This document shows, one piece after another, positions 1 through 64,000 of a DNA stretch of 64,000 nucleotides. A program made the translations under genes and the position numbers. How positions within the stretch are numbered: the stretch's first letter is position 1; each line of letters starts with the position of its first letter. Origin of the DNA: Ginglymostoma cirratum. Taxonomy: Eukaryota. Under the pieces are notes generated by a model. That model was not told where the DNA came from, did no database searches, and saw nothing but the letters and a program-made list of their open reading frames with translations. The stretch lies in assembly GCA_024137785.1 (NCBI GenBank), contig JAHRHZ010000035.1:20696677-20760676 (forward strand). Reading direction: 5' to 3'.

Positions 1-299
1 ACTTTGTATCTGATCAACAATGATTTCAGTTGTTTTGACAAATGCAAAATTCAGCTCTGAAACTTTCTGAAGATTACCTAAATTTTGGAAAGCTTTTCAA
101 CCAGGAGAAGATGTCCCTTGCTTTTATCTCTCAACTTTTTTTTTAGCAGATTGCAATGTGCTAGCCCACTCACCATCCTAATCTGATTCACATTGTCTAT
201 TACTTTCCTAAGCTTGAAAAAGATAATAACCAAAATAAAATGAAAAACAGCTTTATTAAAAAGGGGCACTTATTTATAGTTTTCACAGCAAAATTGTAT

Positions 300-410
300 C
301 ACAGAATCATTACAGTGCACGAGGCAACCATTTGGTCTATTGTGTCTGCACATGTTCTCTGAGCATTTAACTTAGTGCCAATCTCCTTCCCTTTCCCTGT
401 AACCCTGCAT
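300..410 (-). mobile_element. Degraded CR1-type LINE/SINE 3' tail
   Basis: acagaatcattacagtgca..gaggcaaccatttgg resembles the reverse-complement 3' end of the CR1 tails elsewhere in the window. Confidence 0.35.
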
Positions 411-3379
411 AATAGATAAAATAATATTAAAAAATATTACAGCAGACAAAAGTCAATTAACCCAAATACCTAAACCACTCAAATATTTCATAACACAATG
501 GAATAAATACTGAATTTAACTTAATATTGGATCGCTGACAATGTTACTGCACCAAATAACACTTCTGTTCTAAAACAACTAACAGTGAGAAATGCCATTG
601 GAGATGCAACATGTATCCCATGTCACTCCTGTGTAACAGTCTGTTGGAACACATTATGCTCAAATGTCTTGTATTCACAAAGTCTTGCAGTGTTACCTGG
701 ATGATATCCAAGTTCTTCCGGTAAATTCATTTGAATCAAATACAAATATATTTGACAATTGACTGACATGTACATTTACTATTTGGAATTTACTCATCAA
801 TATTTTCGAAAGAAGGAGCCTACCCAGAAGAAATTTAGCCACTTAAGCTGAATCTCTTCAATTTTTCTGCTGTTGCTGTAATCTTATTTTTAATAGCAAT
901 TTCAAAATTATTAATCCAGTGTAATTGACATACTTTGAACATCTATCTCAAGAATTTGCATTTATATCTACATATACCCTTGTTAAAATTTTCACATCAA
1001 GGCTTCAGACTCATTTAAAAGCTATGCTCATGGTTTGTGCTTTCCCTCAAAACCTAGGACTCTGTCTATAATTGACTGGATTGCTTGCTACAAGACCATA
1101 CACAAAATCTACCAGCATCCAACAGGCAAATACTCTCAAGGCACAACCTGGATTCTCTTTCCTCAGAATATAACAAGAAGGCAGTTCCTTTCATTTTCTA
1201 AATTATCGGAAAACCAGCTGGAGAATGAAGTTTAACAGCTTTATTCAAGAAAAGTTTTGCATTCCAACTGTGCTCATTTTACTAGATAGAATGTGTGTGC
1301 TAAAGCCTGCTGCTTGCAATATTATTCAAAAGCATGAAATAATTGTTTCTCTCCATAAAAACCTGGCAACATAGACCATTCATTTTAGGACTTATGTCCA
1401 AAGCAAATTCTCAATCCATCAGGGAATAAAGCTGCGAATGTTTTTCAAAATATATTAAATAACAAAATTAATAAGCATTTTTGAATACAATTTTTAATGT
1501 AAAACTATTATCAATTTCTTATAACAACAAAATATCCAATTAGAAAACCAATCTGCTTGAAGCTTTTTGAACGAAACAAACTTCACATGAAGCTTGCTTA
1601 TTTAGCTCCAGTTGCTATAGGAAAGAATAAGTTATTACAACCTAATATATGCAGGTAACATCTTTTAAACATCTAGTTTGTGCAAACATTGTGCAATGAG
1701 GATGTTGACATTGTCTGTGTATTGGCCAAAATACAAAATATGCAGCTTGGTTAGATTTAATGGCCAGTGATTCAAATCCAGACCCCTAACTTTGTGGATC
1801 TTGTAACTAATGGTCTGTGATCATGTCACCTTTTGAAAAACATAGCTTCACCAATTGGTGCTCAGCAATTGCAATATAGCCCAGGAAGCTGATGATTATT
1901 GTTTTCTGCAGAACATCAAGGGAGACGTAACTGGATCCGCTACGACTTAACTGGATCCAACCAGCAGCTTGGAAGGCCACAGGTTCTTTCAACACTTACT
2001 CATCCAAATAGCACTACGTAGAGTTCATAAACATCCGAAACTTTACCTCAAAGCTTTTAAAATTTGTCCTCCAGCTTGTTTCAAACCACTTGGGGAAAAA
2101 ATAATTTGAAATGCTGTTTGCAGCATGAGAAAAGGTTACATATGAACTAAACTGAAAGTATTATATAAGTATATGCAGGAAATTCTTCACAATACAGAGT
2201 TTCTCAGAATTACAGGTGTAAATGTTATTAGTAAATTTCTTTAGCTGATACTGTGTCTAACTCTGAAAGATGTCACATTCAAACTTCTGAAAGTACTGAG
2301 GCATTCAAGTAAAAGGTTTCTGGTAACACAAAGGCATAAACACCAATTTTACTGCTAATAATCGTGATGCTGCAACATGCATTTGTTCATGTCTTCATGG
2401 TGTCAACAGGATGAGAGGAAATATGTTTGCAAAAAGACTTGCAAAAGTATTTGTTTTTTTGAATGGTACATTTCTTTAATAACGATAAGTTACATATGAT
2501 CATATCCAAAGCAGTGAAATGGGAAAATCTGGAATTAGTCAGTTACCTCCAAACTGTGCCTGTGATTTAACCCTGTCAAGTGTGTGAAGGACAGCAAGTG
2601 ACTGCATATCTGCAATTTTGATGATATGATTCATGAATTTCCCCTGACATTGCTTGAGGTATGTCCAAAGGTACATGCTTTATAGTGTTAAAGACATTAT
2701 GCTAGAAAATCTGAAATAATTTCATTTGTTTTAAAGAAACCAGTGCTGTTTTGCTCAATTGGTTCATGAGTGAAGACTGTAACAGCTGCTCAAATAGTCA
2801 CAACATACTGTACTTACCAGCATTTAGTTAAAACGCTCACTATTCAACTGGACCAGAGAAATAAATACTTTCCAACTATACAGCCAGTTAATAATACCAG
2901 GCAACTGAAAACTAGTTCAATATTAAATAGGTTCAGAAAGGTGGAGCATTGACATTTTTAAAAATATTGAATAAAATCAAGTCTGCCCCTATTTTCAAAG
3001 TACCTTTTGATTCAGTCTTCCCTATTCTGTGTTTTTAAACGTTACTTTTATCCTCCCTTGTATTTTTCCGCATCGCACCTGATTAATTTGTCTTTCATGT
3101 ATTATTTCTGATTTTATTTCCATAAAAACTCCAATGCTTTCATATACATATGCATGCACTTTGAAAATGACAATCATTCCTGTAGCACTTCCTTGATATT
3201 TTTATTTTCAAAACTTCACAATTTGTGCTCAGTTATAATTAATCTTAAATAATTGTTCTTCCTCTAATTGAGCCTGCCATGACCCCCATTGTTGTTGATT
3301 CACATCAAGCAATAGATTCTATTATGACATTCACCTTAGAAATTTGCTGCTGCCCATCACTCCTCTACTCAGAAGCAAA

Positions 3380-3850
3380 GCAGATAGGAGCAGGGTTAAA
3401 TGATACAGCCAGTTGAGCCTGCTCTGCTATTCAACATAAATCGGAACTGATCTTGGGCTTCAACTCTAGATTTTGCCTCATCTCCACTTATCTTCATTCG
3501 CCAAAACCAAAAACATGTCTATCCCAGCCTTAAATACAGTCAACAAAACAGCATCCATAACTTTCTAGGGTACAGAATCAAAGGTTCGCAACTCTTCAAG
3601 TGGAAATCAATACTTTAACCTCAACCTGCACCTTCTCTATGTTCTAGATTCTCTAGCCAGTGGAAACAACTCAGTGTCTATCTTTCTAGCCCTTTCAGAA
3701 TCTTACATATTTCAGTGCACTCACCTTTAATTCTTCTAAACCTGAGAGAATATAAACTCAATTTACCCAGTTTCCCAACTTAAGTCAACCCTTTAATCCC
3801 AGGGATTCAACGTTATGATTTGCTCAGCATATAGAAATACACCTTCTTTC
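3380..3850 (-). mobile_element. Old CR1 LINE 3' fragment
   Basis: gagcctgctctgctattcaa...ctatcccagccttaaata...cattca/ttcttctaaac pattern shared with the tails at 6615, 29100, 40340 and 41325. Confidence 0.55.
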
Positions 3851-4211
3851 AAATAAATACACAGCATTTATTGGACAAACCATCTTATGAAACAGGTCCC
3901 ACACTCTCACTGTGATCCCCATCCCAACAACTGTGCTGAAGTTAGTCTGAGGTTTGTTTGCAGGATGGGACAGATTACTTAGAAGTATTTACCTTGCAGC
4001 AATGGAAATTAACTTAAACGGAATTAAAACAGATGCTCAGCTATATTTTGAAAAGCACAATTATTATTTTTCCCTGCTACTGCTCTGAAAAACATTTTAA
4101 AAATTCACTTCCTCCATCAGCCCTTCCACAGTCAGTAAGAGGCTTCACTGTGACACTTCCATTTCCTTTCTGTGCAAACCTCATTACTACCCCACACATC
4201 TGTTCTCTCAA

Positions 4212-4390
4212 GTAGATGCAACAGATCTCTTGGCACTATTTGGAAAGAGAGCACACAGGGTCACCCAATATTGGCTCATATTTATTTACCTCTAAACCAA
4301 CATCAGTAAAACTGATTACCAAATAATCATATTGCTGCTTCCAAGACCTTGATGTGCACAAACTAGTTCCTACATTGCAACAATCATGAT
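4212..4390 (+). mobile_element. Deu-domain SINE relic (SacSINE1/AmnSINE1-like), 3' half
   Basis: gatctcttggcactatttggaaagagag..atttatttacctctaaaccaacatc..aaaactgatta is homologous by eye to the reverse complement of 46985-47296. Confidence 0.4.
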
Positions 4391-4516
4391 ATCAATGGTA
4401 GTTTGAAAACTGCAAAACATCCCAAGATGAGGAAAAGCATGTTACTTTATTTCACTTTAAGAACCAAATCTCAGAACTATCCTCCCAAAATGGCTATCCA
4501 CAGCCTCATGTTAAAA

Positions 4517-6358
4517 CTATATAAAGGCACAAGGAATATACTTAAGAGAGAAATCAGAAGGGCAAAAAAGGGACATGCGATATCTTGGGCAAATAAGGTT
4601 AAGGAGAATCCAGAGGGATTCTACAAATACATTAAGTACAAAAAAGAGTAACTACGGACAGTATAGGGCACCTTAAAGATCAGCAAGGCCACTTATGTGG
4701 GCAACTACATGAGATTGGGGAGATACTAAACGGGTATTTTGCATCAGTTTACTGTGGAGAAGGATATGGAAGATAGAGAACGTGGGAAATAAATAGAGAC
4801 ATCTTGAAAAATGTCAATATGAGAGGAGGTAGTGCCAGATGTTTTAAAACAAGTCTTAAAAGATGGATAAATCCCTGGGACCTGATCAGGTATACCTAGG
4901 GCTCTGTGGGAAACTAGGGAAGTGATTGGTGGACTCCTTGCTCAGATATTTCTATCATCGATAGCCACAGGCGAGGTGCCGGAAGACTAGAGGTTGGCTA
5001 ACGTGGTGCCACTATTTAAGGAAGGCGGTAAGGAAAAGTCAGAACTATAGGTCACTGAGCCTGACATCAGTGGTGGGCAAGTTGTTGGAGAGAATTCTGG
5101 CAGACAGGATTTACATGTATTTGGAAAGGCAAGGACTGAATAGGGATAGTCAATATGGCTTTGCGCGTGGGAAATAGTGACTCACTAAATTGAGTTTTTT
5201 GAAGTTGTAACGGAGAGGATTGATGAGGACAGAGCGATGGACGTCATTCATATGGATTTCAGTGAGGTGTTCTACAGGGTTTCTCACAGTAGACTGGTTA
5301 GCAAGATTAGATCACATGGAATATAAGGAGAACGAACTCAAAAGGTGGTGGTGGACGGGTGCTTTTCAGAATGGAAGCCTGTGACCAGTGGTGTGCCACA
5401 AAGATTGGTGCTGGGTCCATTGCTTTTCATCATTTATATAAAATGATTTGGATGTGAACATAGGAGATACGGTTGCAGGTGACAATAAAATTGGACGTGT
5501 AGTGAACAGTGAAGGAGGTTAGCTCAGAGTACAACAGGATCTTGATCAGCTGGGACAATGGATCAAGGAGTGGCAGACAGAGTTTAATTTAGATAGATGT
5601 GAGATGCTGGATTTTGGAAAGGCAAATCAGGGCAGGACTTATACTCTTAATGGTAACAGCCTGGGGAGTGTTGCTGAACAGAGACTTTAGAGTGCAGGGT
5701 AACAGTTCTTTGAAAGCGGAGTCACATGTAGACAGGATAGTGAAGGTGGCATTTGGTATGCTTGCCTTTATTGGTCAATGCATTGAGTTTGGAGTTGGGA
5801 GGTCATGTTGCGGCTGTACAGGACATTGGTTAGGCCACTTTTGAAACACTGCGCGCAATTCTGGTCTCACTGCTATAGGAAGGATATTGTGAAACTTGAA
5901 AGGGTTCAGAAAAGATTTACAAAGATGTTGCCAGGGTTGGAGGGTTTGAGCTATAGGGAGAGGCTGCATAGGCTGGAGTTATTTTCCCTGGAGTTTCAAG
6001 AGCTGAAAGACATGATTTTATAAACCTCTATAAAGGTCACAAGGGGCGTGGACAGGGTGAATACTGTCCAAAACTAGAGAGCAGAAGTTTAAGGTGAGAG
6101 GGGAAACATTTTACCAGGGACATAAGGGGCAACTTTTTCCACAAAGAAGGTGGTGCGTGTATGGAATAAGGTGCCAGAGCAAGTGGTGGAGGCTGGTACA
6201 AAAACAGCATTTAAAAGGCATCTGGATGGGGATATGAATCGGAAGGCTTTCGGGGGATACGGGCCAAATAGGACTACATTTATTTAAGAAAGCTAGTCGG
6301 CATGGACAGGTTGGACCAAAGGGTCTGTTTCCATACCATGTATCTCTATGACTCTATA
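4517..6358 (+). mobile_element. 5'-truncated CR1 (HER1-like) LINE with frameshifted ORF2 RT
   Basis: Fragments LKREIRRAKKGH..ENPEGFYKYIK and LRLYRTLVRPLL..QFWS..YRKDIVKLERVQKRFTKMLPGL; CR1-type 3' end tctctatgactctat. Confidence 0.93.
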
Positions 6359-6614
6359 TCAAATTCTTACAACATCTACAGTCTCAATGTGCATTTAGAG
6401 CTGTACTCTTGACTCCAAAAATCCGACATGTAAAGATTTAGCACAGTGGGTCGCTGGAGTTGATTCTGCAAAGATTCAATGTGAGGTCCTAAGACTGACT
6501 GAGGAAACACTCAAAGGACAGTGTGTGACACAGCCTGGTGTGTCAACGAGATGGAAGCCTGCTAAACAGCCAGCTTGCAGTATTTAATCGAAAAGTTTAC
6601 ATATGCAAATTTGA

Positions 6615-6905
6615 CACAGGAAGGTGGTCACTTGGTCCCTCAAGCCTGCTCTGCAATTCAATAAGATCATGACTAATTTGGTCATGATCTAATTCCCAAC
6701 TACCCCGATCACCTCCTTATTTATAAGCACTCCTTGCTTATCAAGAAGCTATCTCAGTCCACCTCAGAAATATTCAAGGCTCCTGCTTCTTCTGCCTTTC
6801 AGACAGAGTTCCAAAGACTCATGACTCTCAAAAAAAATTCTCATCATTTTTGTCTTAAATGGGCACAACTTAGAACAGTGATTTCTCTAGTAAGACAAAA
6901 CATCC
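6615..6905 (-). mobile_element. CR1 LINE 3' tail remnant
   Basis: ggtccctcaagcctgctctgcaattcaataagatcatg..gagttccaaagactc matches the other tail copies. Confidence 0.55.
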
Positions 6906-9900
6906 TTTCCAATGCTTCATATTTGCTGGGAGTGTGGCATAAAGTACAAATGGGTTGTGAAATATTTCAGATGAGTTAATTACTTAATAGGTAAGTATTT
7001 TTGGCATAGTTAGTTATATTAAATACCTATTACCTAATGTTTAGTCTATGTTGATTTTAGCTTGTTTGTTACAGTACAAGTCTTAAAATGGGAACTCTTC
7101 TGCTATTCTATGTTGGTCACCTGGAAATTCATTATCGCTTTTTTAAAAACAATTGGTCTCTAAAGGAATTGGAACATGAAACACAGCATAAATTTCAAGT
7201 AAGATTGTATTAATATAAAACAAGACCTTGATTATAATAAACATTATAGAGGCAACCAAGACAGAGTAGCTTGGAACATTTGTCAGACTGTGTATTAATT
7301 CAGAAACTTAATGGACGTTATTATTGACTGAAAACATTGCACAAAAATTACACTGCACAAACACAGTAGTTCAGTTGTTTTCAACCAAGAATTTTGGAGC
7401 TGCTAAATATTGTCTGATTTTACTCTCGATGGAATGAATATACTGGATTTTACTAAAGTTAGATGTTACATAATAAACTCTTCTGAAAATCAAATTTAAA
7501 TATTTCTGTTAATTTAATTATAAAACTATAAACTTGAATACGCAAAATAATTAAATCAATTTACAGCTGTGACACCTGGTTACTGCAAAGCACTGTAAAT
7601 TCCTGAATTATGAAACTATCATATAAGCAATGTGAAATATGAATATACTGCAAAACAACTCCATGGAATAATATTTGCAATACTTTTTTATTGCACTTTT
7701 TGTGCAAGGGTGGCAAAATTTCAAAGTGAAAGATTTTTTAAATTGTGGATCAGCTGGTTCTTGTCTGGTAGTGGCATCCTTTCTTCATGTCATTTTGGTC
7801 TCCTGTGTGTAGTTTACTAAAGTTCCTGCACTGACTGACCGGTATCAAATAATGCCAATCCTGTGGTTTATAAACCAATCTTGGTACACACATCACTTTA
7901 AAGATCAACCACTTCCTCTACTGGGAGGCCAGATTTCACAGCTGAACTTTATCTTGTTACTCAGCCATGAGAGTTTCCTGTACTGGTCCATTAAGTCAAG
8001 CATGTAAGCTATTTATACCTGAAGTAACAGCCAGCAAATCTCGATTGCAAATTAACTTGGTCAGTCATCAATTAGGAAATAAAACACTTTGCTCTGTAAA
8101 TACATGCACAGTAGAACATGAATAGAAATGTAGTTGCTGAATAGGTTTCTTTCAAAATGGATTCAGGCAGAAGTGTCAACATGAACAAAAGAGGTTTGAA
8201 AAATAAGCTGGGAAATGCTTTTCAACAGAAGTAACTTTTATACAGTAATTTAAATCTCCCAAGGGCCAAAAAAAGGAAACACCAAACAGATGCTCAGCTA
8301 TCATCTGATGGTGCATGCATTATTTCTATCAAACAAGAGAACAAGAACATTATCAAGAATAATGGTCATAAATGCATTATATACCACAGGCAAAGTATTA
8401 AAGATGCCTTCAGTTGTGGTATTGTTTGAGTGTGCATTGCCCTTGTACAACTGTGTAATCACTAACTTCTTTCGACGTGTACAGGTTAAAATAAATTGCT
8501 AATTTCATTCCAAAACTCCTTTGCATTCTGTATTGTTTGTTTAAATTAAACCTAATCACATTTTACATGGATATTTTCTTTAAAAGTCTAACTGTTATGA
8601 AGAAAATGATTTGCTGCAATATACACATTAAATGACTGCATAACTACAAATGTTGAACAAAAACAAAAGTTTTAAAAAGTGCTTGAATTTGCTGGATATT
8701 AAAATGAACAATGTAAAATAATTCCAAATGATGTGTTGAAATTTGGAGATGAAAACACAGAAACTACTAAGTTCTACAAAAGATAAAATCTGAAAAACCA
8801 GAATCTACAGGAGTAACACATGGTTCAATTTGAATCTAAGAGAACCACGATCATATTGATCGTGCAAGTCTGGCGACTAGTTTTCACGTCAGCAGGAAGA
8901 TTGTTGTAGCATACACAAAGGTGTGCAAAGAAAATACCGCAGAATGCAAAAAACAAAATCAAAATCAATCTTGTGTCTGTCTTTAAATGACTTTAAAAGT
9001 TGTGTAATGTCAGAAGGAACCAAAAAAGGAGTATGTTATTGCAGTGGTTCTATAGCACTTAATGTAGACTAGCAACCGACATGGATAGGTTAGACAACTT
9101 AATACTATTTGGATCAAAGAGGACTCAAAGCCTGCCACTCAAAAAGGTGTCGATGGAAATTAATATGAAAACTTTAAAAGATTTCTTCTTGCAAGTGCAA
9201 ATGATATAAGAGGTAGTTTAAATAGCTTTGGAGAAAGAAAAGTTAGAAATGTTTTTGGTGATGAAACAACTAGCCACCTGTTGATGACAAAAGTAAAAAG
9301 AAGTTTTAAAAAAAACACAAGCATTCCACGAGCAAGATCCTCAAATACACCAACGTAGATCACCCGATGATTTTGCACATTTCTTAAAGGTCTATCATCA
9401 ATATTTCTTCTGTTCTGCGGGCTGGTTGCAATTTTGATTTGCATTAAGGGAGCAAATTAATGGAAAGAATCAACTTTTTTTTTTCTAAATTGGCTAATAA
9501 CAATCTCTTTGCTCCCTATAATTCCAACAAGTTTTCAAATTAAAAATGGAAGACAGTTAATATTTCTTGGCGTATTTGCTAATGACCAAATGGCATGCAG
9601 GTAATCCCCTTTCACACAACTCAGGGGTCTAACAAGAAAAAAAAATTAGAATGTTTCTCTTTTTGCAATCTTTCAAAATGTCTAAAAAGATGAAAACAAA
9701 TCTCCTTCCATCCTTTTCTTCGAATGCTTAGTTTCCACTTTTTCATCAACAAAAAGCATTTTGAGATGTTTTCCTCTACATGAAGGGTACAAGATAACCA
9801 CAGTTGTATTTTTTATGGTGCCATAACACCGAAAGATCCCAAATTGAAATAAGCCATACACAGGTTGTTACTATCAAAATGCAACTGAAAAGCATCTGAA

Positions 9901-9979
9901 GTTACATGCCCAACACTAATTTGTTTTTTTAAGTTATCCTCATTCTTCACAAAGGCATTTAATTAAAATTGGACATCCC

Positions 9980-10422
9980 GAGAGTCATACAGCATAGAAG
10001 CAGACCCTTCAGTCCAAGCCAAACATAATCCCAAGCTAAATTAGTCCCCACTGCCTCCTCCTGGTCCATATCACTCCAAATCTTTCCTATTCATGCAATT
10101 ATCTATCTTTTAAATATTGAAACAGTACACGCATCCACCACTTTCTCTGGAAGTTTGTTCCATATGTGAACCACCCTCTTTAAAAAAATTGCTCTCCACA
10201 TTTTTTTTTAAGTCTCTCTTATCTTAAAAATATGCCCCCTAGTCTTAAAATCCCCCATTTTAGGGAAAAGACACCTACCATTAACCTTATCTAACCCCTT
10301 ACCATTTTATAGACCTCTATAAAAGGTCGTTTCTCAACCACCTACACTCCAGTGATAAACGTCCCAGCCTTTCTTTATAACTCAAACCTTCCGTACCCAG
10401 CAACATTCTGGTAAATCTCATC
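9980..10422 (-). mobile_element. CR1 LINE 3' fragment
   Basis: Starts agagtcatacagcatagaa (reverse complement of the ctatgactct tail); minus ORF RFTRMLLGTEGLSYKERLGRL..RNDL matches the CR1 ORF2 C-terminus. Confidence 0.85.
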
Positions 10423-10695
10423 CCAGACTGTATTTGTTCTCCATTCTGAACCATTAACATGGTATCATTACAAGAACTGTCACTGGCCATGGTAAATCTG
10501 AAGTCAGTGTTTTGAAAGGCAATGCATTCTAATCTTGCCTTTGGTGTCAAATAGGTAGGACTTTAATCAAAACCTGCTTTAAAAGCTTGATCTGACGCTG
10601 GTGAAAACACAATTTTAAATCAGCATTACTTTGCAGCAAACTCAGTCAAATTTCCTCACGTGAAATTGTCAAGGCTTGTATTCAAACCATTAAAA

Positions 10696-11052
10696 GGGAA
10701 GGCAATGGCCTAGTGGTATTATTGCTGGGCTGTTAATCCAGAGACCCGGATAACATTCTGAGGACCCGGGTTCAAATCCCACCGAGGCAGATGGTGGAAT
10801 TTGAATTCAATAAAATACCTGAAATTAAGAATCTAATGATGACCAAGAATCCAATGTCGATTGTCAGGAAAAACCCACCTGGCTCACTAATGTCCTTTAG
10901 GGAAGGAAACTGCTATCCTTACCTGGTCTGGCCTACATGTGACTCCAGACCCACAGCAATGTGGTTGACTTTGAACTGCCCTCTGGGCAATTAGGGATGG
11001 GCAGTAAATGCTGCCTAGCCAGCGACATCTTCATCCCATTAACAAAAGAAAA
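10696..11052 (+). mobile_element. tRNA-derived SINE with LINE-derived 3' tail
   Basis: Pol III A box TGGCCTAGTGG (10706-10716) and B box GGTTCAAATCC (10769-10779). Tail gggcaattagggatgggcagtaaatg..gccagcgac matches the 3' end of the LINE at 47776-50600. A-rich end. Confidence 0.88.
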
Positions 11053-11190
11053 TATGCCTCATTGCTTAAATTTACTGATTAGAAAGCATGCATTTTAAAT
11101 GCCTTAAAGATTTCTGTTATGACTTTGTTATTAGCATAATGGGCTGACAACAATTTAGCAAAACTGAAATTTTGTCAGGTTATTGAATTT

Positions 11191-11226
11191 CAGATTCATA
11201 TTGAAATTCAGATTCATATTGAAATT
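11191..11226. repeat. Short tandem duplication (about 18-bp unit x2)
   Basis: cagattcatattgaaatt repeated back to back. Confidence 0.7.
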
Positions 11227-12374
11227 GGATTTTTAACATTAACTTGGGGTCAAGTTCCTTTAATCCGCAACTACAGGAATCAAAATGGATATTAATTTAA
11301 AATGAGCGCAAGTTTCATGAAGGGAATAACTACTTAATATCGACTAACTCACGTATTACTCCACTCAAATCTAGCATTTTTTTGCCAATTGAAATCCGTT
11401 TGCAACTCGAGACTGCCAAACCTGGTTACATTACTCTAAATTTACTTAGAGAAGCCCTGGTGTAGACAACATGGTGAAACTAACACTTAAATATAGTAAG
11501 CTCAGAGAATGTACTCTGGGTTTCAAATTTATAACCAAAACAGCCTTCACCACGTGCGGTTTAAGTAGCACGACTGGTAGCGCTACCCTGAATTTATGGC
11601 CAATGACACACACATATTTAATTTGTAACCAAATACTTCCCCTTCCTCTTAGCTCCCCTTAGAACTTTTGATTAACTCATATTTTTCTTAGTTCAGAGGT
11701 TAAATAAAGGAAGAAAGGTGTTCTGTGGTGAAATAGCCCAGAGCACTGCACAGAAAGAGGACTAATGCCATGGACATTAAAAGAATCAAAGCAATAAAGA
11801 TCCAGGGAATGACTTCAAGTTCAGAAGTTCAAAAAGGAAGAATAGGCATAAAAGTATCAATAAATGTAGCAAAGTAAAAAGGTCAAAATGTGATAAGCCT
11901 CTGTATTTGGTATGTTTTGAGTTTAATTGTGATGAGTGCACTAGCCTCTTTACAAGACAAAACATTTCTTTCAAAATCCGAGGTGACAATTTTACAACGA
12001 TATAGGTCATAAACAGTCAAATGTAAGGCTAAGACACCGTAATATGCCTGGTTGCTTTTTGCAAAGTAGGTTTGTTTTTTGTGCCTTCAGCGTGCAACCA
12101 TATCATCACTTCTGTGTAAGATCAGAGTGTGCTCAGTGCATCTGTCTGGTTATTCTGCGTATACAAACAAAACGAATTTTCATAAAAATCTAGTGACAAT
12201 CATATATAACCAACAGGGTTTTGTTTTAAAAAGTTAAAGCTTAATTTTAGTTAATGTAAAATAATTGATTTTTTTATGGAGTGAAGAAGGATGCTAATTC
12301 CGAGCAGTGCCTTCTACAGACATTCCTTGTCCATTAGAATTATCTATTTGATTGAAAGTTATTTATATAATTGA

Positions 12375-13160
12375 TGACGTGGTCCAACAAGAACAACCTC
12401 TCAACGTCGGCAGAACTAAAGTCCTGATCATTAACTTTAGAAAGAAAGGAGAAGAACACGCCCACATCTACATCAACGGAACTGAGGTTGAGAGGGTAGA
12501 GACCGTTCAAGTAACTCAGAGTGACGATAACCAACCTGTCCTGGACTTCCCATGCAGATGTGACAACAAGAAGGCACAACAAAGCCTGTTCTTCCTCAGG
12601 CAGCTTAGGAAATTTTGCATGTTCACAAGGATCCTCACCAACTTCTACAGATGCACCATTGAAAGCATACTGTCCAGGTGCATAACAGCCTGGTACGGCA
12701 ACTGCTCTGCTCAGGGCCATAAGAAACTACAGAAGGTGGTGTGCACAACCCAGGCCGTCACGGAAGCCAACCTTCCATCCATGGACTCCAAATACACAGC
12801 TCACTGCTACAGAAAAGCTGCCATCATCAAAGACCCATCGCACTCCAGTAGTGATCTCCTACAACCTCTTCCGTAAAGTAGACGATACAGATGCCTGAAC
12901 ACACGCATGAACAGGTTCAGGAACAGCTTCTTCCTGGCTGTTATTAGACTGCTGAATGGACTCTCAAGCCTGAAATAATGCTGATCTTGCTAACATTGAT
13001 CTCGCCTAGTGCACATCCTGTGCAATGTAACCTGTACGCCTCTGTCTAAGTCTTTTAACAACCTCTGATCTGTACATTTTTGTTACTATGATTTGCCTTT
13101 CCTGCTCATAAACAAAGCTTTTCACTGTACTTCGGTACATGTGACAATAAATCAAAAATC
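12375..13160 (+). mobile_element. Rex1/Babar-type non-LTR retrotransposon 3' end
   Basis: ORF 12352-12876 LNVGRTKVLIINFRK..INGTEVERVE..KKAQQSLFFLRQLRKF..LTNFYRCTIESILSRCITAWYGN is the typical Rex1/Babar RT C-terminus; ends gtgacaataaatcaaaaatca. Confidence 0.85.
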
Positions 13161-15682
13161 ACGTTACAGACAAGAGATACAAAAATAAATGCCATACATG
13201 AGGAGCATGTTAATTTAGTAATGGTGCACGAAATAAACTAAGTGCCTGCTGCTTAACTCGGAAAAGGAGAGAGGAGAGAAAGAATGAGCAAGAAAGGTTT
13301 TTTTGCATTTTTTAAAAAGCTGAGAGTGAGATTAAGAAAATTGGATATACAATTGGGTGTACATTTAAATGATAAATTTCTTTCCTACATCTTTTCCCCT
13401 TTTGTTTCTTCAGAAGTACTGAAATAGAAATTCAAGATGACTTAAATCACAATGTAAATAAGATATACAAATTTAACACAGCAACTCAAATACTTTCCAT
13501 CGTAGCATAACTGCAATGTGAAAACATGAGTTGTAAGTTACAAAACGACTACTGATTTTGGATTCTAAATTGAGATTTAAAATAAACTGGACTTTGTTAT
13601 AAATACACATGCACCGCAATTATATAACATTAGTGCAAAATAAAAAAAAGTGGCTTACTGCTAAGATTTCCTACTCTTCTAAATGACACAGTAAGACTAA
13701 TGGCGTAGCCAGAACATAAATGTGTCAGCAACAATTTTAATTGGCTTTTCGTGAAAGACTTTACTGTACTTAAAAGGCTACTGCTCTCTGATGTTTCCAT
13801 GTACTGTGGACTTTATTGTCCACGCTGCATAAGAAACAGATTTCTACCCACAGTCTTAGCTCAATACAAAAACATGGCAATTATTAAAATTGGTAAATGA
13901 TTATACCTAAATTTTAAAGAGGGAAAATATGACTTTATACATTTTTAGAAATAATATTTGTGTAACTCACCATTCACCTTGAAAGATTTTCTTACAATTG
14001 ACAGAATTCATGATTAAAATTTCACACCAATCATCTAAAGATAATACACTAGTGAATTAACAAGTCTTCAATGGCCTTTTTGTTCTGCTGTCCATTTGTG
14101 AAAAAAAATCTTCAAATGAAGATTTTAAAAAATAAAAATTAATGTGGCATTCAGTCCTCCTAGATGGGTCAGACAATATATGACAGAATTCATGGAATGT
14201 GTGATCTTATGTAACTTTAATAAACTGTGCAATAAATTGTAAATGTCACCTGAGGGATTCATAGGTTTGTCAATGCTATTTAAAACTTCTAACATGACAC
14301 TAACCAGATGTATAATAGACCATAGGTCTGAAAGGGTTAAAGAAAATCTATGAAGTGATGGCAGCAATAGTTACAGATACTCTTCCGCTGTAAGTTCCTA
14401 ATCATACTGGTTTAAGGCATACAAAGGAAGCCCTTGAAGCAAACACAGCTTTTGAGTCCCTCTTGTCAAAGTTTACAGAAAGCTTAATTGGAAAGTTATA
14501 AATTGAGTCTGAAAGCAGTGCCAGACAGAGAACAGTTCTGCTGTCGACCACAGTGGGATTCTTTGTGGATACCCAAAACTTCTAATTCAAATATAATGCG
14601 ACTGGGAAGTATTTTAGATGAATTCAGACAAAGTAAGATTTTCTACTTTTTGTGTACTGTCAAATCATATTAAAATATAGGAATTACTTGTCGAAACAAA
14701 ATCAAACGAATACTACTAACACCAAAAAATTACCAAGCTACAAGATGGTCGTAGTACTATTTGAAACAAGTGCGTGCATTTCTCTTTAGTAAATTTGTGA
14801 TCGAAATGTATAGTTATTTAAGTTATTTAGCCCTAAATGCATGTAAGTCATGAGCACTTATTCAGAACTCAGAGGCAGGAGATGTTCACCGTCAGTCTGG
14901 GTGCTTTTGATCACCATTACATCATCCTTGTGCAGTTGTTTTCAACCCTTTATTTGATGTGTAGCCTATTCAAAGTCACCACTTCTGTGTATCCTTGCAG
15001 GTAACATCTTTCGTAACTATCCTCCAACTACAGCACATTTTGAACATTAGAATTACACATTAAAGTAAACAAATGTTGTACTAACATCACTTTTTTAGCC
15101 TCCCATTGTGATGGATTAGCTTGTTTGTTGGAGCATAAGTACATGAGAATGGGAAAAAGTTAACAGTCTCTCCCACATTGACACCTGCAATCTCTCTTTT
15201 TTTTTTCTCCCCCACTAACCCCAGTCTCTCTTTCTCCCTCCCTGGCAGTCTCTCACTACTGCTGCTCCTGTGGTGAGGCTAATACGCTTTTATTCACTTT
15301 CCCACTGCTCTTCCAATCTCAGTCCATTTCTCCGACATGCAGCTAAATCGGCAGAACTGCATGGCACTGAGCCTATTAGGAGCAAGTGCGGGAAAGACAT
15401 TGCCTGTGATTGGAAGAGCAGCAGGAAAATAAGTAACAGCCTGAGCACCAGAGGATCATGCATACCATGTTCAGCTACAGTAACAAGCATGCAGTTCTTG
15501 ACAATTTGTTGCCAAGTGGCAGAAGCACATAGATTAGAAGGAATGTAGCCAGCAAGAGAAAAATGGAAAGCCATTAAATCAAACCTGAGTGGCAAAAACA
15601 AATTCAGTTTAAAAAAAGAACACTTGCCCTTTTATCAGAGATAAAAGGTACTGCAGATGCTGGAGAATCCGAGATAACAAGG

Positions 15683-16082
15683 NNNNNNNNNNNNNNNNNN
15701 NNNNNNNNNNNNNNNNNNNNNNNNNNNNNNNNNNNNNNNNNNNNNNNNNNNNNNNNNNNNNNNNNNNNNNNNNNNNNNNNNNNNNNNNNNNNNNNNNNNN
15801 NNNNNNNNNNNNNNNNNNNNNNNNNNNNNNNNNNNNNNNNNNNNNNNNNNNNNNNNNNNNNNNNNNNNNNNNNNNNNNNNNNNNNNNNNNNNNNNNNNNN
15901 NNNNNNNNNNNNNNNNNNNNNNNNNNNNNNNNNNNNNNNNNNNNNNNNNNNNNNNNNNNNNNNNNNNNNNNNNNNNNNNNNNNNNNNNNNNNNNNNNNNN
16001 NNNNNNNNNNNNNNNNNNNNNNNNNNNNNNNNNNNNNNNNNNNNNNNNNNNNNNNNNNNNNNNNNNNNNNNNNNNNNNNNNN
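15683..16082. other. Assembly gap (400 N)
   Basis: Run of N. Confidence 1.
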
Positions 16083-16083
16083 C

Positions 16084-16119
16084 ATTTCTGATGAAGGGTC
16101 TAGGCCCGAAACGTCAAGC
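16084..16119 (+). ncRNA. Minimal hammerhead ribozyme motif (PLE family A)
   Basis: CTGATGA-A-GGGT(ctag)GCCC-GAAA-CGTC: conserved core, stem II, ACGU palindromic stem III, GUC cleavage triplet. Confidence 0.7.
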
Positions 16120-16665
16120 TCTCCTACTCCTATGATGCTGCTTGGCCTGTTGTGTTCATCCAGCTCCACACCTTGTTATCTTAAATAACATTAGCCGTCT
16201 GTTTGTATACCATTACTATATCTTTATTTGTCTCCTCTGCATGTAAATTGATAAAAGCACATATACAAGTGAAACCCTAACCGAAAAATGCCACTCATGT
16301 GCATTACTTAAAATTATGGAAATTTTGGAGTGACAGTATGTAGTAACATAATGGTGGGCCTCGTGCTACAATTCTTTACAGAAGTATTGCTTGTTGGCAG
16401 CATCGCCATCTACAGCAGAAACAGGACACCCATCCAGAAAACGGGCAGAGCTGCAATTCTTTTCAAGCTACAAAATAAAAACCAAAAGAACTGTGGACAC
16501 TGTAAATCAGAAATGAAAACAGAAGTTGCTGGAAAAAGTCAGGTCTGGCAGCATCTGTGAAGAGAAACCAGAGTTAATGCTCTAGGTCCAGTGACTCTTC
16601 CTCAGAAGGGTCCTCAGAAACTTTAACACAGATTTCTCTTCACAGATGCTGCCAGACCTGCTGAG

Positions 16666-16977
16666 TTTAAGGTTTTAGCGAAGGTTTGTAGCTCGGGTTG
16701 TGGACGAGGTGGTTGACTTGCTCACCAACTGGTTGGTTCTCATTCATATGTTTCGTCACCACGCTAGGTAACATCATCAGTGAGGCCTCCGATGAAGTGA
16801 TGTTGTTCTACCCCACTTGGAATTTATACTGTCCTGGAAAGACACTACTCACGATAACAGAGAGTATATATTCCAAGTGGAGTAGAACAACATCACTTCA
16901 TCAGAGGCCTCACTGATGATGTTGCCTAGCATGGTGACAAAACAAACAAGCCAGCTCGGCGAGCAAATCAAGAACCT
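16666..16977. mobile_element. Penelope-derived fold-back element (family C) with 13-bp TSD
   Basis: Long inverted arms (gtcaccacgctaggtaacatcatcagtgaggcctc..gttgttctacc..ttggaat vs attccaagtggagtagaacaacatcacttcatcagaggcctcactgatgatgttgcctagcatggtgac); flanked by cagacctgctgag at 16653-16665 and 16978-16990. Confidence 0.82.
16744..16784 (-). ncRNA. Hammerhead ribozyme motif (PLE family C)
   Basis: Minus strand: tca-CTGATGA-T-GTTACC(tagcgt)GGTGAC-GAAAC-ATA-tga; 6-bp stem II, stem I tca/tga. Confidence 0.62.
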
Positions 16978-19084
16978 CAGACCTGCTGAGCTTTTCCAGC
17001 AACTTCTGTTTTTATTTTCAACCTACCGTTGTTTGCTCTTGGCACAAAGAGAAACATAAAAAGATGTCAAAATCAGTTTAACTGTCCATCTTTTGATCCA
17101 GGTCAACAGTGCAAAAGTCAAATTGGAGAGGAAAATAAATGTTTAACACAAGGAATCTTTAGTGCCAACTTTTCAAAGACTAGACTTTATTGGATAACTG
17201 GTTAAACAGCAATACAGTGGTTGATTCCCACAGCAGGGGCATTTCCGAATACCTACTGGCTCTCGTTTGCTCACAAATCAACAATCCAATCAATACGATG
17301 CAGTTTGGAGGAGTGTGCAGAATTTTGTACGAAAACCAATCTCACGCTTAAAATGTACTTATTTCACAAATCATTGTTGGAAAGATGCAAAAGAAAAATA
17401 TTTTTTGACAATCTCCATAGTCACTGGATAACTATTTTTTTAAATAGGAAAGATGGTAATGAAGTTGGAGGGAACATCTGATAAAATTACCTCAACAGTG
17501 GTCACCTCTAGTGACCAATATGCCACTGCACCCTGGTAAACATAGAAAAACCGTGTATTGCCAAAGCAACTTATGATCAATGGTTTCAGGTAAGTGTAAC
17601 TGAAAACATACGCAAGGAAGTGTCACATATGCAAGCTTTTTGAAGTAATCCTAAGAACAGAATGCAAGCAATACTACCATTGGCATCCCTCTGCCATTTC
17701 TCCATGAAATCTACAAGCACTAGTTGACTGTAAAATTCATTCTTTCTTTTCTTAAATTAAAAAAAAATGCCTGTAGATGACAGAGTATCATACTAACAGT
17801 TTATTCATAGATTTGTAAAATAAGCAAAACATTAAGACTTTCAGACAAATTCAACTGTAAAGATACTGATACGTGCGAAATAACCAGCAACACTGATTGC
17901 ATTTTATAAAACAATGCACATATAATCTATATACCAGTTTGCTGTTACAATAGCAATTCTGTGCCCTCCAAATAAAGGACAGCTAATTGTAAACTAGTGC
18001 CATTTGTTATTCCACCCCCACCCCCGAGCGGATCAGGAGCTGGGAAGCCAATGGATTAGTATAATGACAGGCTATGCCACCAAGTGGTTGAACACAAGTT
18101 CAGTCCCACATGACTCTTAACTGGCATCACTCCAATTCCTAACTTTTCCATCTGATACAGAGATTTCTCCAGAGAGACAACTGAATCAAGAGGCCTATTC
18201 AATGTGCTGAGCACTGTCTAAATCCTAATATAACACTTCCAGTAAAATACAAGCTGAACATCTTCAGGGACTCTCATTTACAGAATTGTACAACATTGTG
18301 GAAAATTACCTGCTTAAAATTTCCAAAAATATCACAATAAAATTTATACTTGATCAGCTAAGTGAAGTTTATGAATTGCTGAAGGACCAGTACGTTTTCC
18401 AACAGCATTTAAATTTAAAAACCTACTCCCACAAAACTTTTCCAATTGCAAAGAAGCGTCTATCAAGGAACTGATTCCAACAATTGTAATTGGCAACCCC
18501 AAATCAAAAACAAATAATCTAGCTCAATATTAATCTCAATAGTTTTTTTCCAGATTGACAGTTTTGAAGCACTTAACTTCCAGATTCACTTATGTCAAAT
18601 GCTGCTTTGCATGTGTCTTTTCTAGACATTGTTGCCAGATGGAAAATATTAAGCAAAAAGGACTGTAACTAAATCAATCTGCTACAGAATAGTGCCAAAA
18701 GGCCCCATGCTAACTACAAGCAGATTTGCAGGCAGGTCTCATTCTGTTACGACCTGGGTTCTGGCACATCCTTTGCCCTTTCTAACAGCAGGAGGCCAAG
18801 AGCTCGCTGAGAGCTGCTACTGTGCCAAACGGACTGTGGAGTGCTTACTGCTCGAGTGCTTCTACTGAGAGAGTGCGAATCCAAAAGTCCATTGTAAACA
18901 ACTACTGGTACTTCCTGGCTGCTACTGTGCCATACATTTGGTTACTAAATGTTTCAACTAAAATAATGCATTTTAAGCCTTTTAAAAAAATCCAAACTCA
19001 GTGGCATTTTCAAAGTGAAGCTTTTATTATATAAAAACACATTTGTTCTATACTTATTATACTTCACTCCTCAAAACTTATATT

Positions 19085-19290
19085 TGTTAGCTCAACTGAC
19101 TGGATGGCTGGCTTGCGATGCAAAGTGATGCCAGCAGCATGGATTCAATTTCCATGCCAACTGAGGTCACCACGAAGCTTTCTTGACCTCACCCCTTACC
19201 CAAGGTGTGGTGATTCTCAAGTTAAACTCACCCCCCATCAACTCTCTCCAATGACAGAGCAGCCCCATGATCCTCTGAGGCTATTCTACC
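19085..19290 (+). mobile_element. tRNA-derived SINE (second family), diverged
   Basis: ttagctcaactgactgg (A-box-like) and ggattcaatttcc (B-box-like); body homologous to 47490-47700 (tgagg..tggtga..ctcaagttaaac). Confidence 0.65.
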
Positions 19291-21589
19291 CTAAAAAGGA
19301 AGAAATATGAAAATCATAATATTGAGAATTACAGGGACCTACTTACAATAATTATATATTAATCCAGTGAGAAAAATATGAAACTCAAATTTGTACATTC
19401 GCCAGAAAACATTTGGAAGATGCTTGTCTACAACTAATTCAGGCCAAGACAACTCTTTTTCAAAATCATTGCATAAGTAATACTGCATAAGAAAAATTAA
19501 ATTATTTGTAAGACTGTTGCTTTCTACAATTATTGTCTCTACTGAAGTAACGCCACATTGCTACAACAAGTCTTGAAAGCTCCTCCAACCAGAAAATATT
19601 CTAAAAATGGATTTGTTGTCATGACACTGACTAAACAGATGTATGTAGATGAACGGGATTACCTTCTTGTTTATATTTGAGGACTATGATTTCTGTTCTC
19701 TAAGGTTCTGTCACTATCAGACATCAGGAGGATGTAGTAGTTCAGGCACTGCGTTTAACCATCACCACTATCAAATACACTCTGACTGACCAGCCAGCAC
19801 TATGTTGAAGAATGTCCCATTAAAATCTTTATTCAATCTGTCAGCCCTGCCAGGAACTCTCAAAACCTGTTTAATTGAAGTGGGCACATTTGAGTGGCAG
19901 GTCTGAGACTCCAACACTGGAACATTGCCCTAGAATTCACTGCAGCGGCCATATTGGGAGACACTTTCAGTTACAGAATTTTACAGCATTATAGAGGCCG
20001 TAAGTTAGACTGTTGTGATGCCCAATCCTCCAGTGGCGGATGTGCATCATCACAATTTGCTGGAAAAATAATTAAAGATACATCACAGGGAGCGCAGCAG
20101 GATATCTGGTGTGGCAAATGGCCAAAGTAAAAATACCTTATGATAACCTCAGGCTTGAAATGTCTAAACTAAATGTTTGAAGGTGGATTTGATGGGCAGA
20201 AACAAGCACAAATTCAAATTAGAGTGCTGATTTGCCTTAAGGACTGTTTTTATATCTGTCTGGTTAATTCATTAGATGGAACAGTGATCCCCACCCTATT
20301 TCTACTGAGGCTTTACAAACAGTACGGAAACCAGAGGCTTTTAGTGTTGAAGTGTTCAAGCAGTCTGCATTCCCAGTATGATTTCTGATTTATGACTTGG
20401 ATTTTAATAATGTACAAATGGGCACATTGTGATCACTAACGACCACATTCACAACAGCCAATTAGCAATCTGGATTACGTGTTAAATTACACTTAGATGG
20501 CAGTTTAAGACCAAAACTGGCAACTCACCCTCACCAGATATGCATGATTTATGTCATTTTGCACGTTACACCAACGGACCACAGACAGTTAGAAATGCAC
20601 CACTAAATAATAAGCATGATTCACAAGGGTAACTTTTAAAAAAACCTTTAAACATCAATTCCCATCAAACACACTAAGCCTACCAGTGCCATTGCACAAT
20701 GCTCTAAAGTGGCTGTGGTGATTAATGCAGCAAACCCACATTCAATATTTCAGCAAGAGGAACACGACAAGACCCAGCAAATTACGATGTGGCATGATAC
20801 AACGGTAAACTCAAAAAAAAAAAAAAAAAAAATCACTCACGTCTATTTTCCTGGAAGTTCTGCATCAGAATAAAGAAGTAGGCTGTAGTTTTATAAATAT
20901 CACTTCCTCATGTTTGGGAAATTGGTGCTCCACCTATTGTAACTGAGAATTTGTTCTGGTTGAATGTTGCAGTTGAAAAATAGATTTGATTTGCATGTAA
21001 TGCATTCATTCTGAACAACACATGGTGAATTTCTTTAAAAGAAGTATAGCTAATGACTGCAACCAAGATCATAATCCCATTCTTTGGGCATTTGAAACAT
21101 TTAGTATTTTGCTGAACTTCGGAAACCTAACGTTATAGTGAAAGATAAATTCAAACTGAATAAGTAATATGCTGAAATAACTTGCTCATAATTGTCCGTC
21201 AAACTTACCTTGCAAGTTTTTTTGTTAAAGCATGCGTTTTAAGCAGATTTGGCACCGCTGACTGAAAAGCACAAGTTTGAGGTAATACCCTTCAATGTTC
21301 CATTATTTATACATAGCAAAGCGGGTCTGTGGAGTACACTTGATCATATCCAGAAAGCACAGTCTTTAGGCAAAGCAGCTCTGTTACAGGTTACCATAAT
21401 ACAATTGTCTGTACTTATACTCGATCATCAGAAATAAAATTTTCTTACATTTCTCATTGGCACAAATATTTCTGAACTCCTAACTTAAACACTTCCATTA
21501 TGGCTGAATTCATTCCGCATTCCTGATGTTAATTCTGTGTTTTTGCAAACTGTCGGTATTTACCTTATTCAATTTTTTTTGCTTTTTTT

Positions 21590-21687
21590 TTCATTCACTA
21601 CTGGACATGGGATTTCGGGGTCAATGTTTAGGCCAGAATTTATTACCCAGCCCCTAGTTGCCCTTGAGGAGGTGGTGGTGAGCTGTA
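21590..21687 (-). mobile_element. 3' tail of the CR1/jockey-group LINE family found at 47776
   Basis: atttattacccagcccctagttgcccttgaggaggtggtggtgagctg matches 47830-47875. Confidence 0.65.
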
Positions 21688-24600
21688 ACACAATAGTGCA
21701 TATCCATTTGTGAATTATTCCACATCTTAACCCAGATACATTTTATCCAAATCTCAAAAGGTACGTTTCAATGAGGTGTGCTGCATCAGAATGCTAGTTT
21801 TGTGTTTCATAGCTTAAGTTAAAAATCTAACCAATAGTTCTGATTGCTTGAATGCACCATCTTCAAAAATTGCTTATTGCTTCCTATTCGTGTTTGAACT
21901 GATAATCAGTTATACAATGACTAACAGTATATTTCTTGACATTTAATTGAATAGGTGATAGCAACTGTTGCCTCAAGATTGGGCTCCATGAATCTAACAG
22001 AAACAGTAAAACTACAGATATCTTTTAGTGCTCACATTTTATGTGCAACTGTGCAAAGAGCATCATACAGTGTATGAGAGGAGGAAGTATTGCAAGTCTT
22101 GTGATAGAGGTTATGATGCATCACAATGCACGCATTAAAAGACTAGTAACATTCCTTTTTTAGTTATTTCGCTAAAAATACAAATAAGCCTCACACTAAC
22201 TTAAATAGCTGTACAATTAAAATCTGCAACTCATTTCTTTTGGCCAGGTAAGAACCATTGTACATACCTTTGTAATTTAGTTCTTCACAGCAAAATAGGA
22301 TGGATCAATTTGCTCAGTTTTTTAATTTCAATTTTCTACCTCACAAAGTGTATCCTAAAATAGCTTATGCTAAATCTTTCACTAAATGTTACTAATTTGG
22401 AGAAGCATATTTCAAAGGCTGAAAACAACTTTAATGTTAATGTATAATATTTAAATCTAAGCACTTAATTCGTTAACACTAAATTCTAACAAAAGTATTT
22501 AATGCACATCATTAAATACCTGAGGGCTGAGAAAAGAAAATCAACATCCTGTCACATACTCTGGATACATTCTTTAGCATTAGGTCCTGCCTTATGCATA
22601 TGTTCAGACTTTTGTGAAATACTTGATGAATTGTTATGCAAATCGTTCTTCAGTTTTCTCAAAACATTACAATCCAAATGTTTGCAAGACTGAAATTATT
22701 CCAATGACATGGTGTGTCAAAATATCTTGCTTACAAGACATATAAAAACAATGCAATTTTAAAAGCACTAAAGCTTGGGTGGTCTAATAAGTGTTGCCAA
22801 AAACCATGCTGAATTATGATCTTCCCACTAATTCTCTCCTTTAATGCAACATTTCCAGGAATCAAGTTAAATTTCAAAAAGATGACATTTATCTCAATGA
22901 AAATATTGTTATTAATGTAAATAATAAATTATTTCTAAATCATGAATATTTTTCATAATTAAACTTATAAAGTATGTGCTGCAGGGCAGAGAATTGTGAA
23001 ACCAAAGATAAGCAAATTCTTCAAAATTCTTCACTGGCTCAGTTCTAGGATTGAATGCTAACTTCAGTGTTACAGCTGTGCTGTTCTTGCACATCATTAG
23101 CGATGTTCAATATTCATGGTGTCCAATTTCTTCACTCCAGAGCTTCAAAGACATTTCACATGGCAGATACTGAGCATTGACATTTTGTTAATATCCAATT
23201 ATAATAAAATACATAATTATTCCACCATACAGATTAGCAACATGCATAAGTATAGCATTAATATCTAAGAATGTGCAAGCTAGCCAAATTAAACCCAAGT
23301 CAATAATGTGTGTAAAATTTACTCAGAATGCAGAAATAATCTATTTTCAGAATGAAAAAAGAATTCAGTCCTAAATATGAAAATTTCTGCAATTTAGTTT
23401 GATACAGCTGAAACTCTTTTCATAGCCATTTTTATTTATGATTTTTATGCCACAAGGTTCTAGTTTCATACGATGTTTCCACCTCAAAAGGTTAAAGGCT
23501 AAAGCTTTTTTAAACAAAAATTCAGCAAAACCTTTAAACATATCCGATTTTACCAAAGTCTTCCTTTTCTTAAGACTGCGGCCAGAAATCTCTAGCACCG
23601 CATCTGTTCAAATGCTGAGGGGCACAACAATGGCTTAGGAGTTAATGTTGTATTTTCTATATACAAACAGTGGCCTGGGTACAGGATCTTGTTTGTCCCC
23701 ACATTTCACTGATTTGCCAGTTGGCAATCCTAAGCCAGGAAACTGTCAATTTCAATTCAGCTTAGGGCTACATACACCCATTAAAGTAGTCTTGCTGGTT
23801 GAGGGGCAGCCTCTGTTTCCAAAGCATGGGAACGAGGGCTCTACATTCCTCAGATTTGAGCTGGCAACTTACACTGACTAGAATTTTCAAGAAGCAATGA
23901 ATGAGTTTAACAAAGGCGTTCTGTGGCCAGTTTCTGGCTGTCATCCATGTCAACAGTTTCTTAGGTCACAGGTCACACTAACTACATATATTCCCAGCAG
24001 ACCCTGTTCCAAACACAGACTGCAATAAGTACAAATTCAGAATTTTTCAGTAATCCCCTGAGATATCACTGATCTTCCACATGTTCCTGCTCAATTAAAA
24101 CAAATTCTCACTTTGCACCCTCTGCACTCAGAGAAAGAGGCCCACTGGAAAAGAAAACAGAAAAAAAAAATAGACAAAAACGAAAAGAGCATTCTAACTG
24201 CAGACTGACACTAAGTATAACATGCTCTGCTAACAAGATCAGCACTTCCACTGAATACTGTTGATCAGATACAAAATTACTGCTTCTCCATCTTTTAAAA
24301 TATGATTCTGCCCTACCAACATCCAAAAGAAATATGGTTACAAGGGAAGCCTTCCCTATTTCTGACAGCAGTTATTTATAAAGGTAAAAATAACTGTTTT
24401 AGAGGATTCAATGGCATATATTCAGCAGTAGCCACATTGCATGAATAAAAATAATGGAAAAGCTGGACATATTTGTAAAATTTTTCCTCAAATATCAAAG
24501 CCAACCTTTGGTATATTTTCCATTCAATTGTTTACATATAACATTTCACTTGGAGTACCTATGCCAACTATTACGTATTTGTTAATTGAAAACTATCACA

Positions 24601-27600
24601 AGACACCAGATGCTTAAATTAAGCATTGGCAAACGCATGCTGAATGTTGATAAATGCTATTTAAAGAGCCACAAACTCCCAATCTGTTAATATAAATGAT
24701 ACTAATACACATAACACAACTAAGCAAAAACACACATCCTTCTAATAGGTGACTGAACAAAATTTTTAGAATTCATAACTAGGGACAACAAAACCTTTAA
24801 CATTAAAAAGAAAACAAGCATGAAATATAGTTTTTTTAAAAACCCTTTTTTGAACATCTTTATTTATATTCCTTGATTGAAATTTGCCTATGAACTAAAA
24901 AATGTTTAGATAATGTCTCGTTTTAAAGTATTTTGGATTGCGAAGTGCACATCTGCAAAACAAAATGCAATTTTAAAATTTTACTTGAAGATATGAAAAG
25001 TAATAGCATTTGACTTTCAGTAGTTACGATGATTTCCTTAAATCCAAATAGATGGAGCATCTCACTAACACTGATCTTGTTCCAGAAACACAATGCATAG
25101 TTGCTGTAGCAATGATAATAGTCAGAGAAACTAAATACCAGTCAAATGATGTCAATTTCTCCGATTTAAAATGAGAAAGCTGAAATGTGGAAAGTTCTCA
25201 AACCTAATCATTTCAGCACTGCATTAACTGAAGTCTTCTGTAATTTTAGTTTATATTTGCTTGTCTGATTTCACAAGCTTAACTAAGCTTCAATTCAACA
25301 TAAATTAGAAGAAAATCAACTTGACCACGAAAGCACTTTTTTTAAAGAAAATGCTTTATATAAGTATAGACATTTCAACAGCATTTTAGTACACAACAAC
25401 TTGTTTCTAAGAAAATGTCACACTTAAGTGGCAAGTAAGGTCTGCTCTGTGGCATTGCTCATTTGGAAACACAGAGTGTGAAACAATGTAATTATATTTA
25501 ACGGTTACAAGGGAAGCCCATTTAATTTCACTTGCCCTTTGAAGCTATTATTCAAGTAGTCCCTGTGGAGTACTAGTTTAAATAAGATGAGCATGAGGTC
25601 AGTTTGGCAGTTGCTTGTAAATCTCTGGTTCCTATTCTTGAATGAACAGCCAGGTTATAAAGGTCAGAAAAAAATTGTTTTTCTTTCTCCCGTTTGATTA
25701 CATTCTTGACACGCCACAAGTGATCAATATGCTACATAAATACTTTGTATACCGAGGCTGGGGAAAAGATGAGTGGAGAAAGGAAGCAGGCAGAGAATAG
25801 CATACAGTGCAAATATTAAAGGGCGTAATAGACCACAGCATGTAAAAACCATTGAGCAGAACTCAGCAGCCAAAGAACACAATACATTGCTAGTTTTGAA
25901 TAAAAAGAGTAGCCCAGTATTGATGACAAGGAGCAGATCATCAGTGGGATGATAGATAGGCACATCAGTTTCAAATGAGGCAATACTGAAGGTCAGAGTG
26001 AGTAAACAAGGCTAGAAGTAGCTGAGAGCACAATGTTGGGATCCCAGCTGATATTATCACTGGGCACATCAGATCCCAGACTGATATCTGGCTTGGCAGA
26101 TCATATTTTGCTTGGTTTTTACTTAACAAGGTGGTACTTCACTGAAACAAAAGCACGCAATGTTTTTCTTATGGAACAGAAAAGATAAAGAAGAATAAAC
26201 CAAACTATTTACATACAACGCAATTTGAAAGATTCTGAAATATACCACAAAATACAATCCCATTTATCCCAACACCATCATTTTCAGTACTCAAACACCA
26301 GAGACCTTCATTCCCTATCACATCTATTAGTTTGACTTATCTGATTCTTTCAATTCCCAGTCTTGAGAGTCTGGTAGCTTTTTATTTGCTTAAACCACAC
26401 AATTGAGCTTAAACTTTCACAACTTCAAATACCCACTTCCGTGTTCTAACCAAAAACTCCTGTGTTCAAGCTTGCAACTAAAACCCTTGCCCTGAAGTAA
26501 CTCATTTCCTAACTGTTCTAAAGTAACTCCTTTCTCCAGGAGAAACTGTTTCTTACATCGGACTTCAACCAAGCCTTTTTTCAAACTAAAACCAAAAGCT
26601 TTCCAAGCAAAGGGTTTCTCCCCTAAGCAAAAAAAAAAAATTTGGGATTGTCCTAAATCAAAAGCAAGCTGATGCTTTTCATCTTTACTCTGTCCAATTG
26701 TAAATCTCTCATATTACAAACAAATTCTCATTAACACCCCAGGGATTCTCTTTCTCTCCCATACTGATTCTCGAATAATCATAAAACTTCCTCATACACA
26801 CAAAATTCAAAACCTGCACACCACTATCTATATACAATATATAACAATCACACACCTTACATCACAATGAGAACTAGAGTTAAACTAAGCAATAAATTGA
26901 GTGCTGAAGAACAAAGAACAGCAGAGGGGAGGAATAAAAACAAATTAGAGAAAGGTGTTCAAGAAGTATAAACATGCACATACAAAAACATGACATGAAC
27001 AAAGGTAACCTTACTTTTTCACATGAACTTACATGATGCCTATATGACAAAAACTCATGCAACATGCTGCCTAAGTTAAGATTGAGTCAGTTACTCTATA
27101 TCATATAATTACATTATTTCTTTCAAACTGTCAGCTACCTGTGTCCTGTCTTAACTATTAGTTTGAACCCATATGCTTCATTCTCCAATTGCAAATTAAG
27201 TATTGAAAGCATAATAATCACTGGAATTTGCTCGTTAAAATGGCACACATTACTGTTATATTTCAGTGTGTTAACCTTTAGGTTCACAACTATGATCCTC
27301 ACGAATTGAATCTTTGAGCTTAACTGGGCTGCTGGAACAAATAGCAAGGAAACCATTGAGGACGTAAAGTAATCATGAGGCAAGTCAGGGTCTTGCTTAT
27401 TTTTTATTTGCTCTGGGAGAAAAGGACCAAGAAGTCCAAAGCTCGACTAAACATAAAAAACTGCATTACCAAATTATTAAGATGATGAGGACAGTACATA
27501 TTATGTCATTCTCACGTAAGACTGACATCACCATTTAATTTCTTTTGTTAAAGAGCCAATTTTCTGAAGCAACTCCGAGAGACACGTATTTTAATTGGAT

Positions 27601-29314
27601 TTTTACAAGTCTTGAAAACTAAGTGTGGAATAGAAACATAAATAAGCTCCCAGCATCAATAATGACAGCATGCCTTGGTTGATGGCTAAACAAGAAACTT
27701 CTCCTCCATAAACTATATGGTATGGGAGACCAGAACAGAATAAAATGATTAAAAGGTTAAAACACATCAGCATTCTTACGGCAAAAAAAAAAATCAGAAA
27801 TGAGTAAATAAGCACTATTTGGCTATGATATTACTAGTAAAATGTTTCTGCTTCTTTGGATCTTAGACATTGAAAATGATAACAATACCATAGCACATGA
27901 CTATCGAATAAAAACACTTCAGAAATATTAGTTGAAGTTAGATTTCCAAATATTTAACTGAGCATGCATGACAACCTTTGACCCATAAGTAGTACCAGTT
28001 AAATTTGTAATTTCTAAAGTTCTACAAAACCTGTAATTCATTTTTTAGATGTTTGAAAATGTAGCAGCCATGTGGTAAAACACAAAAGAAAGATTAAGTC
28101 AAAAGCCAACTGTAACAGGAGGGAAAACAGAGAAGGCACAGTTATGAGGAGCTGTGGTTGAAATACACAAACAGGCCAGAAAACCAGAGTGTTACAGCAG
28201 AGGTTATGAAGTAGATTGTCTTAAGGCTGCTGCTTCAGATTTGCCAGAACTGACCAGACCATTGTATAAGATTGATTGAAGCAGTCCAATAAAGGCATTT
28301 CTGGGGCATCTGTGCCATAAAGGCTATTATGAATATTGCCAAGGAAATTCTGCAGGAGTGTATCATTCAAGTGACCACCGTCTCCCCGGACCTTGGATTG
28401 AACGTGACTGACAATGAATGCAAAGTGAGAAATCGCCTGCACCAGATATCAAGTTAAAGAAATTTGGAACTGCATGTGGCACTATATTTGTTCAGAGTGT
28501 GATGCAGGTACTTCTGATTATGCAAGTCATAGTTTTGTTGAATCAACTATTTAAAGAGAAATTTACTTTTCATTTGAAGTATCATTTGCCTGTTCATTCA
28601 TGTGTAATTTGTGCTAAAGTAAAAACTCCAAGAGGTGAAATCTTATTGATATTTTCTTGACTTTGGGGTCATTTAGTAAATTTGGTTCTTTAACTTTATT
28701 CACCTATGGGAAATTGTGGTGTAGCTTCATAAACACAGCTGTACTTGTATGAAGGGATATCAAATTAGAATTATAGTGTGCAAGTGAAAATTTTATGCTG
28801 CAGTGAATGACGTGATGCAATAGGAATTGTGCTCCTCCTGGACTAGAAATCACTCCTCCAACACTCCTATGCACAAGTCTACAACAATGCCTCAAATCAG
28901 AACTTTGCCAAACCACAAGTGCAGTATCTTTATTCATCATATTTCTCAATTTGATAGCAGATGCTAACTTTCATCATCATTCACCATGATAATTAAGCAG
29001 TAAAGAAAGTCTCTACGTCTCATCATAGAAAACATATGGATTGAAATAATGTGTTCAATAAAACAATGCATGCTCATTGCTCTCAGACACATTACCTTAA
29101 CGAACAGAAAACAGTAACAGGAATACGCCAATTGACCCTTCGAGCCTCTTCTGCCATTCAATTTGATCAGGGCTGATCATCCTACTCAGTATCCTATTCC
29201 TTCTTCCACCCCATATACTTTGAACCTTTTAGTTCTAAGAATTATATCTGACTCCTTCTCGAAAACATTCAATGTTTTGGCCTCAACCACTTTCTCGAGC
29301 AGAGAATTCCATAG

Positions 29315-29546
29315 TGTCAGTGTCAACGCAGCGTGGAGCTGGAGGAACACAGCAGTTCAAGCAGCATCAGAGGAGCAGGAAAGTTGACGTTTCGGATCAG
29401 GACCCTTCATGAGACCGGTTCTGATGAAGGGTCTCGACCCGAAACATCGACTTTCCTGTTCCCCTGATGTTGCCTGACCCGCTATATTCGTCCAGCTCCA
29501 TACTGTGCTGACTCTGACTCCAACATTTGTAGTTCTTGCTATCTCT
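29315..29546. mobile_element. Penelope family A fold-back element with hammerhead cores on both arms and an 11-bp TSD
   Basis: Arms are symmetric about accggt (29414-29419); TSD gaattccatag (29304-29314) / gaattccacag (29547-29557). Confidence 0.85.
29417..29452 (+). ncRNA. Hammerhead ribozyme motif (family A, plus arm)
   Basis: ggtt-CTGATGA-A-GGGTC(tc)GACCC-GAAAC-ATC-gact; stem III has an ACGT to ACAT change consistent with CpG decay. Confidence 0.6.
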
Positions 29547-30995
29547 GAATTCCACAGGGTCATCACTCTCTGGGTGAAGAAATTTCTCCTCATCTTAGTT
29601 CTAAATAACCTACTCATATCCTTAGACTGTGACCCTGGTTCTGGATTTTACTTTTTGTCCTGATGACCAGGGAGTCAGAACCAAAGTTAGCTTATGCTAC
29701 TTTCAGGTTGTGCAGTTTTTCGCTGCTGTGCATCATGTAAGTTTTGTTTTTTGCATCAGTTACAGATGTCATCTGAAGACCACAGTGCATACTTTGCAGT
29801 GAGCAACCAGCTATTGTTATGTCCAACAGCAATTTGGGAATGCCTCATCTTCCTGCTGTAGCTGTCATATAATGGGAGCACAGTAAAAATTACAAGTGTT
29901 GATACACCAAAGCTGTACCTCAGCATCCCAAACAAAAAGGTATTTCCATGATTCTCAAGTTATGCTGTGAAGAACTTTTCAAATGGTGAGAGGCTATTCA
30001 TCCCAGATAACATCAAAGTACATGTCGAGACAGACAGTAATTCATGCCCAACAAGCTTCAGGTGTCTTTGGGTGTGCAGGATCAATGATAAATGGTCAAC
30101 ATTTTCTTTAACTCTGTGCCATAAATAAACTCCATTACCAGCAGCTTCTTTCAAGGCAGAAATAGTCACTCAAGACGAACAGTGGGACCAACAAGACCTG
30201 CTCATTAAGAGAAGATACATTCTGTGCACTCTTCACACCCGCATTTACCACCGACGCCGACACTGACCACTCTTGTGTCAGTACATCAAAACACGATGAC
30301 TTGTACTTGTAACAATGCCAATCCCAGCACTTTTCTCTGTTGGTCAAACTGCCACCCAGCAAAGGTTTACCAAGAAGTGCTAATGCTGGTTTTAACTAAG
30401 CTTTGAAGTAACAAGGTTCAACCATCTATGAAACAGCAGAAGTATCATTGGCAAGGCCAAAAACTGCTAAGACTAGTTTGACACCTGTGTTGTGTATTGT
30501 TTACACAGTTATATATTAAGTGAGGCAGAAATTAAAATGGTGTTTTGAAGTAGTTTGAAACGTAAAGCAGCCAAGAGATAATGGTACATATTCATTTAGT
30601 AGTAACTGCTGATATTGGGTAACATGTTTAAGAAACTTAATTGAGCTGTTTTATGTAGTTCCTTGTTTTTCATTAATAGCTTTTCAGAAGTGACTACATT
30701 AAAGCAAAAATACACGATTAACAGAATGTAGTTACTTGAGCCAAACAAGTTAGACGCTCAAAACTCAAGTATAATGTACACTTTTAATATGCACCATACA
30801 CAGCTTTTAATTTTAGTAACAGACATACACAGTGATAAAAACAATTTACATAGAATAGATTAATGGATGCATGTATAGCGGGTGTGTAGCTGTTCTGCAT
30901 TTTAAATTAGAAGTACGCGTTAAAGATTACCCAGACCTGGGCTAAGAACCAATTACTCATTAAACATGTTATATGCAATGTGAGATGATCACAGG

Positions 30996-31047
30996 AGTCT
31001 ATAATGTATTTCTAGAAACAGAGTCTAGAATGTATTTCCAAGAACAA
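30996..31047. repeat. Imperfect tandem duplication (about 26-bp unit x2)
   Basis: gagtctataatgtatttctagaaaca followed by gagtctagaatgtatttccaagaaca. Confidence 0.65.
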
Positions 31048-32445
31048 TGATTGAAACATAACAAAAACTAAACATATGCATTATACTCAACCAGTTTTGG
31101 TCCCTGTACATAGTGAAGAATACTGAAATTCTGAACAGAGTGCAGTGCACCGCAATCATTATTTTAAAAAATCTTAGAAATCTTAATTTGGGCAAAGAGA
31201 AATATCTTTTGACTTTGGAAAAAGACCAGTTTAGAGGAGCTGTGATTGAGATATTTTAAAACCGAGGAATTCAATTGCAGCCTGTGTAGAAATGGGCAAG
31301 TCATACTTGTAAAGAGTTGAATTTTCAACAATTAAAACTACATTTGCTGTGAAAATGATGGGTGGCAGGCATTCCTCTATTTTCACTGTTTTTGAGTAGT
31401 ATCAAGTGTCATGTCAGATAATGTCTTGGCCTCTCCACCTCTATGCACTCAATAATCATTAAAGGAATGGTACTGTAAATTAATTATTACAAGTTCATAA
31501 TATGATAATCTAACTCACAAAAAACTGCTATTAAACAGACATCAGTCTAGGTATTCATTTAACTTTTCATCCAGATTACACATTTTAGGCAATTAATTTT
31601 GGCAATTACAAACTTTGCCACAGCACACAAACAAAAATTGCAATGTTGCAGTATTTAGAGAACACAGGAACCTACTTTGAACTACTGCTAACTCTTGCCA
31701 TTTCAGAATCTCTTTTTGATAATCAGATTCAGAAAATAAAATAGAATCAGAATTAGTTGACACTAAGTTCCATTAGGAACTAGAGCTATAAATTTCAACA
31801 GTTTAATCCTTTCACTAACAACTTGTATCTATCAATGTCTTCAGTACTAAACTAAGTTTTAGGTATTATGAGTAGAGCTTTACAATTGTTCTTTGTGTAT
31901 CAAATTTAAGTCTTTAAGAAATCTTTGCTTAAATACTTAATTACATCTGTTTCGTCCATTTTTTCCAAGAACACAATAAAAAAAAAACTACAATCTGGAA
32001 TATAGGCCTATATTATACAGATTTCATTTTAATCCAACATTAGTATAGATCAGTGTGTGTGTCAGCTATTAATTCAACAAAATACAGCATAATCCACAAA
32101 CTAGCATAGAAACCGATGTTCTCTTTTAACTTTTCAGTTTTGCTGCAAGTAACCTGGTTCAGCATAGTATAGTGCAATGTTAAACAAAACCAAGAAGCCT
32201 GTGTCATTTTGTTTTAAGAGAATGCTGTTACCCAAAACAAATATGAAACTACTGCGCATGAAAGAGTCTGATAAACACAGAGGGTCCTTGCCCCTAAAAT
32301 AATTCATTTAGGATTGACCTCTTAGTACAATGACCTGTTGGGAAAGGATATGAAAATCTTGTCTGTCAGCTAAAATGTGATGCTTGTCACAATCCAGAAG
32401 CTAATGTTAAATTCAGTGTTTGTGTAATATTCTCTGTTGTCTCAC

Positions 32446-32565
32446 CTTAGAATACAGAAGCAAGTTTTGGCCCCAGAAGATAAGCGACAGAATCCAAACC
32501 TCTGCTTGCTGTCAATGTCAGTGAGTACAAATGTAAAGTTCTGGCCAACTTGGCTGACTGTAAGG
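32446..32565 (-). CDS. DENND1A: DENND1A internal coding exon, 120 nt, uDENN domain (probably the human exon 5 equivalent)
   Basis: Minus strand cctgctttgttcttctttcag|C CTT ACA GTC AGC CAA ... TGT ATT CTA AG|gtgaga = (S)LTVSQVGQNFTFVLTDIDSKQRFGFCRLSSGAKTCFCIL(S). Splices in frame to the 60927-60976 exon (AG+C = Ser) and continues the recalled DENND1A sequence. Confidence 0.96.
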
Positions 32566-33129
32566 CTGAAAGAAGAACAAAGCAGGAGTGTATTTTCAAC
32601 TGACCATTAGATAAAGATGTCTAATCAAATCATGTCATTGAACCAGCATAGCTGAATTCCAGTCAGAGATTTTCCCAAAAACTCTGAAAGTAATGATATT
32701 GAAAAGTTACAAATGTTTCATTTTTTAATATTATGTTAATTATACAGTGGGGGAAGTTGCTATAATTACAGGACATCTATAAAAGATTATTTTATCAATT
32801 TCTTTTGAGAAAATTATGTCATTATAACTTGGATATATTGCATCAAAATATATTGATTCTATAGCACTAGTATAACAATTGCAACAGAGACCACAGCAAT
32901 GTTGCAAGCTTGATACTGTGTATGCATTATTCTGCATTATCTAGTTTCCTCATATATACAATCAACTATCAACAAAAAAGAGACAGCAAACTAGGCCAAG
33001 TTACAAAATAGCCCATGATTTTGAAATGTTAATTTTTTTTTAACTTGTGTTGCATATATGCAGAAGTGATTGTAATACTTGTCATCAATGTGCTGGCTAA
33101 CAGGTTGATTCTATACATTAGCTGAGGAT

Positions 33130-33510
33130 CAAATGATGGCATTCTCACCTCTAAGTCAGAATATTCAGAGTTGAAGTCAATGCCAGGGTTTCAGCGCAAA
33201 AATAAAGCCTAACACTCCAACACAATACTCAATGAGTGCTGCACTGTCAGAGTTGCTATCTTTCGGAGGAGACATTAAATCCCATGACCTAATCGACTGC
33301 ATGTAAAACATTCCATAACTCACATTATCAGTCAATCATCATCACAGAAAGGTTATCTAGGTTTGATTATACTACTGTTCATGCAATTTACACAATGTTG
33401 GCTTCCATGTTGTGCTTCTTACTGTAACAGTAAAAACACTTCAAAAAGGTTGCATAACTTTGAAATATCTGGTACTCATGCAGCATCCTATACAAGTCTA
33501 AGTATTTCTT
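33130..33510 (+). mobile_element. Deu-domain SINE relic (SacSINE1/AmnSINE1-like)
   Basis: ctcacctctaagtcagaa head; core caatactcaatgagtgctgcactgtcagagttgctatctttcggaggagacattaaa resembles the recalled Deu-domain consensus; L2-like tail cacttcaaaaag..tatacaagtctaagt. Confidence 0.6.
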
Positions 33511-33539
33511 TCCTCCTATATGCAATTCATACGGTGACA

Positions 33540-33715
33540 TTTTTATTCATTCATGGGATATGGGTTTTGATGGCTTAGCCACCATTTATTGCCTACCTCT
33601 AAATGCCCTGGAGAGAAATTGACAGTGAACTGCATTTTTGGACCACTGCAGCCCTCAGGGTGCAGGGAAACTGACAGTGTTGATAGGAGGGAGTTGACAG
33701 GCTGTTCACCCAGGA
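33540..33715 (-). mobile_element. 3' tail of CR1/jockey-group LINE
   Basis: ttattcattcatgggatatggg..catttattgcctacctctaaatgccctggaga matches the reverse-complement LINE/SINE tail. Confidence 0.65.
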
Positions 33716-34424
33716 ACTGAAATTTGTATTAAAACCAAGTTTCTCAGTTTTATTCATCTACACTTCTCCATTGCATTTTCTGGTTTGATGAATTTTCATT
33801 CCCCTGTTATTACTTTTTCTTCTTTATTGATTTTTTTTATGCCTCTAGCTTCTGATATTCTGTTCTTAACATTATTTAATTGTACCTCTTATTTCAGATT
33901 TCTGCTTCTTTTATGTTTTAAGCTCTGCATCATTTTTGCATCTACGCTCTGTCTCACAACTTCCAATGTTATGCACCTAGGGTTAAAACTGTCAATGCAG
34001 ATGCTGCTTGCAGACTGCTGCCAGAATACTGCAACATCAATACTACAAACCCATCTAAAAATTAGTCTTCAGTTATATTAGAAATGACAGACAAGTGCCA
34101 AAGTCAAACTAACATTTTTGTGCTTCTTTGCTTAATGTCAAAGTCAGTTCAAACAATTACAACACAAAGACTCATTACCTGCCCAATTTGAGATAGTCAC
34201 ACATTTAATACATACCTGTTCATGGAAGTGTTATATTCACTTTTTGATACTAGTTATATGGGCCACAACATAATCCTAATTTAGCTTCCAAGGTTTTCAA
34301 TCAGTTCATTTCATCAAAGCACTATCTCAGATAATCAGAAATCTAACTAGAAATTTGCAAATTGTATGTACAGTACTAACAGCACACTGCTTTGCCTGTG
34401 CATTTTTCTAAAGGGCCTGTTTTT

Positions 34425-34705
34425 TTTTATTATTTATTCATTTATGGGAAATGGGCATCAGCTGCAAGGCCAACATTTAATGTCCATTTCTAATTCTAAG
34501 TGCCCTCAACAACTGGTAGTGAGCTGCAGTACTGTCAGGAGGACTTTCCAAGATTATGACAATGAAAGAACAGCAACAAATTTCCAAGTCTTCACTGAGA
34601 GAACTTTGGAGGGTAACTTTCAAGTGGTGTAGCTTCCATGTGTCTGCTTTCCTTATCCTTCTAAGTAGTAGAAGTTAAACATTTGCGATGAGCTATCAAA
34701 GACAC
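34425..34705 (-). mobile_element. 3' fragment of CR1/jockey-group LINE
   Basis: ttattcatttatgggaaatgggcatc..ttggagggtaactttcaagtggtg..ccatgtgtctgct homologous to 47780-48100. Confidence 0.65.
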
Positions 34706-34709
34706 CTTC

Positions 34710-35079
34710 TGTAGCGACTGCAGCAAGGTCAGCCAGGTGGACCTCATAGTATAGGAGCTTGCTGATTAGACCAGATTAACAGCCCCAATCAGGGAATCCT
34801 GGCTGACAGATGAGAACAGGAGTATCAGACACCCTGTCAGGCTCTGAGGGAGCTGGACAGTGTCAATGATTCTCCACGTGCAAATAAAGGGTGACGTAGT
34901 AAAAACCGAAAGAACTGCAGATGCTGTAAATGAGGAACAAAAACAGGAGTTGCTGGAAAAGGTCAACAGGTCTGGCAGCATCTGTGAAGGTAAAAACAGA
35001 GTCAACATTTCAGGTCCGGTGACCCTTCCTCAGAACTCTGACTTGGAGATGGGATACCAGCTTCTGTGGAGTTATTTCA
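34710..35079 (+). mobile_element. 5' LTR of a Gypsy retrotransposon (contains a PLE insertion)
   Basis: Begins TGtagcgac, ends gttatttCA, internal aataaa, immediately followed by PBS-like gtggcaataacag. Confidence 0.72.
34900..35040 (-). mobile_element. Penelope family B terminal repeat with hammerhead motif, inserted in the LTR
   Basis: Minus strand cagagtt-CTGAGGA-A-GGGTC(accg)GACCT-GAAAT-GTT-gactctg with a 7-bp stem I; sequence matches 16478-16610 and 55335-55400. Confidence 0.8.
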
Positions 35080-36812
35080 GTGGCAATAACAGAAAAGCAG
35101 GCTTGCAACAGTTGTCTTTGACTTGGGGTAAGCATTTTTGACATCATATCATCATTTGTGAAGCTTGAGTTTCTCGATCCTGCTGTTGAAGGCTGGGCCC
35201 ATTATGTGGAAAGTTCATATATACACAAAGCTTCATGAAGGTGGTCATTGGCCATACGTGCTTCCAATTGCATTTAAATGAGGATTCCCAAAAGTATGCG
35301 AGATTTAATACCCATAAGGGTTTGTACCAATATATGAGACTAAGATTTGGGGTATCAAAACCCAAGCAATTTTTCAGCTGACGATGGAGAACATTTTACA
35401 CATTTTCTGCATGAGGTCACCATTTATCTAGATGATATGCTAATAACAGGGACTGCGTACAGAACTTGGATATCGTCGTTTCTCCTCAGCAGGCATACTC
35501 TTTAGAAGGGAAAAAGGTGTGTTCCAGGCACCCCAAATGACCTACTTGGGCTACAGAGTCGACCACACCGGGTTACACCACTGGAAAAGAAAGTGAGGGC
35601 GCCTGTACCAGAGCTTAGGTCTTTCCTTGGACTAGTGAATTATTATGGGAAGTTCAACAATAACCTGGCTTTGATCCTGGCATTCCCTGCACCAACTCTT
35701 AAAAAAAAATTCAGCCAAGACACAGCTTTCAAGGAAGATAAGAAACAGCTATTGTTGCTAAGGTGTTAACACACCATAATCGCAAGCAAGATCTGGTATT
35801 GACATGTGACGCCTCCCCGTACAGCATCAGGGTAGTAATATTAGCTCATAGATGGCCTAATGGAGAGGAGGACCCAATAGCATATGTATCTAGGACTTTG
35901 GGTAATGCAGTACGTAAATCTGCCCAGATACAGAAGGAAGGCTTGGTGGTCATATTTGGAGTCAGGATGTTCCATCAACACTTTTACGGACATAAATTTG
36001 TAGTAATAACCGATCACAAACCCCTGCTAGGGCTAATTAAAGAGGACAAGGTAGTGTCACCCATCGCTTCAGGCTGAATTCAGCAGTTGGATTTAACACC
36101 AAGTGTGTGTAATTACTAGTCAGAACACTATCAGGGAGGACAAATAGCGAATGTGGATGCATTGAGCCGCCTCCCACTGGCAGATACACCACTGGTGGTA
36201 CTGCCACTGGAAGAGTCTGTAATGGTCTTAAGTTTTCTGGACACATCTTCCAGTCAGAGCTACAATATCAGACTTCGAACGCAGAAAGATCCAGTCCTGG
36301 CAAAACTGAAACAGCTGGTGGTGATCGGGGAAACCAAAGGACAATCACGACCAGAATCAAAACCTTTCTGGACCCCAAGAGACCAGATCACAGTAGAGGG
36401 CAGCACAGTGGCTCAGTGGTAAGCACTGCTGCCTCACAGCGCCAGGGACCCGGGTTCGACGTGGAGTTTGCACATTCTCCCCATGTCTGCGTGGGTTTCC
36501 TCCGGGTGCTCCGGTTTCCTCCCACAGGCCAAAGACGTGCAGGCTATGTGGACTGGCCGTGCTAAATTGCCTGTAGTGTTCAGGGATGTGTAGATTATGT
36601 GGGTTATAGGGGGATGGGTCAGTGTGGACTTGTTGGGCTGAAGGGCCGGTTTCCACACAGTAGGGATTCTATTCTATCCTATCCTAAATTATTATGGGGA
36701 GCTACAGTGACTGTCCCGAGCAAAGGTTGCCGCCAGATACTAGCTGAACCCCCACCAGGGTCATCCAGAGTTTCCAAAATGAAGATGGTGGCAAGAAATC
36801 ATCTGGTGGCCA
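35080..36812 (+). mobile_element. Internally deleted, degraded Gypsy (K02A2.6-like) pol: RT, RNase H, start of the integrase Zn-finger
   Basis: NTHKGLYQYMRLRFGV and YLDDMLIT (about 35305-35450); LTCDASPY..PIAYVSRTL..KEGL..ITDHKPLLGL; DALSRLPL; SKMKMVAR. Many stops and frameshifts; no 3' LTR seen. Confidence 0.9.
36398..36686 (+). mobile_element. HE1-type V-SINE inserted in Gypsy pol
   Basis: A box gtggctcagtgg, B box gggttcga, V-domain gtggagtttgcacattctccccatgtctgcgtgggtttcctccgggtgctccggtttcctcccaca, CR1-like tail ttgggctgaagggcc and attct/atcct repeats. Confidence 0.92.
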
Positions 36813-37611
36813 GGGGTGGATACATCCCACAGGCACACCTTTGCTACTTCACCCCAGTGTTATTTGAACCCCATTATCTCCTCATACCTCCAACACCTCC
36901 AGTGTGTAAAAAGCTCCTGAGATAACGACCTCCCCAGGTTTATTAGCTCTCCACTTCTAGGGATGTTTTGTCCCCTCTCTCTCTCAATTTTCCACTTGTT
37001 TCACTTTTTCCATTTTGTGCACCCTTTCCCTTCACCCTACCTTTCAGCTGCCTCACCATCTGCAACTCCCCCTTAAGATCAGCCTTAAGCCTCCCATTTT
37101 GAACAATATTTTCCTTTTTGTCCCCTCACTCCTTTATATCTTTGATGTACAATAGGGTTTTTGTTCCTGTATTAAATATTCTACATCAATACAAATTGCA
37201 GTGTTTTGTTATGGGGAAAGAAGCAATTGATATTTTAAACACATCAAAGCTCTCTCAAGCAAAGTACTGAAATGATTCAATACAATGCTCCATTATATAC
37301 AGAAGGAATTTTTTTGACAAAGAACAAATTCAAACACTTGCCAAGAACAAAGGTTTAATAAATTAATGCAAAGCATTAAATGGAAATATTGGAAGCATTT
37401 TTTGAGCTATGATTTCATTACTCCTGTGGTAACTGCGAGTTGCTGGTCAAGTTGTGTCGGACCTCCAAAAGCTGAGTAATAACAGTTGCTGACAAACTCA
37501 GCATTTAAGTAAACGGAGTAGTGTGAATTTTGTGGGTTGAGCTCACAGATATTCACGAAACATGCCAGAAAAAGTTAAAATTAAAATTAACTTAAAATTA
37601 ACTTTTGCCCA

Positions 37612-38578
37612 TTTTTGTTTGTCATTTATATAAATTTAGATGAGAATATAGAAAGCAAGTAAGTTTGCAGATGATACCAGAATTGGTGGCATAGTGGACA
37701 GTGAAGAAGGTTACTTAAGATTACAAAGAGATCTTGATCAATTGGGTCAATTGGGTCAATGGGCTAAAGAGTAGCAGCTGGAGTTCAATCTGATTAAATG
37801 AGAGGTATTGCATTTTGGTAAAACAAACAAGAGCAGGACATATACAATTAAAAAAGTAGGGGCTTGGGTAATATTGTAGAACAGAGACCTTGGGGTTCAA
37901 GTACATAATTCTTTGAAGTTTACATCACACTAGATAGGGTGGTTAAGAAGGCATTTAGCACATTGTGTTCATTGCTCAGACCTTTGAGTATAAGAGTCGG
38001 GAAGGCACGTTGAGGTTGTACAGGGCACTGGCGAGGCCTCTTCTGGAGTACTGTCCAATATTGGTCTCTCTGTTAGAAGAAGGATATTATTAAACTGGAA
38101 ATGGTTCAGAAGAGATTTACAAGGATGTTGCCGGGAATGGAGGGTTTGGGTTAAATGGAGAGGCTAGATAAGCTGGAACCTTCTTCACTGGAGTATTGGA
38201 GTTTGACAGGTGACCTTATAGCAGTTTATATGGTCATGAGGGGTATTGATGAGGTGAAATGGCAGGTGTCTTTTCCCTAGGGTGGGGAATTTCAAGACCA
38301 GGGGGCATAAATTTCAGGTGAGAGGAGAAAGATTTTTTAAAAAAACCATCAGGGGCAATTTCTTCACACAAAATGGTTAGAGCGTGGAATGAACTTCCAG
38401 AGGAAGGGTGGATGCAGGTAGTTACAACATGTAAAACACACTAAGATAAGTACATGAATAAGAAATGTTTGGAGGGATATGGGCCAAGCACAGGCAGGTG
38501 TTTGGAATTTAGTTTAGGATTATGTTCGGCATGGACTGGTTGGACTGGAGGGCATGTTTCTGTGCTCTATGACTCTAA
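37612..38578 (+). mobile_element. 5'-truncated CR1 LINE
   Basis: aagtttgcagatgatacc (KFADDT) through to 3' end gctctatgactctaa. Confidence 0.9.
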
Positions 38579-38919
38579 CTTAAAATTGACAACATCGAAG
38601 GAAACTGATTGGTATTGAATTATTGGTCGAGACTTTAGTTTCTATCTCTTTCCTCCCTTACTCCCAAAATTCTTTCCCTCAAATTATTTTGATTTATTTA
38701 CATGATTTAGCACTGAACTAAGTATCATAATTTGTACTTTTTGGTTTGCTCTGTAAGCCTCAGTAAAGATCCTTCAATCGGATTGGTTACAGCAATGCAA
38801 CATTTCTAGAAGGCTGCAGCCTTCAGAACTCAACATCGAATTAAATCATTAAGGCCTGAACATCACATTCCATGTGCTATACCCACCCCAAACTCCCTGG
38901 CCCTGTCATGATATGGACT

Positions 38920-39255
38920 GTTTTCATCACAGCCAACCAATTTTTACCAACTCATTGTCACCATTATCTGCTTTTCTCCTTCCCTGCCTTGTTATCAGCC
39001 ATCTCTTTGCCTACTTAACTGTCTCTCTCTTTCTCTAGGTTTCATCTCCACCTATGCATTCACTCCTTTCCTTCTCCCACCCTCAACCCACTGTTATCAG
39101 CATAAATTTTCCTAGCTACCATCACCCCTGAGGAAAGGTAATGGACTTGAAATGTTAACTCTACTTTCTCTCTACATCTGCCAGATCTGCTGAGTTTCTC
39201 CAGCAATTCCTGTCTGTGTTTCAGAGTTTCAGCATCTGCAGTTCTTCGATTTATA
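38920..39255 (+). mobile_element. Degraded Penelope family B 3' region/pLTR
   Basis: ctgaggaaaggtaatggacttgaaatgttaactct (decayed hammerhead), then ctgccagatctgctgagtttctccagcaatt..cagcatctgcagttctt. Confidence 0.7.
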
Positions 39256-40339
39256 TTCCTGGTATTTCTCCTGTTCATACAGTCTCTAGGTACCCCAGAA
39301 GGCATTGCCCTGTTTGACTCTCTAATGCTGCAGGTTCCAGCGCAAAGGCTCAAAGAAAGTTTGTGAGAAAGTACATTAATCTGCAGTTAACTGTAAAATC
39401 TAGTCAACGCACCGGGACTTGACTTTGCTTCATACTGCCACAAGTTTAGTGACACATACGAATGTATTAATTGCAGCAAGTCCTCACTTAAAGTTATGGT
39501 TGCATATCTTAAAGTCACAACTTTAAATGAAACAACTTTAAATGAATCACAGAGTCCCATAGAAATCCCCATTAAAACTGAAGTTAGGTTCCTCTGAATA
39601 TCTCTAGCTCGGCAAAACAATGGTTGAAGTACAGTACTACATATTCTGAACTGAAACAGTTTGTAAAATGAAGTAATCCACAAAATATAACAGAAACACT
39701 ATACAGTTAAGTGCTTCAGTACATTTCTAAGCAGAAAATAACTTTGAAGTTCTATTAAGTTGAAATGGTGCGCATCCTAAATGTCTACATTCATAAATTA
39801 AGTAAGCCTTCAAATTAAAATAAATTTTAAAAATAGGAGAAATACAAGATAAAAGTATGCATTATAAAGGCATGTTAAAATTATACTGACCTGATGAAGT
39901 TTTAATTGACTAGGCTCCATCTAGTGCCAGAAGCTGTTTGATGTAATTACAAGTCCAGAACTACCAGCACAAGCCAATTCCTGCCATTAGGTGGAGCCCC
40001 AGACTTCAGTGCAAGTTCAGAACAGGAGCTGGGAGTGTGGAGTGGACACTGCAGGCTTTAAAGGTAAGAACAGAGGGGTTTGGTTGCTGGTTTGATGGTA
40101 ATTGTGATGGTGATTGTTGTGGTGCAGGGGATGGGGCAGGAACCAGAGGAAGACCAAAGAGACTTAGGAATAAGTACGGAAGCACAGGGACAAGGTTTTG
40201 ACAGCAGGCAAGTGACAGAACAGAAAGTCTATGACAAACAACATTAAACAGCAAATGATAAAGTTAAACCAATATATTGTCACTATTTTGTTAATGAGGT
40301 TGAAGCCAAACAACATTTAAGAGTCAAATTTAAACAAGA

Positions 40340-40465
40340 ATTTATGAGGAACAGGAATAGGCCACTCGGTCTCCCAAGCCTGCTTTGCCATCCAATAAGA
40401 TTATAGCTGATGTAATGCAGCCACATTTTCACCAATCCCCTATAACCTTGCAACTTGTTGCTTAT
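40340..40465 (-). mobile_element. CR1 3' tail remnant
   Basis: ggaacaggaataggccactcggtctcccaagcctgctttgccatccaataagattatagctgat. Confidence 0.6.
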
Positions 40466-40904
40466 TAATTGAAAGGTGGCTAACAGGTCTGTTGTTTCCT
40501 GCGCTGTCTCCTTCACTTTGCAAATAAAAGAATAACTTTCACTACTTTCCGATCTAATGAAACACTGCCCAAATTTGGGAATTTCTGAAAATTAAAACCA
40601 ATGCACAACTATATCATTGGCCAGTTCTTTTAGGCTGAAGTCCATCAGGATCCATGAACTTGCCTGCTTATAACTCCAAGTGAACCACTTCTCTCGTGAT
40701 ATAATTTTCTTGATGTGTTCCTCCCTTCCATTTCTTGACTGACAGCCATTTCAGGATGATACTTGTACCTTCCATAAGCAGGTCTGTCCAATCAACAGGC
40801 CAAACAGCCAGAACATGACTAGCCAAGAATGTGCATGTGACACACCAGGTCTTGCCAAAGGCACTTGGAAACAAAGTGCTGTAAAGACGCTCATCCAATT
40901 AGAG

Positions 40905-41027
40905 ATAGTAAGAACTGCCAATGCTGGAGTCAGAGATAACACAGTGTGGAGCAGGAGGAACACAGCAGGGTCCTGACCGAAACGCCAGCTTTCCTGCTCC
41001 TCTGATGCTGCCTGGCCTGCTGTGTTC
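40905..41027. mobile_element. Collapsed Penelope family A fold-back with 13-bp TSD
   Basis: ggaacacagcagg ... cctgctgtgttcc inverted arms with the centre deleted; catccaattagag at 40892-40904 and 41028-41040. Confidence 0.78.
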
Positions 41028-41324
41028 CATCCAATTAGAGGCTGCTTTCTCCCTGCATTTGTTGTTGATGATCACCAAATATAGGAGACAAAGAGCTTGT
41101 CATTGATACACAAACAGCAAACACTGTACAGGTGGGTGGCTTCTCTTTAGCTGACATTCTCTCTCCACACATGGTGAGAGGAGGGAAGGACTCATGTGTG
41201 GGTGGGTGGATGAGTGGAGAGGGTTCAAGTATGGGAAGAGAGCAAGGGCAGGGGGCAGCAAACATGGAAGGACAGAATGGGGCATGTGCAAGTGAGGGCA
41301 TGAATGTGAGTATGTCAGAGAGGA

Positions 41325-41555
41325 AGATCATAAGATACAAGGAGAATTAGGCCATTTGGCCCAACAGTCTGCTCTGCTATTCAATCACGATTGATACATT
41401 TCTCAATGCCATTTTTCTGCTTTCTCCCCATAACTTTTGATTCCTTGACTAATCAAGAACCTATCTTTTTCTATATTAATTTGACTCAATGACTTGGCTG
41501 CCACAGCCCTCTGTGATAATAGGTTCCACAGGTTCACCACCATTTGTCTCTGGAA
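41325..41555 (-). mobile_element. CR1 3' tail
   Basis: Minus ORF VVNLWNLLSQRAVAAKSLSQINIEKDRFLISQGIKSYGEKAEKWH is the CR1 ORF2 C-terminus. Confidence 0.82.
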
Positions 41556-41574
41556 GGTAGAACATTGGTGTGGG

Positions 41575-41700
41575 CGTGAGTGCAAGGGGGCAAGGAACAG
41601 AGCGGGGGGGGGGGGGGGGGGGGGCGAGGGACAGAGCGCAAGGGAGGGCAAGGGACAGAGTGTGAAGGGAGCAAGGGGGGTGAGGGGAAGAGAGACAGCA
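41575..41700 (+). repeat. G/purine-rich low-complexity tract with a long poly-G run
   Basis: About 20 consecutive G plus degenerate gcaagggg/gggacagag units. Confidence 0.8.
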
Positions 41701-43624
41701 TGAGGTTTGATAAATTATTTATTTTACTTTTCTTATACTTTTTATGAACTTTACCATCAATTTCTGTACTATTTTGAACCTTAGGAATATAACAGACCTA
41801 ACAATTTACCCTATATTCATCAAAATAGCTAGCTTCTCCCCCTGCAGGTGATCAGGGACCAATTTCTACAGGGCACAGAAGTTAGTAAAAGCAAAAGGAG
41901 CACCTCATTCCGATCTTCCCCAATTCCCAACACTCCGCCTAAAGTCACACTGAGATGCTCTATGTACATGCTGAGTTAACTCAGCTCCAGGTACAGAAAC
42001 AAACAGTTTAAGATGTTTTCCTGAATTCACTAACTTCAGCTTGTATATTCCTGCTTAAGCCTAGAAACACTTTACAATTAATACTAAAGTTCAGTTAAAC
42101 ATTAAATTAAAATATAAAATATCAACAAAATTTCTAGAAATTAAAACTTTTAGAAATAGATTAAGACACCCCTCACACATCCAATTCCTAGCGTTCTGTT
42201 CAAAGTTGCACTCAGCTTCACATTAGTGTAAGACTGACTTCTCAGCAAATATTAGTCACCCGAAGTGTGAACTGGGGAAGGTGACAGAGCTTTCTTTAAA
42301 ACTAGAAGAGATGTGATTGTCCAAAACAGCCATGTTTTGAAGGCACAGAGATGGCTAATAGTGCCAGCTGCTAGAAGTCCGGGTGAAAGTGCGTACAACA
42401 CTTTGAAACATTGTTAACAAGAATAGAATTTTTGAAGCCAGCACAATGATAACATCGTCACACCACCAGGATCAAAAACGCAACACAGAAACAACTGTAA
42501 TTAGGAGGCCACACTGCTCTATCTCAACTGACCTTCATGCTTAGGGTTTCACTTAAAGCAGCTCACCTTGGGAAATGAAGGATTGTTAGCTGGACTGCAC
42601 AAGTAAATCCCTTGGAAAAACTTAGCCAATGATAGCACTATAAGCAAACTAGAATCCTCACTCCGAAGATTGTGTAAATGTATTGGGAAAAACACTGTAT
42701 CTTAGGCAGCATTAAAAACTATTACACTAAACCTTTCCCACTTCTTTAGGATTTATGACTGATCTATTTTCTTGACACATTCTGGCATTACATTGCTATT
42801 CTCTGACAACAGCTGGTTGTCTAGCTGTAGGAATCAGCAGGTTTGCCAGCTATCCTTTTATCACAAGTTCATCAATGTGCATTCAGTCCAGACTAAACTG
42901 GAAAAGCAATCTACCCATATTAAATGAACCATCTGGATCAAATTCGAAGAGAGTAGAAATGTACGAAAAAAGGTTGGAACTTTCAACGTAAATAATAAAA
43001 CAGCAAAATTTTTAACTGGCCACACGGTTGGAATGGAAGTGGATGGGCTTTCAATTTTCCACCACCTGTCAATGTGCCAGGGTTTTCTACCTCTAGGCTA
43101 TTTTGGAAATATCAGTTCGGGAAAGAAAATGTAAATGGCTTCCTCCACATAAGCAACATGTTGCCAATAAGGAATCATTGAGGACTTATGAAAACCAATC
43201 TCCAGTGCCATCGGAAAAATTAATCAGGAGATAGGAACTCCCATTCACCCACTGGTTAAATGCACAGCCCCAAAATGGAGGCAAACTCCAACGTGCAAAC
43301 TAATAAAAGCAGGCCAGTTCTCCATCAATTGTTTTTGACATTCCATCCCATGGTCATGACCACAACTGTTTATAGTTACAACTACAGCCATCTTGCGGAG
43401 GGATTCCTACAGTACAACAGCACTTGAAAATACTTCATCGGCTGTAAAATGCTTGAGATGTGTGGTGTCAGTGTAAAGCACTGTACAAATTCATGTTCAT
43501 TCTTTCTTTCTAACACTTTGGCAGCTGTGGCCAGATTCATTCTAACCTTTCTCAAAGGCCTTTACTATAGTCATGGAGAGGGTATGGGAAAGTATTTTAT
43601 TGGGGGAGGGGGGATTACAATGCT

Positions 43625-45012
43625 ATTAGGCAAGAACTATGGAGCACCAATTGGGGTCAGATGTTCTCAGGGAAATGCACCACAGAATTGTGGAGGTTGT
43701 TTAGGGAGCAGTTGCTACAGGTACTGGATAGGTTTGTTCCACTGAGGCAAGGAGAAGATGGTATGGTGAAGGAACCTTGGATGACAAAACATGTGGAACA
43801 TCTAGTCAAGAGGAAGAAGGAAGCTTACTTAAGGTTGAGGAAGCAAGGATCGGACAGGGCTGTAGAGGTCTACAAGGTAGCCAGCAAGGAACTAAAGAAT
43901 GGACTTAGGAGAGTTAGAAAGGGGTATGAGAAAACCTTGGTGGGTAGGATCAAGGAAATCCCCAATATATTTTTATACTTATACTTTCTATACTTATGTG
44001 AGGAACATGAGGATGGCCAGACTGAAGGTGGGGGCAAACAGGGACAGAGGGAACTTGTGTACGGAGTCAGAGGCGTTAGGGGAGGTCCTTAATGAATACT
44101 TTGCTTCAGTATTCACCTGTGAGAGGGACCTTGACGTTTGTGAGGACAGCATGAAATGGGCAGATACGCTCGAACAGGTTTATGTTAGGGAGGAGGATGT
44201 GCTAGGAATTTTGAAAAACATGAGGATAGATAAGTCCCCTGGGACAAACGGGATATATACAAGGTTACTACGTGAAGTGAGGGAAGAGATTGCTGCCCCT
44301 TTGGCAATGATCTTTGCATCCTCACTGTCCACTGGAGTAGTACCAGATGATTGGAGGGTGGCGAATGTCATTCCCTTGTGCAAGAAAGGGAACAGGGATA
44401 ATCCTGGAAATTACAGACCAGTCAGTCTTACTTCTGTGGTGGGAAAATTATTGGAGAGGATTCTGAGAGATAGAATTTATGATTATTTGGAAAAGCACAG
44501 TTTGATTAGAAATAGTCAGCATGGCTTTGAGAGGGGCAGGTCATGCCTCACAAGCCTTATTGAATTCTTTGAGGATGTGACAAAACACATCAATGAAGAT
44601 AGAGCAGTGGATGTGGTGTATATGGGTTTTAGCAAGGCATTCGATAAGGTTCCACACGGTAGGTTCATTCAGAAAGTAAGGAGGCATGGGATTCAGGGAA
44701 ATTTGGCTGTCTGGATACAAAACTGGCTGTCCAATAGAAGACAGAGGTTGGTAGTAGATGGAAAGTACTCAGCCTGGAGCTCGGTGACCAGTGGTGTTCC
44801 GCAGGGATCTGCTCTGGGACCTCTGCTCTTTGTAATCTTTATAAATGACTTGGATGAGGAAGTGGATGGGTGTGTTAACAAGGTTGCCGATGACACGAAG
44901 GTTGGAGGAGTTTTGGACAGCATCGGAGGGCTGTTGTAGGTTGTAATGGGGCATTGACAGGATGCAGAGCTGGGCAAAGAAGTGGCAGATGGAATTCAAC
45001 GCAGAAAAGCGT
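43625..45012 (+). mobile_element. CR1 LINE ORF2 internal fragment with a long open RT frame
   Basis: ORF 43899-44939: [68 protein letters not shown]. Confidence 0.95.
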
Positions 45013-45019
45013 GAAGAAT

Positions 45020-45242
45020 CATGAATTTATGGAATTCACTACCCCAAAGTGTGGTGGATCTGTGATATTCAGTAATTTTGAGGAGCAGATAGACAGATTT
45101 TTAATTAGTAATGGGTTGAAGGCTTATGCAGAGCAGACAGGAAAAGAAAGTTGAGGCCAAGATGAAATCAACCATGAATGCATCAAATGGCACAGCAGTT
45201 TCAAGGGGCTGAATTGCCTATTCCTGCTCCTAGTCCTTATAT
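45020..45242 (+). mobile_element. CR1 3' tail of a different subfamily, abutting the RT fragment
   Basis: tggaattcactacccca..gatagacagatttttaattagtaa..ggctgaattgcctattcctgctcct end type, unlike the ctatgactct tails. Confidence 0.7.
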
Positions 45243-46084
45243 TGTAACATTGCATGCTTTTGTTTTAGTAAAGATCACAATGGTAAAACAAAAAGTTATG
45301 ATCTAGCTGGTCAGGTTCCTGTTCAGAATCTGACTTGTCCGACATTAACACCAACCAGACATTCCCCCAAAACTATTGGAATGACAAGATCATAACTGGT
45401 TAAGTTAGCTAATTTAAAATACTAAAAAGAAATCAATAGGCTTCAAGAAACCAAAGGAAAAGATCCTACAAGTCTTAGGATCTATGGGAGAGTTAGACTG
45501 TTACGTATTGAACTTCTTTATCATATCATATCATATCTCATCTCAAGAGGTAGAATGTTAAGCATTAATTTTTCTTGTCCAATAATCTTTGTTAGCTTAC
45601 CCTCTACATTAGTAATTGTCCATTGTTCCAATATGATAATTCCCTCAAAAAGATTTACACCTTTGAGTTAATATTAAGTCCAAAAATCCACATTAATAAC
45701 ATTAAACCCAAAAGAATCCCAACATTCCCAATGCCAAAACTAAAATCAAGACTAATCTCTTTAGACAAAGTCACAAGGACCTCAAAATGGGTTTATTTCA
45801 ATATCTTAGTCAAATGCGTTCAGAAAGGGATCCTAGACCACATACAACTTTGGGGAAAAGGCAGCTGACTTAACAATTTTCTAATTCATCTAATAACTAA
45901 ATATCATAGAATCCATGAGTAGAAAATTACCGTTTTATTAAGAAGCTTTGTGCTTTAAATCAAACGCTTTGTTTCAATTCAAATTATCACTTGCGTGAAG
46001 TAAATGCAACAAGAATATTAACTTGCAAGTGGATGACATCTATAATTACTCAGATTCAAGACAGCATTTGAAAGCATTGGAGAT

Positions 46085-46432
46085 AAATAGTAGTGCATTC
46101 GTAAAATCCAGACTAATGCTCTGGGGACACGGATTCAAAGCCCAGCACAGCAACTGGTGGAATTTTAATTCAGCCAAATAAATCTGAAATACAAAGCGAG
46201 TTTCAGGAATGGTAACAGCAAATTTGGAAACCAGTCTGGTTCACAAATGTTCTTTAGGGAAGGAATCTGCTGTTCTTACCCACTCCCAGCCTACATGTGC
46301 CTCTAGACCCACAACATGGTTGATTCTCAACACCCTCCGAAATGGTGTAGCAAGTCACTCAGTTCAAGGGCAGTTTGGGATGGCAACCAGGGTTGGCCTT
46401 GCTAGTGATGCCCATATCCCATCAAAGAACAT
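46085..46432 (+). mobile_element. Older copy of the tRNA-SINE at 10696
   Basis: ggattcaaagccc B-box-like, ggtggaattt, tctttagggaaggaatctgc, tail gggcagtttgggatggc..gatgcccatatccca. Confidence 0.78.
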
Positions 46433-46547
46433 AGAAAACAACGTGTCAAAATACTTCAGCGATTTTCATGTAGATCAAAAGGTGCAACCCAACAATACTT
46501 ATGATAATTTTGCTAACTTTTAACCCCTACACATTATATTTATCAAT

Positions 46548-46745
46548 GTGGAGGTGTGGTGTTGGACTGGGGTGGACAAAGTCAAAAATCACACAACACC
46601 AGGTTATGGTCCAACAGGTTTATTTGAAGACACAAGCTTTCAGAGTCTCTCTCCTTCTTCAGGTGAAGGACTGAGACTCCAGAAGTTTGTCTCTTCAAAT
46701 AAAACTGTTTGACTATAACCTGGTGTTGTGCGATTTTTGACCTTG
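46548..46745. mobile_element. Penelope-derived fold-back element (family D)
   Basis: Inverted arms gtcaaaaatcacacaacaccaggttat..caaacag/tttatttgaaga vs tcttcaaataaa..ataacctggtgttgtgcgatttttgac. Confidence 0.8.
46631..46665 (-). ncRNA. Hammerhead ribozyme motif (family D)
   Basis: Minus strand cac-CTGAAGA-A-GGAG(agaga)CTCT-GAAAG-CTT-gtg: stem I cac/gtg, palindromic AAGCUU stem III. Confidence 0.65.
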
Positions 46746-46984
46746 ATAAATATACACACATTCTAAAAAAATGTTTTGCACTTTGCCAGAAGTTCCAGAT
46801 TATTTTTTGATTTGTTCTGTTAGTCAAGGAAGTTTTAAAGTCTAGATCAAATAAGGATATCCCCTATGTTTTTAAACATCTGTAATTTTCAGTCTCAGTG
46901 TATTGCAAACTGCTACATAACAAATTGAGTAGTCACACTTGGAATGTAAAGAAATGTGACTCTCAATTTATCCAAGGCATAGCC

Positions 46985-47296
46985 ACATAATAGGAATGAC
47001 TGAATGACCAGATTATCTGTTCTAGTGATATTATCAGAGAGATAAATGTGGTCAGGGAAACAGGAAAACTTCCCTGCTCATTTTAAATGGTGCCATTCAA
47101 AGCTTTTATGACCATGTGAAAACAAAAACGGGGCTTCAATTTAAAACTTCATTTGAAAAGCTACATCTCTGCCAATCCAGCTGTCCTTTCGTGCTACAGT
47201 GAAGACTCAACATAAATTGTGAGCACATCCCTCAGACAGGGCTTAATTGCACACTTTATGGCTCAGATAACAGTATTAACACTGAGCCAAGGCTGT
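46985..47296 (-). mobile_element. Deu-domain SINE relic
   Basis: cactgagccaaggctg (A-box head on minus); ttcaatttaaaacttcatttgaaaag..catctctgccaat resembles the reverse-complement Deu core. Confidence 0.55.
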
Positions 47297-47489
47297 AGCA
47301 ACAAAGTAGATGAAGATTTTTGCTTAAACTTTAAACATTTCCAAAGAACAACAAGTTGCACTTTTTCACAGCTAGAAATACAACATTAAATACTTTCTCT
47401 TCTAGGATTCCAATTACTGTAGGCATGTCAGAAACAGAAGCAGTATTGGGCCATTTCACGCTTCCAGCTTGTTCTCCCACTCAATGGGT

Positions 47490-47700
47490 GCCAGTAGCTC
47501 AGACGGCTAGACAGTAGGTTTACAGAGCAAAGTAATGCAAGTACCATGGGTTTAATTCCTGCATTGGCTGAGGTTGCCATGAAGGACTCTCCTTCTCAAC
47601 CTCTTCCCTTACCTGAGGCATGGTGACCCTCAAGTTAAACCACCAGTCATTTCTTGTTAATGAGAGACTAGCCCTATGGTTCAGAAGGACTACTTTACCT
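47490..47700 (+). mobile_element. tRNA-derived SINE (second family) nested in a CR1 tail
   Basis: tagctcagacggctag A box, gggtttaattcc B box; homologous to 19085-19290; CR1 tail pieces on both sides (47430-47485, 47705-47770). Confidence 0.68.
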
Positions 47701-47775
47701 TTTATTATTCAGTAAGATCATATCTGATCTACTTCCTCAACTCACCTCCTGTGCGAACTCCATATCCTTCATAAT

Positions 47776-50600
47776 TTTTTTTATTATTCATTTTGTGCAA
47801 TGTAGGCATCGCTGGCAGGCCACCGTTTCTTACCCGTCCCTAGTTGCCCTTGAGAAGGCGGTGATTAGCTGCCTTCTTGAACTGCTGCAGTCCACCTGTT
47901 GTGGGTTAACCCACAGTGCCATTAGGGAGGGAATTCCAGGATTTTAACCAAGTGACAGCTAAGGAACAGTGATATATTTCCAAGTCAAGATGTGAATGGC
48001 TTGGAAGGGAACCTGAAGGTGGTGATGTTCCCATGTATCTACTGCCCTTGTCCTTCCAGATGGAACTGGTCATGGGTTTGGAAAGTGCTGTCTGATGATC
48101 TTTGAAGAATTTCTGCAGGGCATCTTGTGGATAGTGCACACTGCTGCTACTGAGCTTCGGGGGAAGAGAGAGTGGAGAGTTCATAGATGCAGTGCCAAAT
48201 CAAGCCAGCTGCTTTGTCCTGGATGGTGTCAAGCTTCTTGAGTGTTGTGGGGCTGCACCCATCCAGGCAAGTGGGTGTATTGCATCACACTCTTCACTTG
48301 TACTTTGTAGAGTTGACAGGCTTTCAGGAGTCAGGAGGTGTGTTACTCGCCACTGTATTGCTATTCTCTGACCTGCTCTTGTAGTCACTATGTTTATATG
48401 GAGTCCAGTTGAGTTTCTGATCAATGATAATTCCCAGGGCGTTGACAGTGTGAGATTCAGTGATGATAACACCATTCAAAGTCAAGGGCCAGTGGTTAAA
48501 TTGTCTCTTATTGGTGATGGTCATAGCATGGCATTTGTGCAGCGCGAATGTTACTTGCCACTTGTCAGTCCAAGCCTGGATATTGTCCAGATCTTGTTGC
48601 ATTTGGACACAGACTGCTTCAGTATCTGAGTCGTCACGAATGGTGCTGAACATTGTGCAATCATCGGCGAACATCCCCACTTCTGACCTTTTGACGGAGG
48701 GAAGGTCATTGATGAAGCAGCTGAAGATGGTTGAGCCGAGGACACTACCCTGAGAAACTTCTGCAGATGTGTCCCGGAGCACAGCTGACTGACGACCAAC
48801 AACCACGACCATCTTCCTACGTGTCAGGTACGACTCTAAACACCAGAGATGTTTGCCTCCGACACCCATTGATTCCAGTCTTGCTAGGGCTCCTTGATGC
48901 CACACTCAGTCGAAAGCAGTCTTGATGTCAAGGGCTGTCACTCTCACCTCACTTCTGGAACTTAGCTCTTTTGTCCATGTTTGAACCAAGGCTGTAATGA
49001 GGTCAAGGGCTGAACAGCCTTAGCGGAACCCAAACTGGGCATCACTGAGCAGGCGCTGCTTGATAGCACTGCTGATGACACCTTTCATCACTTCACTAAT
49101 GAAGAGGAGTAGACTGATGGGGAGGTAATTGGCCAGATTGGATCTGTCCTGCTTTTTATGTAGAGAACATGCTTGGGCAATTTTCCACATTATCGGGTAG
49201 ATGTCAGTGTTGTAACTGTACTTGGCTTGGCTAGGCTAGGGGAGCAGCAAGTTTTGGAGCACAAGTCTTCAGTACTATTGCCGGAATGTTGTCAGGGCCT
49301 GTAGCCTTTGCCATATCCAGCTGTTTCTTAATATCACATCGAGTGAATCGAATTAGCTGAAGACTGCTATCTGTAATGCCTTCGTCAGTGGTCCACAGCA
49401 GAGATGGATCATCCACTCAGCACTTCTGGCTGAAGACTGCTGCAAAAGCTTCAGCCTTACCTTTTGCACTGATATCCTGCGCTCTTCCATCATTGAGGAT
49501 GGGGATATTTGTGGAGCTTCCTCCTCCAGTCAGCTGTTTAATCATCCACCACCATTCATGACTGGAAGTGGCAGGGCTGCACAGCTTACCTCTGTCTGTC
49601 ATTTGCTGCTTCTGCTGTTTGGAATGCAAGTTGTCCTGTTTGGTAGCTTCACCAGGTTGACACCCCATCTTCTGCCCTCCTGCACTCTCCACTGAACCAG
49701 GGTTGATCCCCTAGCTTGATGGTAATGGTTGAGTGGGGGAAATGCCAGGCCATAAGGTTACAGATTGTGCTACAATACAATTCTGCTGCTGTTGATGGCC
49801 CACAGTGCCTCATGGATGCCCAGTCCAGAGTTGCTACATCTGTTCGAAGTCTGTCCCCTTTAAAACAATGGTAGTGCCACACAACACGATGGAGATTATT
49901 CTCAATGTAAAGGTGGCACTTCGTCTCCACAAGGACTGTGAGGTGGTCACTGTTACTGATACTGTCATGGACAGATGCATTTGCAGTTGGCAGATTGTAA
50001 GGATGAGGTCAAGTATGCTTGTCCCTCTTGCCGGTCTCCTCACCGCTTGCCACAGACTCAGTCTAATAGCTATGTCCTTTAGGACCTGACCAGCTCGATC
50101 AGTAGTACTGCTGCCGAGCCACTCTTGGTGGTGGACATTGAAATCCCCCATCCAGAGTGCCCTTGCCATCCTCAGTGCTTCCTCTAAATGTTGTTCAACA
50201 TGGAGGAGAACCAATTCATCAGCTGAGGGAGGGCAGTACGTGGTAATCAGCAGGAGGTTTCCTTGCCCATGTTGAACCTGAAGCCAAGAGACTTCATGGA
50301 ATCCAGAGTCAACATTGAGGACTCCCAGGTCAACTCCCTCCCGACTATATACCACTGAACCGGCCACTATGCTGAATCTGTCCTGCCAGTGGGACAGGAC
50401 ATATCCAGGGATGGTGATGGTGGTGTCTAGGGCATTGTCTGTAAGGTATGACTCCGAGTGTGACAATGTCAGGCTGTTGCTTGACTAGTCCGTGAGACAG
50501 CTCTCCCAATTTTGGCACTAGCCCTCAGATGTTAGTGAGGGGGTCTTTGCAGGGTTGACAGGGCTGTTTCTGTTGTTGACTTTTCCGGTGTCTGGGTTGA
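47776..50600 (-). mobile_element. CR1/jockey-group LINE, near-complete ORF2 (APE endonuclease + RT), pseudogenised
   Basis: Endonuclease: SESYL..IPGYVL..DR..GSVVY, WMGDFNVHH, ILDLILT (49834-50466). RT: KATGPDNIP, SQGSVLG..FINDLP..MFADDCT..DLDNIQAW..WQVTF (48324-48905). A-rich 3' end near 47776. Confidence 0.93.
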
Positions 50601-50619
50601 TGCAGATGCAAGAGGGAGA

Positions 50620-51321
50620 CGAGCGATCTAATAACTAACAAATCAGATCAAATTTCTGCAGTCCTGCCACATCCAGTTATGAATGATGGTAAGCAATTAG
50701 CAATTAGACAACTGACCTGAGGAAAAGGCTCCAAAAACATGCCCATCCTCAACAATGGCTTACCCCTAGCATGTCAGAACAAATAAAATAGAGCTGAATG
50801 ACATGCAGCCATCTTCAGCTAGAAGTGTTGAAAAGATCAATCATGGCTTCCTACTGAAGTCCTCAGCATCAGGTACCAGTGTCCAACTAATTCACTTCAC
50901 ATGATAAAAAATACAGCAAATGCTCTGGTCCTTGAAAAAAATCCCAGCGCTAGTACCAAAGGTTTGCGTTCCAGAATTTTTAACACCTCGAGCCATATTG
51001 TTCTGGTAAGCTAAAATATCAGCATCTACCTAGCAATAAAGAAAATTGTCCAGGTTAAATTCAGTCCAGTCAATTAGTAACCCCTTAGCGTACCTTATAT
51101 AATCAACAAAATCAAGGAAGTGTCATTGGACAGTGGTATCAAACAGAACTTACATAACAACCTGCTGAGCTGGTTGGATTCCATCAGGGCCACTCTGTTC
51201 CTGTCTGCATTAGGAGAATGGATAACAGTACTGTATTAAAGCGGTGTTAGCGAGGTGAGAGGAAACCAAGGCAACAGTAACTGACAGTGGCATCCAGAAG
51301 ACACCCAAAACTGACGTCAAT
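50620..51321 (+). mobile_element. Older copy of the same LINE family, left part (interrupted by Harbinger)
   Basis: ctgcagtcctgccacatccagttatgaatg..cccatcctcaa..gtggcatc..aaaactgacgtcaat is collinear with the reverse complement of 48870-49590. Confidence 0.72.
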
Positions 51322-54300
51322 GGGCAGAATCTTATACAGGCCTGAATGACAGATCGGGTGAATTCTTCCTCGCCATCAGGAGCAACACATTGCATTTTCT
51401 AACAAAGTTCTGGGCATCAAGACAAGATTCCCGCCAGGAAACAGTGAATTGCCTATTAAAGAGAATGGTTGCCTTTTAATGGCCTCATTAACAACAGATC
51501 TCACCTCATCAATATGCAGCTTCCTATTCTACCACCCGCCAAGAGGAAACTAGACAGTGGCAATTCCCAACATGAAAGTCAGAGAAGGGACCTCATGACT
51601 CCAACTCATCGCTTGCTCCTCTGGGCAACCATCTTGGACATCCGTTAACAACATCTCAGGACACACTTCAGGGCATAGCTGCACAGACCCTATATCCATG
51701 GCAACAGGCATCCAACAACCGCCAGCCTCTCAGGACCCTCATGCACCTCTCTCACCGCCTTGAGGAATATTTCTGAACTTTAAAGCTGCATTGGCAACCA
51801 GTAAATACTACAGAGATAAGTAAATGCACATAAGGACTGGCACCTAGTCCACAAATTAGATCAGGCTGATTACTTGCTCTCTTAACATTGATTCATTTAG
51901 CACCAATTTGGATGTTCACAACATCCATGCCCTCCTTTTAGCATTATACACACAGAGCCAGGCTGCCTGTCATGTTTATCTGTTGTAGTCAGTCCAGAGG
52001 GCAAATAACTTGCTGTATACCACAATGAGATATCAATATCACAACTAAAGCACATGCCAACTGCCTGTGCGGCAAACACACTGCACAACTTTTCAACCAA
52101 ATAGCCATATGTCAAAGTGCACAGGGAGTAATCTTCTATCTAGTCAGTGGGATTATTACACTATTATAACTATTACCCAGGGAGTCCTGGTACTATCAGT
52201 CTAGGGGGCAGTGCCCATATTGTCCAGGAACTGATCCATAGTCTGGTTGGGGTGATTATGGTCATGGGAGAAATCTGACTATAGTCCAGGAAGTGATCCT
52301 TGCCACTGCAGCAGTCAGATGAACCATGCAGCATCATCCATCAGGGAGGTATATAAACAGCAGTTTCGGATTTGGTCAGTCCCCTCCAGTGTCCTTCAAA
52401 GTTGGAGATGGGATTGGAGAGCAATCAGTCCTGGGGGTCCATATACTGAACAGCAGAGAAGGGGATAGGGCACTTTGGGGTGTGGCTAAGGGGTGGTCTG
52501 AAGAGAGAGGGGACATTCAAAGATGTGGTGTTGGTTGGGGAGGGAAAAGAGAGGAGAAGAACATGTTGGAGGTGGGGGCAAAACCAGTTATGGAGCAAAA
52601 GGTAACATTTAATGGGGGGGGTAAGTGGTACAGAATGAACAGGGCAGTTATTGACAGCAATCACCACCACGGCATCTACTGTTTGTGGGGGATTGGGGAA
52701 GCATGGAGAGAATCCTGGGATTCAGGGGGCAAAGGGGGAAGTTGGAGGTAGAGTTCTGTGTGGTGGGTATCCTCAGGGTGTGGGTGGGGGCAATGTTGTG
52801 CTAACCAGGAAGTACAAGATAAGTAAGGTTACGTGGAAAATCTGAGGTCTACATGCAACTAAGCTGGGCTGACGGTGTCCGTCGTAAACTGTACTCCTTG
52901 GCAATACCTGTTGTTTGTTTGAAGTGACCTGCAACTACAAAATGCTGGGGCTAACAGAAAGGGTGTGTAGAATCAGTGTCAGGTTGTTGGGCAATAAAGT
53001 GCAGGCTTTTCATCTTTGGACAGAAGGGGCAAAGGCATCAACCATGCAAAATGCTGGTCACCAACAGTGTCCACCACATCACTTATCCTTGAAAACCGCA
53101 CATGGAGATCTCTGAAGCAAATGTTATCACCTCCAACTTTAAAAAAGGTAGATACCGGCCATAACCAATGCAGTATTTGAGACTTTCAAGGGCATGGTCA
53201 GGCATGAAGAGGCATGAAATGGATTCCCTCTGCACCTGCGCTTTAACTAGAATGATAGATACTACTCCATGTAATCAGAACTTCCACAGTTGACACAGGG
53301 CCAGGAAGGGAAGGGTTCAGAGCATGCGACACAATCCCAAGAGGCTATTCAGTGTTGCTCAGTGGGTGCGGCACCTCTACCCAGCAGGTAGCTATCCCAA
53401 AGAGTCACGAGAACTCCTTATACAGGCCACACTGACAGACACTCCATTATTTAGAGGAGAGTGTGCAGCACTGACCCCTCTCCAAGCTAAGAAGCTTTTC
53501 TGTTTCATACATTCCAAAACATTGATCCCAGCCAAACTGGAGTCACGGATCAAAACACAGGTGGAATGTCAGTCGCTATGGCTGCCTTGCAAAGGCGGCA
53601 AAAGGCTGATGCAGGAGGAACAAGTTCAGCAACAACCTCGGAAGTGGTGGCCAAGAAGCACCAGCTCAGACAGAGGCCCCAGCTACAGGGTGCATGAGGA
53701 CCACAGGATGGGCAGGTATTTTTTTGCCATCAAATCTATTTCCTCGGGAAGACCGAGGTGCCATGTCAACGCAGCCTTGTATATTCCTGGTTATCGAGGC
53801 AGTTGTTGCACTGTGACTGAGACCAGCAGGCGTGGAGGTGCCATCCTCAACCGGTGGCTATGAAGGTATCTGCCACTTTCAAACAGCAATGTGACTGGTT
53901 CCTTCCATGGAGCAATAGTTGATCTGTGTGAGATCTCTTCCATGCACCCATAAATGCAGCAGGACATCTATGCAAGATAACACCACTTCATTTCCTTCCC
54001 CTATGACATGGTCAGTGCTGCAATCTGGGCAGGATTCAGGAACATTGCTGAATTTCCACAGGTGTAGGGTCAGCAGCATACATCACACTGACAGGACGAT
54101 ATCACAGTACTCAGAATTCATCAAGAGGAAGGGGCTCCGTTACATTAATCTTCAGATGATCTATGATCATTGGTTCCACTTTCTGGAGATGTGTGCCCAC
54201 TACTCTGTCAGTTGCCTTGATTCCTCACTGACACCCAGATCCAGAGGATGAGAGTCGGGCGCAGCAATTGTAGAGTGCAATACAGTCATTGGTCAACATG

Positions 54301-54897
54301 CTGGCTTCTCATTTTCCTTGAGTGTGAACTGCTGCCTCTTCTTAGTTTTGTTTGTGTTCATGTTTGATGACTGCAAATAAACGCGTCCCATACGTGACAC
54401 TCCCTCATTAGCAATGATAGGATGCACATCAGCAATGGGGACAGAGAAGCAATGACTTCGGAGATGTGTAAGGACAAGTAAGCAGTGTGGCCTGGTGATT
54501 GTACAGCAACTGGAAAACAAGGTACAGCTGCATATACCAGAAAGTGTCAACGATGCTAGATATGCAGCATGAGCAGACTTATTTTGAGTCTGCTACACCA
54601 TCATTTTGTCAGTGGAGGGTAACTCCGTAATGCCATTGCTTGGCCAGGAGTCCAACTACAGCTTAAAGATGGCACTGGCACCATGTCAGACTAATCCAGG
54701 CCATCATTTGACAGGCAACTTCTTCCAGCTACCATGAGATGGTGGTATCAAGCTAACATTGGACAAACGTGCACAATAGGTAGTTAATGAGGCGAGTTTG
54801 GACCAAACAGCAAAAAACCCACTAGGCCTCATGGAATGAAGTCCCCATTAAACTTGACATAATTGACACTTAGCCAAAGTATCATAAGATTCAACTC
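51322..54897 (+). mobile_element. Degraded PIF/Harbinger DNA transposon
   Basis: TIR-like ends gggcagaatcttat / ataagattcaactc; transposase remnant EFIKRKGLRYINLQMIYDH..LEMCAHYSVSCLDS (about 54110-54225) resembles the HARBI1-type NRKG..S.N.Q..CD..PGS.HDS motif. The host LINE resumes right after. Confidence 0.78.
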
Positions 54898-55330
54898 AAA
54901 TCGAATTGAAGAGAACTTTTCACAAGTTGGAGTCACACATATCTCAAAGCAAGATGGTTTTAGTTTTTGAGATCATTCAGAGCCGGGTCATTGCTGCAGG
55001 ACTTCCTCAGGCTTCCTAAGCCCAATTATCTTCTGCTACATTAATGACTTTGCCTCCAACGTAAAGAAAGAAGCATGGATGTTCACTGATAACTACATGG
55101 TGTTCAGCGCTCGTTGCAATTCCACAGTTAATGAAGCAGTCCACGTCCACATGCAGAAAAACTGACAATAAAATCAGGCTTGGGCAGATAAGTGGGAAGT
55201 AACGCTCATGCTATGTTACTTTCGTCAATGCCTGGCAGTTGAGAAAACACTTAACTATCTGTCCTAGTCATTTCATTGCATTACCAAAATTGGTACATCA
55301 ACATTCTCTGGGATGCTAATGACCAGAAAC
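54898..55330 (+). mobile_element. Older LINE copy, right part
   Basis: gttggagtca..gcaagatggtt..cctcagg..atcttctgctacattaatgac..gatgttcactgat..caggcttgggcagataagtgg is collinear with the RT of 47776-50600. Confidence 0.72.
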
Positions 55331-55334
55331 AGGA

Positions 55335-55585
55335 GGCAGCATCCTTGAAGAAAAAAATCAGAGTTAACGTTTCAGGTCCGGTGACCCTTCCTCAGAACTG
55401 ATGGTAGCTGGGAAAATGTCAGTTTATATGCAGAAAACAGGTAGAGGGATGGGGTAGGGAGTAAAGGATAGGATAGAGCCCAAAGAGAGAGAGAAGAGTA
55501 GTTGGATAGACAAAGGAGTTGATAACGATCGGGCTAGGAGGGTGAATAGCTGCTAATGGGGGCTGTGACTAACAATAGGTAGTGT
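55335..55585 (-). mobile_element. Penelope family B 3' region/pLTR
   Basis: Matches family B copies at 16478 and 34900; continues at 56506. Confidence 0.8.
55362..55399 (-). ncRNA. Intact-looking minimal hammerhead ribozyme (family B)
   Basis: Minus strand agtt-CTGAGGA-A-GGGTC(accg)GACCT-GAAAC-GTT-aact: perfect 4-bp stem I, 5-bp stem II, AACGUU palindromic stem III. Confidence 0.75.
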
Positions 55586-56505
55586 CTCCATCTCGGGCAA
55601 CCACCTAGAAACAGATGTCCATTTCAAGCCCACTGACTCCCACAGCTACCTGGAATACACCTCCTCCCACCCACCCTCCTGCAAAAATGCCATCCCCTAT
55701 TCCCAATTCCTTCGCCTCCGCCGCATCTGCTCCCAGGATGAGACATTCCACTCCCGCACATCTCAAATGTCCTCATTCTTCAAGGACCGCAACTTCCCCC
55801 CTACAGTGGTAGAGAACGCCCTCGACCGTGTCTCCCGCATTTCCCAGAACACATCCCTCATGCCCCGTCCCCGCAACAATAACCAAAAAAGAATCCCCCT
55901 CGTCCTCACATACCACCCCACCAACCTCCGGATCCAACGCATCATCCTCCGACACTTCCGCCATCTGCAATCAGACCCCACCACCAAAGACATTTTTCCC
56001 TCCCCACCCTTATCTGCCTTCCGGAGGGAAGGCTGCAGGAACAGCAAATCATATTCAGCCTGGGAACCCTGCAGCCCAATGGCATCAATGTGGATTTCAC
56101 AAGCTTCAAAATCTCCCCTCCCCCAACCGCATCCCAAAACCAGCCCAGCTCATCACCACCTCCCTAACCTGTTTTTCCTCTCACCTCAAGCCACACCCCC
56201 ATCTCCTATCTACTAACATCATCCTACCCCCTTGACCAGTCCGTCCTCCCTGGACTGACCTACCTCCTCCCTACCCCCCTACCTACACTCACCTTTACTG
56301 GCTCCATCCCCGCCTCTTCGACTTGTCTGCCTCCTCTCCACCTATCCTCTCCTCTATCCACCTCCCCCTCGCTCCCTATTTATTTCAGAACCCTCTTCCC
56401 CTCCCCCATTTCTGATGAAGGGTTTAGGCCCGAAACGTCAAGTTTTCCTGCTCCTATGATGCTGCTTGACCTGCTGTGTTCATCCAGCCCCATGCTTGTT
56501 ATCTC
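55584..56505 (+). mobile_element. Penelope-like element (family A), 5'-truncated, GIY-YIG region internally deleted
   Basis: Open frame VSISGNHLETDVHFKPTDSHSYLEYTSSHPPSCKNAIPYSQFLRLRRICS..RIPLVLTYHP..PPLSAFRR, then a jump to QEQQIIFSLGTLQPNGINVDF; followed by a pyrimidine-rich UTR and the hammerhead-bearing terminal repeat. Confidence 0.92.
56408..56443 (+). ncRNA. Hammerhead ribozyme motif in the PLE family A terminal repeat
   Basis: attt-CTGATGA-A-GGGT(ttag)GCCC-GAAAC-GTC-aagt. Confidence 0.72.
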
Positions 56506-57190
56506 GTGTAATGGCAGGTTGTGTGGTAACAAGGCCTGGTGTGTGGGGTAGGGGGGTTAGGACATGGGAGAGTTTAGGCCCTAAAATTATTGAACTCGAT
56601 ATCGAGTCTGGAGGGCTGCAGGGTCCCCAAAACGGGAAATGAGGTGTTGAGCTTCGCATAAACACTGCAGCAAGCCAGAGACAGAGATGTCAGCCATGGA
56701 ACAGGGTGGTGTGTTAAAGTGGCAGGCAACAGGTAGTTCAGGATCTTTTTTGCGAGCAGAATGTAGATGTTCAGTGAACCGGTCACCCTCTACACTTCAT
56801 TTCCCTAATCCAGGGTAGACCACATTGTGAGCAGTGAATGCAGTAGACTAGATTCTGAGAAGTGCAGGTGAAGTGTTGCTTCACCTGGAAGGTACAATTA
56901 GGCCTTTGGACAGTGGGGATGGAGGAGGTAAATGGGCAGGTGTAGCACCTTCACCGGTTGCAGGGGATGGCGCCATAGGGCTGTGAGGGGGTGTTGAGGG
57001 TGAATGAAGAGTGGTCCGGGGTGTCCGGGAGGGAACGGTCCCTGCAGAAGACGGACAAGGGAGGGGAGGGGAATGTGTGTCTGCTGATGGCATCTTGCTA
57101 GAGGTGGCAGAAATGGCATCTGATAATCTTCTGAATGTGGATGCTGATGGGATGGTAGGTAAGGACAAGGGAAACCCTGTCGCTGTTGCG
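56506..57190 (-). mobile_element. Penelope family B coding remnant (GIY-YIG endonuclease region)
   Basis: Minus frames VSLVLTYHP..IQKIIRCHFCHL, TFQV..HFTCTSQNLVYCIHCSQCG and LGTLQPSRLDIEFNNFR. Confidence 0.85.
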
Positions 57191-57432
57191 GACTCTATCG
57201 CTGCTGCTACCTGGACTATATATTCTCACTCCCTGCTTCCCATAAATACTCCATCCCATTCTCTCAGTTCCTCCGTCTCCATCGCATATGTTCAGATGAG
57301 GCCAACATTGACAAGAGAGCCTCCGAAACGTCAACCTTTTTCAACTGAGGATTTCCCAGCACCGTAGACGATAGGGCCTTCAACTTGGTCCGACCCATCT
57401 CCTGCACTTCCACCCTCATCCCTTCTCTCCCC
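57191..57432 (+). mobile_element. Inverted upstream piece of the same Penelope element
   Basis: tacctggactat..tccatcccattctctcagttcctccgtctccatcgcatatgttca (YLDY..SIPFSQFLRLHRICS) in the opposite orientation. Confidence 0.75.
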
Positions 57433-57489
57433 ATACTTTGTGTATTTTAATGGTGAACAGGCTTTGGGGATTTAGGAGGTGAGTTACTG

Positions 57490-59915
57490 GAGAGACTTGC
57501 AGGAGCAATAAGGTTATCATAGTAGGGGATTTAAATTTTGCTAACATAGTCTAGGACTGTCATAGCATTAAGAGTTTAGATGGGGTGGAATCTGTTAAGT
57601 GTGTTCAGAAAAGTTTTCTCAAGCAGTATACAGAGGGCCCTACTCAGTAAGGGGCAAAACTCGAACTACTCTTGACAATTAGGGCAGAACAGGTGACTAA
57701 TGTGACAGTGGGGGAACACTTTGGGGCCTGTGACCATAGTTCCATTAATTTTAAAATAGTTATGGAGGGGAACAAAACTGGTCCACAGGTTCAAGTTCTA
57801 CATTTGGGCAAGGTAAATTTTCACGGAATTGGACAGCAGTTTGCAGGAGTGATTTATTTGCAGGCAAAGGAACCTCTGGCAAGTGGGAGGCCTTTAAAAG
57901 CGTGATAGCTAGAGTTCAAAGTCTTTATGTTCCTTTGAGGGTGAAGGCCAAGGTTGGCAGGAGTAGGGAACCCTAATGACAAGAGATACTGAAGCTTTGA
58001 CCAGGAAAGTGGAGGCGTGGCTCAGGCACTGGCAGCTAGGATCATGGAATCCCTGAAGATATATAGTGGATACAGGGGTTTACAGAAGGAAGAAATCAGG
58101 AGGGTGAAAAGGGGGGCATGAGATTGCTTTGGCTAAGAAGATTAGGGAATCTAAAGAGATTCTTCAAGTGTATTAAAGGAGAAAAAAACAACTAGAGAGA
58201 GAACAGGACCCCTCAAGGATCAAAGTGGACATGTACGTGTGGAACCGCAGGAGATGGGAGATGGGAGAGGTCCTCAGAATATTTCTCCTTCGTGCTTACT
58301 GTAGAGAAAGACATGAAGACTTAGTAAAGTTAGTGGCAATATCCTGGGGACAGTCCATATCACAGTAGAGGTGGTGTCAGATATATTAGACAGCATGAAA
58401 GTGGATAAAGTCTTTTGGTCCCAATCAGAGAACCCTGAAAGAGGCTAGAGAAGAAATTGCAGGGGCCCTGGCTGATATATTTGCATCATCATCAGCCACG
58501 GGTGAGGTCCCGAAAGACTGGAGGGTAGCAAACGTTGGGCCCTTATTCAAGAAGGGATGCAAAGAAAAACCTGGGAAATGCAGACCAGTAAGCCCAACAT
58601 CTGTGGTAGGTAAGTTACTTCAGAAGATTCTGAGGGACAAGATATACATGCATTTGGAAGGGCTTGAATAGGAGTAGTCAGCATGGCTTTGTGCATGGGA
58701 GATCATGCTTCACAAATTTGTTAGAAGTGACCAGGATGGTTCACTAAGGCAGGGCGGTAAACATAGTCTATGTGGATTTCAGTAAGATCTTTTGATAAGG
58801 TTCCACATAGTAGGCTGCTCTGGAATGTTAGATCGCATGGAATCCAGGGAGAGCTGACCAATTGGATATACAATTGGCTTGATGGTAGGAAGCAGAGAGT
58901 AATAGTGGAAGGATGTTTGTCAGACTGGAGCCTGTGACTCGTGGTGTGCCTCAGAGGTTGGTGCCCATTGCTGTTTGTTATCTATATCAATGATTTGGAT
59001 GAGAATGTACAAGGCATGATTAGTAAGTTTGCAGATGACACTAAAATAGGCAGTACCATGGATAGTGAGGAAGGTTATCAGAAATTGCAGCAGGATCTTG
59101 ATCAGCTGGGGAATTGGGCCGAGAAATGGCAAATGGAGTTTAAGTACATAAGCGTGAGGTGCTGTACTTTGGAAATTCAAATCAAGGTAGGAGTCACATG
59201 GTGAATGGTAGGGACTCAAGGAACGTAGTGGAAAAGAGGGACCTTGGAGTTCAGGTGCACGGTTCTCTGAAAGTGGAGTCACAGGTAGACAGGGCAGTGA
59301 AGGTGGCTTTTGGCACACTGGCATCAGGGCACTGAGTATAGAAATTGGGAAGTTATGTTGCAGTTGTACAGGATGTTGGTGAGGCTGCACTTGGAGTAGT
59401 GTGTTCAGTGCTGGTCACCTTGCTATAGGAAGGATGTTAATAAACTGGAAAAAGTGCACAAGAAATTTACAAGGATGTTGCCAGGGCTCAAGGGACTGAG
59501 TTATAGGTCTTTTTACTTTAGAGTGTAGGAGACTGAGGGGGGATCTCATAGAAGTGTATAAGATCATGGGAGGCGTGGATAGGGTGAATAGACTCAGTCA
59601 TTTTCCCAGGGTTCGGGAATTTAGGACTAGAGGGCATCAATTTAAGGTACGAGGGGAAAGAATACATGGGAACCTATGGAGGAACTTTTTATACACAGAG
59701 GCTGGTACGCATGTTGAATGAGCTGCCAGCGGAAGTGGTTGAGGTGGGTACATTAGGAAAATTTAAAAGGCATTTGGACAAATACTTGGATAGGAAAGGT
59801 TTAGAGGGATATGGGCCAAGTGCAGGGAAATGGGCTTAGCATGGATGGGCATTTTGGTAGGCATAGGCCAGTTGGGCCAAAAGGCCTGTACCTATGCTGT
59901 AGCACTCTGACTCTA
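57490..59915 (+). mobile_element. CR1 LINE, 2.4 kb from the endonuclease C-terminal part to the 3' end, decayed
   Basis: gtaggggattttaa-type (GDFN) region, VGEHFGACDHSSINF, LLFVIYINDLDENVQGMISKFADDTKIG; tail ctctgactctaa. Confidence 0.93.
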
Positions 59916-60926
59916 ATAAGGATACCAATTTCATGAAAAAGTGAGCGTGAAATGGGGCGGGTACCACATCTTGGGAGTTAGGGATGACACAATACTAATT
60001 ACTTCATACACATTTTGTAGATCTCAGGTGGCTTATACAAGAATTTTCTTGGCTATGATCCCTGGTGATTAATAAAAATTAAGCCATCAGAAGTAGAATT
60101 TTGCCTTCTATAATCAGTCATGAAAAAATTAAGCCCGTTTACACTTTGAAAGATATTTTCAGTATACTCAATAGACAGCATTCACAACCCACATTAACAC
60201 CGCAATCCCCTCAATAATACATGTAAAATAATAAATAATAAGACACTTCCTTCTGACAAAAACATTCTATAGCAAAGCATTTCTGAAAATATCTACAGAG
60301 GGCGCTATTAAGTAAGTAAATACTTTAGTTCTTCAAAATCAAAACACCTCGTCCAGTTCTTAAATAAAACGGTTTTAAGCATTTTAATGCAAAATTTTAG
60401 TTTATTTTGTAAATTTAAGACTAATTTCATTCCAAAAGGCCAAAGTATAACTATAACAGAACGTAGGCTTTCAAACTAAAATATTCACAAATTACTCCCA
60501 GCAAATTTTAAAATAGCATCATGCCCTTTCTTCGTTAACTTATAATTAACAGTGCCAAAGTCCGATGAATATGATTGAAGTGCATGAAACCAGTTTGGTA
60601 TGTGTAACCTTCACAAAACCACCCATGGCTCAGCACTGCTGAAGTGAAGATCTAATTTACAGCTTCTCTCAGGCACTTCATTGCTTTCAACTTCAAGAAA
60701 ATAGCAGAATTATGATGACACTGAACAGAATTATGATTCACAGCACCTGTGGTAAATTACAATACCTGCTTAACAGGCAAATAAAAACAGTTTCCTCATT
60801 TTTATGTGCGAGGGGGGTGCCTTAAATGAGATTTTAAAGGCACAAAACACAACCATGTTTCTTTGTTATTTTCCAGAGCAATTTTATGACATCTTTATCT
60901 CGTAAAATTTGCAATGATAACAGTAC

Positions 60927-60976
60927 CTGTCCACATAGAAAGGGAAACAAAACTTGGTCAATGTCTGCAGAACTTC
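60927..60976 (-). CDS. DENND1A: DENND1A (connecdenn-1, Rab35 GEF) internal coding exon, 50 nt, N-terminal uDENN region (probably the human exon 4 equivalent)
   Basis: Minus strand reads ttctctgttttctctccacag|GAA GTT CTG CAG ACA TTG ACC AAG TTT TGT TTC CCT TTC TAT GTG GAC AG|gtactg = EVLQTLTKFCFPFYVD(S), matching the recalled human DENND1A sequence. Canonical AG/GT with a strong polypyrimidine tract; phase 0 to phase 2. Confidence 0.95.
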
Positions 60977-63900
60977 CTGTGGAGAGAAAACAGAGAATTT
61001 ATGCATCTTATGGGGCCAATAAATCGAATATTAACTGCACGATACAATTACACTTCTGTCTCCCACCAACCCCCACTCCCCACCCTCATTTGCTCCATGA
61101 CAAAATGGGAGACCGGTCAAAAGAGAGAGTACTTATCAATTATTGAAAGAAGCAATGAGCAGTCAATCACTAGTAATAATAAACAGTATCAACCTTCATT
61201 AAATATGGAAAAACTGATCAAAATTCACACACGAACAGGCTGCAGGGGCTATCTCATGCAACCTCCCAGGGGATTGGTTGTTGGGATGCTGAGTGTTAAC
61301 ACCCCTCCTGGGACTCTCTTCAGCTTGGCCATATGGATGGTACTAAATAACACCAAACCACATGGGCTTATCTTGGGCCAGACTGCCACTGCTTACTACC
61401 ACAGCTTTGGCTGTTACTTAGAAACAGAGGCTGATGGGATTAGAAAACCAATGGCAGAGTATGACAAAAAGAAGACCACAAAAAGCAGCTTTACCTTTCT
61501 CCATACCATTTTTTTTTAAAAGCAATGAAAAATGGAAGGCATGCGAAATATTTAGGTTTTTGTATCATAAAAGTTTCTTATAAAAAAAGAAGTGGTTTTA
61601 TATTACATGCTACCATGCAACTACAACGCTACATTACTAAAAGCCTCATATGCATATCTTTTTTTCTTAAAAAAGTCTTGATATCAAACTTTGTCTGCCT
61701 ACAACTGAAACAATGCAATTAAGGAAAATGCTGGACAGCAGAATACCTGTGCAATCAGGAGGCAAAAAAGATAAGGGTATTTTGGATGGGGTGGGGCGGA
61801 GGGAACTGTTCAAATGAGGAATCTCATGCTACGTTTGTTAAAAACCCAAATGGAAAATCAGACTCAATTAGCAAATAAAAGATAGCTAATGTCTAGGCTT
61901 TCTCCGCATTTGTAAAAATATGCACAAGATGCTACATTAAAATCGTTACACAAAAATTAGGAATTTATAATCTTGGATTTCTTAAAATCCTTTTCTTCAT
62001 AGTCATCACCTTTTAAATCTGTAATATTATGTTAAATACACTTCCCACTATGTACAGAGACTTGGCAGCACCACAAAAATCAAGCAAAACAGTATTAAGT
62101 TAAAATATCTACAACTCGCTAACAGTTTCATAATATATTGCCTTTTATGCACTATTTTGTTGAAAAAAATCAGTATCTTCACATGGGGGAAGGAATATTT
62201 TTTAAAAACCCCTTTACTACAAGATGCTCCTTCTGTGTTTGCAACTTACAAACCATGTAGTTTATATTACACAAACAATTTTTATAAAATGTTTGTCATG
62301 TTAATTACACTTTTTATTAATATATTTTACATGTGGATGTGAAGTAGCTAATTAAATTTTCCTGCAGTCCCAGAAAACCAGTTCAAGCTGTGGCTGGATT
62401 GCCTAAAGCCAATTTGAACCATCCTAATAAATTAAACATTACTTTGTACACATAACAGTTCTCTTATCAGCACTCTTGAATGTTGAGCACTATACATTTC
62501 TAGCAGTAACTTGAGGTTAAACAACCCATGCACTTAGTCATGCAATCATAGCAAATCATGAAAAAATATTTTATACTCTCAAGTTTTCAGGTAGAAATAT
62601 TTTGAATGATATAGAGCGACGTTGCTGAAACCACTGTTGTAATCAAATGACAGCAAAGAATCCGGCTTGTGATCCATTACTCCATTAACCCATCAGCCAC
62701 GTGTTGCAACAGACCTGCCATCTACTAAGTCTGCTTGGTACTTCAAAATAAACTCTCAACTCTGAATAACCAATTGCCTCTGCTGTAAAAGTAACTTCTA
62801 TTCATGGCAGAGCCATTTTAGAGGCAGGGAAAAATAAACAGCTAATATAGTACGTCAGACTATTACCATATCAGCCTAAATTAGCCCTTCTTCCACATCC
62901 AGGAATTCTCACACTTTGCTGCAATAGATTATTGATGTTATTTGCCCATATCTTTCTGCAATTACAAACTTATTCCAGCGCAGTCCAAAACATAAGGTAA
63001 TTCATGCAACACACAAAAATTGCTTATTGTCTTGTAAGCTCAAATGCCTATGTTTATCAATTTGTTTTCAATACTTTTCTAATATGTCAGCCACTTTACA
63101 GAACATAGTTTACCAAGGACCAGGGAGCACTAAAATGTCTAAGCACCATTAAAAAGGATTTTAAAATACAGAAATGCTAGTCGTTCACAGAAATCACATT
63201 ATGGAGGAAACCTATATTCAAAGAGAAAAGTGTGTACATAATCCAATTTTACAGGTTTAAAAGGGTTAAGTTATATTATATGTAATAAATACCAGATGGC
63301 ACAGATGACCACGCAATATTTTGAATATTACAAACCACGCTGAGCTAGATCTTGTGTCTATGGACTATGAAAAGGACAGAAATTTATTTCATTCAATTTA
63401 ATATATTCAAATAGCTTTCCAGATAAAATCAGGATGGTCTTTTTGTGCACACTAAATTTAAAATGCAGATCCAGCCAGCTTATGTGAAGTAATATCAGCT
63501 AAATGTAGAAAAGCATCCTAGATGCATGTTTACATAACAAATTCAATAATTACAAAGAAAAAAATCAGGAAACAGTCAAGTCTGGTGAGGTTTGAACATT
63601 AAAGGCAAACAACTGAACAGAACAATTATCAAGCTACCTGTGCTACACATATGTAAAGTACTGTACATTGAAACCAATATCATTTTCATGCATCAAAAAG
63701 GATTACTATAAAAACAAGAAAAACAGTCATAACCAAGCTAATAGGTATTTCATTCAATACCTTTTTAAAGGATTCAAGACTACACACTTTTTTCCCCTGA
63801 AAATCCTATTGTTTCTTATTTCAACAACCATTATTTTGTGATCGTGTTTGAGGCTTGTTATTTCGAACAGGAAACTGTATATACCAAGCAGTCACATCTG

Positions 63901-64000
63901 TAAAGAGTAGGGCACGATCCGTGTCTCTCGTGGGATTCAAAGCAGCCATGTCACTGCTGGCTTTAGGACATGCACCACCTGTCTCCATTCCCCTAGGTTC

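Follow-up and report, generated by a model that had tools for sequence, protein, structure and literature searches.

Minimal hammerhead motifs in truncated and inverted Penelope-like insertions within DENND1A introns of the shark Ginglymostoma cirratum

Minimal hammerhead ribozymes (HHRs) of metazoan Penelope-like elements (PLEs) occur as several families per genome, mostly as single motifs from truncated PLEs; some pairs lie 100-700 bp apart on opposite strands (PMC4209133). Table S1 and Fig. S3 of that published set contain no cartilaginous fish (PMC4209133). Described EN+ PLE insertions include inverted head-to-head, 5′-truncated copies with a palindromic junction, nesting in PLE copies, a one-sided tail of 30-40 nt and a target-site duplication (TSD) (PMC3846280; PMC8557442). 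PLE insertion involves two reverse transcriptase (RT) start sites and an uncleaved template, and ribozyme cleavage is dispensable for insertion in vitro (PMC11167929). Non-LTR retrozymes, which are likewise short, non-coding and pLTR-related with a type I HHR, have been reported in one chondrichthyan genome (PMC7229834; bioRxiv 10.64898/2026.07.22.740005).

We analysed a window of 64,000 nt from G. cirratum, in which 10 insertions (~4.3 kb in total) lie within 64 kb of one gene. The insertions and exons are as follows.

15636..16183, both strands: head-to-head doublet of family A (subtype A1); 34-nt tail on the minus arm (15636-15682), assembly gap of 400 N (15683-16082, sequence within it unseen), plus arm with intact minimal HHR (C3 16088, N17 16115); no clear TSD
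16472..17014: family B doublet; 12-nt TSD at 16460/17015; tail-bearing minus arm (C3 16605, GAAA decayed), short plus arm beginning at G8 and split by element C
16669..16977: family C doublet, inserted in the right arm of the B doublet; 16-nt TSD at 16653/16978 (1 mismatch); minus arm with HHR (C3 16780, palindrome degenerated to ACAU, A at N17, tail of 37 nt), plus arm lacking G12
29315..29546: family A (subtype A2) doublet; 11-nt TSD at 29304/29547; minus arm (C3 29413, G5 changed), plus arm (C3 29421, palindrome decayed, ~27-nt tail)
32446..32565, minus strand: DENND1A exon, 120 nt, uDENN residues 61-99 (E 2.8e-20 to PDB 6ekk_A)
34897..35037, minus strand: family B single arm, cut ~4 nt upstream of C3 35033; palindrome AUGU, G10.1-U11.1, 7-bp stem I partly from flank
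38800..39257, plus strand: family B PLE 3′ end, comprising endonuclease end, 3′ UTR, decayed HHR (C3 39128, stem I absent) and tail
40905..41027: family A2 twin-priming-type inversion; exact 13-nt TSD at 40892/41028; minus arm bears the tail, plus arm begins at stem II
46547..46745: family D doublet; no direct TSD, 12-nt inverted flank repeat; minus arm with HHR (C3 46662, AGCU palindrome, G10.1-U11.1, ~30-nt tail), plus arm beginning at G8, GAAA lost
55335..55568, minus strand: family B PLE 3′ UTR and HHR (C3 55395, intact ACGU); aligns to 38952-39176; parted from its coding region by a nested A element
55569..56504, plus strand: family A1 PLE, 5′-truncated; an internal deletion joins the RT end plus thumb to the end of the endonuclease, followed by 3′ UTR and intact HHR (C3 56412); nested within the B element's 3′ UTR
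56505..57426, minus strand: family B PLE coding remnant, interrupted by stops and frameshifts; Cys-motif linker and GIY-YIG region at 57196-56580 (minus strand), 5′-inverted thumb segment at 57208-57423 (plus strand)
60927..60976, minus strand: DENND1A exon, 50 nt, splicing in frame to the 32565 exon

The initial annotation had placed its motifs in one gene, and the two minus-strand exons (60976-60927 and 32565-32446) bore this out: the motifs fall in DENND1A introns. A Pfam scan of 300 of the 503 stop-free frames of at least 48 aa outside recognised repeats gave one match. The 50-nt exon was located with a short DENND1A peptide motif. No further DENND1A exons were found in the window, where short exons could escape detection.

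A minimal-hammerhead descriptor gave 8 matches in the window, against a mean of 0.047 per shuffled window (max 1; 1000 block-wise dinucleotide shuffles), which rules out a chance origin of the motifs. When a stem I of at least 3 bp was required there were 7 matches (0.003 in shuffles), and 4 when an intact palindrome was required as well (0.001 in shuffles). Seven motifs (C3 at 16088+, 29421+, 56412+, 35033-, 55395-, 16780- and 46662-) had been reported previously, and every one was present where it had been placed; an eighth, of family B (39128+), had been overlooked. The core reported for the seven was also found in each: CUGANGA, one extra nucleotide, a stem II of 4-6 bp and GAAA-N-N-U-H. 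All eight matches had the extra nucleotide after A9 and a 4-6 bp stem II. Helix I of at least 3 bp closed seven of them (3-7 bp; absent at 39128) and was predicted to be stable at 35033 only. The G10.1-C11.1 pair occurred in four motifs (A, C) and G10.1-U11.1 in the other four (B, D).

Of the palindromes previously given as ACGU, AACGUU and AAGCUU, the part capable of forming helix III is 4 nt (ACGU or AGCU); in established hammerhead numbering, the 6-nt versions include A14 and N17. This dimer palindrome was intact in 4 of the 8 motifs, and the remaining four were each off by one CpG-type change. ACGU itself contains CpG and was retained in 5 of 12 A, B and C arms. Family C is not intact: both C arms read ACAU, and its intact palindrome is an inferred state. 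Rfam hammerhead models gave no match in the window at E<=10, nor in five related loci at E<=1.

The motifs are evidently PLE minimal type I hammerheads, as the initial annotation had read them. Like the metazoan PLE set (Cervera & De la Pena 2014, PMC4209133), they have CUGANGA plus an extra nucleotide, a G-led stem II, GAAA, palindromic 15.2-16.2, NUH and a helix I of 3-5 bp. The 4-5 bp of stem II in A, B and D fall near the lower limit of the published range, and the G10.1-U11.1 pair of B and D is also found among published motifs (PMC4209133). Compared by eye with the published motifs (PMC4209133), A resembles that of Acropora digitifera Neptune (Fig. S3 text); D that of Chrysemys, with an AGCU palindrome and a CAAAUAAA box downstream; and C those of Clonorchis, with an extra U, a 6-bp stem and a 6-nt loop. 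By analogy, self-cleavage of the parent motifs, as a dimer or with protein help, is putative. The shark is thereby added to the genomes known to contain PLE minimal hammerheads, and their density is shown. The finding is real and largely ordinary: decaying PLE ends carrying a ribozyme already known for such elements.

The initial annotation had distinguished four families whose helices were unrelated. A and B proved to be homologous, leaving three lineages. They were 66-68% identical across the whole terminal repeat in 3/3 pairs, their profiles detected each other (E 9e-9 to 3e-3), and the 5′ arm of stem II was of the GGGU type in both. Their 3′ UTRs showed no detectable similarity (106/500 shuffles scored equally), and the homology was limited to the pLTR and the protein. 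On sequence comparison, the two are thus not independent families but sister subfamilies. C and D were unrelated to A/B and to one another. The proposal that several PLE lineages sit side by side in this genome was borne out, with at least three (A+B, C and D).

The claim that A and B are tied to PLE coding sequence was confirmed directly, as RT/GIY-YIG remnants adjoin their HHRs. HHR A is found ~270 nt beyond the endonuclease end in a remnant 89% identical to Rhincodon and Stegostoma RT and GIY-YIG proteins, and Stegostoma protein P0002 reads on into motif A. HHR B follows the second remnant when the nested A insertion is allowed for; this remnant (56505..57426) was 47-53% identical to protein P0001, and the start of its 3′ UTR aligned to 38814-38906. 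The RT and GIY-YIG domains were assigned via homologues, the window fragments themselves being without a Pfam match. Among nine related PLE loci from MAG contigs, two had a same-strand minimal HHR 116-130 nt behind the matched coding end, three had an HHR elsewhere or on the opposite strand, and four had none with an intact palindrome.

Linker Cys motifs were present in the B remnant and conserved in the protein alignment; the linker bearing them is deleted in the A copy and present in P0001. A Zn-finger-like Cys motif in the RT-EN linker is a trait of Neptune and Nematis (PMC8557442), and the A/B coding remnants are probably of Neptune type. Linker Cys motifs of the Neptune/Nematis kind (PMC8557442) distinguish A and B from Poseidon PAc of Anolis. 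Lineage C, by analogy, has a Penelope/Poseidon-like layout. When layout, not sequence, was compared with PAc (PMC11167929), the C cut site was 28 nt downstream of an ATG at A9 (26 in PAc), and the AC-rich end lay 106 nt downstream (111-118 in PAc). The ATG at A9 follows almost automatically from the C core.

C and D had been assigned by analogy only, and this still holds: no coding sequence is tied to either, and none for C or D was found in the window. A protein search with D and a pattern search for D in genome contigs were both empty. A candidate protein link for C was rejected, the word-based search being empty and both matches from a full phmmer scan being repeat-inflated artefacts.

We observed directly that the motifs sit at the 3′ ends of 5′-truncated Penelope-like insertions, and that five of the ten insertions (A1, A2, B, C and D) are head-to-head inverted doublets. 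This anatomy, which buries the ribozyme, had been overlooked in the initial annotation. In all five doublets a tail of 27-42 nt was present on one arm only, and the outer end of the short arm was one tail-length short. TSDs of 11-16 nt flanked 4/10 loci tested, three of them doublets; at the other six they were unclear or absent, D having only an inverted repeat. Shark doublets resemble EN+ PLE insertions (PMC3846280; PMC8557442) in inverted, 5′-truncated, head-to-head form, palindromic junction, nesting and one-sided tail. Unlike those described, the shark insertions are mostly the pLTR alone, as hairpins of 170-310 bp, with TSDs longer than the 8-10 nt of EN+ PLEs and with junctions at the ribozyme 5′ edge. 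In Poseidon PAc, two RT start sites bound the tail (PMC11167929), as they would in the shark copies.

We consider it highly probable that at least three shark PLE lineages (A+B, C, D) carry these minimal type I hammerheads in their pseudo-LTRs, every locus being a dead 5′-truncated insertion. From published PLE work, the RT/GIY-YIG protein would nick the target and begin reverse transcription of uncleaved RNA at either of two sites separated by 27-42 nt, which would account for the one-sided tail. Copying would halt after ~100-180 nt, and a second, inverted copy would be joined head to head, either by fold-back self-priming or by priming from a second nick. Ribozyme cleavage after N17 in an active parent would require a dimer formed via the 4-nt palindrome, or protein help. 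We counted against this explanation that C and D are without a coding link, that 5′ ends cluster at the HHR edge, unlike random truncation, that the A/B core is kept better, that 35033 folds well alone, and that D and five other loci have no clear TSD.

The initial annotation had envisaged distinct families of mini-elements retaining the ribozyme. The copies fit 5′-truncated and inverted insertion products better, and nearly every truncated copy carries the ribozyme because it lies only ~95-135 nt from the element 3′ end. A related view, nearest to that of the initial annotation and to the retrozyme model, is that non-autonomous mini-elements, amplified as a unit from short or palindromic masters by a PLE enzyme in trans, make up some of the families, C and D above all. 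The missing C and D coding sequence and the recurrence of 5′ ends at the HHR edge (below) would fit such masters, and non-autonomous PLE derivatives are on record (bioRxiv 10.64898/2026.07.22.740005; PMC8557442). However, A and B copies are of many lengths and grade into coding remnants, junctions differ between the two A2 inverted loci, and the short arm is one tail-length short in every doublet, as expected if doublets formed at insertion. There were also no direct tandem motifs, and no tandem array in the window contained a motif. We judge amplification from such masters unlikely. Retrozymes are direct tandem repeats, whereas the minimal HHRs of the shark occur in scattered copies, either single or as inverted pairs; retrozyme membership was ruled out, as no direct tandem of at least two HHR-bearing units was present.

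A reading of the palindromes as MITEs (DNA transposons) or microRNA-like hairpins, with an incidental hammerhead match, would agree with the long inverted arms, the target duplications and a sub-threshold Rfam MIR1888 match on the B doublet (43 vs 72 bits). However, miRNA models match any long hairpin, the arms are unequal by one tail, and arms also occur singly or in twin-priming inversions. The A and B arms share homology with the 3′ end of RT-coding elements, and for these two families the reading is already refuted. Overall, we regard it as extremely improbable.

We also examined the 5′ breakpoints of the insertions. In 4 of 9 assessable loci and one inverted arm they lay within ~8 nt of C3 (post-hoc binomial p ~1e-4 to 4e-3, assuming uniform spans of 500-200 nt), and none of the nine loci had one at the ribozyme cleavage site. 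The cluster falls at the ribozyme 5′ edge. The centre of the B doublet was the exact fold-back predicted from another B copy. Fold-back hairpin strength was rejected as the cause of the clustering: a terminal hairpin was available at 7-12% of positions, and the C3-2 hairpin was not among the strongest. A further, doubtful idea is that the uncut hammerhead also acts as a stop-and-turn signal for RT, which would halt at the 5′ edge of the folded core; the short self-complementarity of the core would then turn the cDNA back, giving hairpin insertions of 170-250 bp that bury their own ribozyme. If so, introns would be loaded with double-stranded RNA. Against this idea, the fold-back hairpin is weak (~0 kcal/mol) and common, and transcription starting at the HHR edge would yield the same pattern. 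In very short shark insertions, a single 200-bp unit preserves both RT start sites together with the 5′ junction, which makes such insertions informative on how PLE inverted repeats form and on any ribozyme role therein.

Decay after insertion was directly evident. Sister arms differed at 7/35 core and 51/320 other positions (p=0.48), in a small test that assumes arms identical at insertion. Across A and B copies, 5/99 core and 104/847 other positions were off-majority (p=0.03), a comparison inflated by subfamily differences and by most copies having been found through their cores. The initial annotation had made its reading depend on cores being better conserved than flanks; this did not hold between sister arms, and did across A and B copies. 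Once inserted, the copies seem to evolve neutrally. In context, the hammerhead fold was predicted to cost 27-37 kcal/mol in the three doublets tested and 6-13 kcal/mol in the other five copies. In isolation, stems I and II of the 35033 copy were predicted to fold well (P ~0.95).

Conserved intronic hammerheads exist in amniotes, and at least one copy might be a domesticated ribozyme cutting DENND1A pre-mRNA. Four full motifs lie in host sense (55395, 46662, 35033 and 16780), two of them with an intact palindrome, and 35033 has a 7-bp stem I. However, the monomer has no helix III, the palindromes of the two intact copies in host sense are mutually incompatible (ACGU vs AGCU), D is held in a hairpin of predicted -108.7 kcal/mol, sister arms lack core conservation, and minimal HHR monomers were inactive in published work (PMC4209133). 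Domesticated HHRs are marked by a core conserved after insertion and a stable monomer fold; the copies here lacked this combination, and domestication is very improbable. The case cautions that PLE hammerhead motifs in introns are mostly dead cargo; the intronic copies very probably do not cleave DENND1A pre-mRNA.

The window was searched for a pattern made up of CUGANGA, at most one extra nucleotide, a stem II with at least 4 bp and GAAA-N-N-U-H. All seven hammerhead motifs of the initial annotation were recovered, together with one at 39128 on the plus strand; 1000 shuffles gave a mean of 0.047 matches and a maximum of 1, versus these 8. Requiring helix I of at least 3 bp as well left 7 (0.003 in shuffles), and requiring also an intact palindrome left 4 (0.001). 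The copies are non-independent, and their number is far above chance even as three unrelated lineages. An Rfam search of the window gave no hammerhead match.

Self-comparison of the window revealed that most motifs lie in arms of inverted repeats. Ten insertions of Penelope-like elements (PLEs) were identified, five of which are doublets, i.e., head-to-head inverted pairs with the ribozyme ends facing inward:

15636-16183, inverted arms: doublet of subtype A1, centre hidden by an assembly gap
16472-17014, inverted arms: B doublet, from self-comparison
16669-16977, inverted arms: C doublet, nested inside the B doublet
29315-29546, inverted arms: doublet of subtype A2, from self-comparison
46547-46745, inverted arms: D doublet, from self-comparison

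In all five doublets, one arm was longer by a tail of 27-42 nt. Two further insertions showed 5′ inversions of the twin-priming type (40905-41027; 57208-57423 versus 57196-56580). Target-site duplications (TSDs) of 11, 12, 13 and 16 nt flank four loci; no clear TSD was found at the other six. The 13-nt TSD (40892-40904/41028-41040) shares a few bases with the element at either junction, consistent with microhomology-primed twin priming. In place of a direct duplication, the AT-rich flanks of the D doublet form a 12-nt inverted repeat (46535-46546, 46743-46754), as if the insertion had hit the middle of a pre-existing palindrome. Two of the ten insertions lie within another PLE (C in B, 16472-17014; A in B, 55335-57426), which recalls the description of PLEs as prone to insert into one another (PMC6765202). 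The sole assembly gap of the window (15683-16082) falls within the A1 doublet, which is probably its cause; the A1 tail end and adjoining flank pair as a short perfect hairpin (15620-15650). A sub-threshold Rfam match to MIR1888 (16539-16661) is the B hairpin; doublets of this kind can mimic microRNA precursors.

Of the four families proposed as distinct, A and B proved to be one lineage. They aligned with 66-68% identity from C3 through the tail, 7 of 9 pairs of post-cleavage segments outscored shuffles (matched by at most 2/300), and their profiles matched each other. Two subtypes occur within A. C and D showed no similarity to A/B or to one another, and remain separate families.

The A element at 55569-56504 is nested in the 3′ UTR of an opposite-strand B element, whose two pieces are collinear with the B copy at 38814-39176. 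Thus A and B each sit behind a PLE coding remnant, and their proposed linkage to PLE coding sequence holds once this nesting is allowed for. The frame at 55569-56213 had 89% identity to Rhincodon and Stegostoma proteins, which marks the window as shark DNA; the B remnant had ~50% identity to the A-type protein. Homologues carry RVT_1 and GIY-YIG, and Cys motifs occur in the RT-EN linker. Such motifs are described as a trait of Neptune and Nematis (PMC8557442), of which Neptune is the clade reported from vertebrates (bioRxiv 10.64898/2026.07.22.740005); they point to one of these two as the putative A/B clade. Among nine related PLE loci on MAG contigs, two had a same-strand minimal type I hammerhead (min-HHR) directly behind the coding end. 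On these contigs (L001-L009), filed as bacterial MAGs, PLE genes of eukaryotic type occur along with min-HHRs and long inverted repeats, probably through contamination.

C and D had been assigned to PLEs by analogy only, and no coding link for either was found in the window or by protein and contig searches. Their doublet-plus-tail anatomy, the 16-nt TSD of C and the likeness by eye of each to published motifs (PMC4209133) are better than analogy, though not proof. C is laid out like the Anolis Poseidon element PAc, with ATG at A9, the cut site 28 nt downstream (26 in PAc) and the element end 106 nt downstream (111-118 in PAc) (PMC11167929). Attribution of the motifs to PLEs was correct.

Each doublet would arise at insertion. 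Here cleavage, nicking, two start sites and self-priming are taken from the literature; anatomy, homology and decay come from the window. PAc is reported to nick and extend both strands, to begin reverse transcription at two sites delimiting the tail, and to use uncleaved RNA as template, its ribozyme being protein-assisted (PMC11167929). Palindromes at head-to-head junctions have been interpreted as self-priming (PMC3846280). The presence of the ribozyme in the copies would follow from its position, only 95-135 nt from the RT start. By eye, long-arm and short-arm ends in A, B and C tend toward a similar short motif, not evident in D, which suggests a shared sequence signal at both start sites. 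In the doublets of A2, B and D, in the lone B copy at 35037 and in one arm at 40969, the 5′ breakpoint fell no more than ~8 nt from C3; in none of the nine loci of this post hoc test did it fall at the cleavage site. The B doublet centre coincides with the fold-back (3 bp, 4-nt loop) predicted from copy 55395, but hairpins of this kind are common and weak.

The motifs had initially been over-interpreted. The copies are decaying, no direct tandem copies were found in the window, and the copies are probably not functional. According to published work, min-HHRs show weak cleavage as dimers and none as monomers (PMC4209133). The dimer palindrome ACGU, which contains a CpG, was intact in 5/12 A/B/C arms. 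Of the host-sense copies, 55395 and 46662 alone retain a palindrome; the two palindromes are incompatible. With 150-nt flanks, adopting the hammerhead fold was predicted to cost 27-37 kcal/mol in three doublets, compared with 6-13 kcal/mol for the remaining five copies; the predicted D fold reached -108.7 kcal/mol (z -13.5). Sister arms diverged by 13-23%. The expected conservation of the core over its flanks was absent between sister arms (differences at 7/35 core versus 51/320 other positions, p=0.48) and present relative to the family majority (5/99 versus 104/847, p=0.03); the latter comparison is confounded by subfamily divergence and ascertainment, and its result accords with selection acting on active parents.

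The literature already describes min-HHRs in PLEs, genomes with several such families and pairs on opposite strands (PMC4209133), and a preprint covers tandem retrozymes in one chondrichthyan (bioRxiv 10.64898/2026.07.22.740005), whose supplements may list the shark families. Our search of openly accessible literature found no paper on shark or elasmobranch PLE hammerheads, nor on ribozyme, Penelope and self-priming together. The families may well already be catalogued, for instance in Repbase or Dfam.

Two exons of the host gene, DENND1A, were located, the 50-nt one with a short peptide motif:

32565-32446, minus strand: DENND1A exon, 120 nt, matching PDB 6ekk_A residues 60-99
60976-60927, minus strand: DENND1A exon, 50 nt, in-frame splice to the 32565 exon

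DENND1A extends beyond residue 99 and no additional exon was found in 1-32445 (300/503 frames scanned); thus all hammerhead motifs are probably intronic. Expansion of intronic Penelope-like elements is reported in a whale shark genome preprint (10.1101/443036).

RT remnants of CR1/L2 and LTR type occupy much of the remaining window. A palindrome of ~200 nt (15260-15462; 68% self-match) had neither a hammerhead motif nor similarity to families A-D. The frame at 12352-12873 has a Pfam ALKBH8_N match; we take it to be probably a LINE 3′ end, not a host exon. An RNase H-like fragment of an LTR retrotransposon lies at 35742-36562. LINE-type RT and endonuclease remnants lie at 4519-6376, 9981-10422, 37606-38596, 43571-45038, 48327-50979 and 58059-59916, with a mutual likeness of 63-72%.
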